In this document: positions 1 through 31,554 of the stretch, piece by piece
How the letters are laid out: every line of letters starts with the position of its first letter
How positions within the stretch are numbered: the stretch's first letter is position 1
Source: a virus
Length of the DNA: 31,554 bases
UHGV virus genome: UHGV-0071094
Reading direction: 5' to 3' (one strand)
The notes under the pieces: generated by a model
The model's database searches: none
The model's input: only the letters and a program-made list of their open reading frames with translations
What the model was told of the DNA's origin: nothing
Translations under genes and position numbers: made by a program

Positions 1-95
1 CCCAAAGAATGTGATGAATGTACTCAGAAGTCTTCCTGTGCTGGTTATTTCAGTTCATCAAAAGGCCGTTTTCATCAACCACCGAGACCAATTTT

Positions 96-731
96 ATGAA
101 AAAATTTAATTTCGCTGCTCTGCTTCCGGGATTTTTAGCACTCAATAATTCTGTATGGGCAAGTGATTCCTCCACTGGTGCAAGTGATTTGCCCGGTATG
201 ACTCTTAATGAGCATGATTTAGTTATAGCTCCACTTAACACGGAAGTACCTTTCTACATTGCAGGGCATCGTAGTCATAGCTCCCATCGAAGCCATAGTT
301 CTCATAGATCTTCGTCTGGTGGTGGGTACTATGGTGGAAGCACTCCTTATTATCCTAAAACATACAGTTCACCAAGCTCATCAGGCTCATCCACTTCAGG
401 TACAAATTCGCCATCGTCTTCTTCATCTGTTCGTTCGCTTCGCTCTAATGACGCCGATGCCTCTACGACCACAAACTCTGCTGGAATGAATGGAACTACT
501 CGTGCAAGTAGTGGGCTGGCTTCTGATACTGAAAAGCGTAAGCGTTTGATCATGCGAGTGCAGTTCGCATTACTGGATAAAGGGTTTTATAACGGCAATA
601 TAGACGGAAGTATGGGGCCTGCGACACGAACTGCTATCAAAAATTACAGAGTTGCATATGGGCTTCCTACTCCAGTAAGAGAAACATTAGATGCTCAGTT
701 ATTGAACTCTTTGAATATACTGGCTCGTTAA
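96..731 (+). CDS. Secreted protein with His/Ser-rich low-complexity region and C-terminal putative peptidoglycan-binding domain
   Basis: ORF 18..731; internal Met at 96 gives a signal-peptide-like N-terminus (MKKFNFAALLPGFLALNNSVWA); HRSHSS x3 and a Ser-rich linker; C-terminal ~60 aa (RVQFALLDKGFYNGNIDGSMGPATRTAIKNYRVAYGLPT) resembles the PG_binding_1 consensus. Start codon choice is inferred. Confidence 0.55.
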   Translation: MKKFNFAALLPGFLALNNSVWASDSSTGASDLPGMTLNEHDLVIAPLNTEVPFYIAGHRSHSSHRSHSSHRSSSGGGYYGGSTPYYPKTYSSPSSSGSSTSGTNSPSSSSSVRSLRSNDADASTTTNSAGMNGTTRASSGLASDTEKRKRLIMRVQFALLDKGFYNGNIDGSMGPATRTAIKNYRVAYGLPTPVRETLDAQLLNSLNILAR

Positions 732-749
732 AATATTAGGTAAAATAGA

Positions 750-2357
750 ATGAAGATAAAACTCTCTATTTATAAAACAAAAAGGTTTAGCGATGATATT
801 GATCAGGTTTTGAATTTGGAAAGGGTCAAAAGACCTGTTGAATTCGAGATGGAGGATGCACGAGCATATCTATATGTAAAGGAGTACATGGACCCAAAAC
901 CTCCTGAATGGACCACCTTTTTTATGGACCAAAATCCTGGCATAGAACCTGATTTCTTCGGTATGAATAGTAGCACAGGAGCAGTATTAGTTATTGAAGC
1001 TAACAATTCCAGATATCTTATTCCCTTTGGAACCGGTCATCACTTAATCAATGATGGCAGCATTGTCAAAGGATTTGGGCTTAAAACAACTCTTAATAGT
1101 ATAGAACATAAAAAAATTCGCAGTTTAGATAAAGGCAGTCACAACGAAACGAACCTGTTAACTCGCAGTCAGAGCAGTAAAGAAGTCGATATATACAACC
1201 TAAAAATAGATTCTGAGATGGATATTCTCACAACTCTCACAGGCACTTCGACAGAAGATATTTTAGGAAGTAAAATTACTGGCAAAGATGCTTTTGTGAT
1301 CATGCCGGATATTGAATTGAAGGCTATTCCAGCACTATTGACCAAAATAGACTCTATTTACTTATTACCTCTTCCTGAAGAATTCGAATGGGTTAACAAT
1401 ATCAAGGAGGCTGATGAACAAGAAGTTGAGATATTGGATTCGCTTTTGATTGATCGGATAAAGGAAAAAGACTTCAATGATTTATGGCTTGGAGAGCCAG
1501 AAATAGTAGACTGGGAAAATCAAATAGGCTATTGCTTTGATAAGAGACAAAGATTCATTCATGAAACCTTATCAATATACCATGTTTGTGATTATTTTGA
1601 TGGTAAGAAAACTGAAGTAACTGTTGATGAACTCAAAAAAAATTATCTGCATGTTTTGAATGCCGATTTTGAATCGATAAAAAAATGGTCTTTATATAGG
1701 TGCCTCTATGCCGAGATAAAAGAAGGTGATCAGAACTATATTCTTCGAGACTCTATATGGTATGTTGCAGATAGGAATTTTGTATCGACTATTGATGATG
1801 AAATGAAAAAAATAATTCATTATGAGGAGTCGGATAAATTCCCTGTATATTCATATAAACGAGAGGAGGATTATAATAAAAAACTTTGCCAAGATGATAA
1901 TTCCTTTACACACATGGATCAGAAATTCATTCATCATGGTGGTGGTAAAAGTAAGATTGAATTTTGTGATCTTATCAGAGGTCAATCAGATTTTATCCAT
2001 GTAAAATATTATACTGGTTCGCAAAGTATGAGCCATCTTTTTTCACAAGGATTTATAGGTTCTGAACTTTTTATAAGTGACTCTGAATTTCGAGGCAAAC
2101 TTAATGAGAAACTACCTGCTCATATAAAATTAGCCGATCACATAAATAGACCAGATGCTAAAAAATATAAACTAGTTTTCGCCATAGCTTCTAATAAAAA
2201 TCTTCCCGAAGATTTACCTTTGTTTTCTAAAGTAAACTTGAAAAATTTCCACAAGAGTATTACCAATTTTGGGTATGAGGTCAGGATCTGCAAAATTGCT
2301 GTGGACCCAGATATTTATAAAAAGAAGCTATGTAAACCACAAAAGAACAAGCTTTAA
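750..2357 (+). CDS. Hypothetical 535-aa protein of unknown function; possible nuclease-like C-terminal region
   Basis: Long uninterrupted AT-rich ORF starting 19 bp after the stop of the upstream gene (operon-like). No canonical NTPase motif seen. C-terminal segment IEFCDL...SDFIHVKYY loosely resembles a PD-(D/E)xK-type pattern (weak inference). Confidence 0.5.
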   Translation: MKIKLSIYKTKRFSDDIDQVLNLERVKRPVEFEMEDARAYLYVKEYMDPKPPEWTTFFMDQNPGIEPDFFGMNSSTGAVLVIEANNSRYLIPFGTGHHLINDGSIVKGFGLKTTLNSIEHKKIRSLDKGSHNETNLLTRSQSSKEVDIYNLKIDSEMDILTTLTGTSTEDILGSKITGKDAFVIMPDIELKAIPALLTKIDSIYLLPLPEEFEWVNNIKEADEQEVEILDSLLIDRIKEKDFNDLWLGEPEIVDWENQIGYCFDKRQRFIHETLSIYHVCDYFDGKKTEVTVDELKKNYLHVLNADFESIKKWSLYRCLYAEIKEGDQNYILRDSIWYVADRNFVSTIDDEMKKIIHYEESDKFPVYSYKREEDYNKKLCQDDNSFTHMDQKFIHHGGGKSKIEFCDLIRGQSDFIHVKYYTGSQSMSHLFSQGFIGSELFISDSEFRGKLNEKLPAHIKLADHINRPDAKKYKLVFAIASNKNLPEDLPLFSKVNLKNFHKSITNFGYEVRICKIAVDPDIYKKKLCKPQKNKL

Positions 2358-2517
2358 ATAAATTTTTCAATGCCAGAGACGTTTGCCAGTTCATGCAGAA
2401 AATCGCTTTTGTAAGTTACAGTCCATGTATCTTGGTTTAGAACAAAGTGGTGTCAAAAAAGGTTTATGCCTTGGGAGGGAATAAGGGGCTGGGAAATTTA
2501 ACCCCTTATAGAGTTGT

Positions 2518-2738
2518 TATGCCGCAATAGCTTTAAATTTTTGAGCAATGACATAATCACTCCACCACTGCATGAGAACCATTCGTTCTGCGAGATACTC
2601 GGCACGATTATAGGCTGCAATTATTTAATCTTTCTTCGAGTGGGCAAGGGCCGCTTCTAAGACACCAGTCCTGAACTTACCAGATTCCTCTGTCGCTGTT
2701 CTCGCAATAGATCTCATTCTGTTAACCATAAGTTCACC
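2518..2738 (-). pseudogene. Remnant of a tyrosine integrase 3' end (last ~65 codons, internal TAA)
   Basis: Minus-strand translation gives ...SGKFRTGVLEAALAHSKKD*IIAAYNRAEYLAERMVLMQWWSDYVIAQKFKAIAA*, matching the C-terminal motif of P4-type integrases (compare int at 12083..13345). About 85% identical over ~170 bp to 6490..6660. Confidence 0.55.
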
Positions 2739-2856
2739 TCCTTAAACCGTTCGAATAATTACGGCTTATACTGCCTACTTATGCTAATATCTAAGAGAAG
2801 CCATTGTGGTTGTGTAAGTATACTTCTTGGTTTATTTCGACTATAGAAAACCATAC

Positions 2857-3753
2857 CTATGACTGGCTGTTTTCAGCAAGAGTCTTATCATCTAAAGAAT
2901 TTATTTTCGAAATTCTTTTTAACTCATTAAGATAATCAACCTCGTTTTCCAAGAACCAATGAAGAACTTTAGAGTTACCAAGTAATTTATTAATATATGA
3001 CTGTATTATAACGAATTTCAACATATCTGAGCCATACTCGGTTTGAAGCTTTTTTGTTTCTTCCGAAGTTGTTGCCATTTCTTGTTCCAGACGAAGTATG
3101 GTTTTTTTTATGTCCTTTTTATAGGGAGTGTTTTTCCCTTTATTTACTATCATTGATGCCGGTGTTGCATCCAAGATGCTCATTGCAAATTTTTTACTAT
3201 AATTATCAAAATTAATCATTGTACCGACTGCTTCAATTTGACGAATTGGTTTCATTTTCCTCAAAACATCAAATGTAGCCTTAGGTATAGGTTTATCAGA
3301 AAGTTTCGCAATCACACTTGGATCTATACCGTTCATTACATTAGCTTTATCTTTTATGGCATCAACAGATATGCCCAAAGCAGCACTAAGTTTTTCAATT
3401 GATACTTTTGCCAGAGACTTAATTATCATTCTATGTTCTTCAACTACATTTATATGATTCACTTGTTTGTTAGGAGTGAACGCATCATCTATGCTCGAAA
3501 GTATACATGGAGCTTTTTCTATGCCTAAATCTTTTAAAGCCTCAACCCGCAAATGGCCATCGAGTATCTTAATGGCATCTTTATCTTTGTCATAGAACAC
3601 TATTATTGGTTCAATAATACCTAAGCTTTCAATTGAGGTAACTATCTGATGATATTTATGACTTAGCTTTACATTTTCTAACAATTCCTTAGAGGGAATT
3701 AACTTGTTAGTTTCTAAATAAATAAAATTGTCGCCAAAACGTATCTGAATCAT
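2857..3753 (-). CDS. ParB/Srx-superfamily (ParB N-terminal domain-like) protein
   Basis: 298-aa ORF with ILDGHLRVEALKDLG motif typical of the ParB N-terminal nuclease-like domain; start overlaps the stop of the upstream gene by 4 nt. Confidence 0.6.
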   Translation of the reverse strand: MIQIRFGDNFIYLETNKLIPSKELLENVKLSHKYHQIVTSIESLGIIEPIIVFYDKDKDAIKILDGHLRVEALKDLGIEKAPCILSSIDDAFTPNKQVNHINVVEEHRMIIKSLAKVSIEKLSAALGISVDAIKDKANVMNGIDPSVIAKLSDKPIPKATFDVLRKMKPIRQIEAVGTMINFDNYSKKFAMSILDATPASMIVNKGKNTPYKKDIKKTILRLEQEMATTSEETKKLQTEYGSDMLKFVIIQSYINKLLGNSKVLHWFLENEVDYLNELKRISKINSLDDKTLAENSQS

Positions 3754-4646
3754 TTTGATGCCTCTTTGTTTATTGGATTGAGGATCTGAGATGGCAGTTC
3801 TGATAGATTCTCTTGTTCAAGTATATTTTGAAAGCTTTTATTCATCATTATGACGTTAAAAATCTCATTTACTATCAGCAAGTTAGTTTTAATAAATTTA
3901 GAGTTGTTATAAACAGATTTATGTTCAGCGATACTATTTTCATAAAGCTCAATTAACTCCTCAGCAGTCATTCTTTTTGATGGTTTGTGATAATAAAACC
4001 CGGCTGCTTTTGCACCTTTATTCCCAATTGTTCGCTGATTTAGAATGTGTTTTATCTTTATAATGTCCCGGCTTTTTATTAATTTTTTATCATATGCTTC
4101 GGTAAGAATATCTTGTGCTTCTTCAGTGTCACATCTTGCAAATTGTACTGCGAGATACAGAGGCAAATTCCCCCGTTCGACTGCAGAGAGAAGTTTATGC
4201 TCTCCCTTATCAAGAAGCATATTTATACTGCTCACCCAGTTCGATGAATACCCAGTAATCTCACTTATTTCGGAGTCTGAAAGTCCTCTGTTTTTCATAT
4301 CTTTTATTATCTGTAATAACTCATTGGAACGTGGTCTCCTCCTTGCAATGTTTTCAACCAAACTCATAACATAAGCATCTTCTTCTGATACATCTCTTAT
4401 AATTGCTGGAATAATGGTTTCACCTAATGCAACGAGCGCCTCTATTCTCCCTTGGCCACAAATTAAAGCATATTTGAAGTCGTCTTCATCAATCGCTCTT
4501 ACGCTTATAGGCTTGCTTAACCCTCTTTTTTTTATGCTTTCCTTAATTTCTTCATGCACTACCTTATTTCTAGTTCGCGGGTTAAGAAATTTTATTTTGG
4601 CAATTTCAATTTGGATTATTGGGAATTCATTTGATTCAGGCAGCAT
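3750..4646 (-). CDS. ParB/RepB-like protein (ParB N-terminal domain)
   Basis: 298-aa ORF; GQGRIEALVALG and VENIARRRPR motifs resemble ParB box regions; overlaps the upstream recombinase gene by 11 nt. Confidence 0.6.
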   Translation of the reverse strand: MLPESNEFPIIQIEIAKIKFLNPRTRNKVVHEEIKESIKKRGLSKPISVRAIDEDDFKYALICGQGRIEALVALGETIIPAIIRDVSEEDAYVMSLVENIARRRPRSNELLQIIKDMKNRGLSDSEISEITGYSSNWVSSINMLLDKGEHKLLSAVERGNLPLYLAVQFARCDTEEAQDILTEAYDKKLIKSRDIIKIKHILNQRTIGNKGAKAAGFYYHKPSKRMTAEELIELYENSIAEHKSVYNNSKFIKTNLLIVNEIFNVIMMNKSFQNILEQENLSELPSQILNPINKEASK

Positions 4647-6192
4647 ATAGTTCCCTCACTTTCATGCGAGTAATAATTTGTAGAAGTTTATCCAGATTAT
4701 CAAATCTATAGAGATCTAATCGAATGTTGTTTGTTTCCGTCATCCACATTTTACTATATTCGTTTTCAATCTTTGGTATGATATAAAAATCAAGTGGTGA
4801 AATATTTTGTGAATCCATTCGTATAACAATTGTTATGTCTGCTTTCTGTGAGTTATCAAACCGGACTTTCCATCTGAGTTTACCCGATTTCATATGTGTG
4901 CATTTAGTAATAAGGACGGAAATTAAAAACTCATCATTGATGTAAAGCATTGGTGCATATTTATATTCGTCTATATAGCAGTTGCTTTTTAAAATTTCCC
5001 CCTTAAAATCCTCAATTATGCCTGAGTAAAATGATCTTAGTGCTTCATTTATTTGGATATAGCTGTAATCATGTTCTGGCTTATAACCAATCAAAGTATA
5101 TGCTCTTAAAAGACCACCAAATCGGGTTCTGTAAACAGAAGATGAAGGGCCTGTATCATCTTCATCAATGATAAAGCCAGATAGTTTTCCATTAGATTCT
5201 AATTTTTGTTTTAGCTTTTCTAAAAGCTCTTCATTAGTCAAATGTACGGATCGGAGCTGAATTATTTCTTGAGCTTTATTATATTTTTTCTTTGAAATAA
5301 TGGGTTTATATGCCTTGTCGCATCTAACCCATTCATTTTTTGGGTTTTTTACAAGCCTACTTTTTAGTTTAGATGAGGTTTTGTTATATATGTTATTTCC
5401 AATATATTTTTCATTTGTCAAGATTTGATGTATTTTTGCACGAGTCCATAGTGTTCCATTTTCTGCAGGTATATTCTGTTCATTTAGTCTCTCAGCAATA
5501 ATGAATTCTGGCATGTTATCATCTATAAAGAGATCATAGATGCTATTTACAATTTTTATCTCATTTTTTGGTCCCGGAATTAATATCACCCTATCTGTTT
5601 GAATACTCTTTCTTTTGCGGAAGCCCAATATTTCTTTAGCTATGCCATTTTCATCTACTAAAAGACGTCTTAGCCCATAACCAGCCATTCCGCCTTGATG
5701 ATAACCAAGCTTTATTAAATTTGCTTGCCCTATAAATACCTTTTCTGATAAATTCCTGCTGTGATATGCAGCACTAGATCTTTTTATATTCAGTATAACA
5801 GAAGACTCTAAAGGGAAATCTTTAGTGGGAATAGGTTCGGAACAGTATATAAGATCTACACCGTTTCTCTCAAATAGAAAGGAATAATATGCAGCTTCAT
5901 CACTATTTTGAAAACGACCAAAACGGCTCACATCATAAAATAATACAGCCTGTATATCTATTTTCTTTTGTTCTACATCACTAAGTAACTGCTGCAAAGA
6001 ATGCCGGCCTATGATACTGACTCCGCTCTTACCTGCATCATCGTAGGTATAAGCGATTTCCATATTGTTCTTTTCAGCATAATCTTTGATATATTCGGAC
6101 TGATTATGTAAAGAATATTGCTGATGGTCGGTAGACATCCGCAAGTACTGTGCGACCCTAACTTTATGATTTTTATCATTTTCGCTAGCCAT
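4636..6192 (-). CDS. Large serine recombinase (resolvase N-terminal catalytic domain plus recombinase domain)
   Basis: 518-aa ORF; N-terminal VAQYLRMSTDHQ motif with catalytic Ser as in the resolvase/invertase domain; size and C-terminal extension typical of large serine recombinases. Confidence 0.8.
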   Translation of the reverse strand: MASENDKNHKVRVAQYLRMSTDHQQYSLHNQSEYIKDYAEKNNMEIAYTYDDAGKSGVSIIGRHSLQQLLSDVEQKKIDIQAVLFYDVSRFGRFQNSDEAAYYSFLFERNGVDLIYCSEPIPTKDFPLESSVILNIKRSSAAYHSRNLSEKVFIGQANLIKLGYHQGGMAGYGLRRLLVDENGIAKEILGFRKRKSIQTDRVILIPGPKNEIKIVNSIYDLFIDDNMPEFIIAERLNEQNIPAENGTLWTRAKIHQILTNEKYIGNNIYNKTSSKLKSRLVKNPKNEWVRCDKAYKPIISKKKYNKAQEIIQLRSVHLTNEELLEKLKQKLESNGKLSGFIIDEDDTGPSSSVYRTRFGGLLRAYTLIGYKPEHDYSYIQINEALRSFYSGIIEDFKGEILKSNCYIDEYKYAPMLYINDEFLISVLITKCTHMKSGKLRWKVRFDNSQKADITIVIRMDSQNISPLDFYIIPKIENEYSKMWMTETNNIRLDLYRFDNLDKLLQIITRMKVRELYAA

Positions 6193-6489
6193 GCACGAAA
6201 CCTCATGGATGATTCAATACAATGTAGATGATAAAATTGATCAATTTCTAACCAATTTCAACTGTTTTATCATTGATTAGAGCGAATTTAGTAAATCTTC
6301 GAGGTGTATGATAATCGAGAAGATATGTGAATTATGTAGCTGATATGACCAACAGCTTTCGGTATGTGGCCTCAAGTTACCCATCCGTAAATGGCTATGC
6401 TTAGTCAACATTTGTTAATATGTGTGATTATAATTCTTTAACTAAATCAAGATAGTTAACCCATCAGGGGAGAGTTATGCGGCAATAAC

Positions 6490-6955
6490 TTAGCATTTTT
6501 GAGACGCAACATAGTCACTCCACCATTGCATGAGAACCACCCGTTCTGTGGGATATTCTGCACGATTGTAGGCTGCAATTATTTCATCTTTCTTCGAGTG
6601 GGTAAGGGCGGCTTCGAAGACATCAGTCCTAAACTTTCCAGACTCATCAGCAGCATCGCATACCGTGAGCTACAAGCTTACCTCCGAACCCCATACGGAT
6701 TATGGCCGCATTAGCTGTTTGCTCATGCATATGGTTAAGAGGAGCCTTTATGCTTGGAAACACCCATTCACGATGCCCACTTATCACTTTCATTGACTCT
6801 AGGACTCGTAAAGCTTCTTTGCTTAGTGGAACTTTGTGAGGCTTCTTCATTTTCATAAACTCAGCCGGGATGTTCCACATACCAGTTTCTATATCAATAT
6901 CTGTCCATCTTGTGCGAACCGCTTCAGCGGGCGAACCCATGTTAGAAGTTGCCAC
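6490..6955 (-). pseudogene. Truncated, frameshifted tyrosine integrase (C-terminal catalytic half only)
   Basis: ORF 6647..6955 encodes an integrase catalytic-domain segment (WTDIDIETGMWNIPAEF...HREWVFPS...AHGMR). The C-terminal ...DESGKFRTDVFEAALTHSKKDEIIAAYNRAEYPTERVVLMQWWSDYVASQKC* continues in another frame (about 14-nt deletion relative to the copy at 2518..2738). The N-terminal ~220 codons are absent. Confidence 0.7.
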
Positions 6956-7377
6956 TCAATCAGTAGCCTTGTTTCTAACCGGATAGAAGCATTGTTTAGA
7001 GCAACTAGGAAGCGGGGGGATTACTGTTTCTGGTAAAGACTCTTTTGGTGGTGAACTGGACGCCTGGAATCAATATGAGAAAACTACTTAGTGCAACAGG
7101 AGCTGAATTAACTAATGGTGTAACATTACCTAGTGGTTGGCTTGTCAGTGGTATGAGCAAGGGAGCCAATAATCCTGAAAATTTAAGAGCGTTTGCTGTT
7201 TGTATGAGACAATGGCAGCATAAAAATTCTAGGATAAACTTTTGCCTTAATTAAAATGATAGGTGGTATATTTATAGGGGTTATCTTAGGAAGAATATTT
7301 TTAATGCTATTGATGAGAAGTATCGGACATGATTTAATGTTGTTTATGTTTTAGAATTCTCATATTCAGGCGGTTTC

Positions 7378-7743
7378 ATGATAAAACAGAAGTTAAAGAA
7401 TGACTGGGATATTCCTGCAATTCTTCGTCTTACTAAAGAACAAAAAAGGCTAAAATTGTCTGTTCAAGAAGTTGCAGACCTTCTGGACTTAAGCTCATAC
7501 TTTTTTGAGTTAGCTGTCGATGAGAAGGTGGATTTCAAATTTTATGACCTTCCTGAAAAGGTTAAAAAAAAGCTGCATTATGCAGGTTTTGATATTTTCT
7601 ATTTAATGACTGGTGAGTATTCAGGTAGTGAACCGGCATTGAAAATCGCCAGTTTTGAATATTCTATAAAGGATATGTCTCCTGAAGAAAAAAATGAAGT
7701 GAGAGTGTTGATAGAAAATATACCGATAACAAAACCACACTAA
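7378..7743 (+). CDS. Hypothetical 121-aa protein
   Basis: AT-rich ORF with no recognised domain; weak RBS; immediately upstream of a membrane protein gene. Confidence 0.4.
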   Translation: MIKQKLKNDWDIPAILRLTKEQKRLKLSVQEVADLLDLSSYFFELAVDEKVDFKFYDLPEKVKKKLHYAGFDIFYLMTGEYSGSEPALKIASFEYSIKDMSPEEKNEVRVLIENIPITKPH

Positions 7744-7812
7744 AATTACCTTTAATCCTATCATGTTATATTGGTAGGAAAAATTAGAACGTAATGATAT
7801 TGAGGTATAATC

Positions 7813-8436
7813 ATGGCCTTATCATCTGTAGCTATTGTGGCTGGTGTAGCTACTTTGGCAGCATCTCTTTTCAAAAATACAGAACTTCGGGTGATAGATA
7901 TCGTTGAGTTGTCAAAGCTCAGTGTTAACGATATTGAAAACAACCCTCAGTTAAAAATTGTCAAAAATGATATTAATGAACATATAACAGGCATTAAAGA
8001 CCCTGCATTTCATGAGGTTCTAATTGAAATTATGGCTAAGCATAATAAACCTGTTGGTTACTTCAAAAAAGTTGATGGTAGGTTGCAGTATGACCATTCC
8101 TATTATATTTCAATTAATAAGATGGGCTGGGGGCAATACATTAAAAAGTTAATTAATAATCCAAATGATTGGGTTGCAACTTTGATATATGTTATTTTTA
8201 TTATAACAATGTTCGGAATAGCAGTAGATCTTGATAAGGATCCACAAACATTTAATCAAGGTCTGTCTATATTTTTATCAGGTATGGGGGGATTAATGTT
8301 TAGCTTTTTATTAAAAGGCTTATCGGTTCAATGGAGAAATAGCTTTCATAATGTCAAGGATTTCGAATATAAAGAATTGTTTAAAGAGTACGCTAACAGT
8401 AAAATAGATGAAATCATATCATCAAACTCTAAATAA
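7813..8436 (+). CDS. Hypothetical membrane protein (207 aa)
   Basis: GAGG RBS 6-8 nt upstream; hydrophobic segments (ALSSVAIVAGVATLAASLF; WVATLIYVIFIITMFGIAV; LSIFLSGMGGLMFSFLL) suggest about 3 transmembrane helices. Confidence 0.5.
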   Translation: MALSSVAIVAGVATLAASLFKNTELRVIDIVELSKLSVNDIENNPQLKIVKNDINEHITGIKDPAFHEVLIEIMAKHNKPVGYFKKVDGRLQYDHSYYISINKMGWGQYIKKLINNPNDWVATLIYVIFIITMFGIAVDLDKDPQTFNQGLSIFLSGMGGLMFSFLLKGLSVQWRNSFHNVKDFEYKELFKEYANSKIDEIISSNSK

Positions 8437-8539
8437 TGATTCGGAATCATTTCTACCGTTGGCTGGGGTACATAAAAGCGTAATATTTTTATTCATTCTG
8501 ATAAAGCCAAGTCACATGGCTTGGCTTCAGATATATTGA

Positions 8540-8872
8540 TTAAGTATTATCTTTAATCGTTGTTGTTGTTCCGTTGGTTTTCACGGAAGCGATACCTTTT
8601 TCACGGGATTGTTTGGTCGAGTACATCTGGCTTGTACCGATCACATGATGATTAGCCGCCCGTAGGTTAAAATAGGACTTGCCGTTAGATGAGTCTTTCA
8701 GATCGTAGCGTTCATCAAGTGGGCTGTTTGCCTGAACTGATATAATGCCATTTTCTGCAGAACTCTTGGTTGTGTAAAGCTCGCTGGTGAGGATAATTTC
8801 TCCATTACCGGCTTTCAGAACAAATTTATACTGTTCATTACTGCTCTTATCCAATTCGAACCAACCAGCCAT
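8540..8872 (-). CDS. DUF1508 (YegP-like) tandem-repeat protein
   Basis: 110-aa ORF with two internal repeats (...YKFVLKAGNGEIILTSELYTTKSSAENGIISVQ / ...YFNLRAANHHVIGTSQMYSTKQSREKGIASVK) characteristic of the DUF1508/UPF0339 family. Confidence 0.65.
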   Translation of the reverse strand: MAGWFELDKSSNEQYKFVLKAGNGEIILTSELYTTKSSAENGIISVQANSPLDERYDLKDSSNGKSYFNLRAANHHVIGTSQMYSTKQSREKGIASVKTNGTTTTIKDNT

Positions 8873-9650
8873 ATTAACTCCTTGATAAAGTTGTGATTTT
8901 TACGGCCCAGTGATGAAGAACGAAGCGGGCAAGTTCAGTATGCCTGAAACAAAAATTGTTTCCAATATGTTATGTTTGTATCGGTAGCTGGGAACAAGAC
9001 TACACACTACGAAATGAGGCTTAGCTGTCGCCCACCAGTGTTGGCAGGTATGCCTTAGTGGGAGTCTTAGAGCGGAGGGTATCTTGAATCAATGTCTATT
9101 GCCATATTTACACGACACACGATATATTTTCTTTAGAGTCATATCTTAGGAAACAATAACGGCGACTTGAGCAAAAGTATCTAATATCAATAGATTTTCG
9201 TTAATTTAAAAAAATAGGTGCTCTCTCATAAAATCTGTAGGGTACTTGGTCGTGAATAAATTGCTGAGTTCATGTTGCGATGTCATTATTTGTCATCTTC
9301 CATGTCTCATAATTATCCTAACGTATAGGTTCAATGAAATTCCTTTATTCCTGTGTCTAATCTAATCAATCTAGCAATCTAACCAAACCTGTGTGTGGCG
9401 ATTTTACCTTGTTTAAATGTTCTAGGAATGCCTTTATCTTTTAGTATTAATTATATTAAAGGTTTACTTTCACGATGAGTATTTGCTGTTTCATCGGGAG
9501 GTTAAGATATTCATAATCTATCCTGACTGTAACGAAGATTAATCATTGATTTTATTTATATGTGAAAAAATCACTTTAAATATTGATTTTTTATGATTTA
9601 TGTAGTTTAATTTAAATGTATAGGTGATTTTTTCACATTGGAGAGGTGCT

Positions 9651-11009
9651 ATGTTAATCAGATTCTCAGTCGAAAACTACAAGTCATTCAGAGATAGAGT
9701 CGAGTTTTCAATGGTTTCGAGTAAAGTTCGAAGCCATCCATCACATGTCGTTAAGGCAACTTCTGCGAACGATATAAGTGTGTTAAAAGTTGGAGTTATC
9801 TATGGAGCTAATGCTTCTGGTAAATCCAACATCATCAAAGCAATGAAACATGCTCAAAATATGATTTTGAAAGGAAGTAAAGCTGGTACTAACCTTCCCT
9901 ATGCACCTTTCAGGCTTGATGATGATTTTGAAAAGAAACCCAGCAGATTTGAATTTGAAATTAAAATCAATGGCAAGAACTATGCATATGGATTCTCAGC
10001 TGATCAAAAATCCATTAAAGAAGAGTGGTTGTATGAAATAAACAAGAAGGATGACATTCTTATTTATGAAAGAAGTAATACAACTCACTTTAAATTTGAA
10101 AACATAAAATTTAAAAATGAAGAAGACGAACAATTCCTAAACTTTACAGCAAGAGGAACAAGCGAAAACTCTTTGTTTTTGTACGAATGTTTTGATAGGA
10201 ATGTTCTGAAGGATTTGAATTACATTGTACCAATTTCTGATGTTTTTAAATGGTTTAAAGCTAAGTTACAAATAGTTTTCCCGAATTCTAAATATAGAGA
10301 CCTAGATTTTGGATCTGCTTCTGATGAAAAAGAAGGAGAGCTTATAACTGATATTCTAAAAGATTTTGATACCGGTGTGTCAAAGTTAGTATTAAGAAAA
10401 GTTAGTTCATTTGATGATATAAAACTTCCTCCCAATTTCAAGGACCAGATCATAGAGGATCTTAAATCTAGTAAGGCTGTTGTAATTTCAGGGCCAAGAA
10501 ATAAACGATATAAAGTTGAACTGGGTGAAGATGGAGAAATAACGGTATTTCAATTGATGACGGCCCATAAAGATAAAAATGGTGATGATGTATATTTTGA
10601 ACTCAACCAGGAATCAGATGGTACACAAAGACTTTTTGATATTATACCTGGATTAGTCGAACTTATGTTGAAAGACAAAGTTTATATAATTGATGAAATT
10701 GATCGTAGTTTGCATCCAAAGATTACAAAAACATTTATGAAATTATTCTCTATGAAAACTGTCGGTAAAGACAGTCAACTGATAGTCACCACTCATGAAA
10801 CCGGTCTTTTAGATTTTGAACTTATACGAAGAGATGAGGTTTGGTTTACTGAAAAAAATAAAAGTGGAATTTCGAGAATTTATTCACTCGAAGAATTCCA
10901 GCCTAGGTTTGATAAAGATATACGTAAAGGTTACTTAGTGGGGCGTTTTGGTGGAATTCCTAAAATAAAGAATATATTATCAAACGTTGAAGATTTTCAG
11001 AAGGACTAA
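9651..11009 (+). CDS. ABC/SMC-like AAA ATPase (OLD/AbiLi-like ATPase component)
   Basis: Walker A GANASGKSN; Walker B-like VYIIDEIDRSLH; GGAGAGG RBS before the ATG at 9651 (ORF track start 9624 is less likely); stop 2 bp before the next gene. Confidence 0.7.
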   Translation: MLIRFSVENYKSFRDRVEFSMVSSKVRSHPSHVVKATSANDISVLKVGVIYGANASGKSNIIKAMKHAQNMILKGSKAGTNLPYAPFRLDDDFEKKPSRFEFEIKINGKNYAYGFSADQKSIKEEWLYEINKKDDILIYERSNTTHFKFENIKFKNEEDEQFLNFTARGTSENSLFLYECFDRNVLKDLNYIVPISDVFKWFKAKLQIVFPNSKYRDLDFGSASDEKEGELITDILKDFDTGVSKLVLRKVSSFDDIKLPPNFKDQIIEDLKSSKAVVISGPRNKRYKVELGEDGEITVFQLMTAHKDKNGDDVYFELNQESDGTQRLFDIIPGLVELMLKDKVYIIDEIDRSLHPKITKTFMKLFSMKTVGKDSQLIVTTHETGLLDFELIRRDEVWFTEKNKSGISRIYSLEEFQPRFDKDIRKGYLVGRFGGIPKIKNILSNVEDFQKD

Positions 11010-11011
11010 AA

Positions 11012-11668
11012 ATGCCTCGTGAAAGAAGAGAGTTTGACAGAAGAAGTGGGGTAAAAGACCCGTCTTTAATTGTAATTGCTTGTGAAGGAGAGAAAACAGA
11101 GCAGGACTATTTCAATAGTATATCGGAACTATGTGATGAGTTAGGATCACGTTTACAACTTAAAGTTCTCCCGCCGCGAGAAGAGGGGCATAGTGCGCCT
11201 AGACATGTTTTAGACCAAATGGATAAATATAAAAAAGAATTTGGAATTAAAGTGAATGATGAATTATGTCTGGTAATCGATAGGGATAAACAATCATGGA
11301 CAGAGGCTACTATAAGTGAAGTTGCTCAGTTTTGTCATGCCAAACAATATATTCTGGCTTTAAGTAATCCATGTTTTGAATTATGGCTTCTTATACACCA
11401 TTATGATGTAATGCTCCTCGGTGAGGATGAAAAAAGAAGTATTTTAAGAAATAAAAATGGGTATATGAAAAGCAAACTACGGGATGTTATTGGACAATAT
11501 AACCCAAGTTCTATTAATATTCATGATTTCTGGGGGGTAACTGAAATCGCGATTGACAGAGCTAAACGTTTAGATGTTAATCCAGCTGAGAGATGGCCTA
11601 ATGAAATAGGAAGTCGTGTGTATATAATCATGGAGAAAATACGTCAGTCAATTAATAATCAATTATAA
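11012..11668 (+). CDS. RloB-like / Toprim-domain protein (putative nuclease partner of the ATPase)
   Basis: 218-aa ORF; N-terminal IVIACEGEKTE and downstream LVIDRDKQ give a Toprim-like E...DxD signature; translationally coupled to the ATPase gene. Confidence 0.6.
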   Translation: MPRERREFDRRSGVKDPSLIVIACEGEKTEQDYFNSISELCDELGSRLQLKVLPPREEGHSAPRHVLDQMDKYKKEFGIKVNDELCLVIDRDKQSWTEATISEVAQFCHAKQYILALSNPCFELWLLIHHYDVMLLGEDEKRSILRNKNGYMKSKLRDVIGQYNPSSINIHDFWGVTEIAIDRAKRLDVNPAERWPNEIGSRVYIIMEKIRQSINNQL

Positions 11669-12082
11669 TTATCCTATGTATTCCTTCGCATTTATTCCAT
11701 GCTTTAATAAGTGTATAAGGTTTTAGCTAAGTTGATTTTTTTATTGACTTGGCTTTTTTGTGTCTGGTTTGATGGTCTAGTTATGAGTGTAGGTATTTTT
11801 CGATTAAAGCGTATATCTTGATTTTTATATTAAGAATCATTCCTGATTTCTACTGAAGCCAAGAGAAAATTATTAATATATTTCATAGGATGATTTTGAA
11901 TTAGGATCTAAACAATAAGATATGGTTCACGTAAATTTATTTTGCTGGAGTGATAACTCGATTGGGTGTTTATTGAGGGGGGGCAAAAATATTGGTTTGA
12001 CATTATTATTACTACCTTTTTTTGTTTCTTTGCTCAGTGTTTACGTTGCTTTTTAGCGTGCAAAAAATAGAGAACTATTATA

Positions 12083-13345
12083 CTAATTCATTTTCTTTAT
12101 TCTCTGGGCGAATTCAAACGGTGTAATGTGTTCTTTTCTGTTGGCATTAAGGTAGTCAGCCCACCATTGTAACATGAGTTTTCTCTCTTCGAGATGTTCC
12201 GCTTTGTGGATATATGCTGCCCGAACCGAGTTACGCTCTTGGTGGCTCATTTGACGTTCTACGGCGTCTCTTGACCATAACCCAGATTCGATTAATGCAC
12301 TACAAGCCATAGTTCGAAAACCGTGACCACAAACTTCAGCTTTCGTGTCGTAACCCATGGTGCGAAGAGCCTTGTTAACAGTGTTTTCGCTGATTGGTTT
12401 GTCATCGCGACTAAAACCAATGAACATAAGATCCTTTTCTCCACTTATAGCTTGGAGCCTTTTAAATAATACTACAGCCTGCTTACTTAGCGGCACAAGA
12501 TGAGGGGTTTTCATTTTTGAGCCCCTATTTGAATACTTAACCCCCTCCAATTCTCGTCTTTCTGCAGGGATTGTCCATAAGGAGTTTTTGAAATTCACCT
12601 CAGACCAACGAGCGAATCTAAGTTCACTTGAACGGATGAAAGTCAGTAGAGTTAATTGAACTGCTATTTGAGTGATACCTTTCCCTTTATAGGCATCAAT
12701 CCGTTTGAGAAGCTCAGGAAGTCGTTCGAGGGGAAGGGCAGGGCGGTGATTACTCTTGGCAGTGGTTACAGCGCCTGCGAGGTCGTAAGCTGGGTTTTGG
12801 TCAATCAAAGCATTGTGAACAGCATACCGCATGATGGCAGTGATTCTTTGTTGTAAACGGGCAGCAAGTTCAAGATGTCCAGTTTCCTCTGCTTTTTTCA
12901 GAGGAACAAGTAAATCACGAGTTTTAAGCTCACTAATGTTCCGCTTACCGATAACAGGAAATACATGAGTGATCAGGCTGTTTAATACGGTAGTTCTGTG
13001 ACTGTCTGACCAGGTTCTGTTGCTTGAGTGCCAGTCTCTGGCAACAGTTTCAAAAATGAGTAAGCCTTTCTCTTCAATCTTTTCTGTTTTTCGCTTTTCG
13101 CCAGGGTCAACATTGTTGGCAATGAGTTGCCTTGCTTCTTCTCTTCTACGACGAGCTTCTGCTAAAGACACTTCGGGATAAACACCAAGCGCCAACATTT
13201 TTTGCTTACCAGAAAAGCGATATTGAAGCCGCCAGTATTTTGAACCCGTAGGGTGAACCAGGAGATGCATACCATCCCCATCTGTTAACTTGACGGGCTT
13301 TTCAGTAGGTTTCGCATTTCTGACTTTTACCTCAGTTAGTGCCAT
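12083..13345 (-). CDS. P4/CP4-57-type tyrosine integrase (Arm-DNA-binding DUF4102 plus catalytic domain)
   Basis: 420-aa ORF; N-terminus MALTEVKVRNAKP...KLTDGDGMHLLV...GSKYWRLQYRF typical of the P4-like integrase arm-binding domain; C-terminal HGFRTMA...AAY...LMLQWWADYL catalytic motifs. Sits at the AT-rich/GC-normal boundary. Confidence 0.9.
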   Translation of the reverse strand: MALTEVKVRNAKPTEKPVKLTDGDGMHLLVHPTGSKYWRLQYRFSGKQKMLALGVYPEVSLAEARRRREEARQLIANNVDPGEKRKTEKIEEKGLLIFETVARDWHSSNRTWSDSHRTTVLNSLITHVFPVIGKRNISELKTRDLLVPLKKAEETGHLELAARLQQRITAIMRYAVHNALIDQNPAYDLAGAVTTAKSNHRPALPLERLPELLKRIDAYKGKGITQIAVQLTLLTFIRSSELRFARWSEVNFKNSLWTIPAERRELEGVKYSNRGSKMKTPHLVPLSKQAVVLFKRLQAISGEKDLMFIGFSRDDKPISENTVNKALRTMGYDTKAEVCGHGFRTMACSALIESGLWSRDAVERQMSHQERNSVRAAYIHKAEHLEERKLMLQWWADYLNANRKEHITPFEFAQRIKKMN

Positions 13346-13520
13346 TGTGACCTCCTGATGATGGTATCTGCATTATCGAACTTACAATACCAACAGTTAT
13401 ACCAACAAAACAAGCTGGATGTCCGTATATCCCAACAGTCCTTGGTAGACCATGGTTAAAGTGTACTTCATTGAAATGATTGGGAAAAATAGACTTTGAT
13501 ATACTTCGGTAGACAGGGTT

Positions 13521-13536
13521 CTGGCGTCCCCTGCAG
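13521..13536 (-). other. Candidate prophage attR core (tRNA 3'-end-like sequence)
   Basis: Minus strand reads CTGCAGGGGACgCCA, resembling the acceptor-stem 3' end plus CCA of tRNA-Arg (argW as I recall it: ...CCTGCAGGGGACACCA); located between the excisionase and the next integrase, where an attR is expected. Confidence 0.4.
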
Positions 13537-13609
13537 ACATCTACTTGAGGCAGCAGGGGATTGATTAGAATGGTATTTTTTAGATGTGAGAAATATTTTA
13601 CCCGCTATT

Positions 13610-13810
13610 TTACCCATTGGCGCGGCTTAAGAGCTTATTTTTGAATTCACAATGGTCACGATATAACCATCTTGCTCGCCCGTGGATAACTTTGGCTTTA
13701 GGCAGGTCTCCGGACTTAATCCGGTCATAGATGAAGGTTTTACCGAAGCCAGTATCGGCCATGATGAATTTCAAATCAACCAGGGAATCAGGCTGTAGTT
13801 CGTGTTGCAT
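13610..13810 (-). CDS. torI: AlpA/TorI-family excisionase (winged-helix recombination directionality factor)
   Basis: 66-aa ORF (MQHELQPDSLVDLKFIMADTGFGKTFIYDRIKSGDLPKAKVIHGRARWLYRDH...) with AlpA-like HTH; position at the prophage end opposite the intS-like integrase matches the KplE1 layout. Gene symbol by analogy, not verified. Confidence 0.75.
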   Translation of the reverse strand: MQHELQPDSLVDLKFIMADTGFGKTFIYDRIKSGDLPKAKVIHGRARWLYRDHCEFKNKLLSRANG

Positions 13811-13828
13811 GAGTGCTATCTCCGAATA

Positions 13829-13844
13829 GGGAATCGAACCTGCA
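13829..13844 (-). other. tRNA T-arm-like 16-mer (TTGCAGGTTCGATTCC) immediately upstream of the excisionase gene
   Basis: Minus-strand sequence matches the T-stem/T-loop (GGTTCGATTCC) region of a tRNA and diverges where the acceptor 3' strand would begin. Confidence 0.45.
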
Positions 13845-13852
13845 AATCAGGC

Positions 13853-13876
13853 AAGAAAAAACCGCCATCAGGCGGC
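13853..13876 (-). terminator. Rho-independent terminator-like hairpin with U-run (minus strand)
   Basis: GCCGCC-TGAT-GGCGG stem-loop followed by TTTTTTC on the minus strand, overlapping the stop of the small ORF upstream. Confidence 0.4.
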
Positions 13877-14035
13877 TTGGTGTTCTTTCAGTTCTTCAAT
13901 TCGAATATTGGTTATGTCTGCATGTGCTATCTGCGCCCATATCATCCAGTGGTCATAGCAGTCATTGATGTTCTCTGCTTCGATAACTCTGTTGAATGGT
14001 TCTCCATTCCATTCACCTGTGACTCGGAAGTACAT
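13868..14035 (-). CDS. Small hypothetical phage protein (55 aa)
   Basis: Minus-strand ORF MYFRVTGEWNGEPFNRVIEAENINDCYDHWMIWAQIAHADITNIRIEELKEHQAA preceded by a GGAGA RBS; below the ORF-track size cut-off; the overlapping plus-strand ORF 13802..14050 is judged spurious. Confidence 0.35.
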   Translation of the reverse strand: MYFRVTGEWNGEPFNRVIEAENINDCYDHWMIWAQIAHADITNIRIEELKEHQAA

Positions 14036-14222
14036 TTATCATCTCCATAAAACAAAACTCGCCGTAGCGAGTTCAGATAAAAGAAATCCCCGCGAATGCG
14101 AGGATTGTTAGTTGCGCTCTGCTGCTGCCTTAGCCATTACCATATCCACCAAACTTCACCAGACATGATTCTCGCAATCACTATCATCACCAAAGTGATA
14201 ATCACAACTTTAACTGGCGGCA

Positions 14223-14951
14223 TCATTCACCATCCTGCTGCGGTGCTGCTGGCAGTGGCATCCAGTGGGTAATACTACCTGGATATAAACTCTTTGCTGG
14301 CCCCCAGTAGCCATCTGTATTAACACGCATAACCTCACAGCCATCAAAACCATCAGTTACAAGAACGTATTCATAAGGTTCCGGCATCCTTTCGCTTACC
14401 GGAATCCAACTATCCGGAGTTCCCGGAGAGTTGCCATTTACATCGAAGTTTGGCTCTGCGTCCTGAACCAGGAGGATGTAACCATTCTTGGCTGTATCAA
14501 GTTCTAACGCCTCGGTGACGGTGCCGAAATAGCGATTGCCTAAATCAGCATCACAAGTGCTTACATCAATGGAAACTTCCATGCCCTCGATTAATTCTGG
14601 CAAGTTGTAAGTTTGGCTTACAGGTTCGGCTTCCAGTTCTGCTATGCGCTTTTTTGCTGCTTCCAGCTCGCCAAGCAGCGCCAAGACGGTAGCCGGATTG
14701 GCTGCGGCGATGAATTCAGCATTGGCCTGCTGTTCCATTTGGAAATCTTCATCGAAACCGCTTTCAGGATGCGCTCCTTCAATTCTGCAAATGGGAATAT
14801 ATCCAGCAGCCTCGCGATGAATTAGCGCATCATCACAATCAAATCGGCTCTCTCCATATTCGAGCGACCACTCACCACACGTTGCTTTTTCTGCCGCTTC
14901 ACGCAGTGCCTGGTAATTAATTTCGCTCACTGTTTGCCTCCTTTGCGCCAC
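14223..14951 (-). CDS. Ead/Ea22-like protein with C-terminal DUF551 domain
   Basis: 242-aa ORF; C-terminal ...[35 protein letters not shown]...THWMPLP resembles DUF551; typical lambdoid early-left accessory gene. Confidence 0.7.
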
Positions 14952-15550
14952 ATCGCATTCAGATATTTGTTGTCATTAACAGAACCGAAACTCTTTCTTT
15001 TAAGCAATTCCTCTCTCGATGGCATTGGCTTTACGCGTTGGCGAATAATCATTTCTGCCGGAAGAATGCCGGGATTGTATGCAAGTCCTCTCATGGTAAA
15101 TTCCTCAGTCATTACTGATAGCGCCATAGCGTGAGCGGTAATTACGCAGGCGCGGGTCAATTTCAGGGAAGTGGGTATATCTGCATCTTTCGCATCATCA
15201 ATGCCGAACAAACCATTGAGGCAATACTTGCGTGCATAAGAGCTTGTAGCTCCAGTAACTTGTGCAGAATCCATTCCTTTCTTGCTTTCTTCCTCTCGTG
15301 CAAGAGCGGTTGCCGTATGACTGTTTTCGCCATCGGTAATAGTTGCCGTGGCTTTCACATAATACCGATCACCAATCAACACAACTTCATCGCTGATTGA
15401 TAAAAACAGGCCATTCAGTAGCGGCTTAACGCCTTCAAGAATATCTTCGCAGCTTCTGTATTTATATTTACCGAATGAGTTGTACTGATTTTTTGGCGCG
15501 TTCAGATTCTCCTGAATGGCAGCCAGTCTTGCGTAAAATTCTTTGCTCAT
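14927..15550 (-). CDS. erf: ERF-family single-strand annealing protein (P22 Erf-like)
   Basis: Translation from the internal Met ([45 protein letters not shown]...) closely resembles phage P22 Erf as I recall it; the ORF-track start 15580 probably over-extends. Confidence 0.8.
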
Positions 15551-15651
15551 ATGATTGTTCTCAGAATGGACATGGCCCAAGGAAATAACGCTGATTTAAT
15601 ACTTCGACTCGGGACAAGTTAAGGCATACCCGCATTCCTTCGCGGTCACCA

Positions 15652-15810
15652 TTATGGCGATACCAGAGAGCTTTCTGCGTGTACATGCGTCTCTGTAACT
15701 TGCTCTCCTTCACTGTGGTTGCAAGTGACATGAATATCTCCTTCGTTACCGATTAATTCTTTCATCTGACGAATGAATTCTTCGTCTGACCAGTTATCTG
15801 TAAAACTCAT
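15652..15810 (-). CDS. Small phage protein (52 aa) in the Arf/early-left position
   Basis: Minus-strand ORF MSFTDNWSDEEFIRQMKELIGNEGDIHVTCNHSEGEQVTETHVHAESSLVSP; its ATG overlaps the stop of the upstream small gene (ATGA). Confidence 0.4.
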   Translation of the reverse strand: MSFTDNWSDEEFIRQMKELIGNEGDIHVTCNHSEGEQVTETHVHAESSLVSP

Positions 15811-15959
15811 TTCCTGCGATACCATGGAAGGTTGATAGCTAATTTCATCTCTTTATTTGCTTCAAGCCACATTTTGGAATCACCAATAAATCTGGCTATT
15901 ACTGCTTTGTTTTGTGCTGCTCGAAGCATCTGGTGATTGATGGCTATTTCATTGCGCAT
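15807..15959 (-). CDS. Kil-like small protein (50 aa)
   Basis: Minus-strand ORF MRNEIAINHQMLRAAQNKAVIARFIGDSKMWLEANKEMKLAINLPWYRRK; the ...RFIGDSKMW... segment resembles lambdoid Kil as recalled; assignment tentative. Confidence 0.35.
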   Translation of the reverse strand: MRNEIAINHQMLRAAQNKAVIARFIGDSKMWLEANKEMKLAINLPWYRRK

Positions 15960-16078
15960 AACGCCTCCAGTTGTTTCTTTGCTGCTCTGATTAATTGTTT
16001 AACTCGGCGTGATAATTCAGATTCGTGCGGGTAGAAAGCGGACATGACGCCGCTACCCGCGAGCTGAAAGTGCATCAT
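15944..16078 (-). CDS. cIII-like small protein (44 aa)
   Basis: Internal start of ORF 15944..16183 gives MMHFQLAGSGVMSAFYPHESELSRRVKQLIRAAKKQLEALCAMK, resembling lambda CIII (..AG....ESxL.R....L); AAGGAG RBS upstream. Confidence 0.4.
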   Translation of the reverse strand: MMHFQLAGSGVMSAFYPHESELSRRVKQLIRAAKKQLEALCAMK

Positions 16079-16619
16079 GGGTAACTCCTTATATTTGATT
16101 GCATAACGAAAACGCCTCGAGTGAAGCGTTATTGGTATGCGGTAAAGCCGATGGAAGAATGGTTTCTTCTCGCAGGTAAGCATGATGCTTGCTGTTCTGG
16201 AATACGGAATCGAAGACGATGAAATGGCTGAATTGACTAAGCGGCTTGCCGATTACCTGACAAAAGAAAAAGCCCCGAAGAACGGCGAATTCTTCGAGGC
16301 CTGATGTAGAAAGACTGGATCAATCCACAGGAGTAATTATGACAAAACGTCGTAAGAAATACCAGGAAAAAGAAGAGATTCGACACCCTGATTCACCTGA
16401 GGGATTAGTGGTAGCCGCAGCAAATAACAGGGCGTTCGCAGAGCGCCTTGTTGGTGTTTACAGACTAGCCAAAGCAGGAGTGAAACATGGGCGTCGTTAA
16501 GTTAGCTGATTACAGGCATATCCAAACCGTATGCCTGTTGGTAGTGGTAACCAGTTGGCGAAGTGGAACGGTTGGAATTACTTCCACCGAAAGGAACCTT
16601 GCGATAACGGGAGCGAATA

Positions 16620-18038
16620 ATGCCGATTCAGCAACTTCCGCTTATGAAAGGTGTCGGCAAAGACTTTCGAAACGCCGACTATATCGACTATCTGCCAGTG
16701 AATATGTTGGCTACACCCAAAGAAATACTCAACAGCAGCGGATATCTTCGTTCATTCCCGGGCATTGCCAAACGCTCTGATGTGAACGGTGCATCTCGCG
16801 GCGTCGAGTACAACATGGCGCAGAATGCTGTTTATCGTGTGTGTGGTGGCAAGCTGTACAAAGGAGAAAGTGAAGTCGGTGACGTTGCCGGAAGTGGTCG
16901 TGTATCAATGGCGCATGGTCGGACATCACAGGCAGTAGGCGTTAATGGTCAACTGGTCGAGTATCGCTATGATGGCACGGTTAAAACCGTCTCAAACTGG
17001 CCTACAGACAGCGGATTCACGCAGTATGAGTTAGGTTCAGTCCGCGACATTACGCGCTTACGTGGGCGTTATGCGTGGTCAAAAGACGGCACTGATTCAT
17101 GGTTTATCACTGACCTTGAAGACGAATCGCATCCTGACCGCTACAGCGCACAATATCGTGCTGAGTCTCAGCCTGACGGCATCATCGGCATCGGAACATG
17201 GCGAGACTTCATCGTCTGCTTTGGTTCATCGACGATTGAATATTTCTCCCTGACTGGCGCAACAACTGTTGGTGCTGCTTTGTATGTCGCACAGCCATCA
17301 CTGATGGTGCAGAAAGGCATTGCCGGAACTTACTGCAAAACGCCATTCGCTGATTCGTATGCGTTTATCAGCAATCCGGCAACGGGTGCGCCGTCTGTAT
17401 ACATCATCGGATCCGGTCAGGTGTCACCAATCGCCAGCGCGAGCATTGAGAAAATTCTCCGCTCCTACACTGCTGATGAACTGGCTGATGGTGTGATGGA
17501 GTCTCTGCGATTTGATGCGCATGAGCTGCTGATTATCCATCTTCCGCGCCATGTTCTGGTGTACGACGCATCTTCAAGCGCCAATGGTCCGCAATGGTGT
17601 GTACTGAAAACAGGCCTGTATGACGATGTGTATCGCGCTATCGACTTCATTTACGAAGGCAATCAGATAACGTGCGGCGATAAGCTGGAATCCGTGACCG
17701 GGAAATTGCAATTCGATATCAGCAGCCAGTACGACAAGCAACAGGAACATCTGCTGTTTACTCCACTCTTCAAAGCAGATAACGCCAGAGTTTTCGACCT
17801 TGAGGTTGAATCGTCAACTGGCGTTGCGCAGTACGCTGACCGCCTGTTCCTCTCTGCAACCACTGACGGCATCAATTACGGGCGTGAGCAGATGATTGAG
17901 CAGAATGAACCGTTCGTTTACGACAAACGCGTTTTGTGGAAGAAAGTAGGGCGCATCAGGAAAAACATTGGCTTCAAATTGCGCGTTATCACTAAGTCAC
18001 CTGTCACTCTGTCTGGCTGCCAGATAAGGATTGAGTAA
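16620..18038 (+). CDS. P22 gp10-like tail/head-completion protein
   Basis: 472-aa ORF; same length as P22 gp10 and N-terminus [46 protein letters not shown] closely resembles it. Confidence 0.85.
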
Positions 18039-18886
18039 TGGCTGATTCGAATCTTAATGTGCCGGTAATCATTCAGGCTACACGACTCGACACATCAGTC
18101 CTTCCGCGTAATATCTTCTCGCAGTCGTATCTGCTTTACGTTATCGCACAGGGAACTGATGTTGGTAACGTGGCTAACAAAGCCAACGAGGCCGGACAGG
18201 GCGCTTATGATGCACAGGTCAGGAACGATGAGCAGGATGTGATTCTCGCTGACCATGAGCAGCGAATTTCTGCTGCGGAAGCAACGCTTGTTAATCATGA
18301 GGAGCGAATCAGCCAGGCAGAATCAACTCTTCAGGAACATGAAACGCGAATCGCTCAGAATGAAAGCGATATTGCGTCGCTTGATACCAGAGTTCAGTCG
18401 CTGGAATCGCAGGTTTCAGACCATGAATCGCGCATTGATGCTCTGGAGTATGCCACTACTCGCAAGAAGTCAGAGGTTGTTTACTCTGGCGTATCAGTAA
18501 CCATTCCGACAGCGCCGACCAACCTTGTTAGCCTGCTGAAAACGCTCACGCCGTCATCAGGATCGTTGGCACCATTCTTCGACACCGTTAACAACAAGAT
18601 GGTTGTGTTCAACGAGAACAAAACCTTGTTCTTCAAGCTGTCGATCGTCGGGACGTGGCCCAGCGGAACCGCCAACAGGTCAATGCAGCTAACATTTTCC
18701 GGTTCTGTTCCTGACACACTGGTAAGCAGTCGCAACTCGGCGACAACAACCGACAACATCCTGTTAGCTACGTTCTTCAGCGTGGATAAAGACGGCTTTC
18801 TTGCCACAAATGGCAGTACGTTAACCATTCAGTCAAATGGTGCGGCGTTTACTGCCACAACCATCAAGATAATCGCGGAGCAGTGA
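18038..18886 (+). CDS. Tail needle protein (gp26-like) with C-terminal knob, Sf6-type
   Basis: ATG overlaps the gp10 stop (TAATG); N-terminus [36 protein letters not shown] conserved with P22 gp26; heptad-like coiled-coil middle; 282 aa with a ~130-aa C-terminal extension, as in Sf6-type needles. Confidence 0.8.
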
Positions 18887-19341
18887 TGATTCAGTTCAAA
18901 CAAACGCGAAACATCGACCTGATCGAAGCAGTCGGAAATCACCCTGACATTATCGCCGGTAGCAACAACGGTGATGGATACGACTACAAGCCTGAATGCC
19001 GTTACTTTGAGGTTAACGTGCACGGTCAGTTTGGCGGCATTGTTTACTATCAGGAAATTCAGCCGCTTACATTCGATTGCCACGCCATGTACCTGCCAGA
19101 GGTTCGCGGCTTCAGCAAGGAAATCGGGATGGCGTTCTGGCAATACATTCTGACTAACACCACCGTTCAGTGCGTCACATCGTTCGCCGCACGCAAATTC
19201 CGCCACGGGCAGATTTACTGCGCAATGATTGGCCTTAAGCGTGTCGGAACCATCAAGAAATACTTCAAAGGCGTGGATGACGTGACTTTTTACAGCGCCA
19301 CACGCGAAGAACTAATCGACTTCCTGAATCACGGGAGATAG
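18883..19341 (+). CDS. P22 gp14-like virion assembly protein
   Basis: 152-aa ORF in the conserved position between the needle and gp7 genes; overlapping start/stop. Confidence 0.65.
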
Positions 19342-19343
19342 CC

Positions 19344-20036
19344 ATGTTATATGCATTTAAGCTGGGCAGAAAACTGCGCGGCGAGGAACCTTGGTGCCCT
19401 GAAAAAGGCGGGAAAGGTGGTAGCTCTGATAAAAGCGCAAAGTATGCAGCAGAAGCCCAGAAGTATGCCGCAGACCTGCAAAATCAGCAGTGGCAGACGA
19501 TCATGAAAAACCTTGCTCCGTTCACGCCTCTTGCGGAGCAGTATGTTAACCAGCTTCAGAACCTTTCCAGTTTAGAAGGTCAGGGGCAGGCACTTAATCA
19601 GTATTACAACTCTCAGCAGTATAAAGACCTTGCAGGTCAGGCTCGTTACCAGAGTCTTGCTGCTGCGGAGGCTACGGGAGGACTTGGTTCGACAGCCACA
19701 AGCAATCAACTGGCTACGATCGCGCCGACTCTCGGTCAGTCGTGGTTATCAAACCAGATGAGCAATTACAACAATCTGGCAAACGTTGGGCTTGGTGCTC
19801 TGCAAGGTCAGGCAAACGCCGGGCAGACGTACGCCAACAACATGAGCAGCATTGCACAGCAAAGCGCAGCTCTTGCCGCTGCTAATGCCAACAAACCATC
19901 AAGTCTTCAGACAGCAATTAGTGGCGGAACGTCTGGTGCGATTGCCGGTGCAGGTCTTGCCAGCCTTTTGGGAACATCAACACCTTGGGGCGCTGGCATT
20001 GGTGCTGGTATCGGATTGCTTGGCTCGTTGTTTTAA
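19344..20036 (+). CDS. Ejection protein, P22 gp7-like
   Basis: 230-aa ORF, Gln/Ala/Gly-rich with a glycine-rich hydrophobic C-terminus; gene order and size match P22 gene 7. Confidence 0.75.
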   Translation: MLYAFKLGRKLRGEEPWCPEKGGKGGSSDKSAKYAAEAQKYAADLQNQQWQTIMKNLAPFTPLAEQYVNQLQNLSSLEGQGQALNQYYNSQQYKDLAGQARYQSLAAAEATGGLGSTATSNQLATIAPTLGQSWLSNQMSNYNNLANVGLGALQGQANAGQTYANNMSSIAQQSAALAAANANKPSSLQTAISGGTSGAIAGAGLASLLGTSTPWGAGIGAGIGLLGSLF

Positions 20037-20045
20037 GGGGTAATC

Positions 20046-21452
20046 ATGGCTACTTGGCAAGGATCAAATGGCGGATTGTTGGCTGGTATCGGCGGCGTCA
20101 ACTCAAACGCTCCGAGCGTAAATGACATCGGCAACACGCTTCAGCTTATCAGGCAGAACAATGATATTGAGCGTTCAGGCGCTAACAATGTTGGGCTGAC
20201 AGCTTTGCAAGGTCTTTCTGGTATTGCGGGTGTTTTTCAGCAGGAAAAGCAGGCTCAGCGGCAGAAAGAATTTCAGCAGGCATACGCTAATGCTTATGCG
20301 TCTGGTGATCGCGGTGCTTTGCGTCAGTTGGCTACTCAATATCCAGACCAGATTGAATCTGTTCGTAAAGGCATGGGATTCATTGATGAAGACCAGCGCA
20401 ATTCTATCGGCACCTTAGCGGCTGGCGCCCGCCTTGCATCATCGTCTCCAGAAGCAATGCAATCATGGCTGCAAAACAACGCCAAGGAACTGACTCGCGT
20501 CGGTGTTGACCCTAATAACGTTGCTCAGATGTATCAGCAGAACCCTTCAGGATTTGGTGAGTTTGTTGATCACCTTGGAATGGCTGCTCTTGGTCCGATT
20601 GATTACTTCAATGTTCAGGACAAGATGGCTGGTCGTGAGATTGATCGCGGAAAACTTGCAGAGACAATCCGCAGCAATCAGGCTGGAGAAGCACTTCAGG
20701 CGAGAGGGCAAAACCTTTCCTATCAGTCAGCAATGACTGGGCACAATATCGCAGCACAACGCTTGGCTCTGGATCAGCAAGAGTTCGGGTTTAAGATGCA
20801 GCAAGCGCAGGAAAAGGCTCAGCAGTTGATTAGCGAAGCACCTAAGCTGTCAGTAAACATGGAAAAAGGCATCGAGACGGCTGTAAACAATGCTACAGCA
20901 TCATCAAACTCAGCCAATTCTATGAGTGCGCTTGCTCAACAGTTCAGAGCAGAAAAACCAACGACAGGTTTGTTCGGTAACGCACAGAACATGTTCGCAA
21001 AACTTACCGGAAGCGATACAACATTGCGTGATTTGCGCATCCGCCAAAATGCCCTTGTTAACAGTCAGGTTCTTAAATTCCTACCTCCAGGCCCCGCAAC
21101 GGATAAAGACGTTGAGATCGTTCGGCAGGGGGCACCAACTGACATGGATAACCCTGAGACGGTCGCAAGATGGCTTGATGCAATGGCAAACCTTGAGCGA
21201 CGAAACGCGCAGTTTAATGAGTTTAAAGCCGAGTGGATGAGCGCGAATGGCAATCCAGGACAATCGCGTAATGGCGGTCAGATATTGGGGTTGGATGTTA
21301 AAAAAGGTGAATCATTGGGGAGTGCCGTTAAGCGGTATATGTCAATGAATACTGACGCAGCGCCAGCACAAGATTCGACACCTTCAGGAGAACCACGGAA
21401 TCAGGTTGGATCATATACCTCAAAATCAGGCATTCAATTTACGGTGGAATGA
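20046..21452 (+). CDS. Ejection protein, P22 gp20-like
   Basis: 468-aa ORF in conserved synteny (7-20-16); compositional similarity to P22 gp20. Confidence 0.75.
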
Positions 21453-23290
21453 TGAAAGTAACTGCAAACGGTAAGACATTTACCTTTCCTGATGGTACGA
21501 GCACCGAAGATATTGGCAACGCCATTGATGAGTATTATGCTGGTCAGGCTGTTCAGCAACAAACAGTTAATCAGGCCAATAATGCACCAACACGGGAAGA
21601 ACCATCATTGATCCAACAAGCTGGCGATTGGCTCACTGGTGGTCAAAGTGCAGGGCAAATTGCAGAACAGGCTGGTCGTGGTCTGGTAAACATACCATTT
21701 GACGTATTGCAGGGCGGCGCAAGTCTGATTAATGCAATCAGTCAGGGGCTTGGTGGACCCAAGGTTTTGGATGATGTTTATCGTCCAGTAGACAGACCGA
21801 CAGACCCCTACGCGCAAGCCGGTGAAACAATTGGTGGGTATTTAGTTCCAGGAGTTGGAACGGCAGGAAGCATGGCTATTGGATCACTGGCAGAGGCCGC
21901 AAATCAGAAAGGCGATTTCGCACAAAATGCAGCTAAAAATGCCGGAGTTAACCTTGCCACTCAGGGTGTTCTTTCCGCAGCAGCAAAGGGAATAGGGCGT
22001 GGAATAACGGCTATAAAAGGTGATATTGCGCCAGAAGTGGCGAAGAAAATTGCCACATCAGAATCGATGGGCGTGACACCAATGACATCTGATGTTATCC
22101 CGCCGAAAAATGCTTTCACTCGCGGCCTAACTCAGGATGCCGAGGGGGCTTTGCTCGGGACAGGCTCAAAGCGAGCGGAGCAATATGCAACGCGTAGTAA
22201 GCTGGTAAGTAATTATTTTGACCGTTTTGGTGAGTACAACCCTGATGATGTGGTGAAATCTCTTACCACCACGTTAAGGGGGCGGAAGGATGCCGCTGGC
22301 GCTGTTATCAATGACGTCACCAATAAAATGGGTAATGCCGCAGTTGATACCACAAATACCATGAATGCTCTGAATACAGCGATCGCAAGACAGGAACGGC
22401 TTGGGACGTCTGCCAATCAAAGCCTGCTTACATCCTTGCGTAACCTACGTGAAGAATTAGCAAACCCTGCAACTGATTTGGATGTTACGTTTGATCTCTT
22501 GCGTCAGCACAGAACAGCATTTAGATCTAATGTTCAGGGAGATGCTATGGTCTTCCCCAACCAGGCAAAAGCAGCTACCAATATGGTAGAGAATGCAATG
22601 TCAAAAGACCTTCGTAACGCAGTTGCTAAAAACCTCGGTGCATCAGACGCAGCAAAATACCTTAAAGCAAATTCCGATTATGCAAACGTTTATAATAAGG
22701 TGCTTAATAAAAACATTGCTAACAAGCTCAACAAGGCAAGCAGTGAAGCCAGTCCTGAACTTATAAATACCGTTGTATTAAGCAGAAAACCATCTGACGT
22801 GAAACGAATATGGAGCGCCCTGGATGATAAAGGGAAAGATGCTATGCGTGCAGCTTACGTCAGCAAAATAGCGGAAAAGGCCGGTGACTCTCCAGCCAAG
22901 TTCATCACTGAAGTTAATAAGCTGAAATCTCAGTCAGGCGGTGAAATTTACAACACTATTTTTTCTGGAAAGCACATGAAAGAGCTTGATGCTCTTCATG
23001 AAGTTCTACAGCAAACAGCAAGGTCAGACACCGCAAATGTAGTAACTCAGACGGGGCAATCACAAGCCAACAGGATAAGGACGATTGGCGCAACTGCGAC
23101 TCTTGGTGTATCAATGGGGCTTGAGGCTGGCTTTGGTGCAATGATGCGTTTGTATGAGTCCAAAGCAGCAAGGAATGCTCTCTTACGTCTGGCAAACACT
23201 AAAGCTGGAACGCCAGCCTATGAAAGAGCGTTGAGTAACGCTGCAAATGCCATCAGGCCGCTGCTTGCTACTGAGGCAACACAGCAGTAA
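21449..23290 (+). CDS. Ejection protein, P22 gp16-like
   Basis: 613-aa ORF; N-terminus [16 protein letters not shown] and size fit P22 gp16; overlaps the gp20 stop. Confidence 0.75.
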
Positions 23291-23314
23291 CGTATGGGGA
23301 ATTGGATTCAATCG

Positions 23315-23704
23315 TTAACATTTTCTTTTTACTTTTCCAACAAAAGCTTTGGTTGAATCCATATTCCCATAACCAGAAATGGTTTTCGACATTAAAACTG
23401 TTCCATTAGGATGTATTACCCATGAGTCGATAACTCGTTGAGTTTCGCCATTCGCGCCGATTCCAATGATGGAGTTTTTAGACAATGCTTTGTAAGCCAT
23501 GCCGCCCGCATCCGTCCCAGAATATGTGATACTGGCATCTTCACCGTTTGTCTTAATGATGAATGTTCCACTAAAACCATCTTCTTCCGGTTGAAAATTA
23601 TTTCGTTCTGAATAGCTTATTCCGTGCATATCTCCAACGACCCAGCACTCTGCTGAGACAGAAAACGAGAAGACAAGGAAAGCCATTGCTATAATCAATT
23701 TCAT
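23315..23704 (-). CDS. Hypothetical secreted protein (129 aa), moron in the sieA position
   Basis: N-terminal signal peptide MKLIIAMAFLVFSFSVSA; no recognised domain; same strand as and downstream of mnt. Confidence 0.55.
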   Translation of the reverse strand: MKLIIAMAFLVFSFSVSAECWVVGDMHGISYSERNNFQPEEDGFSGTFIIKTNGEDASITYSGTDAGGMAYKALSKNSIIGIGANGETQRVIDSWVIHPNGTVLMSKTISGYGNMDSTKAFVGKVKRKC

Positions 23705-23719
23705 TTTAAGCCCTTATTG

Positions 23720-24055
23720 TTATTGATTCTTTTTGCACGGAAATGTTTTTCCTACTGCTAGGGCGGTTAGTATAACTGCACTCTCATTTCTTGATTCTGG
23801 GTTTTTGTTTAGATATTTCTCAACGATATCGGTGTATTGATACATGTCAACGCCATCAGGAGGACATAGAGAACCAATTAGTATCAATGAGTCAGTTACT
23901 CCGCGCAAATATCCAGTAATGTAAAGCGATGAAAAATCATCACCCTTTTTACCTTGTTGAATGTTGTAAAGAAGGTCATTACCCGTTTGAAGCTCGCGCA
24001 GCTCAGCACTGGAAGAAGAGACAACTGCTAACAAGAACAGTGATAGAAATCTCAT
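23720..24055 (-). CDS. Hypothetical secreted protein (111 aa), moron co-transcribed with mnt
   Basis: Signal peptide MRFLSLFLLAVVSSSSA; two Cys (possible disulfide); start overlaps the mnt stop. Confidence 0.55.
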   Translation of the reverse strand: MRFLSLFLLAVVSSSSAELRELQTGNDLLYNIQQGKKGDDFSSLYITGYLRGVTDSLILIGSLCPPDGVDMYQYTDIVEKYLNKNPESRNESAVILTALAVGKTFPCKKNQ

Positions 24056-24306
24056 TTCAAATCCTTTTCATAAATCTTTTTAAGTGTCTCAAACACTATA
24101 GCCTTGAACTGCTCAGCCTGCTGATCAGCCAAGCGTTCAGCTTCGTCGCGATATCCTGTAATCGGTGATGGTTTTGATAGTGCATCCTGAACGATTTGTA
24201 ATAACTCAGAGTTCATTGACCTTCCGTTAGCCTCGGCTCTTAATTTCAATTTTTCTCTTACTTCCAAAGGCATACGGAAGTTAAAGTGCGGATCATCTCT
24301 AGCCAT
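24052..24306 (-). CDS. mnt: Mnt repressor (Arc/MetJ ribbon-helix-helix family)
   Basis: 84-aa ORF MARDDPHFNFRMP.EVREKLK.RAEANGRSMNSELLQIVQDALSKPSP.TGYR closely resembles P22 Mnt; divergent from arc, with operators between. Confidence 0.85.
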   Translation of the reverse strand: MARDDPHFNFRMPLEVREKLKLRAEANGRSMNSELLQIVQDALSKPSPITGYRDEAERLADQQAEQFKAIVFETLKKIYEKDLK

Positions 24307-24328
24307 GCCATCACTCCAAGTTAGTGTA

Positions 24329-24380
24329 TTGACATGATAGAAGCACTCTACTATATTCTCAATAGGTCCACCGTGGACCT
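24329..24380. promoter_or_regulatory. immI control region: Pant-like promoter with Arc operator and Mnt operator
   Basis: TTGACA (24329-24334) and TATATT (24352-24357) with 17-bp spacing; the 21-bp ATGATAGAAGCACTCTACTAT (24334-24354) matches the P22 arc operator as recalled; the 17-bp palindrome AGGTCCACCGTGGACCT (24364-24380) matches the Mnt operator. Confidence 0.7.
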
Positions 24381-24396
24381 ATATTGTGAGGTGAAC

Positions 24397-24558
24397 ATGA
24401 AAGGAATGAGCAAAATGCCACAGTTCAATTTGCGGTGGCCTAAAGAAGTATTGGATTTGGTACGCAAGGTGGCGGAAGAAAATGGTCGGTCTGTTAATTC
24501 TGAGATTTATCAGCGAGTAATGGAAAGCTTTAAGAAGGAAGGGCGCATTGGTGCGTAA
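24397..24558 (+). CDS. arc: Arc repressor
   Basis: Internal start of ORF 24334..24558 gives a 53-aa protein MKGMSKMPQFNLRWP.EVLDLVRKVAEENGRSVNSEIYQRVMESFKKEGRIGA resembling P22 Arc; GAGGTGA RBS. Confidence 0.85.
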   Translation: MKGMSKMPQFNLRWPKEVLDLVRKVAEENGRSVNSEIYQRVMESFKKEGRIGA

Positions 24559-24626
24559 AGTTGAAGCCCCAACTGCTGTAACAGTCAGGGCTTCGGCATC
24601 AACAAATCGGATTAGGAAATATTGAC

Positions 24627-25505
24627 ATGAAAAGTATAGCAAAGGCACAAAACGATTTCACCATCTTCAAATTCGGCGACAGTGAAATCCGCGTCATCAA
24701 CAAGTGCGGTGAGCCGTGGTTTGTAGCTAAAGATGTTTGTGATGCTTTAGATTTGACTAACTCACGCAAGGCGCTTACTGCACTTGATGACGATGAAAAG
24801 GGAGTAACTTTAAGTTACACCCTTGGTGGTGAGCAGAATCTAAGCATTGTGAGCGAATCAGGTATGTATACATTGGTTCTGCGCTGCCGCGATGCAGTCA
24901 ATAAAGGTTCAGTCCCGCACAAATTCCGCAAGTGGGTAACAGCAGAAGTTCTGCCTTCAATTCGCAAACATGGCGAGTATGTAAAAGGAAAGAAAACCAC
25001 TGTTGAGGAAAGAACACCGCTACGCGATGCAGTAAACATGCTGGTAGGAAAGAAAGGACTTCGCTATGACGATGCATACAATATGGTTCATCAGCGTTTT
25101 GGTATTGACAGCATTGATGAACTTTCAATTGAACAAATCCCGCTGGCCGTAGAGTACATCCACAGGGTAGTGCTTGAAGGTGAGTTCATTGGCAAACAAG
25201 AGAAGAAAACCAACGAGCTTTCTGCAAAAGAAGCAAACAGCCTTGTATGGTTATGGGATTATGCCAACCGCTCACAGGCATTATTCCGCGAACTGTATCC
25301 GGCGCTAAAACAAATTCAATCGAACTATTCCGGCAGATGCTACGACTACGGTCATGAATTCTCGTATGTTATCGGAATGGCGAGAGACGTTTTAATAAAC
25401 CACACACGAGATGTTGATATTAATGAGCCAGACGGACCAACGAATCTTTCCGCATGGATGAGACTTAAGAATAAAGAATTGCCTCATTCAGTACATAACT
25501 ACTGA
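24627..25505 (+). CDS. ant: Antirepressor Ant (Bro-N plus Ant C-terminal domain)
   Basis: 292-aa ORF downstream of arc; N-terminal ...[28 protein letters not shown]... is Bro-N/KilA-N-like; position and size as P22 ant. Confidence 0.8.
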
Positions 25506-25521
25506 CAGATAACCAACGCAA

Positions 25522-25548
25522 CGACCCAGCTTCGGCTGGGTTTTTTTA
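25522..25548 (+). terminator. Rho-independent terminator after ant
   Basis: ACCCAGC-TTCG-GCTGGGT hairpin followed by TTTTTTTAT. Confidence 0.55.
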
Positions 25549-25605
25549 TGCCCAAAATTCACCGTAGCTACGCTGCGGCGATTCCTTGTATCTGGAGCAA
25601 ATTAA

Positions 25606-27567
25606 ATGACAGACATTACAGCCAATGTGATCGTATCGATGCCTTCGCAACTCTTCACTATGGCTCGTTCTTTTAAAGCTGTAGCCAATGGCAAAATTTA
25701 TATCGGAAAAATTGACACTGACCCGGTAAATCCAGAAAACCAGATTCAGGTTTATGTAGAGAATGAAGACGGCTCTCACGTTCCTGTTTCACAACCAATC
25801 ATCATTAACGCTGCCGGATATCCGGTATATAACGGACAGATTGCCAAGTTCGTAACTGTGCAAGGCCACTCTATGGCTGTTTATGATGCGTACGGTGCGC
25901 AGCAGTTCTATTTTCCGAATGTGCTGAAGTACGACCCTGATCAATTGGAGCAAAGATTGTCTTCGCCGGATGGAGCCAGTGACATTGGTGTTCAGCCAAG
26001 GGGGAATCTTGCACAGACAATTCTATTTGTAACCCCTGAGCAGTTCGGTGCTATTGGCGATGGGATAGCCCATCCATTATCTGAGCGCTATGCGACCCTT
26101 GCCGCAGCGCAGGCCGTGTATCCTTTCGTGACATCTCTGACGCAGACCATCGACTGGGCTGCATGCCAGGCGGCTGAGAACTATGCGCGAGGTAAAACAG
26201 CGGTAAGATGCCCTTTCTACGCCAAGTATCATCTTGGCAACAACTACCTAAAACTAGGTGAAAAAGCAAAATGGTATGGCAATGATATGCCTAGCCTGGA
26301 CCGTGATTGCACCATGTTTATCAGGGAGGGTAGCTCAGGTGGATTTGGGCAAGATTGTATTGTTAGGGTGGCAACAGCTGCAGAAGTAGGCAGCTCTGAT
26401 GAATTCGTCCGCGGCATAGTATTCAAAGGGTTCCGTCTCACAAGGAATCGCCCAAGAAGGTATAACAGTAAATATGACAGTACGATAGGGTTCCACGCCG
26501 ACCACGCGCTCGGATTGCAAGTAAATATCAGCGTTAACGGATGCGAATATGGCTTCCTTGGTTATGTATGCTGGAATGTTTCAGGGACGGTAAGGTTTGA
26601 TTCTTGCCATAAAAGCCTTTGGTTAGACCCAGCTACGGCTACCCCTGAATACACTCCAGTAGCAGGTGCTGTAATGACGGCTGTTAACCTGAGGGTAGAG
26701 GTCGATGCTTGCGTTTATGGGCCAGTTGTTCGTCGAGCAAAATACGGCAAATTATCAGGATGGGTTGAAGGAATGCTCATTAACCCAACCGTATACCCTA
26801 TTTATGACACTGGAAACGAAACTGCTATTGCACTTACCACGTATAACTGTGACAGCTTTGATGTTACAGAGCTTGGTATAGAAGCCTGGCAGGGCGCCCA
26901 TGTCTATAACTATGGTGGAAGCATATCTGTCAACTTAAGTTGGACTCAGGATTATTACCTGACAAACACAACTGGTAAGCATGGTCCTTACCATGCAATG
27001 TCAGTTCTTATGGGCAATTCTGAGCTGTTTACTCTACCAGCAACAGCTAATGCCCAATATTATAATTTAAATGTTGGTTGCCTTGTAATTCGCAATCTCA
27101 GCGGAGACTGGAGTAATACAACTAATTTCGGCAGCGTATACTTTGCCACGACAGATGCGACATCTCGTACTGTGTTCGAGAACTCTCATGTGTACTTTGG
27201 CAGTAACGTAGCACGATTTGCCCCTGGATTCCTGGGTAATTTCGACACGGTTGGCGGGAGATATATCATCGACGCCATAACCCCAAATGGATATACAAAG
27301 GTAGGCCCTAACTATTTTGTTAAAACATCATGGGGATTAAAGGCGATAAACGGAGGAGATGGAAGGGTATCTATCACCGTTGGCACAGACACACCAACAA
27401 ATCTCAAGTTGCATGACGTGTCTGCATACGTCATTACAAGCACAACATCTCAACCCCTCCCAATAGCTGTAGTGTCGACATCAGATACTGAAATTTCTTT
27501 CCAGACAGCAGTAACTACAACAGCATTCAGCATCAACTGGAAAGCTTACGTAAGCTGGTCTGCTTGA
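25606..27567 (+). CDS. Tailspike protein with P22-type N-terminal head-binding domain and divergent receptor-binding domain
   Basis: 653-aa ORF; first ~115 aa ([11 protein letters not shown]...[35 protein letters not shown]...[24 protein letters not shown]) match the conserved P22 gp9 N-terminus; the remainder is unrelated to P22 gp9 as recalled. Confidence 0.85.
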
Positions 27568-27598
27568 AAAAAGCCCCTAATGGGGCTTTCCTTTTAAG
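27567..27598. terminator. Bidirectional terminator-like hairpin between tailspike and gtr operon
   Basis: AGCCCC-TAAT-GGGGCT stem-loop flanked by A-run and T-run; overlaps the last codons of the converging minus-strand gene. Confidence 0.5.
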
Positions 27599-28911
27599 AT
27601 ATAAACCAAAGATGATATTGACAAGAATACGACCATATCAAAAGAGAATGATAGTCCAAACAGATGCTTTGATAGATCCCGGTAACCTTCTCCTATAAAT
27701 GATATGTAAAATTGAGAAATACCAAAAAGAGAAACTAGAACCACCGGAACGGACATACTCCTTGTCTTTCTGCTAACGAGAAACGCTACCATTATCAAAA
27801 TCATGACAAACATACGAAGGTTTCCGAAAAATCTATCTTTAAGATGCGTCAACTGAGTTGACCATGTGATTCTGTCGTCGACTATGACCTTTATAGTCTT
27901 TGCTACATGAATATAATCAGTTACCAGATTATCTTTCACTACATCATCAAAAGGGAGCATAAAAATGATACTTGGATGCTTGATGTATTCACGTACAGAA
28001 TCAATAAAACTTACGTTCTTATTGTTTTCATAGCATGACTTACCAAGCGTAGAGCGATGCGATCCTTTTTCCTTGTCTAACTGCCCACCCCAAGCATCAA
28101 TTCCAATGCACTTTTCATCAACCCCGCCTGGAAGATCTATATCATTCATCTTTTCGTAAGCGTAAACTCCGTAGTAGGCAGAGTGATACTTATTGAAATT
28201 AGTGGCGTCAGATGAATTCATTACAAAAATAACACATGCAACCTGAGAAATGGCAAGGCCAGCTAAAGCTAATTTCCTGTAGTTGTAAAAATAGAACACA
28301 AATGGCATTGACAGCAACGGTATGTAAAAAAATTGACTTTTGCTCCCGCCGATAACAAAAGCAGATATCACAAACAGTGTGGTGGTAAGTAATGTGTTTT
28401 CCCTTCTTACAAGGCACATAGCCATTAATGGAAGGAAGACCAACACAACCTGCTCCTGGTAAAATGAAGGGAAGAATGCAATGTTAGATGAGGAGCACAA
28501 GAAAATAATCAATATTAATGCAATAGCATAATCCACATATGATATATGCCCTCTATGCAACTTAACATACAGAGAGAAAAGAATTGCAATATAAATCGAC
28601 TTTAATGCTGCTGATAAGATTCTAGCATCAAGTTGGTCTGTAAATAATTTAAAAATACCACCTATAAAGTACAGGATATAAGAGTATGTGCTCATGTAAG
28701 TAAACTTACTAATTCCCCAAAACTCATCATAAAGATGATACTTTAGGTCCATGCTATGCTGGAATGACGGTATTGGCGGCATGAATGGGAATATTGCGCG
28801 ATGGAAATCACCCGTGTTAATCATGTACACGTTTTTTGTAGTAGCAATGACAATTATTGAAAATACAATTAAAATCCATGCTTCTAAACGGACACCAAGA
28901 AATCTATTCAT
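27577..28911 (-). CDS. Type-specific O-antigen glucosyltransferase (GtrC/GtrS-like polytopic membrane protein)
   Basis: 444-aa highly hydrophobic ORF directly downstream of and overlapping gtrB; conserved third position of gtr clusters. Confidence 0.75.
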
Positions 28912-29834
28912 TTCAAATCCCTGTTTTTCTTCAGAATAAATCTTGGACGCTGCTTGGACTCAACATATATCCTGCCAATGTACTCACCAAGAACGCCAAT
29001 GCCAATCAATTGAACCCCGCCAAGGAACAGAATAGAGACAAGCAGGGATGGATATCCACGCACAGCATTGCCGAAGGCCAGTGTGTCGATAATCATCCAA
29101 GCACCGTACAGAAACGCCACTCCAGCTACGAACAGGCCAATGTAAGTCCACATGCGCAACGGGAAAGTAGAGAAGCTTGTGATCCCCTCAAGTGCCAGGT
29201 TCCACAGTTTCCATCCATTAAATTTAGTACTGCCTGCCACTCGTTCTGCGCGTGCATACTCGACAACATCTGTGCGACCGCCAACCCAACTCAGCACACC
29301 TTTCATAAAAAGGTTGCGCTCTGGCATAAGCTTAATGTTTTCGACAACTTCACGGCTCATTAACCGGAAATCGCCGACATTCTCCTCGATCTTTGGGTTG
29401 CTTATTTTGTTGTGCAATTTATAAAACCACTCTGCCGTTTTGCGTTTCAGTCGTCCGTCAGTTGAGCGATCAGTTCGCTTAGCCAGCACCATATCAGAGC
29501 CTGCCTGCCACTTTTCAATCAGATGAGGAATAACCTCAATCGGGTCTTGCAGGTCAACATCAATAGGAATAACGGCATCACCTGTTGCATGGTCTAACCC
29601 TGCAAACAATGCTGGTTCTTTACCAAAGTTTCGTGTAAATGACAGCGGAACAATTAGAGGATCTGAAACGGACAGAGCGTTAATGATTGACTCCGTAGCG
29701 TCTTTGCTACCATCATTTATAAAAACAATTTCCACTTCATATGGCTTCAACTCTTCGAATTCACGTACCGTTTTATAAAAAATTGGTATCGCTTCCTCTT
29801 CATTGAAGACAGGAACGACCAGAGATATCTTCAT
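28908..29834 (-). CDS. gtrB: Bactoprenol glucosyltransferase GtrB (GT2 family)
   Basis: 308-aa [19 protein letters not shown]...FINDGSKD...DVDLQDP... (GT-A DxD), C-terminal transmembrane helices; overlaps gtrA and the type-specific gene. Confidence 0.85.
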
Positions 29835-30193
29835 TTCGCATCCCTAAATACAATGAACTTTGAATAGACGAAACCGCACACCAGGCTGATGGCGGAGAAT
29901 GTAACAAGAGTGACAATTGGAGGAAGTGAACATCTATCAGCAGCCCATCCAACAGTAGCGCTCAGTGTTCCCATGAACCCGACATATAACATGTAGCGCA
30001 TCGTTGTAGTCGTTGCCTTGAATGTGAATTTTGCATTCGCGAAGAAGCTAAAGCTCACAGCCACAACGAAACCTGCGAAGTTTGCAAGAGCCTGGTTTGT
30101 ATGCGCTGCATAGATACATACACCAAAAACCACCCAGTGTATAAGTGTGTTTAGCACACCAATCGAGGTGTACTTTGCAAATAGCTTTAACAT
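29831..30193 (-). CDS. gtrA: GtrA-family flippase-like small membrane protein
   Basis: 120-aa ORF with four hydrophobic segments, immediately upstream of gtrB. Confidence 0.8.
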
Positions 30194-30346
30194 TTCTTCT
30201 ATCAGCTAATAATCAAAGGCATGAAGTCTATCATCCAAGTCTCAATCGATCGATGACTTGCTGTGGTTGATGAAACAAAACTTAGACACACAAGGCTTTG
30301 AGCCTTGTTGCAAGGCTTTGTGATATTCGATAGTTGTTAAGGCGGA

Positions 30347-31504
30347 TCACTCCACCTTTTCATCAATCCAGTCCGCCCACCATTGCATCATTTCTCTGCG
30401 CTTATCGAGATACTGAGCATGGTTGTAAATCCCGCGCACAGATCCGCCGTTGGCATGTGCCAGTTGCACTTCAATGGCGTCGGCAGGCCATTCGTGCTCG
30501 TTCATAATCGTGCTGAATTCATGCCTGAATCCGTGACCGCTTTCCAGACCCTCATAGCCGATTCGTTTGATCACAAGTAATACCGCGTTCTCGCAGATTG
30601 GCTTCTTCTTATCGTTACGCCCGGCAAAAACAAACTCTGATACTGGTTTGGTGATGGAGCTTAACGTAGTGAGAAGTTCAACCACCTGGTCCGACATCGG
30701 GACCACATGAATCTTGCGTCCCTTCATCACACTGGCGTCGATAGTGATAATCCTGTTTTCAAAATCGACGTTATTCCATAGCATAGAACGAAGCTCTTTC
30801 GTTCTTAGGGCTGTGTAGCGTAAAACTTTGGTCGCAATGAGCGATACGATACTACCTGAAAATGTTGCCAGTGCTTTATTGAATGCCGGGATCTGGTCTG
30901 CAGGAAGAAACGGGAAGTTCTTCTTGCGGTATCCCTTCATGGCGTCAGCAAGGTCAGGTGCCGGGTTATATTTAGCCCTGCCGGTGACAATAGCGTAACG
31001 GAAAACCTCGCCGCATCTTCTGCGTGCTTTGTTGGCTCGCTCCATTGCACCGCGATCTTCAAATCTGCGGATTACTTCCAGCAGTTGCATCGGCTCAATA
31101 TCCTGAATTTCAAGGCCGCCGATGATAGGTAAAATGTCGTCATCAAACATTTTTGCAAGTTCAGTTGCATAGCCTACTGACCAGACTTGCTTCTTGTGCT
31201 CGTACCATTCCTTGTAAATCGCACTAAAGGAATTGTTGTTAGACGAAGCCTTTTTCGCTTTTACCGGATCGATGCCAACCGAGATGTCTTTCCTCGCAGT
31301 CCATGCTTTATCCCTTGCCTCCTGCAAAGTCATAAGCGGATATTTTCCGACGGTCAGGATTTTCTCCTTACCGTCAATCTTGTAGCGAAGCTGCCATACC
31401 TTTTTCCCGGATACAGGGACATAAAGGTACAGGCCATTACCATCGAGAAGTCGGTATGGTTTTTCTTTCGGCTTTGCTGCTTCAATCTGCTTAACGGTGA
31501 GCAT
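30347..31504 (-). CDS. intS: Prophage tyrosine integrase (IntS/KplE1-like, P4-type)
   Basis: 385-aa from the ATG at 31504 (the ORF track extends to a GTG at 31540); DUF4102-like N-terminus and C-terminal HGFRH...LAH...Y...MMQWWADW motifs; followed by gtrA-gtrB-gtr(type) as in the argW-intS-gtrABS locus of E. coli K-12 as recalled. Confidence 0.85.
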   Translation of the reverse strand: MLTVKQIEAAKPKEKPYRLLDGNGLYLYVPVSGKKVWQLRYKIDGKEKILTVGKYPLMTLQEARDKAWTARKDISVGIDPVKAKKASSNNNSFSAIYKEWYEHKKQVWSVGYATELAKMFDDDILPIIGGLEIQDIEPMQLLEVIRRFEDRGAMERANKARRRCGEVFRYAIVTGRAKYNPAPDLADAMKGYRKKNFPFLPADQIPAFNKALATFSGSIVSLIATKVLRYTALRTKELRSMLWNNVDFENRIITIDASVMKGRKIHVVPMSDQVVELLTTLSSITKPVSEFVFAGRNDKKKPICENAVLLVIKRIGYEGLESGHGFRHEFSTIMNEHEWPADAIEVQLAHANGGSVRGIYNHAQYLDKRREMMQWWADWIDEKVE

Positions 31505-31554
31505 GGGTAAAAATCCGGTGGGTAAAATTATTTTATCCACTTTTTACCCGTCAT

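Follow-up and report, generated by a model that had tools for sequence, protein, structure and literature searches.

A DUF6119 protein encoded directly behind hxsA: a candidate nuclease-type defence protein carried alongside the HXS system in a mobile island

The window, a stretch of 31,554 nucleotides from the virus genome UHGV-0071094, opens at the end of an operon that, judged by its sequence, belongs to the HXS anti-phage system. The gene for the radical SAM maturase, hxsC, is cut by the window start and overlaps the start of hxsA by 4 nt; hxsA is followed by a large gene encoding a protein of 535 aa (Table 1). The original prediction had placed two open reading frames here, the second starting 19 nt after the stop codon of the first, and both lie exactly where it put them. 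It had further described the product of the first frame as a secreted peptidoglycan-binding protein, which agrees with what was found: hxsA encodes 211 aa with a signal-peptide-like N-terminus (MKKFNFAALLPGFLALNNSVWA), five H-x-S repeats visible in the sequence itself (aa 58-72) and, towards the C-terminus, a PG_binding_1 domain (PF01471, aa 154-191, E 2.3e-5). The protein scores 167.9 bits against the TIGR03979 equivalog model (cut-off 121.65). By these features it is HxsA, the product of the last gene of the hxsD-B-C-A operon, and this does away with the earlier idea of a peptidoglycan-binding partner of the 535-aa protein. The beginning of the operon (hxsD, hxsB and hxsC) lies just upstream of the window, as in an identical Escherichia coli locus (L001). 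In the L001 strain, hxsC is broken by an IS; of the best-matching genomes listed, nearly all carry hxsC without a break at the corresponding site.

HxsA is the periplasmic effector of the HXS system, which blocks the entry of phage DNA with four genes alone (Li et al., Nat Commun 2026, PMC13128918). All four genes are necessary, and the cloned four-gene operon defends by itself; it restricted 110 of 113 phages, most of these 110 by a factor of 1,000 or more, and the only escapers were two T4-like phages and P1 (PMC13128918). The same authors report the four-protein make-up for >99.8% of HXS systems. DUF6119, the family to which we assign the 535-aa protein below, is absent from the text of that paper, and the flanks of the cloned operon in its source strain are not stated there (PMC13128918).

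Table 1. Features of the locus, in nucleotide positions of the window
Feature	Position	Strand	Basis
hxsC 3' end (radical SAM maturase of HXS)	1..99	+	annotated hxsC in identical E. coli records
hxsA (His-Xaa-Ser repeat protein, HXS periplasmic effector)	96..731	+	TIGR03979, PF01471
Spacer with AGG ribosome-binding motif, 18 nt	732..749	+	sequence
DUF6119/TIGR04141 protein, 535 aa	750..2357	+	PF19614, TIGR04141
N-terminal region, aa 1-345	750..1784	+	
Predicted C-terminal restriction-endonuclease-like (PD-(D/E)xK-fold) domain, aa 346-535	1785..2357	+	
Codon of E372	1863-1865		
Codon of D390	1917-1919		
Codon of E404	1959-1961		
Codon of D407	1968-1970		
Codon of K419	2004-2006		
Codon of Q433	2046-2048		
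P4-like tyrosine integrase gene, 3'-end remnant (aa ~330-423)	2520..2801	-	tblastn, L001 annotation
ParB/RepB-like gene	2857-3753	-	Pfam ParB_N, RepB, Resolvase and Recombinase matches over 2857..6192
ParB-like gene	3750-4646	-	Pfam matches as part of the 2857..6192 module
Large serine recombinase	4636-6192	-	Pfam matches as part of the 2857..6192 module
Second P4-like integrase remnant (aa ~220-423, frameshifted)	6478..7066	-	
AbiLi AAA ATPase	9624-11009	+	PADLOC 303.8 bits
AbiLii/RloB	11012-11668	+	PADLOC 81.2 bits
Intact P4-like tyrosine integrase	12083..13345	-	Pfam Arm-DNA-bind_3, Phage_int_M, Phage_integrase

The whole region corresponds to an AT-rich, integrase-bounded island located at argW/yfdC in E. 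coli, as had been anticipated. The intact integrase stands at the argW end of the island and adjoins tRNA-Arg in L001. Of the two integrase remnants, the one nearer to the 535-aa gene shares 77% identity with an intact Citrobacter integrase (tblastn) and is a pseudogene in L001. Between the remnants there are two ParB-like genes and a large serine recombinase gene, overlapping one another, which probably constitute the integration/maintenance module of the island; divergent copies of this module (44-48% aa identity) adjoin DUF6119 or Gabija genes in other Enterobacterales. A comparison of the module with phage genomes gave no DNA match, and a literature search on it returned nothing informative. 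An AbiL abortive-infection pair is located 7 kb downstream of the 535-aa gene, and we mention it as context only. With HXS directly upstream and AbiL downstream of the 535-aa gene, the island is both defence-rich and mobile.

The 535-aa protein had been described as an orphan with no assignable motif, a description that can no longer be kept. It matches PF19614 (DUF6119) from end to end (E 6e-127, 424.9 bits, cut-off 27; protein residues 5-516 against profile positions 1-523 of 524) and the NCBIfam model TIGR04141 over its whole length (521.3 bits, 1-516 of 516, cut-off 35). On this evidence it is a full-length DUF6119/TIGR04141 member, and a bona fide one, with no difference from the "sporadically distributed protein" family that TIGR04141 describes; the identical protein from 61 E. 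coli genomes is annotated in the same way (WP_000694697.1). The family is large: grouped at 50% identity, it falls into no fewer than 4,213 clusters. The best 150 of these 4,213 cluster representatives are 514-594 aa long, except for two 435-aa entries; in each, one continuous match covers almost the entire protein and, save in one 435-aa entry, almost the entire profile. Such full-span matches indicate a uniform architecture among the best 150 representatives. Since the 535-aa protein carries no N-terminal hydrophobic signal segment, it is predicted to be cytoplasmic.

The profile search and structure prediction proposed at the outset thus yielded a family to which no function is assigned, together with a C-terminus that resembles a nuclease. 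Other searches added nothing to this assignment. No model of PADLOC-DB v2.0.0 matches the 535-aa protein (E<=0.01) or a protein of the second DUF6119 clade described below (E<=0.001); the family profile, run against the sequences of solved structures, gave nothing at E<=1; a Pfam scan of the isolated N- and C-terminal halves at E<=10 returned PF19614 only; and Foldseek found no match among viral structures (BFVD) at E<=0.001. No functional study of DUF6119/TIGR04141 was found in a literature search.

In the predicted model, the C-terminal part of the protein adopts a restriction-endonuclease-like α/β core fold, and its top structural neighbours are FokI, N.BspD6I, NucS, OkrAI, HamA, Upx and SduA. 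The weak likeness to a PD-(D/E)xK core pointed out earlier in the segment IEFCDL...IHVKYY is strengthened by this result, for the segment lies within the nuclease-like fold and includes the family-invariant residues E404, D407 and K419. Besides the clade of the 535-aa protein, we distinguish a second clade, whose DUF6119 members show no BLASTP similarity to the 535-aa protein; aligned by hhalign, the two are related with a probability of 96.5% at 20% identity. Residues E372, E404, D407, K419 and Q433 are invariant in 148 diverse DUF6119 representatives and in 30 second-clade members, and D390 is nearly so (145/148 and 30/30, respectively). The canonical acidic position of the (D/E)xK motif is, however, occupied by H417 in the clade of the 535-aa protein and by S or A in the second clade, so that catalysis would need a rearranged site. 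From their conservation, it seems that E372, E404 and Q433, along with D390, could complete such a rearranged PD-(D/E)xK site together with D407 and K419.

The N-terminal region contains the motifs FGTGH, DFGL and GEPExxDWE, as well as a conserved loop of low model confidence at aa ~121-165 (SLDK...RxQS). None of the recognition domains compared with these 345 aa (SRA, EVE, winged helix, DUF4263-associated) matches them. A recognition module joined to a PD-(D/E)xK nuclease is an architecture known from Mrr, MspJI, the FokI cleavage domain, Shedu SduA and Hachiman HamA, and by architecture DUF6119, whose C-terminal fold is a predicted one, comes closest to a Shedu-like effector or to a stand-alone restriction enzyme of a type IV/IIS-like kind. 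Like type IV restriction enzymes, DUF6119 has no conserved methyltransferase or other partner at 80 loci. Unlike all of these systems, it shows no sequence-level match to type IV/IIS enzymes, Shedu or HamA, the Shedu DUF4263 nuclease domain was not found in the 535-aa protein, and the β3 motif reads H/S/A-V-K instead of (D/E)-x-K and is accompanied by an invariant E-x-x-D.

Of 5,426 complete E. coli genomes, 72 carry a gene of the window-like clade and 31 one of the second clade, so that a DUF6119 gene is present in ~2% of E. coli genomes. These add up to 103 of the 156 hxsA-positive E. coli genomes, and in every E. coli case inspected by annotation or coordinates the gene adjoins hxsA. Both clades are found directly 3' of hxsA, the second one in E. 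coli EC4, E. coli O55:H7 and Pantoea; the pair has also been met in Citrobacter, Raoultella, Erwinia, Yersinia, Serratia, Brenneria, Enterobacter, Pectobacterium, Phytobacter and Pantoea. Keeping in mind that the second clade is undetectable by BLAST from the first, we dropped the notion that the adjacency is a single lineage-specific accident.

At more distant loci the picture is different. DUF6119 is spread over Proteobacteria, with matches also on Enterococcus plasmids, and at ~70 of 80 species-level loci, in other Proteobacteria, hxs is missing and there is no conserved neighbour. When the four genes nearest to DUF6119 on either side at the 80 loci were clustered all against all, no family was found to be shared beyond close relatives, and a conserved small partner gene, as expected of a toxin-antitoxin or two-gene module, was not found at any of them. 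Methyltransferases adjoin DUF6119 in only 2 of 105 scanned neighbours. In distant loci, many immediate neighbours are housekeeping genes. Among the neighbours met outside this window are also type I R-M, Mrr, ShosA, LmuA, a TerB/BrxD-like cluster, integrases and RelE/MqsA. Single-gene DUF6119 islets exist in Proteus and other taxa, and a temperate Pseudomonas phage carries a homolog with an integrase gene on either side, close to an end of its genome record.

In turn, hxs occurs without DUF6119 on Klebsiella IncF plasmids, in P2-like prophages and in Providencia, Serratia fonticola, Vibrio and Alcanivorax. In Pectobacterium and Brenneria, hxsB, hxsC and hxsA are deleted and DUF6119 is still intact; a truncated hxsD remnant is preserved in these two genera only, and no HxsD-like small gene was detected upstream of distant DUF6119 genes. 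The suggested co-occurrence of the two genes is accordingly real in part: the pair recurs across Enterobacterales in two clades, but most DUF6119 genes lack hxs and hxs is also found alone. The existence of the hxsDBCA operon, the sufficiency of its four genes (PMC13128918) and the separate distributions led us to reject HxsA and the 535-aa protein as a two-gene system. The 535-aa protein was likewise rejected as a required HXS component, given that HXS is defined as four genes and that each is also found without the other.

The junction between the two genes tells of their history. The homology to DUF6119-free hxs cassettes stops exactly at the hxsA stop codon in a comparison across loci, that of the Klebsiella plasmids to the window ending at 732, and a DUF6119 remnant sought after hxsA on these plasmids was not found. 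The GC content breaks at the same stop codon (43.7% for hxsA vs 33.9% for the 535-aa gene), and in six loci hxsDBCA has 41-46% GC, whereas DUF6119, Gabija and the recombinase module have 32-34%. Taken together, the GC break and the end of homology argue that the DUF6119 gene is of separate origin from hxs. In Salmonella houtenae the same slot, bounded by hxsA and the ParB-ParB-recombinase module, is filled by Gabija, with the same ~32% GC. The equivalence is positional only: Gabija (GajA/GajB) consists of an ATPase-TOPRIM nuclease and a UvrD helicase and is unrelated to DUF6119 in sequence and architecture. As regards expression, no promoter-like or terminator-like site was found in the spacer of the window; across window-like clade loci the spacer measures 18-24 nt and is likewise free of such sites.

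Which scenario accounts best for these observations? By a small margin over doubt, we favour DUF6119 as an autonomous candidate defence protein of the nuclease type that travels as co-cargo with HXS. Its N-terminal region may be a nucleic-acid recognition or sensor module, joined in one cytoplasmic polypeptide to a C-terminal nuclease domain of the PD-(D/E)xK type with the predicted active-site-like set E372, D390, E404-x-x-D407, K419 and Q433. Such a protein would act alone against invading DNA. In Enterobacterales it appears to have been placed repeatedly in a variable AT-rich cargo slot downstream of hxsDBCA in mobile islands; in that position it probably shares a transcript with hxs, whose action it may complement.

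That two independent clades occur behind hxsA, and that in the window-like clade the spacer is only 18-24 nt long and lacks a terminator-like site, suggests something beyond co-cargo by chance, and it is tempting to suppose that DUF6119 is a fifth HXS component or a dedicated second layer in Enterobacterales: a cytoplasmic nuclease destroying phage DNA that leaks past, or stalls at, the periplasmic HxsA gate. Behind hxsA, DUF6119 is present in about two thirds of the hxsA-positive E. coli genomes and recurs in other Enterobacterales, the two BLASTP-dissimilar clades share the position immediately 3' of hxsA, the window-like clade has the short spacer free of promoter-like and terminator-like sites, and the T4-like and P1 escapers of HXS leave a gap that a nuclease could fill. 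Yet the four hxs genes protect alone (PMC13128918), several taxa hold DUF6119-free hxs cassettes, hxs is missing from most DUF6119 loci sampled, DUF6119 outlives the deletion of hxsBCA, Gabija takes its place in Salmonella and the GC content changes sharply at the junction. HxsA acts in the periplasm, and DUF6119 is predicted to be cytoplasmic. We hold a functional fifth gene to be less likely than an autonomous co-cargo nuclease, and in itself rather unlikely.

Another scenario, which we consider very unlikely, is that DUF6119 serves the mobile element, either as an accessory of the serine recombinase in excision or recombination, for which XisH with XisF offers a comparison, or as an island-stabilising (addiction) nuclease. 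The module does adjoin DUF6119 in E. coli, Raoultella, Erwinia, Brenneria, Enterobacter, Pectobacterium and Serratia, and at ~33% the GC content of DUF6119 is like that of the module and not like the ~43% of hxs. However, the module is present in none of the ~70 distant loci and in none of the second-clade loci, and the match to XisH reflects the generic PD-(D/E)xK fold, being no better than that to restriction enzymes. The same module flanks Gabija in Salmonella, where it behaves as an island backbone with exchangeable cargo. Finally, that DUF6119 is an inactive or non-nuclease nucleic-acid-binding protein of non-defence DNA metabolism, found in the island incidentally, might be read from the missing (D/E)xK acidic residue and the housekeeping neighbours of distant loci, but it is improbable to a like degree, because four acidic residues, a lysine and a glutamine are almost completely conserved in >170 strongly diverged sequences, as would be expected of a catalytic or metal-binding site under constraint, and because a housekeeping role sits badly with a sporadic, AT-rich gene tied to integrases, prophages and islands.

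Going further than the preferred scenario of an autonomous co-cargo nuclease, one may imagine that DUF6119 proteins form a large class of anti-phage nucleases, each encoded by a single gene, that has been overlooked so far and whose N-terminal fold, serving in sensing or recognition, is new. In Enterobacterales they would have been recruited behind hxsA on two or more independent occasions, giving a unit of two layers in which the periplasmic HXS gate against DNA entry is backed by a cytoplasmic nuclease for escapers such as T4-like phages and P1. We find this extended version distinctly unlikely.

Overall, a big family without an assigned function, DUF6119/TIGR04141, gains a testable prediction, namely that of a nuclease with defined conserved residues, in a slot right behind the newly validated HXS system that Gabija can fill instead. 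If the prediction is true, a widespread single-gene defence family would have been missed by current defence-finder catalogues, and many natural HXS loci would be five-gene, two-compartment loci, which bears on HXS phenotypes in native strains. If it is disproved, DUF6119 would be accessory cargo of an integrative island.

The 535-aa protein had originally been predicted to be an orphan, which no longer holds, as it is a member of the DUF6119/TIGR04141 family. Its match to Pfam DUF6119 (PF19614) spans the full length (E 6e-127), it scored 521 bits on the NCBIfam model TIGR04141, named "sporadically distributed protein", and its RefSeq annotation agrees with both. A profile built from 35 homologs recovered at least 4,213 clusters (50% identity) at E<=1e-3 and 2,008 at E<=1e-30. 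The best 150 of the 4,213 clusters measured 514-594 aa, except for two 435-aa entries, and each contained one matching stretch covering nearly the whole protein; thus, the architecture of the family is uniform and unfused. The family profile found no match among PDB sequences, the window protein had no match in PADLOC v2 and no significant one among the BFVD viral structures, and in PHROGs it matched one family, of unassigned function. Our literature search on DUF6119/TIGR04141 returned no functional study. Since the N-terminus carries no hydrophobic signal segment, the protein is predicted to be cytoplasmic.

The gene lies in the E. coli chromosome, on an island at argW/yfdC. Nucleotides 1-7000 recur with 100% identity in many complete genomes, and at least 80% of this segment was present in 61 of 5,426; ARAGORN detected no tRNA in the window, though related genomes have the island at argW. 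Both open reading frames were found as predicted, and the upstream protein indeed has the features of a secreted peptidoglycan-binding protein: a signal-peptide-like N-terminus, five H-x-S repeats (aa 58-72) and a PG_binding_1 domain. It is HxsA (TIGR03979, 167.9 bits against a cut-off of 121.65). The window starts within hxsC, and hxsD, hxsB and hxsC are found upstream in an identical E. coli record (L001, strain CP66-6_Sichuan). In that strain hxsC is disrupted by an IS4-like ISVsa5 element, and IS3 insertions occur in the locus in a few other strains. Almost all of the listed best-matching genomes have hxsC uninterrupted at the ISVsa5 site.

The hxsD-hxsB-hxsC-hxsA genes were described in 2026 as an anti-phage system named HXS, in which the radical-SAM enzymes HxsB and HxsC convert HxsA to a periplasmic effector and phage DNA entry is blocked (PMC13128918). 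All four genes are necessary, and the cloned four-gene operon was active against 110 of 113 coliphages, the escapers being two T4-like phages and P1; a fifth gene is nowhere mentioned (PMC13128918). HXS having been shown as a four-gene system, HxsA already has three partners and a function independent of the 535-aa protein, so that the proposed partnership of the two has to be given up, and the DUF6119 protein is not a component of the system as defined.

Coordinates of the features in the window and in the loci retrieved for comparison
Feature	Record	Position	Strand	Details
hxsA	window	96-731	+	211 aa
DUF6119 gene	window	750-2357	+	535 aa
P4-like tyrosine integrase 3' remnants	window	2520-2801, 6478-7066	-	bracket the ParB-ParB-recombinase module
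ParB-ParB-recombinase module	window	2857-6192	-	two ParB/RepB-like proteins and large serine recombinase, overlapping frames
Hypothetical protein	window	7378-7743	+	121 aa; no PHROGs or PADLOC match
Hypothetical protein	window	7813-8436	+	207 aa; no PHROGs or PADLOC match
YegP-family protein	window	8540-8872	-	
AbiL pair	window	9624-11668	+	AAA ATPase (461 aa) and RloB-family protein (218 aa)
P22-like prophage remnants	window	~13400-31554		
ISVsa5 in hxsC	L001	12165-13373		E. coli CP66-6_Sichuan
Truncated hxsD upstream of intact DUF6119	L009; L010; L011	7736-7975; 7733-7975; ~3072-3227		Pectobacterium, Brenneria
Gabija	L093; L094	8803-12512; 3528-7237		Salmonella enterica subsp. houtenae; GajA-like (676 aa) and GajB-like (560 aa)
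ParB-ParB-recombinase module variants	L083; L087; L093; L107	10609-13898; 9393-12716; 13045-15113; 9988-13113		
PF27798 protein and MauG-like peroxidase	L091; L106	7742-9354; 7687-9240		Alcanivorax; Vibrio
DUF6119 homolog	L104	3989-5698		Pseudomonas phage vB_PaeS-D14B

The physical linkage of the two genes is nevertheless recurrent in Enterobacterales. The spacer between them (18 nt in the window, with a ribosome-binding motif) is 18-24 nt across the window-like clade, and no promoter-like or terminator-like site was seen at the junction in the window, so hxsA and DUF6119 are likely to be co-transcribed. Members of this clade follow hxsA in Citrobacter, Raoultella, Erwinia, Yersinia, Serratia (further Serratia included), Brenneria, Enterobacter, Phytobacter and Pectobacterium parmentieri (58% identity). 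In other hxs islands of E. coli, located at ssrA (EC4, O55:H7), a 547-aa "DUF6119 family protein" begins 68 nt after hxsA, a pair also present in Pantoea. This second clade has no BLASTP similarity to the window protein and is homologous at the profile level only (TIGR04141, 75 bits; hhalign probability 96.5%, 20% identity). Among complete E. coli genomes, hxsA was found in 156, window-like DUF6119 in 72 and the second clade in 31, with DUF6119 adjacent to hxsA in every case inspected by annotation or coordinates; DUF6119 thus lies directly downstream in about two thirds of the hxs loci of this species.

Such linkage might suggest that DUF6119 is a dedicated second layer of HXS, and both the docking of two independent clades behind hxsA and the gap of HXS at T4 and P1 speak for this. 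We nevertheless consider it rather unlikely: four genes suffice for HXS, and the separate distributions of hxs and DUF6119 argue against an obligate role. Among 80 species-level DUF6119 loci retrieved by family motifs, hxsA was upstream only in the closest Enterobacterales relatives. In the approximately 70 loci at 31-46% identity, hxs, ParB and recombinase genes were all absent and no neighbour was conserved; the surroundings were a mixture of type I R-M, Mrr, ShosA, LmuA, RadC, integrases and housekeeping genes. In Pectobacterium and Brenneria (75% identity), an intact DUF6119 gene lies directly 3' of a truncated hxsD, homologous over its first ~57 aa and divergent afterwards, which is the scar of an hxsB-hxsC-hxsA deletion. 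Close relatives of the second clade occur without hxs in Proteus (74%) and in Pectobacterium brasiliense (55%), where the gene adjoins a TerB/BrxD-like/helicase cluster. Conversely, hxs is found without DUF6119 on IncF plasmids of Klebsiella, whose homology to the window stops at position 732, in P2-like prophages of 28 E. coli genomes, and in Providencia and Serratia fonticola. Outside Enterobacterales, in Alcanivorax and Vibrio, other genes extend the operon, encoding a small protein of PF27798 ("His-Xaa-Ser_sys") and a di-haem peroxidase that is MauG-like. In Vibrio, the operon travels as cargo on a Tn7-like element resembling CRISPR-associated transposons (TnsA/TnsB/TniB, TniQ, Csy2). The sole phage-genome homolog of DUF6119 that we found (26% identity, 97% query coverage) is located near one end of a temperate phage record with an integrase gene on either side, as is typical of accessory (moron) genes.

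In Salmonella houtenae, Gabija (GajA and GajB) occupies exactly the position that DUF6119 holds in E. coli, with hxsA on one side and, on the other, a module of two ParB proteins (298 aa each) and a serine recombinase (518 aa). Homology among the hxsA genes extends to the stop codon and then breaks according to downstream content; over six loci, GC content is 41-46% for hxsDBCA and 32-34% for DUF6119 of both clades, Gabija and the recombinase module. We take the hxs cassette to be a mobile unit of compact size and the sequence downstream of hxsA, in integrative islands of this kind, to be a slot for exchangeable AT-rich cargo, with DUF6119 among the preferred occupants. Variants of the module, 44-48% identical, border hxs-bearing islands in many Enterobacterales and abut DUF6119 in several genera. 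In PADLOC, the module matched no defence system, the only match being a weak one of a ParB domain to the model for a type II methyltransferase. It had no DNA match among phages, and the literature search was uninformative. It possibly consists of an island integrase with partition-like or regulatory proteins. One might suppose that DUF6119 serves the island, for instance by assisting the serine recombinase in the manner of XisH, yet many DUF6119 loci have no recombinase and Gabija sits beside the same module, which makes this improbable.

The integrase remnants bracketing the module indicate mosaic accretion and, together with Citrobacter (L003), where a single intact integrase immediately follows DUF6119, suggest that islands accreted in tandem or recombined at argW. 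The 121-aa, 207-aa and YegP-family genes all lie between the module and AbiL (PADLOC AbiLi 304 bits, AbiLii 81 bits), a match by which one island carries HXS, DUF6119 and AbiL. The P22-like remnants include Erf recombinase, stabilisation protein gp10, antirepressor, integrase, a tailspike with a P22 head-binding domain, and O-antigen glucosylation genes gtrA and gtrB with a gtrC-like membrane protein.

The suspicion of a PD-(D/E)xK-like C-terminal segment was borne out by the restriction-endonuclease-like fold of the protein model. Its structural neighbours, all at modest scores, were FokI (7.3), N.BspD6I (7.1), NucS and OkrAI (6.7 each), HamA of Hachiman and an XisH-like protein (6.6 each) and Upx (6.5), followed by BamHI, LlaBIII, Can2, Shedu SduA, Bse634I and Cfr10I. 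By sequence, the protein matched neither Shedu, Mrr, NucS nor other nuclease families. In an alignment of 148 diverse cluster representatives and 30 second-clade members, E372, E404, D407, K419 and Q433 were invariant in both sets, and D390 was aspartate in 145 of 148 and 30 of 30; in the N-terminal part, G94, G110 and W337 were also invariant. Where (D/E)xK canonically has its (D/E), the window clade has H417 and the second clade S/A, so the putative active site would be a variant, E...D...E-x-x-D...x-V-K...Q. Such strict conservation of the acidic residues and the lysine, and a presence in only ~2% of E. coli genomes, fit poorly with a DNA-binding protein that is inactive or has no part in defence, and we give that idea little credence.

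Overall, we lean towards DUF6119 being an autonomous cytoplasmic nuclease-type protein against invading DNA, carried as HXS co-cargo. The data establish its family, its fold, the conserved residues, a sporadic distribution tied to mobile elements, the equivalence in position with Gabija and the independence from hxs; its nuclease activity, defence role and target are what we infer. A novel N-terminal recognition or sensor region would be coupled to a restriction-endonuclease-fold catalytic domain, the protein would act on invading DNA, and its gene would travel together with HXS. Such an architecture would be analogous to that of stand-alone type IV/IIS-like restriction enzymes or Shedu-type effectors; the protein might work like stand-alone PD-(D/E)xK defence nucleases, but it cannot be filed under them. 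The original observation and its interpretation are each upheld in part. The gene belongs to an already annotated family and its neighbour to an already explained system. The family, however, is large, uncharacterised and absent from a major defence-system catalogue (PADLOC), and the protein may represent a candidate defence effector of nuclease type, whose N-terminal module had gone unrecognised and whose active-site motif is rearranged. The HXS paper does not remark on the recurrence of DUF6119 genes behind the operon, an arrangement that can be tested directly.

Follow-up and report, generated by a model that had tools for sequence, protein, structure and literature searches.

The 31,554-nucleotide stretch of DNA analyzed here (the window) contains four integrase genes or gene fragments, all on the minus strand. 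Same-orientation runs of integrase genes beside a tRNA gene are routinely taken as a sign of serial integration and serve as a basis for dividing islands into separate elements, and the initial annotation read these four in that way, as successive elements that entered one tRNA site and pushed the older ones outward. The locus raises the question of whether each of the four stands for an integration of its own. The answer that we consider probable is a structure with two levels, in which whole elements lie in tandem at argW and a hybrid island lies within the array.

Integrase genes and their relics

PGAP annotation, Pfam matches, and tblastn searches confirmed all four genes or fragments and their strand, essentially where the initial annotation had placed them. 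Two are intact: intS (30347 to 31504, minus strand), which adjoins argW and is annotated as IntS in relatives, and int420 (12083 to 13345, minus strand), whose 420-amino-acid product has the Pfam domains Arm-DNA-bind_3, Phage_int_M, and Phage_integrase, the same three as IntS. The other two are relics of P4-type integrases, here called fragments A and B. Fragment A (2517 to 2801, minus strand) is, at 2517 to 2741, a PGAP-annotated integrase pseudogene that has an internal stop and lacks its N terminus. With the ssrA-site integrase of BL21 as the tblastn query, its homology extended to 2801 and covered codons 316 to 409 (72% at the amino acid level; E value, 4e-35), that is, 94 codons instead of the ~65 first estimated. 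In-frame stops interrupt it at several points, and its catalytic histidine is gone (NRMR for HGMR). Fragment B (6475 to 7018, minus strand), annotated by PGAP at 6490 to 7017 as frameshifted and lacking its N terminus, aligned over codons 225 to 409 at 7017 to 6478 (90 to 100% at the amino acid level; E value, 1e-89). It has a Pfam Phage_integrase match (4e-10), two frame changes (near 6930 and 6652), and a premature stop. A tblastn hint of homology up to 7066 was dismissed, as local DNA alignments to three intact genes stop at 7017 to 7018. The outward progress of decay was as first described: int420 is intact, fragment B keeps 185 codons, and fragment A keeps 94 codons with stops.

Both fragments keep only parts of the catalytic domain and align lengthwise to 409-amino-acid P4-type integrases, a similarity that lies far beyond chance, so that their derivation from integrases held on alignment. 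They share 84% DNA identity with each other over 175 bp and only 32 to 36% amino acid identity with int420 and IntS, and they belong to a third integrase lineage, apart from those two. Their closest intact relatives (79 to 89% at the nucleotide level) are located beside ssrA; fragment A is ~79% identical to intact ssrA-site integrases, and fragment B is 89% identical to that of BL21. Intact or IS-split relatives adjoin ssrA in BL21, E10, and S792. IntS and int420 target argW, whereas the examined intact relatives of fragments A and B sit at ssrA. In AR_0119, the number of places per record suggests that there is no third A- or B-like integrase copy.

The argW site and its occupants

The window is E. 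coli DNA. A tRNA search found no tRNA gene inside it, and argW, encoding tRNA-Arg(CCT), is located ~110 nucleotides past the right edge; in STEC379, the distance between intS and argW is 161 nucleotides. The target tRNA gene predicted just to the right of the window is therefore argW, which heads the array in an orientation matching that of the integrases, and these point away from it. In prophage-free genomes, an intact argW directly adjoins int420.

The argW 3' end was searched for as a 23-mer with up to 3 mismatches and as a 15-mer with up to 2 mismatches. This search, together with strain comparison, identified one real match in the window, a displaced 15-nucleotide core copy (ctgcaggggacGcca) at 13522 to 13536 on the minus strand (0.05 matches expected by chance). 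A core-like match with 2 mismatches at 21123 falls within a prophage coding region and was dismissed. The copy at 13522 to 13536 lies 176 nucleotides upstream of int420 and matches the published KplE1 core (PMC2951348) at 14 of 16 positions. It forms the left junction (attR) of the prophage and was previously where the int420 island met the tRNA gene.

Whole elements have indeed entered argW in series. In one locus (L092), a different element is inserted at the same argW core, beside the same island; in KD602, a fifth integrase and a further argW core copy are found beyond the island; and in other E. coli genomes, the match to the window begins only at 13522 or 13505 and runs rightward. The prophage, the L092 element, and the fifth-integrase island are each present or absent independently among strains. 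To this extent the initial annotation was right that elements pushed one another outward: the displaced core copy, the prophage-free or otherwise occupied sites, and the fifth integrase of KD602 all bear it out. Direct repeats of the argW 3' end bound the prophage and the 43- to 45-kb int420 island but not the blocks that fragments A and B head. No argW core was found beside either fragment in positions 1 to 13000 (up to 2 mismatches in 15 nucleotides), and an Rfam scan of 2300 to 13700 gave nothing at an E value of ≤1 and no tRNA-like remnant beside them.

Based on annotation, gene order, and PHROG matches, the region from 13537 to the window end (31554) is a defective P22-like prophage of the KplE1/HK620 recombination type. 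Its order is torI (13610 to 13810, minus strand; matching a PHROG excisionase family), Erf, cIII, directly gp10, tail needle, ejection proteins, immI with sar RNA, tailspike, gtr, and intS, a large internal deletion having removed what would lie between cIII and gp10. The arrangement is that of an IntS-TorI module: intS is by argW, torI is at the far end, and the 16-nucleotide core is duplicated. The prophage was the last arrival and displaced the int420 island.

Relatives of int420 at the level of at least 77% amino acid identity were all (11 of 11) located ~180 nucleotides from a tRNA-Arg(CCT) gene, those at 73% at tRNA-Phe, and those at 67 to 70% at tRNA-Leu. The spacing from core to ATG is 176 nucleotides for int420 and about 179 nucleotides in the relatives, and the G-variant core is shared with Trabulsiella. 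Int420 is thus an argW-specific P4-type integrase, predicted to drive the island. A 22-nucleotide tandem motif (TTGTTGGTATAACTGTTGGTAT; 13387 to 13408, minus strand), which may represent arm-type binding sites for int420, is conserved in four other genera, where it precedes the respective int420 relatives on their upstream side. At the CP66-6 locus, its sole other copy lies 53 bp inside the distal att, so that the motif is found only at the two island ends. The distal argW copy lies beside DUF6387, at a distance of 42,756 bp in KD602 and of 44,864 bp in CP66-6; the distal att with its matching motif was seen in these two strains, the left part of the window strain's island being outside the window. 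At the loci of int420 relatives in other genera, no distal repeat of at least 11 nucleotides was found within 11 kb, and these loci are therefore of no help in defining the core length. The repeats delimit one att-bounded island of about 43 to 45 kb that holds int420 and both fragments.

The int420 island and its family

In complete E. coli genomes, the segment at 7019 to 9710 is found only together with int420. It contains three small hypothetical ORFs on the plus strand (7075 to 7254, 7378 to 7743, and 7813 to 8436), a YegP/DUF1508 gene (8540 to 8872, minus strand) with an 82% nucleotide match in a Buttiauxella tRNA-Phe island, and an ~840-bp noncoding gap. Next to it are two adjacent plus-strand genes, one for an AbiLi AAA ATPase (9711 to 11009; PADLOC, 7.3e-80; Pfam AAA_21) and one for an AbiLii RloB protein (11012 to 11668; PADLOC, 3.2e-23; Pfam RloB), which form a predicted AbiL antiphage system at 9711 to 11668. 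The expected defense cargo is therefore present at this locus, and Gabija occupies the same slot elsewhere.

On the left side, the variable slot carries hxsA (96 to 731, plus strand), the last gene of an hxsDBCA cluster as annotated by PGAP in KD602 (99% at the amino acid level in the E10 ssrA island), and a cargo gene for a TIGR04141/DUF6119 protein (750 to 2357, plus strand; Pfam DUF6119, 6e-127; NCBIfam TIGR04141, 2.4e-156). Fragment A lies at the entrance of this slot. Between the two fragments are two ParB/RepB-family genes (2857 to 3753 and 3750 to 4646, minus strand; Pfam ParB_N and RepB) and a gene for a 518-amino-acid large serine recombinase, SerRec (4636 to 6192, minus strand; Pfam Resolvase and Recombinase). 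SerRec is 99% similar at the amino acid level to its counterparts in E10 and 33-6 and 46 to 51% similar to homologues in other genera. ParB homologues come after an integrase and SerRec in the argW islands of Rahnella, Kosakonia, and Pantoea and in the NWU_1 element. The idea that a distinct cargo block follows each integrase consequently failed at fragment B, which is followed by this SerRec-ParB-ParB set, a conserved backbone and not cargo. PADLOC assigned no defense family to the TIGR04141 protein, SerRec, the ParB proteins, YegP, or the small ORFs; it gave a weak ParB-domain match to a methyltransferase model.

Comparison of these islands shows a family with a common layout of a P4-type integrase, a large serine recombinase, two ParB proteins, a cargo slot, a mob/relaxase region, a three-recombinase (GInt-like) operon, and DUF6387. 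Its members differ in the tRNA or tmRNA site that they use. KD602, E10, and CP66-6 have an annotated relaxase, and Kosakonia has a Pfam Relaxase match; no oriT was recognized. To the left of the window are the three-recombinase operon and an ORF of ~130 amino acids (KD602 L001, 3725 to 8878). The operon has been swapped between otherwise close islands (30 to 46% at the amino acid level between E10 and KD602). NWU_1 is a diverged family member at a non-tRNA site, bounded on one side by its three-recombinase operon.

The first 13,536 nucleotides of the window were invariant in 42 to 43 complete E. coli genomes, and no genome separated their sub-blocks, which always occurred together. The near identity of these copies means that co-inheritance alone could reflect recent common descent. 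This concern is addressed by cross-genus copies, in which the same region has 3 mismatches (99.98% identity) in hosts whose core flank is 74 to 80% E. coli-like; the flanks of two such loci in non-E. coli hosts (L091 and L095) had best matches of 77 to 80%, to Trabulsiella and Kosakonia. Positions 1 to 13536 hence appear to be a single co-inherited and cotransferred unit. Separate blocks were expected across strains, and a single unit had been named beforehand as the outcome that would speak against them.

Origin of the relics and relation to known systems

Over ~16 kb (SerRec-ParB-ParB, fragment A, TIGR04141/Hxs, and the mob region), the island matches the ssrA islands of other E. coli strains, and this homology stops exactly at 7018, the breakpoint at which all ssrA-type homology ends. 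BL21 positions 5367 to 9594 correspond to window positions 2806 to 7018 (93.9% identity). E10 matches window positions -9068 to 7018 at 84 to 98.6%, its proteins from SerRec through Hxs being 97 to 100% identical, and the islands of 33-6 and E10 have the fragment A pseudogene at the same place. These comparisons indicate that fragments A and B are leftovers inside one hybrid island and not separate argW insertions.

At the outer level, which these data show, a predicted integrative mobilizable island of 43 to 45 kb entered argW by int420 site-specific recombination, its tRNA-side end carrying the element-type variant of the core (ending in GGGGACGCCA). The P22-like IntS/TorI prophage later recombined with the same 15- to 16-nucleotide core, rebuilding argW on its own right side and leaving only the core copy at 13522 to 13536 beside int420. 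At the inner level, whose mechanism we infer, the ~16 kb that begin at codon 225 of integrase B and extend leftward to include the mob region derive from an ssrA-dwelling family member. Recombination between an argW-type and an ssrA-type island may have placed the int420/attP/AbiL module ahead of integrase B, by one crossover within the backbone that the two share and one illegitimate joint at 7018. Through the loss of the first 224 codons of integrase B and its att, the block would have been retargeted to argW. Fragment A may be what an even earlier replacement of this kind left behind within the ssrA lineage, now marking the entrance to a slot of defense-cargo exchange. A search for a parent island with int420 and the 7019 to 12082 block but without fragment B found none.

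A possible, though doubtful, alternative differs from this course only in the inner joins, with accretion and deletion in place of recombination between family members. An int-SerRec-ParB-ParB mini-element would have landed at ssrA before a resident island headed by integrase A, a junction deletion would have fused the two and truncated A, and the int420 module would later have been joined likewise. BL21 has just such an int-SerRec-ParB-ParB set at ssrA, but this islet ends at IS1 and may thus be a deletion derivative. The resident partner has counterparts in simple ssrA islets in which an intact A-like integrase is followed directly by defense cargo. Also in favor of accretion, cargo differences among the islands begin exactly at the stop codon of fragment A (H123 and H124), and Kosakonia has an independent 5'-truncated integrase right after the second ParB gene. 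However, in NWU_1, Rahnella, and Pantoea, cargo and the relaxase follow the second ParB gene directly, with no integrase relic, which suggests that SerRec-ParB-ParB is native backbone. Moreover, since integrase B and int420 target different sites, accretion at a single site cannot account for the join between them. No convincing repeat of the ssrA 3' end was found near 2806, the distal end, in the islet of BL21 or of the window.

Four independent argW integrations, each bringing its own integrase and cargo and followed by decay of the older integrases in place, are very unlikely. This reading agrees with the common orientation of the four genes away from argW and with the decay that grows with distance from the tRNA gene, and it holds for the prophage and the int420 island. 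It does not extend to fragments A and B, which are of the ssrA-site lineage, have no argW core or tRNA-like remnant beside them, and lie inside one att-bounded island whose blocks were never separated and moved between genera as a unit. Insertion of SerRec-ParB-ParB into the 3' part of an integrase gene, bringing a replacement end as e14 does at icd and leaving fragment A as the displaced end, is hardly tenable. The two fragments do form a direct repeat of 175 to 262 bp (80 to 84% identity) flanking SerRec-ParB-ParB, but there is no identity step at codon 316 between occupied (BL21 and 33-6) and unoccupied (S792) integrases, which led us to reject this explanation; furthermore, fragment A is equally distant (~79%) from all three, and SerRec-ParB-ParB of NWU_1, Rahnella, and Pantoea has no flanking integrase repeat. 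An assembly artefact or a chance resemblance to integrases is not credible, the same arrangement being present in 42 to 43 complete genomes and many independent assemblies with the tblastn E values given above and nothing found in its favor.

The two-level structure is of a known kind. Tandem accretion at tRNA or tmRNA genes has been described for ICESt1-related elements and for asn-tDNA islands of Klebsiella pneumoniae (PMC4891358), and tmRNA is hot spot number 9 in a survey of E. coli defense islands (PMC10121019). As in those cases, the same core at the tRNA 3' end is reused here, older elements lie outward with partial tRNA copies, occupancy varies by strain, and the elements carry defense systems. 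However, only the prophage, the int420 island, and the fifth-integrase island of KD602 fit this description, fragments A and B being internal relics of the ssrA lineage. The prophage resembles the IntS-TorI module of KplE1 (CPS-53), HK620, and Sf6 (PMC2951348 and PMC3509656) in having intS by argW, torI opposite, a duplicated core (CTGCAGGGGACACCAT), and a defective state. It differs in its P22-like content, its large deletion from cIII to gp10, and its distal core, a G variant (14 of 16 positions) inherited from the island that was first at argW.

P4-type integrases have sublineage-specific tRNA targets (Williams 2002 and 2003, as cited in PMC10121019). The integrases here have the same domains, lie ~180 nucleotides downstream of a tRNA gene in the same orientation, and have clade-specific targets (Arg, Phe, and Leu for int420 relatives and ssrA for relatives of A and B); by this measure the intact genes are ordinary, whereas relics of the ssrA clade inside an argW island stand out. 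GInt elements carry at one end the ginABCD operon, encoding three tyrosine recombinases and a small protein, have short imperfect direct repeats at their ends, and excise as circles (PMC5385486). The three-recombinase operon with its small ORF is similar, its genes agreeing in order and size as annotated in KD602, E10, and NWU_1, but here it lies within a larger island, alongside a P4-type integrase, a serine recombinase, and a relaxase. Judged by its genes, the island also resembles integrative mobilizable elements (PMC5704250), with an integrase and relaxase/mob genes, no conjugation apparatus in the parts examined, and near-identical copies across genera, whereas the SerRec-ParB-ParB trio beside the integrase could not be matched to a described family of such elements.

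This locus is an ordinary yet instructive case of how genomic islands are built, and it holds no surprise. By att repeats and strain comparison, the region consists of two units, a prophage and one island of 43 to 45 kb, where the relics would give four. What the relics point to instead is that related islands resident at different tRNA or tmRNA genes have recombined, a process that would have retargeted an ssrA-type block to argW and carried it across genera almost unchanged. Surveys that delimit islands or map defense hot spots should count integrations only once the integrase lineage and the att repeats have been checked. More tentatively, an enterobacterial island family may switch its target (ssrA, argW, and possibly others) by swapping attP and the integrase, each swap leaving a 5'-truncated relic, with the slot-side relic serving as a homology arm for defense exchange with simple ssrA islets made up of an integrase and defense genes. 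If so, nested integrase relics would record a history of target switching and not of integration.

The four integrases of the window

The window is Escherichia coli chromosome, with 42 complete genomes matching positions 1-14000 at 99.8-100% identity over at least 80% of the length. No tRNA was found in it by ARAGORN. The presence of four integrase genes or fragments, as claimed in the initial annotation, was borne out by tblastn, PGAP, and Pfam. The PGAP annotation was taken from locus L001 of strain KD602 (locus position minus 18000 equals window position) and includes an integrase pseudogene with an internal stop and a missing N terminus (2517-2741), a frameshifted tyrosine-recombinase pseudogene whose N terminus is also missing (6490-7017), the intact 420-aa integrase gene int420 (12083-13345), and torI (13610-13810). 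Both intact integrases, those of int420 and of the prophage gene intS (30347-31504, minus strand), contain the Pfam domains Arm-DNA-bind_3, Phage_int_M, and Phage_integrase, and a partial Phage_integrase domain was identified at 6647-6955.

The two decayed copies, fragment A (2517-2801) and fragment B (6475-7018), both on the minus strand, were located by tblastn using the two intact window proteins and intact relatives as queries. Fragment B corresponds to codons 225-409 of a 409-aa integrase (at 7017-6478) and is disrupted by two frame changes and a premature stop. Fragment A corresponds to codons 316-409 (at 2801-2520), so the length initially given for it was too short; it has several in-frame stops, as well as NRMR where the catalytic HGMR motif is expected. 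The DNA identity of A and B to each other is 84% over 175 bp, and their amino acid identity to int420 and IntS is only 32-36%. A and B constitute a third integrase lineage.

Successive integration of the island and the prophage at argW

The right-hand integrase is IntS. In strain STEC379, the intS homologue lies 161 nt from the tRNA-Arg gene argW, which is followed by yfdC, mlaA, and fadL, and since the window stops 50 nt upstream of the intS start codon, argW is expected ~110 nt past its end. Prophages of the KplE1/HK620 type carry the excisionase gene torI at the end opposite intS, and the published core of this system is CTGCAGGGGACACCAT (PMC2951348). The sole core copy in the window, ctgcaggggacGccag (plus-strand reading; 0.05 copies expected by chance), is located at 13522-13536, between torI and int420. 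With 7019-13600 as the query, other E. coli genomes matched only rightward from 13522 or 13505, which identifies this core as the true left prophage junction.

The prophage is P22-like and defective, with the gp10, tail needle, ejection protein, tailspike, and gtr genes coming directly after torI, Erf, and cIII. A cII-like remnant (~16182-16348) directly precedes gp10 (at 16620), and the replication, lysis, terminase, portal, and capsid genes, which the KD602 prophage has, are absent. The P22 sar RNA, an immI antisense RNA (24559-24625, minus strand; 65.6 bits, E = 1.2e-11), is the only Rfam family in the window above the gathering score.

Among int420 relatives of other genera, the target tRNA tracks sequence identity. 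All 11 relatives with at least 77% amino acid identity have tRNA-Arg(CCT) immediately upstream, ~179 nt away, whereas tRNA-Phe occupies this position at 73% identity and tRNA-Leu(CAA) at 67-70%. In the window, 176 nt separate the end of the core copy from the int420 start codon. The 3' end of the tRNA beside a Trabulsiella integrase 90% identical to int420 has the same unusual G, indicating that this G belongs to an element-borne version of the core. int420 is thus a genuine argW integrant.

Occupancy was compared in assemblies retrieved by an exact match to the cargo protein at 7813-8436, of which there were many. Among those listed, (i) at least five places have int420 contiguous with an intact tRNA-Arg gene and yfdC, without a prophage; (ii) at least one has a P22-like prophage; and (iii) at least one has a different element, with CbeA, DUF987, and RadC genes, between int420 and the tRNA side. 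In the alignment, the loci are identical up to TGGCGTCCCCTGCAG, where the window departs into the prophage and the prophage-free loci run on into the tRNA. These states, together with the alignment at the core, demonstrate serial integration at argW for whole elements, the island headed by int420 having arrived first and the prophage second. The CbeA/DUF987/RadC element (L092, 15700-17100) is inserted at the same core, with its junction after TGGCGTCCCCTGCAGGAAT, four bases deeper in the tRNA sequence than that of the prophage.

One att-bounded island containing ssrA-type DNA

In KD602, a second copy of the argW 3' end, TGGTGTCCCCTGCAGGAATCGAA (the native variant), is located beside a DUF6387 gene, 42,756 bp left of the int420-side copy. 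In the prophage-free strain CP66-6, this distal copy lacks one base and lies 44,864 bp from an intact argW. The att on the DUF6387 side reads TGGTGTCCC(C)TGCAGGAATCGAA. In CP66-6, csc-type chromosomal genes lie beyond the distal copy, and no fifth integrase was found there. In the 49.9-kb CP66-6 locus, a 22-nt motif conserved upstream of int420 relatives, TTGTTGGTATAACTGTTGGTAT, is limited to two copies, each lying slightly inward of one end; as putative arm-type sites, the two copies would make the island ends a cognate pair. Only three positions differ across 1-13536 (99.98% identity) in two assemblies that must come from another genus, given that their core flanks share only 74-80% identity with E. 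coli. No complete E. coli genome was seen to have int420 or its cargo without the remainder. The island is one att-bounded unit.

On the outer side of the distal att in CP66-6 (L100, 123-2356), the csc-type sugar genes (oligosaccharide MFS transporter and kinase) abut it directly, rather than another island. In KD602, a fifth integrase (minus strand, 48% identity to IntS) starts 175 nt from the distal copy. This 396-aa protein (L003, 10515-11905) has its own native-type argW core copy and heads a leftward, IS-rich region of >40 kb (L009) with PapB, an HsdR-like gene, TerB, a DEAD helicase, and Ag43.

Among intact genes, the one closest to fragment B (89% nucleotide identity) encodes a 409-aa integrase in BL21. 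It adjoins the tmRNA gene ssrA, and the same large serine recombinase (SerRec) and two ParB genes come after it; window 2806-7018 is 93.9% identical to BL21 5367-9594. Strain E10 has the order ssrA, integrase (split by IS3), SerRec, ParB, ParB, fragment A, TIGR04141, hxsACBD, mob/relaxase, three recombinases, and DUF6387. Its SerRec-through-Hxs proteins are 97-100% identical to those of KD602, and the E10-KD602 DNA homology spans window positions -9068 (leftward beyond the window, in KD602) to 7018. The same fragment A pseudogene lies between the second ParB gene and different cargo in strain 33-6, and the 3' end of an intact integrase adjoining ssrA in strain S792 is ~90% identical to A over 183 bp. 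Local alignments of B to three intact genes all end at 7017-7018. This 16-kb block, including A and B, thus has ssrA ancestry. The earlier reading of serial integration at one tRNA gene holds for the whole elements at argW but not for A and B, which belong to the ssrA lineage.

The ssrA-type integrase alleles themselves are mosaic. The BL21 (L004, 9036-10265) and S792 (L010, 6981-8210) genes share 94-100% DNA identity at codons 61-180, 73-76% at codons 196-255, and 82-91% from there on, a pattern indicative of recombination inside the gene.

The hybrid probably arose by recombination between argW-type and ssrA-type family members, with one illegitimate joint at 7018 and one crossover in the backbone they share, at the place where E10 identity drops from 98.6% to 84-86% and then ~70%. 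Since the int420 module would directly adjoin the distal att arm in the excised circle, a single replaced segment would explain both ends. Alternatively, the inner joins could have formed by accretion and a subsequent deletion spanning the junction; this fits the A-to-B step, as both integrases are ssrA-type, but does not account for the B-to-int420 step. An e14/icd-like model was tested and failed.

Backbone and cargo of the island family

In Rahnella, Kosakonia, and Pantoea, SerRec-ParB-ParB homologues (43-51% amino acid identity) directly follow int420-type integrases at argW; a relaxase is present in the Kosakonia island as well. The four-gene module of a P4-type integrase, a large serine recombinase, and two ParB/RepB genes is conserved at argW in these three genera (L013, 11658-14975; L014, 11689-14974; L018, ~11687-14966) and at ssrA in E. 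coli. PADLOC gave no assignment for the SerRec-ParB-ParB trio. A diverged member in NWU_1 (L006, 1-19646) is located at the LysR/pao locus, beside a truncated LysR gene and paoD. It has no P4-type integrase and contains the recombinase trio, relaxase, hxsDBCA, TIGR04141, ParB, ParB, and SerRec; its cargo is 66-84% identical in amino acids to that of KD602, whereas the backbone is only 30-61% identical.

By gene content, the three-recombinase operon with a small ORF is consistent with the published description of GInt ginABCD (PMC5385486). This GInt-like operon lies inside the island (KD602 L001, 3725-8878; E10 L008, 2465-7236). Its proteins are only 30-46% identical between the two strains, whereas the neighboring genes are 89-100% identical, suggesting that it was swapped as a separate module.

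The integrase stop codon is the point from which cargo varies. Behind fragment A, the slot contains Hxs/TIGR04141 in the window, for which PADLOC called no defence system, and Gabija (GajA, 1.9e-273; GajB, 1.2e-202) in 33-6 (L007, 5077-8982). A Hachiman-type HamB helicase and an MBL-fold protein follow the intact integrase in S792 (L010, 1950-6886), and AbiL was identified in the window at 9711-11668 by PADLOC and Pfam. The initial view of a hot spot collecting defence cargo is reasonable for the slots; SerRec-ParB-ParB, however, is backbone and not a cargo block. The YegP/DUF1508 gene (8502-8883) is an isolated shared cargo piece, 82% identical in nucleotides to a copy in a Buttiauxella MAG (L024, 20359-20740) ~10 kb downstream of a tRNA-Phe-type integrase. 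The ~840-bp noncoding gap between YegP and AbiLi (8873-9710) had no Rfam match at E ≤ 1.

An open, 5'-truncated tyrosine-integrase catalytic domain lies right after the second ParB gene in Kosakonia, in the same orientation (L014, 15215-15667, plus strand). It keeps the Arg, H-x-x-R, and Tyr regions and represents yet another lineage, with 27% identity to the BL21 integrase. With this independent second case, integrase relics recur at the entrance of the cargo slot. It is conceivable, though we consider it rather unlikely, that target sites are switched systematically by module swapping, with the relics serving as anchors at which cargo is exchanged by recombination.

Established precedents exist for tandem accretion at tRNA and tmRNA genes, for composite islands, and for the IntS/TorI module (PMC4891358, PMC10121019, PMC2951348), and this locus belongs to that kind. 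The instructive twist is that the lineage from which the integrase relics within the island derive targets another site.

Follow-up and report, generated by a model that had tools for sequence, protein, structure and literature searches.

Gene content of the locus

The window, i.e. the whole 31,554-nt stretch of UHGV virus genome UHGV-0071094 that was analysed, carries on its minus strand a three-gene operon lying between the 3' ends of two integrase genes. The first gene of the operon (4636..6192) encodes a large serine recombinase of 518 aa, which combines a resolvase catalytic domain (Pfam Resolvase PF00239, 5e-22) with a recombinase domain (Recombinase PF07508, 5.4e-22); its sequence matches in the PDB are TP901-1 integrase, SPbeta YokA and TnpX, and every NCBIfam score is far below the family cut-offs. 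It is followed by ParB2 (3750..4646), whose reading frame overlaps both neighbours, and by ParB1 (2857..3753), the last gene, both of 298 aa with ParB_N and RepB C-terminal domains (PF02195 at 1.6e-13 and PF07506 at 2e-9 in ParB2; PF07506 at 2.3e-24 and PF02195 at 8e-6 in ParB1). The PDB sequence matches of ParB2 are Spo0J, ParB, Noc and KorB, Noc being the sole one of ParB1. In its domains and sequence matches the recombinase resembles those of SCCmec ccr, TnpX of Tn4451, TP901-1 and SPbeta SprA. Unlike in these systems, however, two ParB/RepB-like genes accompany its gene, short att sites were not found, and the flanking repeats are homologous gene fragments of ~175-290 nt.

On the recombinase side, a spacer on the minus strand (6193..6475) reaches to the stop codon of the right integrase copy, int_A; it measures 282 nt (6193-6474), base 6475 belonging to that stop codon. 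It contains a perfect 14-bp palindrome (AAATTGATCAATTT, 6234-6247) and has the same length in every related locus. On the other side, 48 nt downstream of the ParB1 stop (2809..2856, minus strand) end at a breakpoint, 2808/2809 (...AAGTATACTTACACAAC| in the operon sense, 13-locus alignment), beyond which lies the left copy, int'.

Of 5426 complete E. coli genomes, 656 carry the recombinase-ParB2-ParB1 cassette. The integrase int_A belongs, in Enterobacteriaceae, to an island inserted at ssrA, the tmRNA gene, and is always followed by the 282-nt spacer and the cassette; BL21, strain GIMC1405, 8 other enterobacterial species and ~70 metagenome or IMG/VR loci show the arrangement ssrA - int_A - recombinase - ParB - ParB. 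In many loci, L003 and L012 among them, int_A adjoins internal ssrA 3' fragments of 30-50 nt; tandem arrays are common at this site in the relatives. While the relatives adjoin their target tRNA or tmRNA gene, the window sits in an argW array, not at ssrA, and contains no tRNA or tmRNA gene and no ssrA 3' fragment. No att remnant is seen between ParB1 and int'. Distant versions of the operon in Xenorhabdus, pAtC58 and Tn7-like cargo have no adjoining integrase fragment.

Measurement and extent of the repeats

In the initial annotation, the segments 2500-2700 and 6460-6660 had been judged by eye to be ~85% identical. Blastn supports this figure over a somewhat shorter stretch, aligning 2516-2690 with 6474-6648 at 84% identity over 175 nt without gaps (E=1e-52). 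The repeat search returned one long direct repeat in the window (2493-2690 and 6451-6648, spacing 3958 nt), with 160 matches over 198 ungapped positions, i.e. 81%. When the same 175-nt segment is placed at all other offsets in the window, the mean identity is 25.5% (sd 3.4%, maximum 41%); hence chance is excluded and the repeat is real. The longest exact run shared by the two copies is nevertheless 17 nt.

Each copy runs from ~25 nt past an integrase stop codon (2517-2519 on the left, 6475-6477 on the right) upstream into the gene. As had been proposed, the boundaries coincide with the integrase reading frames, both copies being minus-strand 3' ends of P4-family tyrosine-integrase genes with ~25 nt of common non-coding flank. 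On the left this flank occupies 2493..2516 (minus strand), ~24 nt just downstream of the int' stop that match 6451-6474 and form the outer end of the left repeat (repeat search, alignments); beyond 2492 the flanks of the two copies are unrelated. Alignment with L066 and with the window's own 420-aa integrase identifies 6446-6474 as what is left of the coding end ('...LQWWANYLD') of another integrase, and this is why the repeat reaches past the stop codon.

Two readings of the repeat pair were rejected. An attL/attR pair does not fit repeats that are 84% identical with a longest exact run of 17 nt, are made of integrase-coding DNA and do not resemble ssrA. A transposon target-site duplication (2-14 bp, identical, abutting the ends) does not fit diverged repeats of 175-290 nt either; the left copy abuts the cassette, and the right one is parted from the recombinase gene by the 282-nt spacer.

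Two integrase pseudogenes

The left copy, int' (2517..2808, minus strand), is an orphan 3' fragment of a P4-family tyrosine integrase comprising codons ~313-409 and the stop (tblastn, translations), and is 72% identical to residues 316-409 of BL21 int_A by tblastn. It extends past the repeat, with more diverged sequence (~60%), up to the sharp breakpoint at 2808/2809, which corresponds to integrase codon ~313. Its first ~27 codons (2730-2808) are strongly diverged and carry four in-frame stops common to all copies. The next 70 codons (2520-2729) open with an ATG and were stop-free in the common ancestor; in the window they are cut by a fifth stop, TAA at 2625-2627. This is indeed the nonsense change reported initially, the right copy reading GAA at 6583-6585; the TAA is also found in L006 and L073, whereas the variant-A copies L003, L004 and L010 have GAA. 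Box II reads NRMR (His to Asn), and the catalytic Tyr codon is kept but lies downstream of the TAA.

In the 13-locus alignment, variant-A and variant-B loci part at 2808/2809, and megablast matches of BL21-type loci begin at 2806-2809. All 23 variant-A loci, which span E. coli, Enterobacter, Kluyvera and metagenomes, share the identical breakpoint (...AAGTATACTTACACAAC|CACAATGG...) and the same four stops, while int' is missing from the 49 variant-B loci, BL21 included, where the sequence continues differently. The left fragment with this single shared breakpoint is inherited across genera, and its junction probably arose once.

The right copy is the remnant of int_A, the integrase cognate to the ssrA island (6476..7017, minus strand; codons 225-409; tblastn, alignments). 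It matches residues 225-409 of BL21 int_A at 90-100% identity in three frame-shifted pieces and ends at 7017 (codon 225), the N-terminus being lost. A frameshift lies near codon 254 and a premature TAA at 6490-6492, and a mosaic patch (6710-6809) is only 74-80% identical to other int_A alleles. The ~14-nt deletion previously noticed in this copy is present at ~6654/6655, and is absent from 15 of 15 other int_A sequences aligned. The remnant keeps HGMR and ...AAYNR with a frameshift between them.

Both copies belong to the P4 family by homology over the catalytic C-terminal domain, and neither has a complete reading frame with arm-binding, central and catalytic domains. In strain KD602 the NCBI annotation pipeline marks both as integrase pseudogenes, int' as 'integrase, internal stop, missing N-terminus' and int_A as 'frameshifted, missing N-terminus'. 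Both are pseudogene remnants, not genes. The intact BL21 int_A (409 aa), for its part, scores 444.6 bits with NCBIfam NF007246/PRK09692 (cut-off 434). IntA of CP4-57, at ssrA in E. coli K-12, is the P4-type integrase of a tmRNA/tRNA-linked island; the BL21 relative has the same domain architecture and ssrA-adjacent position, whereas the window's copies are truncated pseudogenes in an argW array instead of at ssrA.

Diversity across int' and the adjacent cargo

Among 21 variant-A loci, nucleotide diversity rises from 1.3-1.9% in ParB1 to 4.8% in the 5' part of int', 6-7% in its middle, 15% in its last 28 codons and ~40% in the flank, with a pN/pS for int' of 0.21-0.25. The cargo changes right after the int' stop: DUF6119 and Hxs follow in the window and in L003, patatin and a helicase in L004, whose relaxase is only 72% identical. 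Furthermore, database sequences of other integrase C-termini include tails similar to several of the int' tail types.

In P2/P4-like defence hotspots, conserved genes on either side of the variable cargo serve as homology arms. The present locus is similar in that diversity climbs steeply from a conserved anchor into unrelated cargo made of defence genes (Hxs, patatin and helicase, CBASS). Here, however, the anchor is a dead integrase stub and not a functional core gene, and the exchange is deduced from sequence patterns only.

Hybrid junctions and rearrangement products

Contigs with a hybrid junction, ParB1-int'/int_A-recombinase, were found in five metagenome samples. Four of them (L028, L029, L030 and L117) represent one lineage and L076 another, and at least two independent crossovers lie behind the hybrids. 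Both fall inside the longest identical tract; in the relatives with recombinants, the copies share an identical tract of 38 nt. The junction of L117 is 99.3-99.4% identical to that of L028-L030, which indicates that the hybrid is heritable; an unstable tandem duplication or a transient circle would not be expected to behave so. The contigs are short, at 0.5-2.8 kb, and in no case closed to a circle; a tandem duplication fits them too.

The predicted cassette-deletion product and the reciprocal junction were each found in 0 of 5426 complete E. coli genomes, and none of these showed an empty site or a second cassette copy. All 42 complete genomes carrying the window's allele have kept the cassette. 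Since efficient RecA recombination usually needs roughly 20-30 nt of identity, the window's 17 nt falls below, and its repeats are too diverged for efficient recombination. Hence the initial proposal that the repeats could delete or invert the cassette is borne out in relatives as far as recombination between exactly these repeats is concerned, but not as to inversion, direct repeats giving deletion or duplication, and not for deletion in the window.

The hybrids could alternatively mean that the cassette is a discrete excisable element with the integrase tails as its ends, existing as a ~3.96-kb circular or amplified form in which a segment resembling an integrase tail links ParB1 to the recombinase gene. 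Such an element would enter P4-type integrase genes via the conserved tail, by homologous recombination or by catalysis of the serine recombinase, its own tail restoring the integrase frame and the displaced original tail being left as int'. The ParB2-ParB1-int'(5')/int_A(3')-spacer-recombinase contigs would agree with this, given their independent crossovers, their heritable junction and the fact that they read through both expected branch points. So would the int_A tail and 282-nt spacer that always accompany the cassette, the int' 5' part that is nearly as conserved as the cassette while the int' tail and downstream cargo vary, and the int_A that is intact after the 'insertion' in most loci. 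Against it, the left copy is missing in 49 of 72 loci and in ~90% of cassette-bearing E. coli genomes, the distant operons lack an adjoining integrase fragment, and the complete genomes yielded no empty site, second copy or junction. Serine-integrase att sites are, moreover, short and not homologous over ~300 nt, both crossovers lie where plain RecA recombination predicts them, and strain mixtures can explain the paths of such short, unclosed contigs. We consider an excisable cassette doubtful.

Another explanation is that int' has been retained as a small-protein gene, whose 70-residue peptide, an integrase C-terminus, would perhaps modulate integrase activity, its translation starting at the ATG at 2727-2729, downstream of a strong ribosome-binding site (AAGGAGGTGAACTT). 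Indeed, ATG and Shine-Dalgarno are conserved in nearly all int' copies, the 70 codons were ancestrally stop-free next to ~27 codons with four stops, and pN/pS is 0.25 in codons 1-42. However, at least one stop, at four different codons, interrupts 10 of 16 distinct sequences, the start codon is lost in one copy, the window's frame is cut at codon 35 and Asn stands in place of the box II histidine (HxxR). Segments imported from functional alleles account equally well for the low pN/pS, as the diversity gradient supports, and a retained small protein is quite unlikely.

Origin of the two copies

Between int' and int_A, dS is 0.57-1.28 (~0.6-1.3) and dN/dS 0.11-0.24. Low dN/dS at such high dS indicates that most of the divergence arose while both genes were under purifying selection, and the large synonymous divergence points to descent from two functional sister integrases and not to a recent duplication, as had first been argued from divergence by eye. 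At the DNA level, the closest intact E. coli integrase to int' is int_A itself (82%; others at 77% or less), and since none is nearer, the two are sisters; the same ~25-nt relic follows the stop codon in both. The copies descend from two sister P4-family integrases, both dead in the window. A recent local duplication of the int_A 3' end, made for example by replication slippage or by cassette insertion with duplication and since decayed, is a highly improbable source of the left copy: among E. coli integrases, int' and int_A are closer to each other than to any other and share ~25 nt of flank, but a decaying duplicate would give a much higher dN/dS, the int' 5' third is only ~60% identical to int_A, and the structure with its fixed breakpoint is common to several genera.

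Proposed history of the locus

We consider it rather probable that two tandem sister islands were fused by a deletion and that homologous exchange followed in the conserved integrase tail. Two related islands would have stood in tandem at ssrA, int' being the last ~96 codons of a second integrase of the same subfamily, int_B. One deletion would then have run from the end of the first island through the internal attachment site into int_B and removed its first ~312 codons, joining the region downstream of ParB1 to int_B codon ~313; this fusion junction would have formed once and been passed on by inheritance. Subsequently, the conserved integrase C-terminal box (around ...EAALAHSKKDEIIAAYNR...) may have provided the homology at which other integrase alleles entered into RecA-type exchange, swapping the int' tail along with the adjacent cargo, and the same box may occasionally have recombined int' with int_A. 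In the window's lineage, the whole piece would later have been fused into the island array at argW, where int_A decayed too. What the sequences show directly is the homology, the pseudogene status, the single shared breakpoint, the divergence pattern and the hybrid junctions; the tandem-plus-deletion origin, and RecA as the agent, are deduced.

Several observations speak against this fusion model. No intact int_B was found next to DUF6119-Hxs, so that the second parental island is postulated and not observed, and as no internal att site lies between ParB1 and int', the model requires that a deletion took it away. L066 has a cassette, at 87% protein identity, that directly adjoins DUF6119-Hxs without int', hence the cassette-DUF6119-Hxs neighbourhood may predate the proposed fusion. 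Four stops in the first ~27 codons against none in the next 70 is uneven for simple decay and calls for the extra assumption of recombination patching. The heritability of the hybrid junction counts against the model as well.

Accretion and deletion of islands are established (Pavlovic 2004 and Bellanger 2011, as cited in bioRxiv 10.64898/2026.01.13.699239), and, according to that preprint, integrase pseudogenes occur in 81% of island intervals without an intact integrase. In the ICESt1/CIME accretion model, related elements at the same att site lie side by side, internal deletions fuse them and integrase remnants stay. The locus would resemble this, and the window's relatives directly show tandem arrays that contain internal ssrA 3' fragments. 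It differs in that the internal att site, by which an accretion is defined, is missing in the window, so that the tandem stage is a proposed one, and in that P4-type islands at ssrA in Enterobacteriaceae are concerned and not streptococcal ICEs. The finding is an ordinary one, with one side lead. The repeats lie in a decayed E. coli genomic island and are probably the scar of an island fusion, functionless in the window, though the same tails have recombined in related strains.

The repeats are the 3' ends of two integrases

A repeat search found, within the first 10 kb of the window, a single long direct repeat, between 2493-2690 and 6451-6648, with a spacing of 3958 nt and an ungapped identity of 81% (160/198). 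On blastn, 2516-2690 and 6474-6648 align over 175 nt at 84% identity (E=1e-52), and the same 175-nt segment placed at all other window offsets gives a mean match of 25.5% and a maximum of 41%, which rules out a chance similarity. The two segments lie on the minus strand, and each is the 3' end of an integrase. Translation of the left copy, part of an orphan 3' integrase fragment (int', 2517-2808), gives ...MVNRMRSIARTATEESGKFRTGVLEAALAHSKKD*IIAAYNRAEYLAERMVLMQWWSDYVIAQKFKAIAA*, and the right copy, the end of a larger integrase remnant (int_A, 6476-7017), aligns with an intact relative over the same residues. The two lesions reported by the initial annotation were recovered: a GAA to TAA change in the left copy (TAA at 2625-2627 opposite GAA at 6583-6585 in the right copy) and a deletion in the right copy, where 14 nt kept by all other int_A sequences aligned are missing at ~6654/6655. 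Beyond the repeat, the left copy continues at ~60% identity, with four more in-frame stops, up to a sharp breakpoint at 2808/2809 corresponding to integrase codon ~313. The right copy extends to 7017 (codon 225); its frame shifts near codon 254 and stops early, at 6490-6492. Att sites or a target-site duplication were ruled out, since the sequence is integrase coding and has no similarity to ssrA, the tmRNA gene, or to tRNA genes. The repeats are of an ordinary kind, being what remains of integrases in an island that is fused and decayed.

Over the last 70 codons, comparison of int' with int_A gives a dS of 0.57-1.28 and a dN/dS of 0.11-0.24, indicating that the divergence took place mostly while both genes were functional. 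These values bear out the earlier proposal of two related integrases and exclude the left copy as a recent duplication of the int_A 3' end. Among E. coli integrases int_A is the closest to int' (82%), the others reaching 77% at most. Furthermore, a relic of ~25 nt lies behind the stop codon in both copies (6446-6474 and 2493-2516). Alignment with L066, a distant locus with a cassette of 87% protein identity beside DUF6119-Hxs and no int', identifies this relic as the remains of the '...LMLQWWANYLD' coding end of a third integrase, of a type related to the 420-aa integrase of the window. L066 has only a 3' fragment of this other integrase type, and the fragment is joined to the cassette spacer exactly at the relic point. 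The relic is the reason why the repeat extends past the stop codon and, together with the closeness of int_A to int', it marks the lineages of int_A and of int', whose putative parental integrase is called int_B, as sisters.

The right copy and its cassette

The right copy adjoins a 3.7-kb cassette encoding, on the minus strand, a serine recombinase (4636-6192) and two ParB-like proteins, ParB2 (3750-4646) and ParB1 (2857-3753). This cassette is present in 656 of 5426 complete E. coli genomes (~12%), including BL21(DE3), mostly at ~94.6% identity. In BL21 and GIMC1405, ssrA is followed by an intact 409-aa int_A and then by recombinase, ParB2 and ParB1, and this arrangement, including the 282-nt spacer, recurs in Enterobacter, Leclercia, Kluyvera, Phytobacter and ~70 metagenome or IMG/VR loci. 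Ahead of int_A, those loci have either ssrA or a 30-50-nt fragment of its 3' end, the latter pointing to a tandem array behind a prophage. The int_A protein passes NCBIfam NF007246/PRK09692. In the lineage of the window, the int_A 5' part and the att site have been lost and the piece sits in an argW array. At the DNA level, no match to the cassette was found on known plasmids, and matches to known phages were confined to the neighbouring Sf6-like prophage, with none to the cassette.

A patch of ~100 nt in the int_A remnant (6710-6809) shows 74-80% identity to other int_A alleles and is flanked on both sides by sequence of at least 96% identity. It resembles a tract that gene conversion has copied in from a third integrase allele; int' was ruled out as its source, the identity being only 60% there.

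The left copy is an inherited scar

The 48 nt that follow ParB1, ending ...AAGTATACTTACACAAC, are common to all loci compared, which then split into two variants. In variant A (23 loci), int' follows from codon ~313 onward; this group comprises the family of the window, F719 (NZ_OY754392), GIMC1405, Enterobacter vonholyi, a Kluyvera species and metagenome contigs. Of the 656 complete E. coli genomes with the cassette, ~63 are of variant A. In variant B (49 loci, including BL21), the shared 48 nt are followed by unrelated sequence. Four stops in codons ~313-339 are common to all int' copies, and the stops in the last 70 codons are lineage-specific, occurring at four different codons in 10 of 16 distinct sequences. 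At the position of the TAA at 2625-2627, for instance, three variant-A copies (L003, L004 and L010) have GAA, and the TAA recurs in L006 and L073. The int' fragment is a single, inherited scar.

Another locus, L026, displays at 1-460 an integrase 3' fragment from codon ~300 with unrelated sequence upstream and a CBASS operon (SMODS, ThiF, JAB, SAVED) directly after it, so that int', L066 and L026 represent three integrase stubs of ~100 codons each. A common truncation hotspot near codon 300-313 is doubtful, the breakpoints differing by 10-15 codons and the search being biased to short fragments.

The most likely and simplest route to variant A is that two sister islands stood in tandem at ssrA and that a single deletion, starting just behind ParB1 and ending in codon ~313 of int_B, then fused them. 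Tandem arrays at ssrA are common, and island accretion followed by deletion has precedents cited in a preprint (bioRxiv 10.64898/2026.01.13.699239). The missing parent would carry an intact integrase with the tail ...IAQKFKAIAA, followed by ...CAACTCTATAAGGGGTTAAAT and then by DUF6119-Hxs. No intact int_B adjoining DUF6119-Hxs was found, a search with the 70-aa int' peptide giving only short ORFs, of which those looked up lie at or near contig ends; no internal att remnant was found between ParB1 and int'.

Recombination between the two copies

The initial annotation, correct in its observation and largely so in its interpretation, had proposed that the repeats could drive deletion or inversion of the intervening segment. 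Inversion has to be discarded, as direct repeats cannot cause it. Recombination between the copies has taken place in relatives, as hybrid contigs attest, but among 5426 complete E. coli genomes neither the hybrid junction, nor a second cassette copy, nor a match to the deletion product built in silico was found. Three metagenome contigs (L028, L029 and L030; 99.7-100% mutual identity) and L117 (99.3-99.4% to all three) read ParB2-ParB1-breakpoint-int' 5' part-int_A 3' part-spacer-recombinase, and a further metagenome contig, L076, exhibits the same architecture with different parental alleles. This corresponds to two independent crossovers, both within CTTGCCCACTCGAAGAAAGATGAAATAATTGCAGC, the longest stretch of identity, which measures 38 nt in loci of the F719 type. 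The samples with the hybrid junction are ERR3405946, ERR13612805, ERZ27306763, ERZ28645356 and the one behind OGYH01010737. Given that one junction lineage occurs in four samples at 0.6% divergence, the arrangement looks heritable. The ParB1-hybrid-recombinase junction indicates either that the cassette is duplicated in tandem or that it has been excised as a 3.96-kb circle, and contigs of this length are too short to discriminate between the two. A pattern scan of IMG/VR gave no hybrid junction. In the window's own repeats the longest identical run is 17 nt, and the cassette is kept in 42/42 genomes with this allele.

In a rival reading, the cassette is an excisable element with the integrase tails as its ends. 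It is favoured by the heritability of the junction contigs and by how closely the int_A tail and spacer are linked to the cassette. We consider this unlikely, however, since the left copy is absent from two thirds of the loci, distant versions of the operon are without integrase fragments, and the crossovers sit where RecA would place them. It is also rather improbable that the cassette is a small hitch-hiking element entering other islands via the conserved P4-type integrase tail and bringing a replacement tail that leaves the host integrase intact. The repeats would then be its left and right ends, the ParB1-hybrid-recombinase contigs its free or amplified form, and the operon an undescribed mobile-element module.

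The integrase tail as a probable homology arm

Along 21 variant-A loci, nucleotide diversity is lowest in ParB1 (1.3-1.9%) and climbs through int', where the decayed 5' part has 4.8%, the 42 codons after it 6-7% and the final 28 codons 15%, to reach ~40% past the stop. The int' differences are skewed to synonymous ones (pN/pS 0.21-0.25). Moreover, the cargo switches directly after the int' stop: DUF6119 and Hxs are found there in the window and F719, patatin and a DEAD-box helicase in GIMC1405, with a relaxase only 72% identical, and still other cargo in Enterobacter and Kluyvera. Several int' tail types are like the tails of other integrase C-terminal sequences in the database, and int_A alleles are mosaic upstream of ~codon 335. 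Taken together, these features are consistent with repeated homologous exchange with functional alleles and with crossovers confined to the conserved C-terminal box. That int' encodes a functional 70-aa peptide, for which a Shine-Dalgarno sequence with an ATG and a stop-free ancestor could be invoked, is argued against by the many independent stops.

The recombinase-ParB-ParB operon

The reading frames of the operon (2857-6192) overlap, and its three genes are conserved from Alpha- to Gammaproteobacteria. The recombinase possesses resolvase and recombinase domains and resembles TP901-1, SprA and TnpX-type enzymes, while the two 298-aa proteins have a ParB N-terminal and a RepB C-terminal domain, with similarity to Spo0J, ParB, Noc and KorB. 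Related operons, with a recombinase of ~45% identity, are found beside an AbiE pair on Agrobacterium pAtC58 and directly after tniQ of a Tn7-like element in a Piscinibacter plasmid; in Xenorhabdus (L014-L016) its neighbourhood contains tRNA-Leu, an integrase stub and AbiE fragments. The operon is usually sited at the boundary between the core and the cargo of a mobile element, where it follows a P4-type integrase or, directly, tniQ, and it is often found beside AbiE. For the three cassette proteins, the PADLOC defence-system search gave no credible match and NCBIfam matches were far below cut-offs. No description of an operon of a recombinase and two ParB-like genes was found in the literature searched, and promoter and terminator scans showed nothing above shuffled expectation.

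A perfect 14-bp palindrome with a central GATC, AAATTGATCAATTT, is observed at 6234-6247. It lies within a longer inverted repeat (6228-6273), ~40 nt upstream of where the recombinase gene begins, and L066, with its 87%-identical cassette, conserves it in part. The palindrome could be an operator or a ParB-type binding site, a single occurrence being not above chance by count alone. The joined form of the cassette and this operon are side leads, outside the finding proper.

Genomic surroundings

The window is E. coli chromosome; at least 80% of positions 1-14000 is found in 42 complete genomes, those listed having at least 99.8% identity. In KD602 the order is yfdC - argW - intS - Sf6/P22-like prophage - torI - 420-aa integrase - AbiL-like pair - int_A remnant - recombinase - ParB - ParB - int' - DUF6119 - hxsABCD - relaxase - three tyrosine recombinases. 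The window starts with the hxsC 3' end, followed by hxsA (96-731 as annotated in KD602; 18-731 as a mechanical ORF) and the DUF6119/TIGR04141 gene (750-2357). HXS has recently been shown to be an antiphage system blocking phage DNA entry (PMC13128918). DUF6119 stands beside Hxs in the distant L066 as well, which suggests that the two may be functionally linked.

On the other side of the cassette, 9624-11668 encodes an AAA_21 ATPase (461 aa) and a RloB-family protein (218 aa) that match PADLOC AbiLi (3e-91) and AbiLii (3e-23), respectively; they are a second defence pair in the same island array. The remainder (12083-31554) holds the 420-aa P4-type integrase and the Sf6/P22-like prophage, which, compared with the same-site prophage of KD602, is without replication, terminase and head genes. 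It includes a gtrA/gtrB/gtrC-like O-antigen modification set (27577-30193) and IntS (30347-31540). No tRNA, tmRNA or ssrA fragment was found in the window; a 16-nt copy of the argW 3' core lies at 13830-13845, and by comparison with KD602 argW itself is just past the right end.

Meaning of the scar

The repeats are a scar that helps to delimit a composite island, and the copy of this island in the window can no longer move because neither integrase is functional. They also draw attention to the recombinase and its two ParB-like partners, which ~12% of complete E. coli genomes carry, and to their joined ParB1-to-recombinase form in metagenomes. The locus provides a worked example of how a conserved integrase tail can act as a homology arm, exchanging defence cargo (Hxs, patatin-helicase and others) among related islands.

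Follow-up and report, generated by a model that had tools for sequence, protein, structure and literature searches.

The window, a stretch of viral DNA of 31,554 nucleotides, harbors three adjacent minus-strand genes that encode a large serine recombinase (SR; positions 4636..6192, 518 aa) and two ParB-type proteins of 298 aa each, ParB1 (3750..4646) and ParB2 (2857..3753). All three genes begin with ATG, and they are tightly packed: the start of ParB1 lies over the stop of SR, with an overlap of 11 nt, and the start of ParB2 lies over the stop of ParB1, with an overlap of 4 nt. The initial annotation had described an overlapping minus-strand operon of exactly this composition, and the list of open reading frames agrees with it in every respect. 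It had also called the two ParB N-domain proteins distinct, which is borne out by a Pfam ParB_N match in both and by a mutual identity of only 32% over 63 aa (E 2e-4). Between the window alleles and those of Escherichia coli BL21(DE3), dN/dS is 0.11 for SR, 0.07 for ParB1 and 0.05 for ParB2; judged by these ratios, the three genes are intact and each is under strong purifying selection.

SR is composed of a Resolvase domain (Pfam 5e-22, residues 14-157) and a Recombinase domain (5.4e-22, residues 210-312), followed by a C-terminal part (approximately residues 320-518) that is family-specific. In alignments A1 and A7, residues R18, S20, D87, R90 and R93 do not vary. Of the cysteines, only C117 and C431 are invariant. 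The protein has no conserved Cys4 zinc ribbon, and the Pfam family Zn_ribbon_recom gave no match in SR; among the domains that the initial annotation listed for a profile search, Resolvase, Recombinase and RepB were recovered in the trio and the zinc ribbon was not. Profile matches in the PDB include SprA (together with its recombinase domain), the TP901-1 integrase and TnpX. An AF2 model of no more than moderate confidence (pLDDT 63.6), built from 16 sequences only, found its best matches in the full-length integrases SprA and Bxb1; at the low confidence of that region, it places helices at residues 301-402 and a beta-rich part at 407-497. Foldseek aligned the model with SprA over up to 486 columns at 16% identity. 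The best NCBIfam match is CcrB, far below threshold. The JGI label for the protein, 'DNA invertase Pin-like', reflects a COG label only. With its invariant catalytic serine and arginines, and with full-length serine integrases as its best fold matches, SR looks active and integrase-like.

ParB1 consists of a ParB N-terminal domain (Pfam ParB_N, 1.6e-13), a helix-turn-helix (HTH) and a RepB-type C-terminal domain (RepB, 2e-09), and its TIGR00180 score of 64.6 bits exceeds the cut-off of that model. The N-domain contains the motifs NPRxR, GQGR (GxxR) and ENxARR, and both GQGR (box II) and E98-N99-x-x-R102 (box III) are invariant in alignment A2. In the PDB, Spo0J, Noc, ParB and KorB are matched over residues 21-163, the best at 1e-18. 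ParB2 has a divergent ParB N-domain, whose ParB_N value of 8e-06 coincides exactly with the curated cut-off, followed by an HTH and, with a strong match (2.3e-24), a RepB C-terminal domain. It carries a DGHxR motif (DGHLR in the window protein) and no EN box (alignment A3), and its PDB profile matches are Noc and ParB, with a best value of 1e-11. Both proteins align with Spo0J, Noc and KorB across the N-domain and HTH. By its motifs ParB1 has what nucleotide binding in a CTPase clamp is predicted to need, whereas ParB2 has this only in part. The ParB2 family comprises 112, 502 and 1208 representatives at E<=1e-30, 1e-10 and 1e-3, respectively.

Upstream of SR, the operon leader and promoter region (6193..6450, minus strand) is conserved across enterobacterial loci. 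It contains a perfect 14-bp palindrome, AAATTGATCAATTT (6234-6247), which is located 36-49 nt upstream of the SR start and represents a candidate operator or ParB-binding site. The palindrome is the sole copy in the window, where one match is no more than the chance expectation, and a search of the window for parS-like repeats returned no further copy. A scan for promoters and terminators gave nothing above chance. The leader region also holds imperfect inverted repeats. At the other end, a conserved 3' tail of the cassette (2806..2856, minus strand) extends about 48-51 nt past the ParB2 stop, and homology between variants stops 3-57 nt beyond that codon.

The trio is flanked on either side by integrase debris. 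The left flank (6451..7018, minus strand) is a 5'-truncated, frameshifted remnant of a P4-type ssrA integrase (Phage_integrase; PRK09692 positions 247-341), and the right flank (2493..2785, minus strand) is a second pseudogenized integrase 3' end, corresponding to gene nt 963-1254 plus 24 nt. The two share a direct repeat of 198 nt, the left copy of which (6451-6648) is the 3' end of the remnant integrase and the right copy of which lies at 2493-2690, with a start-to-start spacing of 3958 nt. In the window, a repeat of the integrase 3' end (198-290 nt) frames the trio on both sides, an arrangement that is expected after a 3.96-kb segment has inserted. The window captures an ssrA-island end that recombined into an argW island and whose integrase has since decayed.

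Of 5426 complete E. coli genomes, 671 (about 12%) carry the trio, BL21(DE3) among them, and these copies are chromosomal without exception. As a rule the trio comes right after a P4-type integrase gene at the tmRNA gene (ssrA), and in most genomes this integrase gene is intact (409 aa) and adjoins ssrA. The trio proteins are 99-100% identical among Escherichia, Klebsiella, Enterobacter, Cronobacter and Salmonella. In the Enterobacteriaceae, the trio has a fixed place in a family of mobilizable islands with defense cargo, at their ssrA end, and it belongs to the ssrA-island backbone. This membership, the integrase-3' bracket and the BL21(DE3) copy are three points that the initial annotation did not contain.

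Outside the Enterobacteriaceae, the order SR-ParB1-ParB2 recurs at 31-59% protein identity. Hosts of the trio include Xenorhabdus, plasmids of Rhizobiales, Burkholderiales and Sphingomonadales, prophages, metagenomes and one Tni transposon. The Xenorhabdus proteins are 59% (SR), 47% (ParB1) and 53% (ParB2) identical to their counterparts, and the corresponding ranges for Agrobacterium, Piscinibacter, Paraburkholderia, Sphingobium and a gut viral contig are 42-46%, 31-39% and 33-37%. All 55 IMG/VR loci for which at least 2.5 kb had been fetched upstream of ParB2 contain the complete trio in this order, as do 40 of the 41 metagenome loci whose upstream sequence reaches 3.6 kb or more. It is likewise present in every annotated plasmid context inspected, where the gene overlaps are kept. 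Matches to ParB2 in Sinorhizobium (e.g. L031) were set aside as trio members since SR and ParB1 are absent there; they are solitary RepB-like genes. The co-occurrence of the three genes is far beyond chance, and the possibility raised at the outset that they are not conserved together is answered by their retention as a unit in Alpha-, Beta- and Gammaproteobacteria. SR-ParB1-ParB2 is a real, strongly conserved three-gene cassette on mobile elements, whose hosts range from BL21(DE3) to bacteria of the soil.

Both Pfam and NCBI name the two smaller proteins RepB/ParB partition proteins, from which one might suppose that the locus is the remnant of an integrated plasmid with decayed partition genes. 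This explanation is scarcely credible and is already contradicted. The genes are intact, with dN/dS values of 0.05-0.11, the three-gene order is kept across proteins of 31-59% identity, and parA, repA, repC and replication genes are absent beside the trio in all contexts inspected. Neither the annotations nor the gene calls show a ParA-type ATPase beside the trio, be it in the window or in the inspected contexts, and the top neighbor families include none. There was also no nucleotide match to the trio in 72,556 plasmids. The initial annotation had named a canonical ParB with neighboring parA as the sign of such a remnant; the inspected contexts have no annotated parA, repA or repC nearby, and the plasmids of E. 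coli do not carry the trio. The trio is not a canonical partition locus, and most probably it serves to rearrange DNA.

Several features of copies beyond the window bear on how self-sufficient such a module is. At one locus (L034), the trio stands alone as a stretch of about 4 kb, with NADH-dehydrogenase-type genes on one side and tctC on the other. At another (L039) it adjoins a sugar ABC operon; copies that lie alone amid housekeeping genes fit a unit that brings its own recombinase. A small divergent gene is found upstream of SR in 62 of 79 non-enterobacterial copies, which also points to an autonomous unit; the window has no such gene. The trio sits at element edges: of 54 non-enterobacterial viral contigs, 40 have the SR start no more than about 5.6 kb from the contig end. 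In one GC-rich subclade, a structured RNA-like element of about 115 nt, which is absent from the window, directly follows ParB2. It had no match in Rfam, and its covariance model gave no match on the window or on loci from enterobacteria, Xenorhabdus, Agrobacterium, Piscinibacter and Paraburkholderia, so the element is not a universal part of the cassette.

Direct traces of movement were sought in several ways. Across 12 diverse loci, no terminal inverted repeats were found, and the only flanking direct repeat was the integrase-3' repeat of one enterobacterial subgroup. An empty site was not seen in E. coli: none of the 5426 genomes has the integrase without the trio, and the integrase 3' end is never joined to the downstream flank. 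There is thus no sign of independent movement of the trio in E. coli. Two candidates were rejected. A boundary 40-50 nt after ParB2 on Agrobacterium plasmids, considered as an empty-site junction, proved to be the edge of a mobile Fic gene, and recurrent 3980-bp assembly contigs with a 22-nt terminal overlap, considered as excised circles, are explained by the 38-nt exact integrase-3' repeat at k=31. Other mobility modules often adjoin the trio, in the form of a P4-type integrase, two tyrosine recombinases or TniABQ, and in those elements the trio is therefore probably not the primary integrase. On the proposal of a small integration/excision module, the findings point both ways: the stand-alone copies are compatible with it, but the trio never moves alone in E. 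coli and att-like repeats were not found.

The same comparisons bear on whether the trio is a DNA-inversion switch that controls neighboring cargo genes by phase variation. Invertases are among the serine recombinases, SR bears the Pin-like invertase label mentioned above (a COG label only), and the leader has its imperfect inverted repeats. Yet region 2400-6600 forms one collinear alignment piece at near-full coverage, and no inverted variant of it was seen among the matches listed in 619 E. coli genomes; nor were conserved long-range inverted repeats found in any lineage compared. Known invertases, moreover, are small serine recombinases that depend on Fis and an enhancer. An invertible-DNA controller, as had been proposed at first, is accordingly disfavored, and we regard it as very improbable.

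A role in stabilization can also be envisaged, in which SR resolves multimers of a replicon or excised island, or cointegrates, and the ParB pair is accessory or binds a centromere. Analogues would be the resolvase-based plasmid stability loci and TniR of Tn5053-type transposons, and such a role is in keeping with the RepB-type C-terminal domain of both ParB proteins and with the occurrence of ParB2 homologues on 103 plasmids, of which 69 are conjugative and many are megaplasmids, with Rhizobiales homologues frequent. In Piscinibacter, the SR gene directly follows tniQ, the place at which Tn5053-type elements carry tniR; this adjacency occurs at one locus only and was rejected as evidence for a TniR-like resolvase. 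Against stabilization, the E. coli copies are exclusively chromosomal, some copies lie among housekeeping genes, away from any replicon or transposon, and directly repeated res-like sites were not found. Resolvases are, in addition, normally small serine recombinases rather than proteins of 500 aa with a Recombinase domain. On balance, stabilization appears an unlikely function.

A more serious rival is anti-phage or anti-plasmid defense, or exclusion, in which the ParB proteins would load on invading DNA, which SR, as the effector, would then break or scramble. With att sites, empty sites and circular forms not found, defense has to be taken seriously. The distribution of the trio is sporadic and horizontally spread, the operon is compact and often has its own small regulator-like gene, and the trio is found at prophage ends, where accessory genes accumulate. 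Its surroundings are rich in defense and toxin-antitoxin genes, which would suit a defense system as well as a recombination module: DUF6119/Hxs and AbiL are among its neighbors in the window, and SoFic, AbiE, IetAS, PD-T4-5, PDC and HEC candidates and methyltransferases are found elsewhere. PADLOC (PADLOC-DB v2), however, returned no hit for SR or ParB1, and its hit for ParB2 is weak (5.4e-07) and confined to the ParB-like N-terminal end of a type II methyltransferase model. The trio is not mentioned in the defense literature searched. SR keeps a complete and highly conserved architecture for sequence-specific DNA binding that is typical of integrases, and a toxic effector or sensor domain is not evident in it. 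Recombinases beside defense genes usually serve mobility (PMC13552941), which also counts against defense. The early suggestion of a DNA-targeting defense module is therefore compatible with the neighborhood and without PADLOC support for SR and ParB1, and overall we consider defense somewhat unlikely.

We tentatively favor the view that the trio, as one translationally coupled cassette, is a self-contained site-specific recombination module of mobile genetic elements. ParB1, with its CTPase-type motifs, and the degenerate ParB2 would form a heterodimeric ParB-type DNA clamp that binds a specific site on the element, for which the palindrome in the operon leader is a candidate. The clamp would then recruit or license SR, or set its direction, and SR would cut and rejoin DNA so as to integrate, excise or otherwise rearrange the cassette or its carrier element. 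A broader formulation, to which we give rather less credence, is that ParB1-ParB2 is a nucleotide-switched clamp that targets or licenses SR, to which the RNA-like element has been added in the GC-rich subclade, and whose output may be either mobility or attack on foreign DNA.

Serine integrases are tools of genome engineering and the ParB CTPases form a young field, and both families are heavily used and studied; a natural, widely conserved operon that couples the two is not described in the literature searched. In that literature no case of a serine recombinase under the control of a ParB protein was found, nor any functional paper on the trio, whether sought by composition, by NCBI product names or by WP accessions. 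The initial annotation knew of no characterized system with this composition, and the literature and PADLOC searches likewise returned none. Should the ParB pair indeed steer SR, site-specific recombination would gain a new principle of control and a new tool might follow, and if the trio were a defense system it would bring a new type of effector. Either reading is directly testable in a standard laboratory strain.

Among known systems, the closest to SR are the serine integrases with their directionality factors, such as SprA/SprB, Bxb1 Int/gp47 and phiC31 Int/gp3. Integrases of the SprA, Bxb1 and phiC31 type are its best matches in both sequence and fold, they likewise combine a catalytic serine with a Recombinase domain, and control of their reaction is expected to lie with one or two co-encoded accessory proteins, a part that the ParB proteins may play in the trio. 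SR differs from them in having no Pfam zinc-ribbon match, no conserved Cys4 and a C-terminal 200 aa that is family-specific. The accessories of the trio are two 298-aa ParB-type proteins, in contrast to the small recombinase-binding factor of the integrases, and attP/attB sites were not found around it. Large serine recombinases that need co-encoded partners to move or excise a chromosomal element are also known from SCCmec (CcrA/CcrB) and from Anabaena (XisF/XisH/XisI). In SCCmec the partner is a second recombinase, CcrA, and in Anabaena the partners XisH and XisI are small non-ParB proteins; to our knowledge, neither system has a ParB fold.

ParB1 and ParB2 resemble the ParB CTPase clamps (Spo0J/ParB, Noc and KorB) in having an N-terminal ParB domain followed by an HTH, and ParB1 keeps the GxxR and ENxxR motifs of these clamps whereas ParB2 is without the EN box. 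Unlike the clamps, the ParB proteins of the trio have no ParA or KorA partner, occur as two unlike tandem paralogues and are coupled to a recombinase, and their nucleotide binding is putative. With RepB of the repABC plasmids, they have the Pfam RepB C-terminal domain in common; repA and repC, however, do not accompany the trio, its genes are chromosomal in E. coli, and TIGR03454, the test for repABC, scored 38 bits against a cut-off of 201. Finally, the ssrA-island module of Dehalococcoides (DsiB/DsiA/RecF/ParBc/Mom) combines a CcrB-like large serine recombinase with a ParB-domain protein in a tmRNA-proximal position (PMC3146451), and the trio is similar in placing a serine recombinase and ParB near the tmRNA end of genomic islands. 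The Dehalococcoides module has six genes, among them a second small recombinase and a single ParBc of 210 aa, and an embedded tRNA-like locus (PMC3146451). Its serine recombinase is the ssrA integrase itself (PMC3146451), whereas in E. coli the trio is separated from ssrA by a P4-type tyrosine integrase.

The cassette is encoded on the minus strand by three overlapping genes, for a 518-aa large serine recombinase, SR (4636-6192), and two 298-aa ParB/RepB-type proteins, ParB1 (3750-4646) and ParB2 (2857-3753). The overlaps are 11 nt between SR and ParB1 and 4 nt between ParB1 and ParB2. The positions and lengths in the initial annotation agree exactly with the ORF list, and its assignment of a large serine recombinase and two ParB N-terminal-domain proteins is borne out by Pfam, which finds Resolvase and Recombinase domains in SR, with no Zn_ribbon_recom match, and ParB_N and RepB domains in both partners. 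Among the NCBIfam models, ParB1 lies above the cut-off of a generic ParB/RepB/Spo0J domain model; no specific equivalog is above cut-off for the trio proteins, with CcrB, RepB, and Noc all far below theirs. The ParB proteins had also been described as distinct, and indeed the identity between them is only 32%, over 63 residues.

In alignments of diverse members, the catalytic motifs R-x-S and D-x-x-R-x-x-R are preserved in SR, which is conserved over its entire length, including a family-specific C-terminal 200 residues from which a Cys4 motif is absent. ParB1 in such alignments retains NPRxR, GQGR, and ENxARR, which characterize ParB proteins that bind CTP, and ParB2 retains DGHxR without the EN box. 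Profile searches of the PDB match SR to serine integrases and transposases, and both ParB1 and ParB2 to Spo0J, Noc, ParB, and KorB. The best matches to an AF2 model of SR (pLDDT 63.6), the C-terminal fold of which is unreliable, are the full-length integrases SprA and Bxb1. SR is apparently an active integrase-type recombinase. Comparison of the window with the BL21(DE3) alleles gives dN/dS values of 0.11 for SR, 0.07 for ParB1, and 0.05 for ParB2; all three are working genes.

The DNA of the window is that of E. coli. Of 5426 complete E. coli genomes, 671 carry the 4.2-kb trio region, in every case on the chromosome; no E. coli plasmid has it. Identity to the window is at least 99% in 43 of these genomes, 95-99% in 27, 90-95% in 595, and 80-90% in 6. 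Inspected examples, which take in one genome of the majority 90-95% class, harbor ssrA (the tmRNA gene), an intact 409-aa P4-type integrase, SR, ParB1, ParB2, and then variable cargo. This cargo is IS1 followed by glaH in BL21(DE3) and, in one further example each, a type I restriction system, TIGR04141 with Hxs and a relaxase, or a patatin-like phospholipase with a DEAD-box helicase and a relaxase. The ssrA-int-trio arrangement also occurs in Enterobacter, Leclercia, Kluyvera, and Phytobacter species, and Klebsiella, Enterobacter, Cronobacter, and Salmonella encode a 99-100% identical SR. When enterobacterial loci are compared, homology typically starts about 1.7-1.8 kb upstream of SR, on the integrase and att side, and ends 3-51 nt past ParB2, or further in some pairs, so that the conserved backbone is att-int-SR-ParB1-ParB2. 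An empty site, in which this integrase would directly adjoin the downstream flank with no trio between them, was found in 0 E. coli genomes. In IMG/VR, enterobacterial "proviruses" (L042-L066) often take in the trio together with the island integrase and stop 3 nt beyond ParB2, and the sole direct mention that the literature searches returned, an analysis of Stx2l prophages, treats the trio "parB" as a prophage insertion site or landmark (PMC9227347). Both reflect prophages in tandem with the ssrA island, and prophage borders there are therefore easily mis-assigned.

In the window, the trio lies within a low-GC island (about 0.75-12 kb) that runs from HxsA-like and TIGR04141/DUF6119 genes through a C-terminal integrase fragment, the trio, a 5'-truncated integrase fragment, three small genes, and AbiLi/AbiLii to a P4-type integrase. 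The HxsA-like His-Xaa-Ser repeat protein (18-731) and the "sporadically distributed" TIGR04141/DUF6119 protein (750-2357) are cargo of the same island family as the trio; related strains have a full hxsDBCA cluster and a relaxase further upstream of them. AbiLi (AAA_21 ATPase, 3e-91) and AbiLii/RloB (9624-11668), a known abortive-infection type defense module, adjoin the P4-type integrase (12083-13345). Past this integrase lies a prophage (14200-31554), and mobile elements are therefore stacked at one site. The prophage encodes tail and injection-type proteins, a tailspike-like protein (25606-27567), a putative three-gene O-antigen glucosylation-type cluster with gtr-like genes, as read from translations (27577-30193), and a further integrase (30347-31540). 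The window arrangement occurs in 42 genomes, where integrase homology ends at 7018 and gives way to argW-island DNA; in a strain 100% identical to the window over the trio region (2400-6600), tRNA-Arg/yfdC borders the island.

A direct repeat brackets the trio (2493-2690 and 6451-6648; 81% identity, 3958-nt spacing) and represents the 3'-terminal ~290 nt of the P4-type integrase gene in duplicate, reaching about 2785 and 6740. Recurrent 3980-bp assembly contigs are explained by this repeat. The right copy is a mosaic: identity is about 65% over the first ~110 nt, which contain stop codons, about 95% over the following ~110 nt, 38-50 nt of which match exactly, and about 85% over the rest. Such a pattern suggests either Campbell-type insertion of a 3.96-kb segment, itself bearing an integrase 3' end, into the 3' end of the integrase gene or decay of tandem islands and then gene conversion. 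The right copy is present in a subgroup formed by the window and the related loci L003, L007, L009, and L013, and is absent in the BL21 type. Upstream of SR, 36-49 nt from its start codon, a perfect 14-bp palindrome containing GATC, AAATTGATCAATTT (6234-6247), is nested in a longer imperfect inverted repeat (6228-6273). The palindrome may serve as an operator or ParB site; it occurs once in the window, where one match is no more than chance expectation.

Beyond the Enterobacteriaceae, Xenorhabdus trios share 58-59% (SR), 46-48% (ParB1), and 53-54% (ParB2) identity and lie either near tRNA-Leu and a remnant of an integrase or at other positions. The gene order is the same in plasmids and in a 7.5-kb viral contig from the human gut, at 42-46%, 31-39%, and 33-37% identity, respectively. 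ParB2 matched 103 plasmids in Rhizobiales, Burkholderiales, and Sphingomonadales by tblastn, and the four contexts inspected (pAtC58, a Piscinibacter plasmid, a 30-kb Paraburkholderia plasmid, and Sphingobium pMSHV) each contain a recombinase and two RepB-C proteins, in that order, from genes that overlap or abut. A scan of IMG/VR returned 79 loci, with the complete ordered trio in 55 of the 55 for which enough upstream DNA was fetched, and four further metagenomic and isolate contexts show the same trio. The ParB2 family, clustered at 50% identity, numbers 112 representatives at E<=1e-30, 502 at 1e-10, and 1208 at 1e-3. Comparative genomics, proposed initially as a check, thus finds the trio co-conserved in a fixed order, as an ancient unit.

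Two additions accompany the trio in parts of this range. Of 79 non-enterobacterial trios, 62 have a small divergent ORF of one family no more than 700 nt upstream of SR, for instance on the minus strand of the related loci L027 (4083-4490), L029 (4055-4402), L035 (8658-9020), and L034 (~8500-8853). Its products (115-150 aa) have a conserved segment, "...ER.VKNW..G..GPSG..L..L", and no Pfam match; in Sphingobium the ORF is fused to a DeoR-type HTH, and neither the window nor Xenorhabdus has it. The second addition, a ~115-nt element, belongs to GC-rich members of alphaproteobacterial type and starts 10-110 nt past the ParB2 stop codon (L030, 7901-8018; L034, 12412-12529; L094, 5640-5757). It exceeds the genes in conservation: copies from loci with about 65% identity in trio DNA are 86-95% identical. 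The RNAalifold structure from 43 distinct copies has 30 pairs, 9 with compensatory changes (at one pair, CG 23, GC 12, and UA 7), and many G-U pairs on the trio strand. There is evidence here for a predicted structured RNA-like element on that strand, which has no Rfam match. The element is 3' of ParB2 in 29 of 33 informative copies in IMG/VR and 90 of 101 in metagenomes, and in four trio-less prophages the homology to trio-bearing prophages begins exactly at the element and runs into tail genes. Searches with a covariance model were negative for the window and the other clades, so the element is a clade-specific addition and not part of the E. coli cassette.

A canonical partition system and an integrated plasmid remnant are both excluded, as the inspected contexts contain no ParA or Rep partner, the trio is purely chromosomal in E. 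coli, its genes are intact and selected, and their order is conserved; the opposing case foreseen in the initial annotation, a canonical ParB with an adjacent parA, did not hold. What remains is a self-contained module that combines an apparently active integrase-type recombinase with two DNA-binding ParB proteins.

AbiEi/AbiEii (DUF6088), Fic/SoFic, and HipA adjoin the trio in unrelated lineages (loci L017, L027, L079, L094-L104, L105, L019, and L089), and both Xenorhabdus and Agrobacterium pAtC58 have AbiE immediately 5' of SR. Across inspected loci the trio has no constant partner gene. Its recurrent neighbors are Fic/SoFic, AbiEi/AbiEii (DUF6088), HipA, IetAS, and other PADLOC families, along with tyrosine integrases (5 of 119 upstream neighbor clusters), transposases, TniABQ, and phage tail and lysis genes. 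A role in defense or exclusion, the main rival explanation, fits both this neighborhood and the sporadic spread of the trio. We favor a recombination module, for mobility or maintenance, in which the ParB1-ParB2 pair would mark or license a site for the recombinase, because SR has the full sequence-specific architecture and because the cassette can be found as a minimal insertion standing alone, has sharp borders, often brings its own divergent small gene, and sits at mobile-element edges. At L034 and L039 it stands alone between housekeeping genes. Of 54 non-enterobacterial viral contigs, 40 have the SR start no more than about 5.6 kb from the contig end, and in 23 of them that end cuts the trio itself; as such ends come from provirus prediction or from assembly, they show a peripheral position, not an att site. 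The recombination reading has serious weaknesses: no recombination sites, empty sites, or circular forms of the cassette were found, another integrase is frequently co-resident, and the literature searches gave no precedent for ParB-recombinase coupling. Modules for resolution/stabilization or for inversion are less likely uses of such a recombinase.

The view that no characterized system contains this trio stands, since literature searches by composition, NCBI product names, and protein accessions found no functional study. We rate it as a serine-recombinase module with a previously undescribed ParB-type accessory pair, the function of which is directly testable in BL21(DE3). Its nearest described analogue is the integration module of the Dehalococcoides ssrA island, in which a CcrB-like recombinase and one ParBc protein are found among six genes (PMC3146451), whereas the trio here has two ParB proteins.

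Follow-up and report, generated by a model that had tools for sequence, protein, structure and literature searches.

A mobile gene pair centred on an unclassified family of membrane proteins in enterobacterial defence islands

In an AT-rich island of Escherichia coli, a 121-aa ORF (ORF1) is followed by a 207-aa ORF (ORF2) encoding a membrane protein, and an initial annotation of this DNA had taken the two for a small regulator plus membrane effector, a layout met in abortive-infection and toxin-type systems. The question that the locus raises is whether the two genes really form such a pair, and what the membrane protein might be doing in a defence island. We examined it in the window, i.e., the whole stretch of 31,554 nucleotides of the virus genome UHGV-0071094, and in the relatives of both genes. 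The genes that matter here are located as follows.

2857–4646, minus strand: two ParB-like genes
4636–6192, minus strand: serine recombinase gene
6647–6955, minus strand: decayed tyrosine integrase gene (partial Phage_integrase match; a frameshifted pseudogene in RefSeq)
7063–7215: last 51 codons of a gene for a 451-aa protein, a remnant just upstream of the pair; intact in Raoultella planticola, upstream of the same pair
7378 (ATG) to 7743 (stop), plus strand: ORF1, 121 aa, RefSeq hypothetical protein WP_047672375.1
7813 (ATG) to 8436 (stop), plus strand: ORF2, 207 aa, RefSeq hypothetical protein WP_001218588.1
8540–8872: YegP/DUF1508 gene, convergent with ORF2, between the pair and AbiL
9624–11668: AbiLi/AbiLii genes (AAA_21 and RloB; PADLOC 3e-91 and 3e-23)
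12083–13345: intact integrase gene

Every coordinate and length that the initial annotation gave for the two ORFs and the 69-bp spacer between them proved correct. The same was true of its placement of the pair between a decayed integrase and an ATPase/Toprim module, which corresponds to AbiLi/AbiLii, and of the good ribosome-binding site that it saw ahead of the longer gene: direct reading gives GAGGT at 7802–7806, 6 nt 5' of the ORF2 ATG.

ORF1 and ORF2 are genuine genes under purifying selection, not chance ORFs. For ORF1, dN/dS was 0.09 between E. coli and Citrobacter koseri (dS 1.1), and for ORF2 it was 0.18–0.34 over five lineages. Of 5426 complete E. coli genomes, 43 contain, always on the chromosome, a 1.4-kb stretch with the pair at ≥99% identity, and positions 1–13536 of the window match E. 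coli strain I2 at 99.99% identity. A literature search on the two RefSeq accessions returned no paper mentioning either, and a keyword search did not find a description of the ORF2 family.

The surrounding 12 kb have a GC content of 31–36%. The E. coli island is integrated at a tRNA-Arg gene, which we take to be argW, beside yfdC, and it contains a relaxase pseudogene; in the window, a P22/Sf6-like prophage region follows the island in place of the tRNA. The integration site with its adjoining prophage, the YegP/DUF1508 gene and the 51-codon remnant had all gone unremarked in the initial annotation.

When the window was compared with a C. koseri element by blastn, the only stretch in common (78.5% nucleotide identity, with unrelated flanks) comprised both genes together with 87 bp upstream and ~150 bp downstream. 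The comparison with Raoultella gave a larger common block, 7061–11860, at 93.6% nucleotide identity. The limits of the mobile cassette and its candidate signals are as follows.

7291–8589, plus strand: mobile ORF1–ORF2 cassette
7310–7338, plus strand: candidate sigma-70 promoter, TTGATG-17 nt-TTTAAT, found by eye in a stretch conserved in E. coli, Raoultella and C. koseri
7756–7779, plus strand: spacer hairpin/palindrome TCCTATCA-N8-TGGTAGGA, predicted in all three lineages
8504–8527, no strand assigned: inverted repeat AAGCCAAGTCA / TGGCTTGGCTT, within the cassette and between the convergent ORF2 and yegP; a candidate bidirectional terminator

An automatic promoter and terminator scan of 6900–9700 stayed below the number of sites that chance would give and called nothing ahead of ORF1. 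The candidate promoter was missed because it matches 8 of 12 consensus positions, which is under the threshold of the scan, and the inverted repeat went uncalled because it has no T-run. The spacer hairpin is retained in C. koseri, where one pair has changed on both sides (U-A to C-G) and two others on a single side, with pairing preserved; the z-scores of the fold (–1.6, –2.0 and –0.1) are weak. Co-transcription of the two genes is probable, and the cassette appears to carry both a promoter of its own and an inverted repeat after the genes.

The ORF1 product is predicted to be soluble and all-helical, with a pI of 5.7 and no hydrophobic segment. The initial annotation had recognised no motif in it, and we likewise found no meaningful match in Pfam, NCBIfam, PADLOC or the PDB sequences, only a weak likeness to XRE-type helix-turn-helix (HTH) domains. 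When ORF1 was aligned by hhalign to nine XRE sequences (a hand-assembled template), residues ~16–42 fell on helix 1–helix 2–turn in a short match of 27–28 columns, with a probability of 55–57% and a score of 27.2; none of 200 column-shuffled controls reached that score (mean 10.4, maximum 18.1). By eye, the ...DIFYLMTGE ending, which includes the YLMTGE motif at residues 75–80, fits the usual close of such domains. Taken together, these comparisons make ORF1 a probable degenerate XRE-type HTH regulator. It resembles the XRE regulators found ahead of defence or toxin genes, such as HipB, the C-proteins and repressors of the CapH type, in being small, upstream and co-oriented, besides the helix 1–helix 2–turn likeness and the YLMTGE ending, but it lies below detection by all Pfam and NCBIfam HTH models, and it would have an unusually hydrophobic recognition helix, SSYFFELAV.

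A search of four ORF1 family members with the Pfam HTH models gave nothing at E ≤ 10, in scans whose filters drop most matches above ~0.1. In the Pfam, NCBIfam, PHROG and PADLOC scans of both proteins, single family members included, the sole match below E 0.01 was that of ORF1 to a PHROG CII-like regulator (E 0.0051); it spans 18 residues and is too short to use. The AlphaFold2 (AF2) model of ORF1 is of low confidence (pLDDT 40), and a fold search with it returned nothing significant; CENP-B and a lambda-repressor-like protein appeared among its six non-significant matches and were not counted as HTH evidence. ORF1 is rarer than ORF2: its relatives amount to 6 clusters in 5.8 billion proteins (E. 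coli, Raoultella, C. koseri and fragments), and a scan of metagenome contigs added one more, on a short contig.

About three transmembrane (TM) segments had been expected in the 207-aa protein, and ORF2 indeed has three hydrophobic segments (~1–22, 118–142 and 146–171), all conserved over 13 diverse family members. On the basis of hydropathy and Lys/Arg distribution, the protein, encoded on the plus strand, would consist of TM1 (~1–22), a conserved domain of ~95 aa (23–117), a TM2–TM3 hairpin (118–171) and a conserved C-terminal helix (172–207). Conservation is highest in the N-terminal helix, which is rich in Ala, Gly and Ser, and in residues 20–95; the invariant residues include F20, K21, N55, T59, G60, D63, H67, K79 and F84. 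The hairpin is conserved in hydrophobicity and not in sequence; in the C-terminal helix, it is the sequence itself that is kept (EY..LF.EY...K).

In all 13 members, Lys/Arg clusters lie after TM1, before TM2 and after TM3 and are absent from the TM2–TM3 loop. Applying the positive-inside rule to this distribution, we infer an N-out, C-in topology, so that the conserved domain and the tail are predicted to be cytoplasmic. The same clusters, and the lack of a positive N-region, led us to reject secretion of ORF2 by way of a cleavable signal peptide. The AF2 model of ORF2 has helices at 4–19, 120–140 and 144–206 and a pLDDT of 59; since the models of both proteins are poor, fold searches with them carry no information.

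Profile and structure searches on ORF1 and ORF2 yielded no relative of known function. ORF2 had no match at a meaningful level in Pfam, NCBIfam, PHROG or PADLOC; its PHROG matches began at E 0.13, and those of a BFVD fold search at E 1.6. Membership of a known transporter family, which would have told against the effector reading of the initial annotation, was not found: matches to transporter and channel models of Pfam were sub-threshold and non-recurring (Got1 at E 0.036; others in 1–2 of the 13 members), and there was no PDB sequence match. Searches of the PDB sequences with three profiles gave chance hits only (E 0.06 for an aryldialkylphosphatase, E 0.36 for a phage neck protein).

The ORF2 family is tiny. 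A filter-only HMM search found 12 representatives in 1.84 billion representative proteins, and a profile search found 36 clusters in 5.8 billion proteins, in which all named organisms are Enterobacterales. Among 185,579 species-representative genomes, a single one carried a family member (a locus in Ewingella). ORF1 and ORF2 were absent from the phage, viral-contig and plasmid collections; for ORF2, these were 50,697 phage records (searched by tblastn), IMG/VR contigs and 72,556 plasmids.

Within its own clade, the ORF1–ORF2 pair is one transferable unit. Every ORF1 homologue has an ORF2 homologue 66–73 bp downstream, at 19 loci in four lineages (E. coli; Raoultella with related metagenome contigs; C. 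koseri; and the metagenome contig L050), and the pair is found behind three unrelated upstream settings. These are the 451-aa ORF of Raoultella, of which E. coli keeps the remnant; a putAbiC-like gene immediately upstream in C. koseri; and a divergent gene for a 253-aa membrane protein immediately upstream in L050. In Raoultella, Shufflon_N and pilin genes lie near the pair.

Outside that clade, co-conservation of the two genes, which the pair reading of the initial annotation presupposed, breaks down. ORF1 is found with the closest ORF2 clade only, and 31 of the 50 ORF2 loci compared, in several genera, are without it. Some of these homologues (51–59% identity; Pantoea stewartii and Ewingella-like genomes) stand alone, as single-gene islets of 33% GC inside flanks of 52–58% GC. 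Near them, tblastn at E ≤ 10 and an HMM search with --max revealed no trace of ORF1, and their dN/dS against the E. coli-clade genes is 0.18–0.29.

At 29–37% identity, other ORF2 clades have other upstream genes, namely a trypsin-like protease, a DUF2971 protein (in P. jejuense), SymE (in P. ananatis) and an unrelated multi-pass membrane protein (in Brenneria). In Phytobacter and Pectobacterium brasiliense, the gene for this protease, of 264 aa, precedes the ORF2 homologue by 57 bp, and in Enterobacter ludwigii and Pantoea DY-15 remnants of it lie ahead of the homologue. The protease scores 24.5 bits against Trypsin_2, under the 27.6-bit cut-off, with His and Ser motifs seen by eye, and its nearest PADLOC models are LmuA-protease and RT-protease. 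In most loci a frameshift, a truncation or an IS insertion has disrupted the protease gene, while the ORF2-like gene is intact, with a dN/dS of 0.18–0.26. The 264-aa protease, SymE, and the 425-aa and 206-aa proteins of C. koseri showed no relationship to ORF1 or ORF2.

Because other clades lack ORF1 or have other upstream genes, a strict dependency between regulator or antitoxin and effector is unlikely. The stand-alone homologues, and the intact genes beside decayed partners, argue instead that ORF2 is the autonomous, selected core and that its partners are exchangeable or dispensable. ORF1 is then a lineage-specific accessory and, most likely, regulates transcription instead of serving as an obligate antitoxin. 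Of the reading as a small regulator plus membrane effector, then, what stands is the cassette behaviour, the HTH-like ORF1 and the residence in defence islands; what does not is the strict dependency and the co-conservation over the wider family.

Of 12 informative contexts for ORF2-family members, at least 8 have known defence genes within 8 kb. These genes are AbiLi/AbiLii in E. coli and Raoultella, with an AbiJ-like gene as well in the latter; in C. koseri, the putAbiC-like gene; in Phytobacter, Gabija GajA/GajB; in Pectobacterium, a TIR protein matching PDC-S66/ThsB; in Enterobacter ludwigii, an HNH type IV restriction enzyme, SymE and SNF2; in Pantoea ananatis, McrBC; and in Brenneria, Lamassu LmuA/LmuB. 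Three contexts (P. stewartii, Ewingella-like and Pantoea DY-15) had no known defence gene nearby. By PADLOC, the protease partner of the sister clade itself resembles Lamassu and RT-associated protease effectors, and trypsin-like domains are among the frequently repurposed defence modules (bioRxiv 10.1101/2025.09.30.679545).

PADLOC-DB v2.0 gave no match for ORF1, for ORF2 or for four of five distant ORF2 homologues; the fifth (P0050) had a chance-level match to ZorC (E 0.0064, 13 bits). Several ORF2-family copies are located on mobilisable elements of the MobA/MobL type. Residence in defence islands is guilt by association, given that AT-rich cargo of many kinds gathers at the same hotspots.

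As judged by sequence, the cassette falls outside the known systems to which it can be likened, wherever membership was testable. Like RexAB of phage lambda and similar two-gene Abi systems, it combines a small cytoplasmic partner with a multi-pass inner-membrane protein, on a mobile element and in a defence context. However, PADLOC detected no sequence similarity to RexAB; ORF2 has three TM segments and a 95-aa domain predicted to be cytoplasmic, whereas RexB has four TM segments; and ORF2 homologues exist without a partner, whereas Rex needs both proteins.

Both ORF2 and the SLATT/2TM effectors of CBASS-like and retron systems have a TM hairpin with a helical tail behind it in the cytoplasm, joined to a sensing part that varies, and both are associated with defence islands. 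This likeness is in layout only: the SLATT_1–6 and DUF4231 models matched none of 13 ORF2 members at E ≤ 5, in scans whose filters drop most matches above ~0.1, ORF2 has an extra N-terminal TM helix, and no nucleotide-signal synthase is consistently nearby. Pairs of a gasdermin and a protease recall the sister clade (Phytobacter, Pectobacterium, E. ludwigii and Pantoea DY-15), where the protease gene, if intact, directly precedes the membrane-protein gene. A difference from gasdermin is that ORF2 is a helical, integral membrane protein. The E. coli cassette also lacks a protease, and most sister-clade loci have kept the membrane gene while their protease decayed.

We tentatively favour a reading in which the mobile cassette combines a new, self-sufficient membrane-acting protein of the defence type (ORF2) with a lineage-specific XRE-like regulator (ORF1). 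The 1.3-kb cassette would move among the defence islands of integrative and mobilisable elements of enterobacteria. The conserved domain and C-terminal helix of ORF2 would be held in the cytoplasm by the N-terminal helix, whose wealth of small residues would suit helix packing, and by the TM hairpin, and ORF2 alone would act at the membrane against phage. Possibly, the cytoplasmic domain senses some infection cue, upon which the TM helices permeabilise or depolarise the membrane in an abortive infection, the mechanism we would favour; alternatively, ORF2 might block an envelope step of infection. ORF1 would regulate transcription of the cassette, with no obligatory role as an antitoxin. A bolder form of this proposal, which we regard as unlikely, makes the whole family a self-sufficient, single-gene anti-phage sensor-effector of the membrane, confined to Enterobacterales, acting by abortive infection or exclusion and furnished with exchangeable upstream modules: the XRE-like regulator in one clade and, in another, a Lamassu/RT-type protease that may activate the ORF2 homologue by cleavage, in a loosely gasdermin-like manner.

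Other explanations were weighed against the favoured one. ORF2 might have nothing to do with defence and be an accessory envelope or membrane protein (serving, e.g., in stress, adhesion or maintenance of the element), with ORF1 as its local regulator and the defence islands as mere common hotspots for AT-rich DNA. This is doubtful, albeit quite conceivable: neither protein resembles PADLOC defence proteins, several copies sit on MobA/MobL-type elements or beside pilus genes, and some homologues are found beside Hcp or amid metabolic genes (in P. stewartii, between those for cytochrome bd and an amidohydrolase), but it has to contend with the recognised defence genes in at least 8 of the 12 informative contexts and with a clade tightly paired, over a 57-bp gap, with a protease of the defence-effector type. 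A classical toxin–antitoxin or addiction module, with ORF2 as a membrane toxin and ORF1 as antitoxin and autorepressor stabilising the island, seems rather unlikely. It would explain why ORF1 is always accompanied by ORF2 and is under strong purifying selection (dN/dS 0.09), and the gene order is that of HipBA-type modules, where an HTH gene precedes the effector gene. Yet no toxin–antitoxin family model matches either protein, and toxin and antitoxin of a type II module should co-occur obligately, whereas ORF2 dispenses with ORF1 in 31 of 50 loci; homologues are stably kept without ORF1 or any other small partner, or intact beside a decayed one, and would therefore not be lethal alone.

Tolerance of ORF2 alone would suit a superinfection or entry exclusion protein, which would spare the cell and, at the inner membrane, stop either the injection of phage DNA or conjugative entry, like P22 SieA, T4 Imm or TraS/Eex, as would its small size, its inner-membrane location, its carriage by mobile elements and the type IV pilus/shufflon genes adjoining it in Raoultella. 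We consider this quite improbable, since the conserved domain is predicted to be cytoplasmic and not periplasmic, homologues are lacking in the phage records, IMG/VR contigs and plasmids searched, and pairing with a protease of the cytoplasmic type in the sister clade is hard to reconcile with it. Finally, it is highly improbable that ORF1 and ORF2 are accessory parts of the neighbouring AbiL system. The ORF1–ORF2–yegP–abiLi–abiLii block is 93.6% identical at the nucleotide level between E. coli and Raoultella, but this sharing goes back to one recent transfer. In E. coli, the same 43–44 genomes have both the cassette and AbiL, so that this species gives no independent information. A convergent yegP separates the two units, C. 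koseri has the cassette without AbiL or YegP, and AbiL is found in no other ORF2-family context; we rejected the cassette as a part of AbiL because C. koseri and all distant contexts are without AbiLi/AbiLii.

ORF1 and ORF2 make up a real cassette that had not been described before, and the unclassified membrane-protein family at its centre is a plausible candidate for a role in defence. If ORF2 turns out not to be a defence protein, the locus would show that a regulator plus membrane-protein layout in a defence island is insufficient to call an abortive-infection or toxin–antitoxin system. ORF2 is one among many such candidates, made somewhat more appealing by its small size, its rarity and the clear variation of its partner genes. 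The hosts of the family include clinical E. coli, Raoultella and Citrobacter as well as the plant pathogens Pectobacterium, Pantoea and Brenneria. If ORF2 is a defence protein, it would represent a new and very compact membrane-acting immunity gene without homology to known systems, and the swapping of the upstream gene by clade (HTH protein, protease, DUF2971 protein or nothing) would be a clean, small case of modular defence evolution.

Directly upstream of ORF1, the putative HTH-type gene of the cassette, lies a small open reading frame whose full-length counterpart is intact in Raoultella:

7063-7215 of the window, plus strand: remnant of a 451-aa ORF
L018 (Raoultella) 6486-7841: the intact 451-aa ORF

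The remnant is 78% identical to the 451-aa ORF across its last 51 codons. Because genes for Shufflon_N and N_methyl pilin proteins lie close to the intact copy in Raoultella, the E. coli block probably originated in an element, conjugative or mobilisable, that carried a type IV pilus region. The decayed integrase near the remnant could be a shufflon-type recombinase.

Comparison of E. coli with Raoultella shows that a third component was transferred together with the cassette and the downstream AbiL gene pair, a gene that is convergent to the one for ORF2, the three-TM inner-membrane protein:

8540-8872, minus strand: YegP/DUF1508 gene (Pfam 8e-43; phrog_1422 6.5e-49)

This gene is absent in the Citrobacter koseri copy. 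The start of AbiLi (9624-11009) is ambiguous: the ORF listing begins at the GTG at 9624 and gives 461 aa, RefSeq has a protein of 432 aa, and other gene calls give 452 aa.

The spacer between ORF1 and ORF2 contains a stem-loop with an 8-bp stem and an 8-nt loop:

7756-7779 of the window: spacer stem-loop
L015 (C. koseri) about 7946-7969: the corresponding stem-loop

In C. koseri the stem is kept despite sequence divergence: one pair differs on both sides (U-A to C-G), and two more differ on one side only. The element could serve in mRNA processing or attenuation, or be an operator palindrome.

The C. koseri cassette is flanked as follows:

L015 4503-6981: one flank of the cassette
L015 9334-10884: the other flank

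Uncharacterised candidate systems appear to be densely packed in this island. The surroundings include a 425-aa putAbiC-like protein, a downstream pair of 115 aa and 400 aa that weakly matches M78-peptidase and ABC-3C CTD6, and a 206-aa protein for which homology to ORF2 was not detectable despite a similar layout (one TM segment at the N-terminus, then a soluble central part, and further TM segments at the C-terminus).

One homologue of ORF2 and one E. coli copy appear broken:

L017 8001-8639 (Ewingella americana E4, species-representative genome): reading frame lost past about codon 19
L030 8427-8915 (E. coli CP044021.1): truncated

The loss of frame in Ewingella reflects either a frameshift or a sequencing error; the homologue is intact in metagenome copies of identical context (L002-L009). 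In E. coli CP044021.1 the genes for AbiL and the integrase likewise went uncalled; the truncation is therefore probably due to an assembly rich in errors, not to true decay.

Among the distant, 216-218-aa homologues of ORF2, the gene 57 bp upstream, where intact, encodes a 264-aa trypsin-like protease, whose closest PADLOC models are LmuA-protease and RT-Protease_XI:

L036 5150-5944 and L040 5149-5943: intact protease
L039, L041, L042, L032-35 and L049: protease remnants

The protease is intact at only two of the loci compared, being frameshifted, truncated or IS-interrupted elsewhere; the membrane gene is intact at loci where the protease has decayed.

The region to the left of the cassette (18-6192 of the window; L001 6135-14993) contains a His-Xaa-Ser radical-SAM cluster, hxsDBCA, followed by another gene:

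750-2357: TIGR04141/DUF6119 protein

Beyond it, on the opposite strand, are two ParB/RepB-like genes and a large serine recombinase. Together, these genes are an unusual cargo for one island. No tRNA was found within the window. On the right, identity to E. coli I2 ends 15 nt inside a tRNA-Arg gene, and another region begins:

13537-31554: P22/Sf6-like prophage region

Its genes include Ead/Ea22, ERF, a phage stabilisation protein, tail needle, gp7 and ejection proteins, a Bro-N/P22 antirepressor and a tailspike head-binding domain. Island and prophage therefore lie in tandem at one shared tRNA-Arg site.

Follow-up and report, generated by a model that had tools for sequence, protein, structure and literature searches.

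Two genes lie in tandem on the plus strand of the 31,554-nt stretch of DNA analysed here (the window). The first, an abiLi-like gene at 9651–11009, encodes an ABC ATPase of 452 aa of the AAA_21/AAA_15, Rad50/SMC-head-like type. The second, an abiLii-like gene at 11012–11668, encodes an RloB-family protein of 218 aa, which is predicted to be a Toprim-like metal-dependent nuclease effector. A Shine-Dalgarno sequence (GGAGAGG, 9640–9646) was found ahead of the ATPase start codon (ATG, 9651). The ATPase stop codon (TAA, 11007–11009) is followed by the letters 'aa' and then by the RloB ATG at 11012, so that the gap is 2 bp; both this gap and the positions of the two ORFs, which had been given in the original prediction, were confirmed. 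The two are separate ORFs in different reading frames, and their arrangement indicates that they are translationally coupled. They are not chance ORFs, because their products match AAA_21 (E 6.7e-43) and RloB (E 6.3e-31), and the labels "AAA family ATPase" and "RloB family protein" were already present in RefSeq.

The exact 452-aa ATPase corresponds to a protein cluster of 229 members. In E. coli AR_0128, RefSeq starts the ATPase at the equivalent of position 9711, which gives 432 aa and removes a conserved N-terminal strand. The longer form is backed by the AAA_15 profile, which matches from position 1, and the N-terminal M-L-x-R (M1, L2, R4) is nearly invariant among homologues.

Upstream of the operon is an AT-rich intergenic region of 778 bp (8873–9650, plus strand), which contains no ORF of at least 40 aa and is presumed to hold the promoter. 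Promoter-like sites in this region (e.g. 9099–9128) were no commoner than in shuffled sequence. At the other end, a consensus scan found a terminator-like hairpin followed by a T-run at 11725–11764 (plus strand), 57 bp 3' of the RloB stop codon. As the scan returned two sites against 1.5 in shuffled sequences, this hairpin is only suggestive of the end of the operon. An Rfam search of 6000–14200 gave no match.

Family assignment and catalytic motifs

The original prediction proposed an AbiL-like ATPase with an RloB partner, and this identity was borne out by significant profile matches in Pfam and PADLOC. In Pfam, the ATPase was matched by AAA_21 and, at E 1.7e-12, by AAA_15, and the second protein by RloB (PF13707), with model positions 1–195 of 195 covered. 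In PADLOC, the best match of the ATPase was AbiLi (PDLC02335, E 1.9e-90, 301 bits), followed by AriA (E 1.2e-39), with the PtuA and GajA profiles far lower, and the best match of the RloB protein was AbiLii (PDLC02337, E 3.2e-23). In NCBIfam, no model reached its own cutoff for either protein (PtuA, for example, scored 28 bits against the ATPase, with a cutoff of 500). As the PADLOC definition of AbiL demands, the genes that match AbiLi and AbiLii/RloB are neighbours on one strand and form a bicistronic unit that begins with the ATPase. Judged by these profiles, the pair is a typical member of the AbiL family, classified directly by PADLOC. Homologues of the ATPase are 440–460 aa long and those of RloB 205–231 aa, and all of them are unfused. 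The suggestion that the RloB partner is short, and perhaps a compact variant, therefore did not hold, since 218 aa is the norm of the family.

All motifs quoted in the original prediction, GANASGKSN (52–60) and IIDEID (346–351) in the ATPase and CEGEKTE (24–30) and VIDRD (88–92) in RloB, were found to be present. The ATPase contains a Walker A motif (residues 52–59, nt 9804–9827), a signature-like ESDGTQR (residues 321–327, nt 10611–10631), a Walker B/D-loop (residues 344–351, nt 10680–10703) and an H-loop TTHE (residues 380–383, nt 10788–10799), all on the plus strand. These motifs are invariant or nearly so in alignments of 45 and of 70 homologues, including G52, N54, G57 and K58 of Walker A. 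Among the 70 pairs, K58, E349 of Walker B and H382 of the H-loop are identical in every case, and D348 of Walker B in 69, the exception being an alignment gap; D351 of the D-loop is D in 60/70 homologues. The AF2 model of the ATPase has a pLDDT of 84, and a Foldseek search with it found 137 matches up to an E of 1e-3, with Rad50, PtuA and OLD at the top; the matches to Rad50 heads, to the PtuA of Septu and of retrons and to Thermus OLD have E values of about 1e-10 to 1e-9. The product of the first gene is thus a Rad50/SMC-like ABC ATPase with its catalytic motifs intact.

A further conserved element of the ATPase is its C-terminal tail at residues 418–441 (FDKDIRKGYLVGRFGGIP..., 10902–10973, plus strand), where Y428, R432 and P437 are identical in 70/70 homologues and G431 in 69/70. 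Despite this conservation, the monomer model assigns the tail a pLDDT of less than 50. As a candidate docking peptide, it may serve binding to RloB or oligomerisation.

In RloB, three conserved motifs were located on the plus strand: C-E25-G-E-K-T-E30 (nt 11081–11101), V-I-D90-R-D92 (nt 11273–11287) and S118-N-P-C-F-E123-L-W (nt 11363–11386). The invariant residues are E25, Y33, S61, D90, D92, S118, N119, F122, E123, W125 and H129. At a mean identity of about 39%, E25, D90, D92, E123 and H129 are identical in 70/70 pairs; the motifs around D83–D92, with D90 and D92 inside them, and S118–W125 had served as search patterns for the loci, and the invariance there partly comes from selection, while E25 is independent of these patterns. 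The two motifs are also invariant in an independently gathered alignment (A2). A strand at 19–24 is followed by the invariant E25, and a strand at 84–90 ends in the invariant D90-x-D92. RloB thus has a Glu ending strand 1, a DxD ending strand 3 and an alpha/beta core, as expected of a Toprim/OLD-like protein, and on this pattern it is predicted to carry a Toprim-like acidic triad of E25, D90 and D92.

Searches for a more remote relationship of RloB gave negative results. A Foldseek search of the RloB model against the PDB gave no match at E ≤ 1e-3, and PDB sequence searches with both proteins and the RloB profile returned nothing meaningful, only integrin I-domains at E of about 0.04. Against the single sequence of P2 Old, the probability for the RloB profile was 0.2%. 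A homologue search with the C-terminal region of P2 Old yielded 4 fragmentary matches and a scan of viral contigs 9 close Old relatives; against a P2 Old profile of 10 sequences, the probability for RloB was 0.8% (E 0.069), which is not significant. RloB matched no AriB or DUF4435 profile of PADLOC or Pfam at a threshold as loose as E ≤ 10.

Pairing and co-divergence of the two genes

RloB loci were collected with one genome per species, which gave 80 loci from Bacteroidota, Chloroflexota, Cyanobacteria, Planctomycetota, Pseudomonadota, Bacillota, Spirochaetota, Verrucomicrobiota, Armatimonadota, Acidobacteriota and one candidate-phylum bacterium. Two of the 80 could not be scored, because the DNA upstream of them is just 15 and 50 bases long. 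In all of the 78 scorable loci an AbiLi-like ATPase (32–46% identity) lies directly upstream of RloB on the same strand. The distance between the genes falls within -26 to +33 nt in 75/77 cases, with extremes of -50 and +117, and the most frequent value is -4, i.e. an overlap of 4 nt. When pairwise divergences of the ATPase and RloB were compared over 70 pairs, a Mantel r of 0.856 was obtained, which was reached by 0/999 permutations, and the mean distances of the two proteins are nearly equal (0.62 and 0.61). The ATPase and RloB genes co-evolve and are always found together in the ATPase-first order.

A conserved third gene was not found: 114 flanking ORFs at 29 loci fall into 174 Pfam families, none of which occurs more than three times. 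Obligate pairing, co-divergence and the lack of a third gene together indicate that the two genes form a self-contained, horizontally mobile cassette. Orthologues in Dickeya, at 76–79% identity, have the same sizes of 452 and 218 aa, which indicates purifying selection in Enterobacterales.

Genomic context and alternative explanations

The pair was predicted to sit in an AT-rich island bounded by an integrase, and both features were observed. The GC content is 31–34% across 9500–12000 versus 42–52% further right in the window, and an intact P4-type tyrosine integrase with Arm-DNA-bind_3, Phage_int_M and Phage_integrase domains is encoded at 12083–13345 on the minus strand. In E. coli, the ATPase-RloB locus is chromosomal and was found in 44 of 5,426 complete genomes at an identity of at least 99%. 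In AR_0128 the integrase adjoins a tRNA-Arg gene, and the gene order runs from the Hxs genes through TIGR04141, two ParB genes, a recombinase, IS elements with integrase remnants, two hypothetical genes, YegP, the ATPase, RloB and the integrase to tRNA-Arg (argW) and yfdC. The island integrase was found in as many E. coli genomes as the pair, 44, with heavy overlap between the listed strains. From this it follows that one island carries the pair as fixed cargo. A defence hotspot with variable cargo behind a common integrase was also considered and was ruled out, as the integrase is present in only those 44 genomes.

Identity between the window and AR_0128 stops at 13536, which is 15 nt into the tRNA 3' end. 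At this junction of island and prophage remnant, a 15-nt copy of the 3' end of argW (TGGCGTCCCCTGCAG, 13522–13536, plus strand) forms the att core; one such copy occurs in the window, with 0 expected by chance. A second att repeat marking the far end of the island was not found within the window. Beyond 13536 come torI, Ead/Ea22, ERF and P22/Sf6-type tail genes. The break in identity and the presence of these phage genes indicate that a prophage remnant lies in tandem between the island and argW. On the other side, the boundary to an older island module is marked by an integrase fragment at 6650–6955. The operon is thus carried in E. coli by a rare island that has integrated at argW, a tRNA-Arg gene.

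Relatives of the pair were observed on several other kinds of replicon. A P2-like Klebsiella phage carries an AbiLi/AbiLii pair (PADLOC E 1.4e-101 and 1.6e-29) in the stretch that separates the replication endonuclease gene from the portal gene; P2 itself has tin and old, its lysogenic-conversion genes, at this position. A pair with 57% identity stands after McrBC in Endozoicomonas. Plasmids of 3.9 kb in E. coli and Salmonella have no annotated cargo apart from rop and an AbiL-type pair, and AbiLi-type ATPases were found on 181 plasmids, many of them enterobacterial and 3.5–5.3 kb in size. Around distant relatives, the flanking ORFs at 29 loci mostly showed no recognisable defence island. The cassette therefore moves on islands, on small plasmids and on a P2-like phage.

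We prefer to read the two genes as a self-contained anti-phage operon of the AbiL family, in which an RloB nuclease would be restrained by the ATPase and would act by abortive infection; we put the probability of this reading at roughly three in four. The small plasmids bear on a different explanation, namely that the pair is mainly a toxin-antitoxin addiction module, with RloB as the toxin and the ATPase as the antitoxin, which stabilises its island or plasmid and has no dedicated phage role. The one-to-one count of pair and island integrase in E. coli (44 genomes each) would fit such a module, as does the NetFlax toxin-antitoxin class, for which neutralisation was validated (PMC10440598). 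However, the lactococcal AbiL was identified through phage resistance (PMC13064643), one relative occupies the old/tin slot of a P2-like phage and another stands beside McrBC, and an ATPase of 452 aa with all catalytic motifs conserved would be a costly mere antitoxin. Toxin-antitoxin and defence roles are also compatible with each other, as in PARIS, and we consider an addiction module without a phage role unlikely.

It is quite improbable, in our estimate, that the operon is intact yet silent or non-functional cargo in E. coli, i.e. AT-rich DNA that was acquired recently, is repressed and confers no phenotype. Since the operon is AT-rich (GC 31–34%, against about 50% in neighbouring core-like sequence) and has no promoter signal above chance, it may be silenced. 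The identity of at least 99% among all 44 E. coli copies suggests a recent spread that left no time for decay, and the island is a mosaic in which integrase remnants occur, joined in other strains by IS elements. On the other hand, neither ORF is disrupted and no catalytic residue is missing, the Shine-Dalgarno sequence is good and the coupling tight, and the Dickeya orthologues indicate purifying selection in Enterobacterales.

In a third explanation, the pair would be either an accessory of a type I R-M locus, of the RloAB type, or a housekeeping RecF/SbcC-like repair ATPase with a nuclease. In its favour, the RloB family was named after genes within Campylobacter type I R-M loci (PMC10440598), and the ATPase has a Rad50-like fold and a weak SMC_N/RecF match (E 6e-07, under the Pfam cutoff). 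This explanation is nevertheless very improbable and largely refuted by context. Neither the island in the window nor that of AR_0128 contains any R-M genes, hsd included, and an enrichment of R-M families was not seen near the 29 distant pairs. The locus is also accessory (44/5,426 genomes) and island-borne, and the best profile matches are defence ATPases rather than repair proteins.

Comparison with known systems and proposed mechanism

AbiL was reportedly described in 1999. The Lactococcus system confers abortive infection, and its trigger, target and regulation have never been determined (PMC13064643). AbiL has been grouped with ABC-plus-TOPRIM systems (PMC13064643; PMC11464382), by Burman et al. 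(2024) together with PARIS, OLD and Gabija. The present pair resembles the AbiL of L. lactis plasmid pND861, in the form modelled by PADLOC, in being a two-gene operon with the ATPase first, in the size and type of the ATPase (about 450 aa, ABC AAA_21) and in the RloB-family partner. It differs in its Gram-negative host and in its location on a chromosomal argW island rather than a plasmid. A tblastn search of both proteins against 72,556 plasmids returned no Lactococcus record, and the sequence identity to the lactococcal prototype is probably low.

PARIS (AriA/AriB of E. coli B185) likewise consists of a split ABC ATPase and a small effector of N-terminal Toprim type, and the catalytic Glu has nearly the same position (E26 in AriB and E25 in RloB). 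The present ATPase also matches the AriA profile, as given above, and the ATPases of AbiL and PARIS are placed in the same AAA15/21 tree (Burman et al. 2024; PMC11464382). However, the ATPase is a far better match to the AbiLi profile than to that of AriA, and the effector AriB is a DUF4435 protein, to which RloB has no detectable sequence similarity. The analogy with PARIS is therefore one of architecture only. In P2 Old and in GajA of Gabija, which represent the OLD nucleases of class 1 and class 2, ATPase and Toprim are fused in one chain, whereas they are encoded by separate genes here. Septu and retron PtuAB share a close ATPase fold (Foldseek E of about 1e-10) and the two-gene logic of ATPase plus nuclease, but the effector PtuB is an HNH nuclease instead of an RloB/Toprim-like protein. 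The same pairing of AAA and RloB-family proteins is found in the C. algidicarnis pair TOPRIM_OLD(D44):AAA(D29) of NetFlax, and also in Campylobacter RloAB, which lies inside type I R-M loci, unlike the present pair.

A mechanism for the preferred reading, the AbiL-family anti-phage operon, can be proposed from the analogy with PARIS together with toxicity and neutralisation data on relatives. In PARIS, the AriA hexamer releases the Toprim nuclease AriB (active-site E26) upon Ocr, and AriB cleaves tRNA-Lys (PMC11464382). By this analogy, in an uninfected cell an oligomeric ATPase would bind RloB and hold it inactive, possibly via the conserved C-terminal tail 418–441. A phage-derived cue would be sensed by the ATPase in an ATP-dependent manner, upon which RloB would be released or activated. 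RloB might then cut nucleic acid, either tRNA/RNA or DNA, via metal ions bound at E25/D90/D92, and this cleavage would lead to growth arrest and thereby to abortive infection. The RloB-node toxin of C. algidicarnis is neutralised by its own AAA ATPase, and NetFlax classes AAA:RloB-node pairs as toxin-antitoxin systems (PMC10440598). The AbiLii of F. nucleatum is toxic in E. coli, and the AbiLi of the same organism failed to neutralise it (PMC3985639), a result at odds with a model of simple sequestration.

A more specific and rather doubtful reading, which we put forward tentatively, is that the pair belongs to a separate pan-bacterial AbiL clade that cannot be detected by BLAST from the lactococcal prototype, in which an invariant but disordered tail Y428-x-x-G-R-F-G-x-I-P437 latches RloB, and RloB is an RNA/tRNA-targeting Toprim nuclease of an evolutionary origin independent of AriB. 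If this were true, trigger and target would be unlike those of every characterised ABC-plus-Toprim system. The locus is otherwise ordinary, as both the AbiL family and the architecture of an ABC ATPase with a Toprim-like nuclease are already catalogued. Among the papers searched, none reported an experiment on an E. coli AbiL or on a close relative of the present pair. As an intact, self-contained pair from E. coli itself, it may offer a practical model for the AbiL mechanism, since the coliphage panels and genetics that solved PARIS could be used on it.

Start codon and C-terminal segment of the ATPase

Two start positions exist for the ATPase of the AbiL pair (window 9651-9711, corresponding to 20352-20412 of the locus in AR_0128, an E. 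coli strain with the same argW island). The RefSeq start in AR_0128 is placed at the equivalent of window 9711, giving a protein of 432 aa (WP_219832070.1), and under this start the conserved N-terminal strand MLIRFSVENYKSF is lost. The 452-aa start is preceded by a good Shine-Dalgarno sequence, and the 452-aa protein, which makes up a 229-member cluster, aligns with the AAA_15 profile from position 1 onwards. The RefSeq start looks like a mis-annotation.

At the other end of the protein, residues 418-441 (window 10902-10973) form a nearly fully conserved segment, in which Y428, R432 and P437 were kept in all 70 homologues and G431 in 69 of them. Despite this conservation, the segment has pLDDT values below 50 in the AlphaFold monomer model; it is a candidate interaction peptide.

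Sequences upstream of the operon

The AbiL operon is preceded by a very AT-rich non-coding stretch (window 8873-9650), which at 778 bp is unusually long. No ORF of at least 40 aa and no Rfam match was found in it, and promoter-like sites were no more common there than in shuffled sequence. This stretch may have a regulatory or silencing (H-NS-type) role.

The interval from the integrase remnant to the operon (window 7378-8872) contains two hypothetical genes on the + strand, encoding 121-aa and 207-aa proteins without a Pfam or PADLOC match, and a 110-aa YegP/DUF1508 gene on the - strand. All three accompany the AbiL pair in E. coli; in the flanks of distant AbiL-type pairs, no neighbouring gene was conserved.

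AbiL-type pairs in other elements

An AbiLi/AbiLii-type pair is present in the P2-like Klebsiella phage ST13-OXA48phi12.1 (NC_049453; 2198-4184 of the locus), between the replication-endonuclease region and the portal gene, a slot which in P2 is occupied by tin and old instead. NZ_AP027671 (3,916 bp) and about 10 similar plasmids also carry an AbiL-type pair, with ~29% identity to the window pair. These are small, mobilizable enterobacterial plasmids of the ColE1/Rop type, in which the pair is the only annotated cargo besides rop. Klebsiella and Enterobacter plasmids of 3.5-5.3 kb were grouped with these carriers, and one Klebsiella record uses the gene label abiLI. In Endozoicomonas montiporae (2907-8666 of the locus), an ATPase and RloB pair with 57% identity to the window pair lies directly 3' of McrB/McrC genes, its two genes overlapping by 17 nt; the locus looks like a small defence island adjoining mutS.

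The argW island and the adjoining prophage

A remnant of a lambdoid, P22/Sf6-like prophage (window 13522-31554) is integrated at argW, in tandem with the island. Where the two meet (13522-13536) is a copy of 15 nt from the tRNA-Arg 3' end. Only ~1 kb separates its early genes torI, Ead/Ea22 and ERF (13610-15580) from its structural genes (those for the phage stabilisation protein and tail needle, from 16620), which suggests that the remnant has undergone a large internal deletion.

Near the start of the window (18-2357, + strand), a gene for an HxsA-like His-Xaa-Ser repeat protein is followed by a DUF6119/TIGR04141 gene, the latter encoding a 535-aa 'sporadically distributed' protein (E 6e-127). 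Neither protein had a PADLOC match, and in AR_0128 a full hxsDBCA radical-SAM cluster lies upstream of these genes. A large serine recombinase gene (518 aa) and then two ParB_N/RepB-like genes (298 aa each) lie at 2857-6192 on the - strand, overlapping and in the same direction; the three may constitute a module of the mobile-element or partition-like kind. In PADLOC, one of the ParB-like proteins weakly matched a type II methyltransferase profile (5.4e-07), probably through its ParB_N domain. Next is a tyrosine integrase fragment, a 102-aa ORF at 6650-6955 on the - strand (Phage_integrase, E 4.2e-10); the same stretch of AR_0128 contains more integrase pseudogenes and IS1 and IS3 insertions. 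The integrase fragment marks the argW island as a mosaic, built from elements that accreted in succession and decayed.

Follow-up and report, generated by a model that had tools for sequence, protein, structure and literature searches.

Two short stretches that resemble the 3' end of a tRNA lie on the minus strand on either side of an excisionase gene in the window (the whole stretch of 31,554 nt that was analysed). The question raised by this locus is whether they are the separated halves of one tRNA gene and, if not, what each of them is. A sequence-only reading had taken them for the 3' half of a tRNA-Arg-like gene interrupted by the excisionase gene, with the downstream piece as a prophage attachment core (attR) and the upstream piece as an older att relic, a part of the excisionase promoter or an arm-site region. 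Both pieces are indeed found on the minus strand around the gene, the upstream one as an exact copy of TTGCAGGTTCGATTCC and the core one mismatch away from argW. The span given for them (13521-13844) locates both, although its right end falls one base short of the full 16-mer (13845). The explanation that we favour as a whole, with somewhat more confidence than doubt, is that this is the end of an IntS/TorI prophage with a hybrid att core, and that the upstream piece holds a short T-loop box that would act as a DNA site.

Read along the minus strand, the locus consists of a 55-aa phage ORF (14035-13868), an intrinsic terminator 3' of this ORF and upstream of the box (13859-13878), the T-loop piece TTGCAGGTTCGATTCC (13845-13830), the Shine-Dalgarno GGAG of torI (13820-13823), the torI-type excisionase (RDF) gene (13610-13810), a 73-bp spacer that forms the P arm, the att core (13536-13522) and the gene of a 420-aa integrase. 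The torI gene reads towards the core, and its 66-aa product is 100% identical to TorI, to HkaC of HK620 and to gp18 of Sf6. From 13900 to 13522 the window is ~98% identical to the attP region of Sf6 and HK620, and from the 55-aa ORF to just beyond the terminator (13900-13842) it is 95% identical to the lambda sequence immediately upstream of xis. Two GGGTAAAATA repeats just past the torI stop codon (13594-13615, minus strand) can be likened, by resemblance only, to IntS arm-type sites, TAAA being the conserved motif of the P' arm-type sites of IntS (PMC2951348).

The argW sequence (...GGGCTAATTGCAGGTTCGATTCCTGCAGGGGACACCA) was taken from chromosome L005, which matches the region at 98.6%. On this basis the upstream piece covers tRNA positions 47-62 and the downstream piece positions 62-76, with one base shared between them. 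The downstream piece, CTGCAGGGGACgCCA on the minus strand, agrees with argW at 14 of 15 positions, the only change being A73G; chance alone would give 0.01 matches for CTGCAGGGGACGCCA (13522-13536), which differs from the argW 3' end at one base. The 16-bp CTGCAGGGGACACCAT is the published core of the KplE1 module (PMC2951348), and the literature describes it as duplicated in KplE1, HK620, Sf6 and Kapi1, the experimental core being the 16/17-bp 3' end. The window shares 14 of these 16 bases, and the two differences are A73G and a final T changed to G. We identify the downstream piece as this known att core of KplE1/HK620/Sf6-type prophages. Its proposed role as an attR core holds up well, as identity with the Sf6/HK620 attP ends exactly at 13522, the last base of the core, and as K-12 carries the annotated fragment pawZ at its KplE1 attR.

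The other end of the prophage carries an intS-type integrase gene (30347-31504, minus strand) in the orientation of argW. It is adjoined by a P' arm (31505-31554) that makes up the last 50 bases of the window and is identical to the arm beside argW in the genome of GPEC349. Because the window terminates inside this arm, which follows argW, the tRNA gene itself lies outside it, ~110-190 bp past its end. This agrees with the earlier expectation that the cognate tRNA and attL would be found just past the right end of the window, beside the intS-like gene. By these features, we take the region for the right-hand end of a P22-like prophage that is defective and uses the argW-specific IntS/TorI module of the KplE1-HK620-Sf6 type. 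Excision in such modules is carried out by IntS, TorI and IHF (PMC2951348; PMC3509656), which here would recombine the core at 13522-13536 with the identical 3' core of argW and so release the prophage.

The prophage is incomplete. Its Erf gene (14927-15580) is almost directly followed by the head-closure gene gp10 (16620-18038), and the interval between them (15580-16620) marks the deletion junction. The tail needle, DNA-transfer, tailspike, gtr and int genes are kept, and the immunity (cII) region and the genes for replication, lysis, terminase, portal and coat/head proteins are missing.

What follows the core is neither prophage DNA nor dsdC-side chromosome; it is the DNA of an island. The 420-aa integrase encoded there (12083-13345, minus strand) is of the P4 type and belongs to this second argW-specific island rather than to the prophage. 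The island occupies window positions 1-13521, next to the prophage. It also encodes an AbiLi/AbiLii-like defence pair (9624-11009 and 11012-11668) and, on the minus strand, two ORFs of 298 aa and one of 518 aa (2857-6192), which match the two ParB genes and the recombinase gene of GPEC349 in size and in their order.

In GPEC349 the order is yfdC-argW-intS-prophage-torI-core-int420-island, and the two junctions of its prophage differ at tRNA position 73. The attL core (...GACACCAT) has A73, whereas the junction on the torI side (...GACGCCAG) has G73 as in the window, which places the strand exchange left of tRNA position 73, within CTGCAGGGGAC. In 19 complete E. coli genomes, argW with G73 is fused directly to the island arm. 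Both core changes (A73G and the last T to G) can thus be ascribed to the arm of the island, which would have integrated at the common core and supplied A73G and the following G. We consequently read the core as a hybrid junction at which the attR of the prophage is fused to the attL of the second argW-specific island. The idea of a simple attR is amended in this respect: the core is that of attR, but it is not followed by bacterial DNA. The tandem layout of torI, core and P4-type integrase also occurs in several other genera.

The P arm has tRNA-like features of its own. A degenerate T-loop (TTCGATGT / AGTAGATGT) lies immediately left of the core in the attP-type P arm, and the TTCGATGT element is retained at this place in many attP P arms. 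Since the P arms possess their own T-loop-like half-site, the module comprises two separate T-loop-like elements and not one split tRNA end. An 8-bp inverted repeat (TCCCCTGC ... GCAGGGGA, 13527-13560, minus strand) has its right arm within the att core. Its left arm varies along with the host tRNA, the pairs being CCCCTACA/TGTAGGGG in Rouxiella and TCCCTGCA/TGCAGGGA in Edwardsiella. This co-variation suggests that the symmetry of the repeat is under selection, possibly as a pair of core-type sites or as a hairpin.

The proposal of a single tRNA 3' half split by the excisionase gene does not survive these comparisons, given the half-site in the P arm and given that related modules retain only the loop part of the upstream piece (G53-C62), not the argW T-stem. 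No tRNA gene was detected in the window by ARAGORN, and the full 30-mer is absent even at 3 mismatches. A search of positions 13200-14200 against Rfam 15 (E up to 10) returned a best score of 24.9 bits against a threshold of 66. Directly upstream of the piece lie the terminator and the phage ORF, and no tRNA 5' half. We do not regard the upstream piece as half of an interrupted tRNA.

The upstream piece matches tRNA-Arg(CCU) of argW at 16 of 16 bases. It occurs once in the window, and no second match was found there at up to two mismatches. The part that is conserved across genera is GTTCGATTCC(C) (13839-13829), that is, an 11-nt T-loop box (GTTCGATTCCC), which corresponds to tRNA positions 53-62 with an additional C, contains the pentamer GTTCG and stands 6 nt before the Shine-Dalgarno site of torI. 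The left end of the 16-mer overlaps another element, TTGC-CTGAT-TTGC (TTGC-N5-TTGC; 13842-13854, minus strand), which the HK620 annotation describes as the site where cII protein binds to an integration promoter. The second TTGC of this element is formed by the first four bases of TTGCAGGTTCGATTCC, so the 16/16 match to argW would be in part a coincidence or would mark a microhomology junction.

Two coding explanations of the box were tried and rejected. An N-terminal extension of torI through the box meets an in-frame TGA with no later start codon in E. coli, and the third codon positions are invariant. For an origin from a duplicated 5' coding region of torI, local alignment gave a marginal match (p=0.014) with the E. 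coli type, whereas 11 other lineages showed none. The repeats GCCTGATT..GGTT and GATTCCCT, which occur both in the leader (13837-13852) and in torI codons 6-12 (13778-13793), are in view of this marginal, E. coli-only similarity taken as chance or local resemblances.

To place the box in the wider family, we compared TorI homologues sampled by protein similarity only (seven phage records from six distinct phages, and 36 Enterobacterales genomes). With one mismatch allowed, GTTCGATTCC was present at most 60 nt upstream of the start codon in 20 of 42 assessable TorI loci, where ~0.06 would be expected, and the distance from box to ATG ranged from 17 to 33 nt. Elsewhere in the sampled loci, the motif was no more frequent than expected by chance, apart from its occurrence in a true tRNA and the inverted copies in Yersinia. 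The box is found in both deep TorI clades, whose proteins are <45% identical and whose four-fold-site identity is ~0.37; these four-fold-site figures come from box-selected sequences, and the count of 20/42 is the only unbiased one. An alignment of 14 leaders showed GTTCGATTCC(C), the nearly invariant GGAG and the ATG as the only constant elements. The T-stem bases left of the box vary (TTGCAGG, CCACAGG, CTCCAAG, GGCTAGG, CCCTG and others), and the sequences farther upstream are unrelated. A scan of IMG/VR for the combination of box, Shine-Dalgarno site and ATG yielded 80 loci, of which 51 were TorI genes and 22 were true tRNA genes; among the remaining 7, several are visibly tRNA 3' ends. All TorI-type loci with a readable core have a tRNA-Arg-type 3' end, and no box-bearing locus has a different T-loop. 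It appears that this family-wide conservation is not mentioned in the literature on the module that we examined.

The box is by no means universal, being missing from about half of the TorI homologues; it is also not found upstream of an AlpA-type gene that is more distant, in Pseudomonas phage F116. At two loci, of Dryocola (L020) and Enterobacter (L039), the terminator and TTATTGCCTGGAGG run directly into the start codon (~2460-2500), and the natural box-less form reads TTGCCTGGAGG. Both look as though a clean deletion had removed ~24 nt between a pair of CTGG repeats, unless the box was inserted in the other loci. Erwinia phage Midgardsormr38 has two tandem copies of the box. In three Yersinia loci (L035, L036 and L038), two tandem GGTTCGATTTCC copies lie on the opposite strand within the last codons of the TorI-like gene (~2655-2690 in L035, ~100 bp before the core), and no box is present upstream of the gene. 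Separately, a remnant N-terminus of another excisionase-type HTH gene (...SLTLDEACQFLKIS; a weak HTH_17 match, E=0.19) was observed upstream of the box in K-12 (ypdJ; L169, 1095-1235), in phage Emek and in L040; in Emek (L010, 1901-2014) the remnant amounts to an ORF of 37 aa, which continues across the box.

Our best explanation of these patterns treats the box as a leader element that many Enterobacterales have in front of excisionase genes of the TorI family. It would most likely descend from, or mimic, the bacterial (tRNA) side of attB, and we infer that it would act as a DNA site for the recombination proteins of the module itself and thereby tune torI expression. Candidate binders would be TorI, through the GTTCG pentamer, and/or the core-binding part of IntS. 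The ten conserved bases are exactly those that abut the crossover region in attB, and the feature common to all the modules is their target tRNA, from which a common core-type specificity of the integrase follows. The tandem copies in Midgardsormr38 and the inverted copies inside the Yersinia xis gene also fit a protein-binding site on DNA. A more specific form of this explanation, which we put forward tentatively, is that of a putative operator: the box would be a copy of the attB tRNA half, kept throughout the Enterobacterales and bound by the core-binding domain of the integrase and/or by the excisionase so as to set the level of the latter, and the GTTCG sites themselves would derive from the tRNA T-loop.

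Several observations limit the role that such a site can have. The box holds one GTTCG with no adjoining second TorI-type site in the window, and TorI sites usually come in blocks of two or three. In the phiEt88/Enterobacter clade, the P'-arm repeats at the TorI-site positions read GTAACC/ATTACC instead of GTTCG (and the arm-type repeats read GGGCATAA rather than GGGTAAAA); as the box is unchanged in this clade, TorI binding cannot explain its conservation everywhere. The absence of the box from about half of the family, together with the two apparent clean deletions, indicates that it is dispensable and that any role would be modulatory. The attR substrate used in vitro spans 135 bp and begins at the torI 3' end (primer CTCTTAAGCCGCGCCAATGG, window 13633-13614; PMC3509656); since excision proceeds on it without the box, the reaction does not require the upstream piece. 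As a counterpoint to the operator, a scan for sigma-70 promoters from the terminator to torI on the minus strand found no -10/-35 pair that the box could control. With regard to the functions named by the earlier reading, an arm-site region is unlikely, as the published IntS arm-type sites carry TAAA and the box has none, while an old att relic and a promoter are still live rivals.

The first of these rivals, a relic that an old att event left behind and that has since been inherited without a function, seems to us rather unlikely as an account of the box. Such a relic could have arisen if the argW T-loop and the torI cassette were brought together by illegitimate recombination or by recombination at a secondary site, or if the cassette landed within a longer ancestral core. 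The full 16/16 identity with argW and the fact that the two pieces abut by one base would be natural outcomes, and the left junction at a TTGC common to the lambdoid block and the tRNA is the kind of microhomology typical of illegitimate joins. The incomplete distribution of the box, the known box-less variants and its dispensability for excision in vitro also suit a relic. However, the loop part has remained constant among TorI proteins <45% identical, with four-fold sites near saturation, while the T-stem and the upstream sequence have diverged. The predicted intermediate, in which the argW 5' part would run through the T-loop into torI, was found in 0 of 5426 complete E. coli genomes, and the T-loop-like half-site in the attP P arm again argues against one tRNA end having been split.

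An improbable alternative is that the T-loop bases belong to a cII-dependent 'pI' promoter, in which cII would bind TTGC-N5-TTGC (13854-13842) and the T-loop bases would serve as spacer and -10 element. A transcript would then start at about the torI Shine-Dalgarno site and, like that of lambda pI, would supply Int but not Xis while lysogeny is being established. The annotation of related phages speaks for this promoter, HK620 having an integration promoter and a cII protein_bind feature (TTGCCTGATTTGC), and Sf6 a 'pI', exactly at this place. Lambda likewise has the same terminator block followed, just before xis, by TTGCGTGTAATTGC, which we take to be the cII site of lambda pI. The cII sites of lambda are, however, of the form TTGC-N6-TTGC, one base wider than the N5 spacing seen here, and the scan mentioned above detected no sigma-70-like element pair. 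The TTGC repeats are absent from the loci of Midgardsormr38, Emek, phiEt88 and Edwardsiella, in which the box is still conserved. The int gene of KplE1-type modules has its own promoter at attL, and the transcription of int and of the RDF gene is described as uncoupled. By its position, such a promoter could plausibly exist in the E. coli type; in the prophage remnant analysed here it would be irrelevant, since the immunity region with cII has been lost.

It is very improbable that the box acts at the RNA level, as a T-arm mimic in the torI leader that would be recognised by tRNA-processing or tRNA-modifying enzymes or would mask the Shine-Dalgarno site. Its identity with a tRNA T-loop, its distance of 6 nt from that site and the potential of UUCC to pair with GGAG speak for such a role, but a consensus fold of the 14 leaders (RNAalifold) contained zero conserved pairs, the T-stem partner has been lost, the Rfam search returned no match, and the Yersinia inverted copies sit inside coding sequence. 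We give next to no credence to the 16-mer as a working att core at which the prophage ends: the CUS-3 record (CP000711; L003/L004) does give TTGCAGGTTCGATTCC the two labels 'attL core' and 'attR core' and terminates at it, yet recombination there would leave torI behind and truncate argW, and the experimental core is the 16/17-bp 3' end. In E. coli K1 strain S88 (L006), the end of the prophage matches the final 409 bases of CUS-3 at 100% and is followed immediately by torI and the true core CTGCAGGGGACACCAT, from which it follows that the CUS-3 record is ~300 bp short.

The att core and the module are textbook features of this phage group, and our findings thus mainly confirm ordinary prophage anatomy. 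They nonetheless have some practical consequences. The 16-bp T-loop repeat can be mistaken for an att core, as in the CUS-3 record in GenBank, and the ends of prophages can be mis-set as a result. Tandem occupation of argW gives rise to hybrid att sites and, in some strains, to an altered discriminator base of the tRNA (G73). A short tRNA-like box is kept before a whole excisionase family, and if it were an operator it would provide a simple link between target recognition and the direction of excision.

Compared with the module of KplE1 (CPS-53), HK620 and Sf6, the window has an identical TorI, a P arm that is ~98% identical, the same 16-bp core, the same T-loop piece upstream of torI, and the intS-type integrase with its P' arm at the other end of the prophage. 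It differs from them in the A73G change of the core, where the attL arm of an island follows in place of the P' arm of the phage itself or of DNA from the dsdC side, and in the loss of the central part of the prophage, from after Erf to before gp10. The comparison with the K-12 KplE1 attR that the sequence-only reading had suggested reveals the same arrangement of the pieces and torI. There, pawZ, an argW 3'-fragment pseudogene, consists of the 15 bases CTGCAGGGGACACCA at an equal distance past torI, and it differs from the core of the window at one base (G73 in the window). The 16-mer TTGCAGGTTCGATTCC is likewise present in K-12, Sf6 and HK620, and K-12 has no annotation for it.

Mutational work on TorI binding concerned the sites GTTCG, GATCG and GTCCG, and the attL sites I1-I5 are arranged in blocks of two and three (PMC2951348). 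The box shares GTTCG with these sites, and its GGTTCGA is closely like the GGTTCGC of I4. It is unlike them in its location on the opposite arm at 290 bp from the core, in occurring as a single copy and in its extension as ATTCCC, which the attL sites lack. As for lambda, the terminator block is common to both up to the first TTGC, after which lambda has its own TTGC-N6-TTGC before xis. Lambda pI and the box region both follow a homologous ORF-terminator block, precede an excisionase gene and carry TTGC repeats; they differ in the spacing of the repeats (6 in lambda and 5 here), in the family of the excisionase, and in that no promoter was detected by the scan of the box region. The recombination module and the existence of both pieces were thus already known from these systems, and the conservation of the box among TorI-family leaders is the modest new detail that our comparison adds to them.

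What the first reader, a model, noticed from the sequence alone, without database searches (positions are those of the whole stretch)
13521..31554. P22-like prophage reduced to tail/ejection, immI, conversion and recombination modules
Gene content and order match the P22/Sf6 late-right end (gp10-needle-gp14-gp7-gp20-gp16, mnt/arc/ant, tailspike, gtr) and the early-left end (cIII-like, Kil-like, erf, Ea22-like, excisionase). Everything expected between them is absent: primary repressor and cro, replication, nin, lysis, terminase, portal, scaffold, coat. The element cannot produce virions alone but keeps the integrase/excisionase pair, Erf recombinase, antirepressor and O-antigen modification genes, functions that can be selected in a domesticated remnant or can recombine with incoming P22-like phages.
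Basis: partly seen in the sequence, partly recalled or inferred. Interest (0 to 1): 0.5.

Follow-up and report, generated by a model that had tools for sequence, protein, structure and literature searches.

The report
Head-less P22-like prophage remnant
This is an E. coli P22/Sf6-type prophage at the argW tRNA site that lost its repressor, replication, lysis and head genes through three internal deletions. That is ordinary prophage decay, except that the largest deletion ends at a base-pair-exact spot in head-completion gene 4 where about one in nine related E. coli prophages is cut too.

Summary
Window 13521-31554 is a P22/Sf6-like prophage at argW. Its att core starts at 13521, torI (xis) lies at the left end and intS at the right end. 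It keeps the early-left genes, then gp10, gp26, gp14, gp7, gp20 and gp16, then mnt/arc/ant, tailspike, gtrCBA and intS.

Compared with an intact 40.6-kb relative (STEC379), three deletions removed about 21 kb:
- D1 at 15178-15183 truncates Erf and fuses it to DUF2737.
- D2 at 16141-16150 removes ral, N, c2, cro and the 5' part of cII.
- D3 at 16519-16520 removes everything from O codon 12 to gene 4 nucleotide 399.

A 380-bp cII'-orf-O' scrap and the last 102 nt of gene 4 remain.

The same three junctions occur at 99.95% identity or more in contigs from at least three other samples, so this is not a mis-assembly. The retained late genes are full length, but PL, PR, Q and the late promoter are all gone.

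Verdict: a recently decayed, non-inducible cryptic prophage, akin to KplE1. The gtr operon, immI and IntS/TorI are the parts most likely still working.

One unexpected result: the D3 right endpoint is a polar, TA-anchored hotspot. In complete E. coli genomes, 27 of 246 prophages with this gene-4 allele are cut there, with at least eight different left partners. No endpoint was seen elsewhere in gene 4. The mechanism is unknown.

The parts
13521..13536 (.). TorI-side att core (hybrid site), sequence CTGGCGTCCCCTGCAG. This is the left boundary of the prophage.
   Evidence: It matches 14 of 16 bases of the Sf6 attP core and the argW 3' end. The phage arm to its right is 98% identical to Sf6.
13610..13810 (-). 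torI / excisionase (recombination directionality factor), 66 aa
   Evidence: The protein is identical to the annotated TorI of KD602 and STEC379. It also hits the PHROG excisionase family.
13868..14035 (-). Small ea-region ORF (phrog_676). It carries the 6-SNP patch at 13915-13976.
14223..14930 (-). Ead/Ea22-like protein with a DUF551 domain
   Evidence: Pfam E=1.4e-23 and 2.2e-12. It is colinear with the STEC379 Ea22-like gene apart from a 166-bp insert.
14927..15550 (-). Fusion ORF: Erf residues 1-124, then an out-of-frame abc2 3' end, then the whole DUF2737 protein. It is the product of deletion D1.
   Evidence: Pfam ERF matches residues 15-134 (profile positions 1-125 of 153) and DUF2737 matches residues 163-213.
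15178..15183 (.). D1 junction (erf C-terminus, a hypothetical gene and most of abc2 lost; at least 0.86 kb). Ordinary 3-6-nt microhomology.
15561..15810 (-). Two small early-left ORFs (phrog_1723 and phrog_2123)
   Evidence: gene calls
15807..15959 (-). kil
   Evidence: Pfam Lambda_Kil, E=6e-19
15944..16078 (-). cIII
   Evidence: Pfam cIII, E=2e-30
16141..16150 (.). D2 junction. It joins the region upstream of cIII to mid-cII, and removes ral, N, c2, cro and the 5' part of cII. The microhomology is GCCG within GGTAA(A)GCCG.
16146..16304 (+). cII remnant (C-terminal part only)
   Evidence: Pfam Phage_CII, profile positions 53-91 of 91. DNA is 99% identical to intact cII genes.
16339..16500 (+). 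Small ORF that lies between cII and the replication gene (phrog_1331; homolog of Sf6 gene 42)
16487..16520 (+). First roughly 11 codons of the replication-initiator (O/gp18-like) gene
   Evidence: Identical to the start of the O gene in strain A3019 up to CAGGCA|TA
16519..16520 (.). D3 junction. This TA is shared by O and by gene 4 nucleotides 400-401. It is the recurrent hotspot endpoint.
16519..16620 (+). Gene 4 (head-tail adaptor) remnant: last 102 nt, i.e. codons 134-166 plus the stop codon
16620..23290 (+). Intact tail-hub and ejection genes: gp10, gp26 (needle with Sf6-type knob), gp14, gp7, gp20, gp16
   Evidence: Pfam and PHROGs. All are full length, have no internal stops, and are 97-99% identical in protein to STEC379.
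23315..24055 (-). Two accessory (moron-type) genes in the position of P22 sieA: a phrog_2651 protein (129 aa) and a Rap1a/Tai-family protein (111 aa)
24052..25505 (.). immI region: mnt(-), arc(+) and ant(+), with overlapping divergent promoter-like sites at 24329-24362
   Evidence: Pfam Arc, Mnt, Bro-N and P22_AR_C. These are the best promoter matches in the region. Mnt and Arc are 100% identical to STEC379.
25606..27567 (+). Tailspike. It has a P22/Sf6 head-binding domain (residues 1-115) and a receptor-binding domain with no close solved relative.
27577..30193 (-). O-antigen glucosylation operon gtrC-like / gtrB / gtrA
   Evidence: Pfam GT2 and GtrA, phrog_22908, and the annotation of relatives as yfdH/yfdG
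30347..31504 (-). intS integrase (385 aa). attL and argW lie just beyond the window.
   Evidence: Pfam integrase domains. 98.4% protein identity to the annotated IntS of STEC379. In STEC379, argW lies 112 bp past the point that corresponds to the window end.

Best explanation
Window 13521 to the window end (about 18.2 kb) is a cryptic, non-inducible remnant of a roughly 40-kb P22/Sf6-like (Lederbergvirus-type) temperate phage integrated at the argW tRNA gene of E. coli. It sits in tandem with an older genomic island.

Three internal deletions disabled it:
- D1 (microhomology-mediated) truncated Erf and removed abc2.
- D2 (microhomology-mediated) removed ral, N, c2, cro and half of cII.
- D3 joined codon 12 of the replication initiator to nucleotide 400 of gene 4. 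This removed replication, nin, Q, lysis, terminase, portal, scaffold, coat and most of gene 4.

Shown here: the gene content, the three junctions, and the intactness of the remaining ORFs.

Inferred:
- The element has no repressor, no PL or PR, no N, no Q and no late promoter. It therefore cannot be induced, replicate, lyse the cell or build heads.
- The tail/ejection cluster and the early-left genes are probably transcriptionally silent cargo.
- The units with their own promoters probably still work. These are gtrABC (O-antigen glucosylation, i.e. serotype conversion and receptor masking), the Mnt/Arc/Ant immunity-I switch with Mnt holding Pant off, the two accessory genes beside it, and self-regulated intS.
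- With TorI and IntS it could still excise at a low rate, as KplE1 does.
- Its intact tailspike, gtr and ejection genes can be picked up by incoming P22-like phages through homologous recombination.
- The absence of any frameshift in 22 retained genes indicates recent decay rather than long-term domestication.
For: - Synteny and 92-98% DNA identity to the intact argW prophage of STEC379, with three gaps at defined positions.
- Family assignments for every retained gene.
- Truncated partners on both sides of every junction: Erf'/abc2', cII', O' and gp4'.
- The cII'-orf-O' scrap is 99% identical to the corresponding part of intact prophages.
- All late proteins are full length and 97-100% identical to those of the intact relative.
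- Between 14187 and 16946 on the + strand there is no promoter-like site. Two strong terminator-like hairpins lie upstream of cIII on the - strand, at 16270-16302 and 16111-16130. The best promoter matches are the divergent pair in immI.
- The same element, with all three junctions, occurs at 99.95-99.97% identity in the ENA contigs of ERZ918720 and ERZ27239535 and in an IMG/VR contig.
- The IntS/TorI/att module is organised as published for KplE1, HK620 and Sf6 (PMC2951348).
Against: - No expression or excision data exist. Silence of the late and early-left genes is inferred only from a consensus promoter/terminator scan.
- The TorI-side att core differs from the argW core at two positions, CTGCAGGGGACGCCAG versus CTGCAGGGGACACCAT, so excision competence is uncertain.
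- attL is not in the window.
- No intact parent more than 99% identical over the whole length was found among 5,426 complete E. coli genomes. The order and timing of the three deletions are therefore unknown.
- That all 22 retained genes are intact would also fit purifying selection.
Confidence: 0.88

Rival explanations
1. Assembly artefact: two contigs (the early-left arm and the late-right arm of one or two prophages) were wrongly joined at about 16.1-16.6 kb.
For: Prophages of this family are repeated in many E. coli genomes (median two matching places per genome). No complete E. coli genome carries the O'|gp4' junction.
Against: - Identical D1, D2 and D3 junctions are present in contigs of two ENA assemblies (33.3 kb and 25.7 kb), one Logan contig and one IMG/VR contig, from at least three different samples. 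All differ from the window by the same six SNPs.
- The shared sequence at the D3 junction is only 2 nt (TA), which is too short to mislead an assembler.
- Analogous junctions exist in finished genomes.
Confidence: 0.02
2. A functional, selected element rather than debris. It could be a satellite-like or domesticated 'tail and conversion cassette' that supplies tailspike, needle and ejection proteins, or immunity-I functions, to co-resident or incoming P22-like phages. Or it could be mobilised by them.
For: - All tail, ejection, immI, tailspike and gtr genes are intact.
- The element persists in several samples.
- Head-less P22-like elements ending at the same gene-4 position make up 11% of prophages with this gene-4 allele.
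Against: - There is no replication origin or initiator, no pac site or TerS, no repressor, no Q/qut, no late promoter and no promoter-like site upstream of gp10.
- Other elements with the same gene-4 endpoint have further lost gp7, gp26, gp20, gp16 or the tailspike (L215, L217). The tail module is therefore not maintained.
- The left partners vary from portal to ral, so there is no conserved architecture.
- PADLOC found nothing relevant in this part.
Confidence: 0.06
3. One complex rearrangement, or inheritance of an old junction, rather than three independent deletions. In particular, D3 could have been inherited from a common ancestor shared with the other gene-4-truncated prophages.
For: - F719 shares the gene-4 endpoint and is 99.5% identical to the window over 20.6-25.6 kb.
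- The O and ral left flanks match at 12 of 15 positions. This would allow F719's junction to derive from an O'|gp4' junction by a second deletion.
Against: - At least eight different left partners are known: two O alleles, ral, DnaB, the holin start, two TerS genes and portal.
- The first 250 bp to the right of the junction are no more similar between the window and F719 (94.8%) than between either one and the intact STEC379 (96.8-98.0%).
- Three right-flank haplotypes occur among the truncated elements, and each is also seen in intact alleles.
- D1 and D2 have ordinary, different microhomologies.
Confidence: 0.04

Closest known systems
KplE1 / CPS-53 defective prophage of E. coli K-12 (argW)
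   Same: - Same integration site.
- intS sits next to attL and torI next to attR, at opposite ends.
- gtrA/gtrB homologs (yfdG/yfdH) lie next to intS.
- No CI-type repressor, so it is not SOS-inducible.
- The TorI protein is the one annotated as TorI in the relatives.

   Different: - KplE1 is 10.2 kb and keeps replication-region and tail-fibre fragments, but not the P22 tail hub and ejection genes.
- This element is 18.2 kb and keeps gp10-gp16, immI and an intact tailspike.
- The KplE1 core repeats are identical 16-mers. Here the TorI-side core has two mismatches.
Intact P22-like phages and prophages: Shigella phage Sf6, HK620, P22, and the argW prophage of E. coli STEC379 (NZ_CP091024.1)
   Same: Gene order and 90-98% DNA identity in the att-xis arm, kil-cIII, gp10-gp16, the tailspike head-binding domain and int. 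The needle has an Sf6-type knob.
   Different: - It lacks about 21 kb: ral-N-c2-cro, replication, nin, Q, lysis, TerS, TerL, portal, scaffold, coat and gene 4 codons 1-133.
- Erf is truncated.
- The tailspike receptor domain and gtrC are a different allele from those of STEC379, Sf6 and F719.
Other gene-4-truncated P22-like prophages: E. coli F719, CUVET21-147, 2017.06.05CC, CUVET19-1942, ETEC4068, and IMG/VR UViG_2563366986_000002 and UViG_2547132281_000009
   Same: The right endpoint of the head-module deletion is identical (gene 4 nucleotide 400, TA). In every case the retained DNA starts TATCCAAACCG and runs into gp10.
   Different: The left partners differ (ral, DnaB, holin start, TerS, portal, a second O allele). 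So do the integration sites (F719 is at sbcB/dacD with another integrase and RecT) and the extent of further decay.
Deletion hotspots at replication-arrest or nick sites (terB; rolling-circle origins of M13 and pC194). Recalled from established literature, not retrieved here.
   Same: One endpoint is fixed to the base pair. The other is variable and lies at sites with very short similarity. Polarity is strict.
   Different: No Ter site, rolling-circle origin, nickase or arrest protein is known or detectable at gene 4 nucleotide 400. The similarity is one of pattern only.

Membership tests
P22-like (Lederbergvirus-type) prophage | Colinear tail-hub and ejection cluster gp10-gp26-gp14-gp7-gp20-gp16 | tested here: met
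   Pfam and PHROG hits in that order. 97.4% DNA identity over 9.4 kb to the STEC379 prophage.
P22-like (Lederbergvirus-type) prophage | Tailspike with the P22 gp9-type N-terminal head-binding domain | tested here: met
   PF09008, E=5e-67. Residues 1-115 match the Sf6 and P22 tailspike structures.
P22-like (Lederbergvirus-type) prophage | immI region (mnt, arc, ant) between gp16 and the tailspike | tested here: met
P22-like (Lederbergvirus-type) prophage | P22-type head module (TerS/TerL, portal, scaffold, coat, gp4) | tested here: not met
   Only the last 102 nt of gene 4 remain. The element is therefore a remnant of the family, not a complete member.
Inducible temperate lambdoid phage | CI/c2-type repressor, cro, the operators OL/OR, and N and Q antiterminators | tested here: not met
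   All are absent. Only the C-terminal 40 codons of cII remain.
Inducible temperate lambdoid phage | Replication initiator and helicase with origin, and a lysis cassette | tested here: not met
   Only about 11 codons of O remain. There is no holin, endolysin or Rz.
KplE1/HK620/Sf6-type recombination module at argW | IntS-family integrase transcribed towards attL, and a TorI-family directionality factor at the other end | tested here: met
   organisation as in PMC2951348
KplE1/HK620/Sf6-type recombination module at argW | Duplicated 16-nt core CTGCAGGGGACACCAT at both ends | tested here: inconclusive
   The TorI-side core matches 14 of 16 positions. The argW-side core lies outside the window.
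Phage satellite (PICI, cf-PICI, P4-like) | Own replication module plus genes or sites that hijack helper packaging (pac/cos, TerS, capsid-redirecting genes) and a helper-responsive repressor | tested here: not met
   None was detected by Pfam, PHROGs or synteny.
Serotype-converting gtr cassette | gtrA (GtrA-family flippase), gtrB (GT2 bactoprenol glucosyltransferase) and a type-specific gtrC, next to int/att | tested here: met
   PF04138 and PF00535. The 444-aa third gene hits phrog_22908 and is allele-specific. Activity was not tested.

The most novel reading that the evidence does not exclude
The D3 endpoint is not a random break. Gene 4 nucleotide 400 (GGT|TA|TCCAAACC) of this E. coli P22-like allele may be a site-specific, strictly polar DNA break, nick or arrest point. 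It would repeatedly delete the head module leftwards and rejoin at any TA.

The pattern observed:
- 27 of 246 complete genomes with this allele keep only the DNA to the right of the site, and none keep only the left.
- No other endpoint was seen inside gene 4.
- There are at least eight different left partners, from 3.6 to about 20 kb away.
- All 7 partners that have an intact reference carry TA at the break.

If an enzyme or a protein barrier causes this, P22-like prophages in E. coli are inactivated by a dedicated, recurrent pathway that leaves the tail and conversion genes behind. Candidate causes are a nicking homing endonuclease, a transposase-type enzyme that cuts single-stranded DNA (HUH/Y1 type), a defence nuclease, or a tightly bound protein. 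The site is also an 8-of-9 match to a DnaA box.
Probability: 0.4. Interest if true: 0.65.

Novelty: new member of a known kind. Interest (0 to 1): 0.42.

Why it matters
The element itself is one more cryptic prophage. It matters mainly for three practical reasons:
- It probably still modifies the O antigen.
- It stores an intact tailspike, needle and ejection module that incoming P22-like phages can capture by recombination (compare PMC3945230).
- It is listed in IMG/VR as a roughly 19-kb 'viral genome', although it cannot make virus particles.

The wider point is the hotspot. Roughly one in nine E. coli prophages with this gene-4 allele has lost its head genes through a deletion with the same base-pair-exact, one-sided, TA-joined endpoint. 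Prophage decay is usually treated as random. A deterministic break point would be a concrete, testable handle on how temperate phages are disarmed, and it would hint at an unrecognised nuclease or barrier acting on P22-like DNA.

Tried and rejected
- **Mis-assembly:** rejected. The same junctions occur in independent assemblies.
- **Source genome or identical junction elsewhere:** none found for the O'|gp4' junction in 5,426 complete E. coli genomes, in the GTDB species representatives, or in the JGI metagenome contigs.
- **A looser pattern on GTDB:** it returned only chance 17-mer matches in unrelated taxa and was uninformative. L010, L013 and L221 from IMG/VR are likewise chance or unrelated matches.
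- **Shared descent of the window and F719 junctions:** considered because the O and ral flanks match at 12 of 15 positions. It is not favoured once six more left partners appeared and the right flank proved no closer than it is to intact alleles.
- **Transposon-like element with a second inverted end:** there is no inverted or direct copy of the gene-4 site in the window.
- **Hairpin-induced stalling:** only a 5-bp stem, CGGTT/AACCG, with z about -2 over 61 nt and not significant over 121 nt.
- **CRISPR self-targeting:** the sequence does offer an AAG PAM with a nick position 6-8 nt into the protospacer. However, no spacer-sized match to the 121-nt probe exists in any of the 5,426 genomes; the weakest record covers 49%.
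- **DNA-invertase (gix-like) site:** TTATCCAAA resembles a gix half-site as I recall it, but the crossover position does not fit an invertase. Dropped.
- **Same hotspot in the Salmonella P22 allele (TAC codon):** one IMG/VR scan found only an intact divergent allele, so this is uninformative.
- **Motif around the left partners:** nothing beyond TA and a weak G-N-T-TA-N-CC bias.
- **Phase-variation signature upstream of gtrA:** only one GATC cluster was seen, so no claim is made.
- **Literature:** four searches found nothing on a gene-4 deletion hotspot.

Full report
**What is in the window**

The 31.5-kb window has two parts.

Positions 1-13,500 are AT-rich (32-42% G+C). They carry a genomic island:
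- the end of hxsC, plus hxsA;
- a TIGR04141 protein;
- two ParB-like proteins;
- a large serine recombinase;
- an AbiL defence pair;
- a P4-type tyrosine integrase.

The island is found, nearly identical, next to P22-like prophages in 42 complete E. coli genomes.

From 13,521 to the window end the DNA is 42-52% G+C and is P22/Sf6-like. The phage collection gives 552 matching records. The best are Escherichia phage N7, HF4s and Shigella phage Sf6, at 94-95% identity over 41-47% of the query.

**Boundaries**

The finding's start coordinate, 13521, is exactly the first base of the att core, CTGGCGTCCCCTGCAG. The Sf6 attP core is ATGGTGTCCCCTGCAG, which is the reverse complement of the argW 3' end. 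From the core rightwards the window is 98% identical to the Sf6 P' arm and xis region.

At the right end, intS (30347-31504, minus strand) is 98.4% identical in protein to the annotated IntS of E. coli STEC379. In STEC379 the tRNA-Arg gene lies 112 bp past the position that corresponds to the window end.

The layout is therefore: island, att, torI, early-left genes, late genes, gtr, intS, then attL and argW off-window. This is the KplE1/HK620/Sf6 organisation, with the integrase and the directionality factor at opposite ends (PMC2951348). The TorI protein is identical to the one annotated as TorI in KD602 and STEC379.

**Gene content**

- TorI, Ead/Ea22+DUF551, an ERF-domain ORF, Kil and cIII;
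- gp10, the needle with an Sf6-type knob, gp14, gp7, gp20 and gp16;
- two accessory genes (phrog_2651 and a Rap1a/Tai-family protein);
- Mnt, Arc and Ant;
- a tailspike with the P22 head-binding domain;
- a type-specific GtrC-like protein, GtrB and GtrA;
- IntS.

The tailspike receptor-binding domain has no close solved relative.

**How it differs from an intact phage**

STEC379 (NZ_CP091024.1) carries a complete 40.6-kb relative at argW, with all modules. Pairwise BLAST against it and inspection of the junctions show three deletions.

- **D1 (window 15178-15183).** It joins the 3' end of abc2 to erf codon 124. The resulting 207-aa ORF consists of Erf residues 1-124, then 28 residues of out-of-frame abc2 and spacer, then the complete DUF2737 protein. 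The Erf C-terminal 77 residues, one hypothetical gene and most of abc2 are gone.
- **D2 (16141-16150).** It joins the region just upstream of cIII to the middle of cII, at a GCCG microhomology inside GGTAA(A)GCCG. It removes ral, N, c2, cro and the 5' half of cII.
- **D3 (16519-16520).** It joins codon 12 of the replication initiator (...CAGGCA|TA) to nucleotide 400 of gene 4 (TA|TCCAAACC...). It removes replication, nin, Q, lysis, terminase, portal, scaffold, coat and gene 4 codons 1-133.

Between D2 and D3 a 380-bp scrap survives. It holds cII codons 53-91, the small phrog_1331 ORF and the start of O, and it is 99% identical to the same stretch of intact prophages.

**Is it real?**

The fusion protein made by D1 was looked up by exact sequence. 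It is encoded on six contigs.
- A 33.3-kb contig from ERZ918720, a 25.7-kb contig from ERZ27239535 and a Logan contig all carry D1, D2 and D3. They are 99.95-99.97% identical to the window.
- An IMG/VR contig, UViG_3300028995_000073, also carries all three junctions.
- The two ENA contigs differ from the window by the same six SNPs, clustered at 13915-13976. That looks like a small conversion patch.

A mis-assembly is excluded.

**What probably still works**

All retained late and immI proteins are full length, have no internal stops, and are 97-100% identical to those of the intact STEC379 prophage.

The element has nevertheless lost PL, PR, N, Q and the late promoter. The consensus scan shows:
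- no promoter-like site on the + strand between 14187 and 16946;
- two strong terminator-like hairpins on the minus strand upstream of cIII, at 16270-16302 (in the cII 3' end) and 16111-16130;
- the best promoter matches are the overlapping divergent pair in immI (24329-24357 on + and 24362-24334 on -).

From this I infer four things, none of which was tested here:
- The tail/ejection and early-left clusters are silent.
- gtrABC, mnt/arc/ant, the two accessory genes and intS remain expressible.
- Excision may still be possible, but the TorI-side core has two mismatches to the argW core.
- The lack of any secondary pseudogenisation points to recent decay.

Other prophages with the same kind of deletion have gone on to lose tail genes. 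That argues against a maintained 'tail cassette' function.

**The unexpected part: the D3 endpoint recurs**

E. coli F719 has a head-less P22-like element at a different locus (sbcB/dacD), with another integrase and RecT. Its junction is ral'|'gp4, with the same gene-4 endpoint.

A pattern scan of IMG/VR found two more elements. One has a portal::gp4' in-frame fusion. The other joins a second O allele to gp4' and still has c2, cro and cII.

A 121-nt probe centred on gene 4 nucleotide 400 was then run against the 5,426 complete E. coli genomes.
- It hit 246 records. Of these, 219 match the whole probe and 27 (11%) match only the right half.
- All seven sampled right-half hits start at probe positions 58-61.
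- Four of them were fetched. Their left partners are DnaB, the start of the holin gene, and two different TerS genes.

A control probe covering the 643 nt to the left of nucleotide 400 was also run.
- It hit exactly 219 records, and in every sampled row the match reaches the probe's right end.
- So there are 27 right-only and 0 left-only cases, and no other endpoint inside gene 4 was seen.

Junction alignment shows that every element retains gene 4 from TAT (nucleotides 400-402). For all seven left partners that have an intact reference, the partner reads TA at the break. The chance expectation for that is about (1/16)^7. Beyond TA there is only a weak G-N-T-TA-N-CC resemblance.

The right flanks fall into three haplotypes, and each is also present in intact alleles. 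The window and F719 are no closer to each other next to the junction than either is to intact STEC379. I therefore favour independent events at a hotspot over common descent.

**Mechanism of the hotspot: open**

The pattern is a fixed end, strict polarity and a 2-nt TA joint at variable sites 3.6 to about 20 kb away. From general knowledge, it resembles deletions anchored at nick or arrest sites, or one-ended transposase-type reactions. One consistent picture is a 3'-OH on the bottom strand ending ...GGATA-3' that re-primes at upstream TA(N)CC sites. That is inference only.

Checks made here:
- There is no second copy of the site.
- Only a weak 5-bp hairpin is present.
- No CRISPR spacer matches the region.
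- The 17-mer TATCCAAACCGTATGCC encodes YPNRMP and is conserved even in gene-4 alleles only 70% identical.
- TTATCCAAA is an 8-of-9 match to the DnaA-box consensus (my own observation, no functional evidence).
- No evidence either way was obtained for the Salmonella P22 allele.
- Literature searches found no description of this hotspot.

**Verdict**

Three corrections apply:
- It arose through three deletions, and remnants survive at the seam.
- Erf is broken.
- 'Domestication' is unsupported.

As an element it is a new member of a well-known kind, a cryptic lambdoid/P22-like prophage closest in concept to KplE1. The recurrent, polar, TA-anchored endpoint in gene 4 is the one feature a specialist would not expect. 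It is worth following up.

Noticed in passing
window 16519-16520 (gene 4 nt 400-401); also L001:10691, L009:7430, L011:6832, L214:9003, L215:9001, L216:9001, L217:9001: This is a base-pair-exact, one-sided deletion hotspot. In complete E. coli genomes, 27 of 246 records with this gene-4 allele keep only the DNA to the right of nucleotide 400, and none keep only the left. At least eight different left partners are known, and TA is present at the break in all 7 partners that have an intact reference. The mechanism is unknown.
   Followed up: partly
window 1-13500: A separate genomic island is integrated in tandem at argW. It carries the hxsC end and hxsA, a TIGR04141 protein, two ParB-like proteins, a large serine recombinase (4636-6192), degraded integrase fragments and a P4-type integrase (12083-13345). 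The same island flanks other P22-like prophages in 42 complete E. coli genomes.
   Followed up: partly
window 9624-11668: AbiL-type abortive-infection pair: AbiLi (AAA_21 ATPase, PADLOC E=3e-91) and AbiLii (RloB-like, E=3e-23). It lies directly next to the prophage.
   Followed up: partly
window 23315-24055: Two accessory genes occupy the position of P22 sieA, between gp16 and mnt. One is a phrog_2651 protein. The other is a Rap1a/Tai-family protein, a family known as type VI secretion amidase immunity proteins. Both are conserved in STEC379 and F719. Their role in a phage is unexplained.
   Followed up: no
window 13915-13976: The six SNPs separating the window from the two ENA contigs of this element that were checked base by base all fall within 62 bp of the small phrog_676 ORF. 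This looks like a short gene-conversion tract.
   Followed up: no
window 16519-16535; L219, L220, L223: The 17-mer TATCCAAACCGTATGCC (YPNRMP) is conserved exactly in gene-4 alleles that are otherwise only about 70% identical. TTATCCAAA is an 8-of-9 match to the DnaA-box consensus. It is unclear whether the conservation acts on the protein or on the DNA.
   Followed up: partly
L003 (E. coli KD602) 40429-43130; L009 4786-5940; L214 7425-8163: Other P22-like prophages at the same locus carry further internal deletions with truncated partners: helicase'|TerL, DnaB'|TerL' and N'|'replication gene. This prophage family appears to decay mainly by multiple internal deletions.
   Followed up: no
L217 10543-11076; L003 46222-46737; L215 5659-7109: Free-standing HNH/NUMOD4 homing-endonuclease-type genes are inserted at several places in related prophages: between gp10 and gp26, between scaffold and coat, and in the nin region. 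They are possible sources of site-specific breaks in prophages that lack them.
   Followed up: no
IMG/VR UViG_3300028995_000073 (L008/L134): This defective element is catalogued in IMG/VR as a 19.4-kb viral genome. In the list of the 80 closest gp10 relatives, about 20 contigs are only about 17-26 kb long. They may be fragments or defective elements; this was not checked.
   Followed up: no
window 16270-16302 and 16111-16130 (minus strand): Two strong terminator-like hairpins lie at the seam. One, with 14 pairs, is in the cII 3' end, the position of the oop terminator in lambda. The other is just upstream of cIII (tL-like). Together they should insulate the early-left genes.
   Followed up: no
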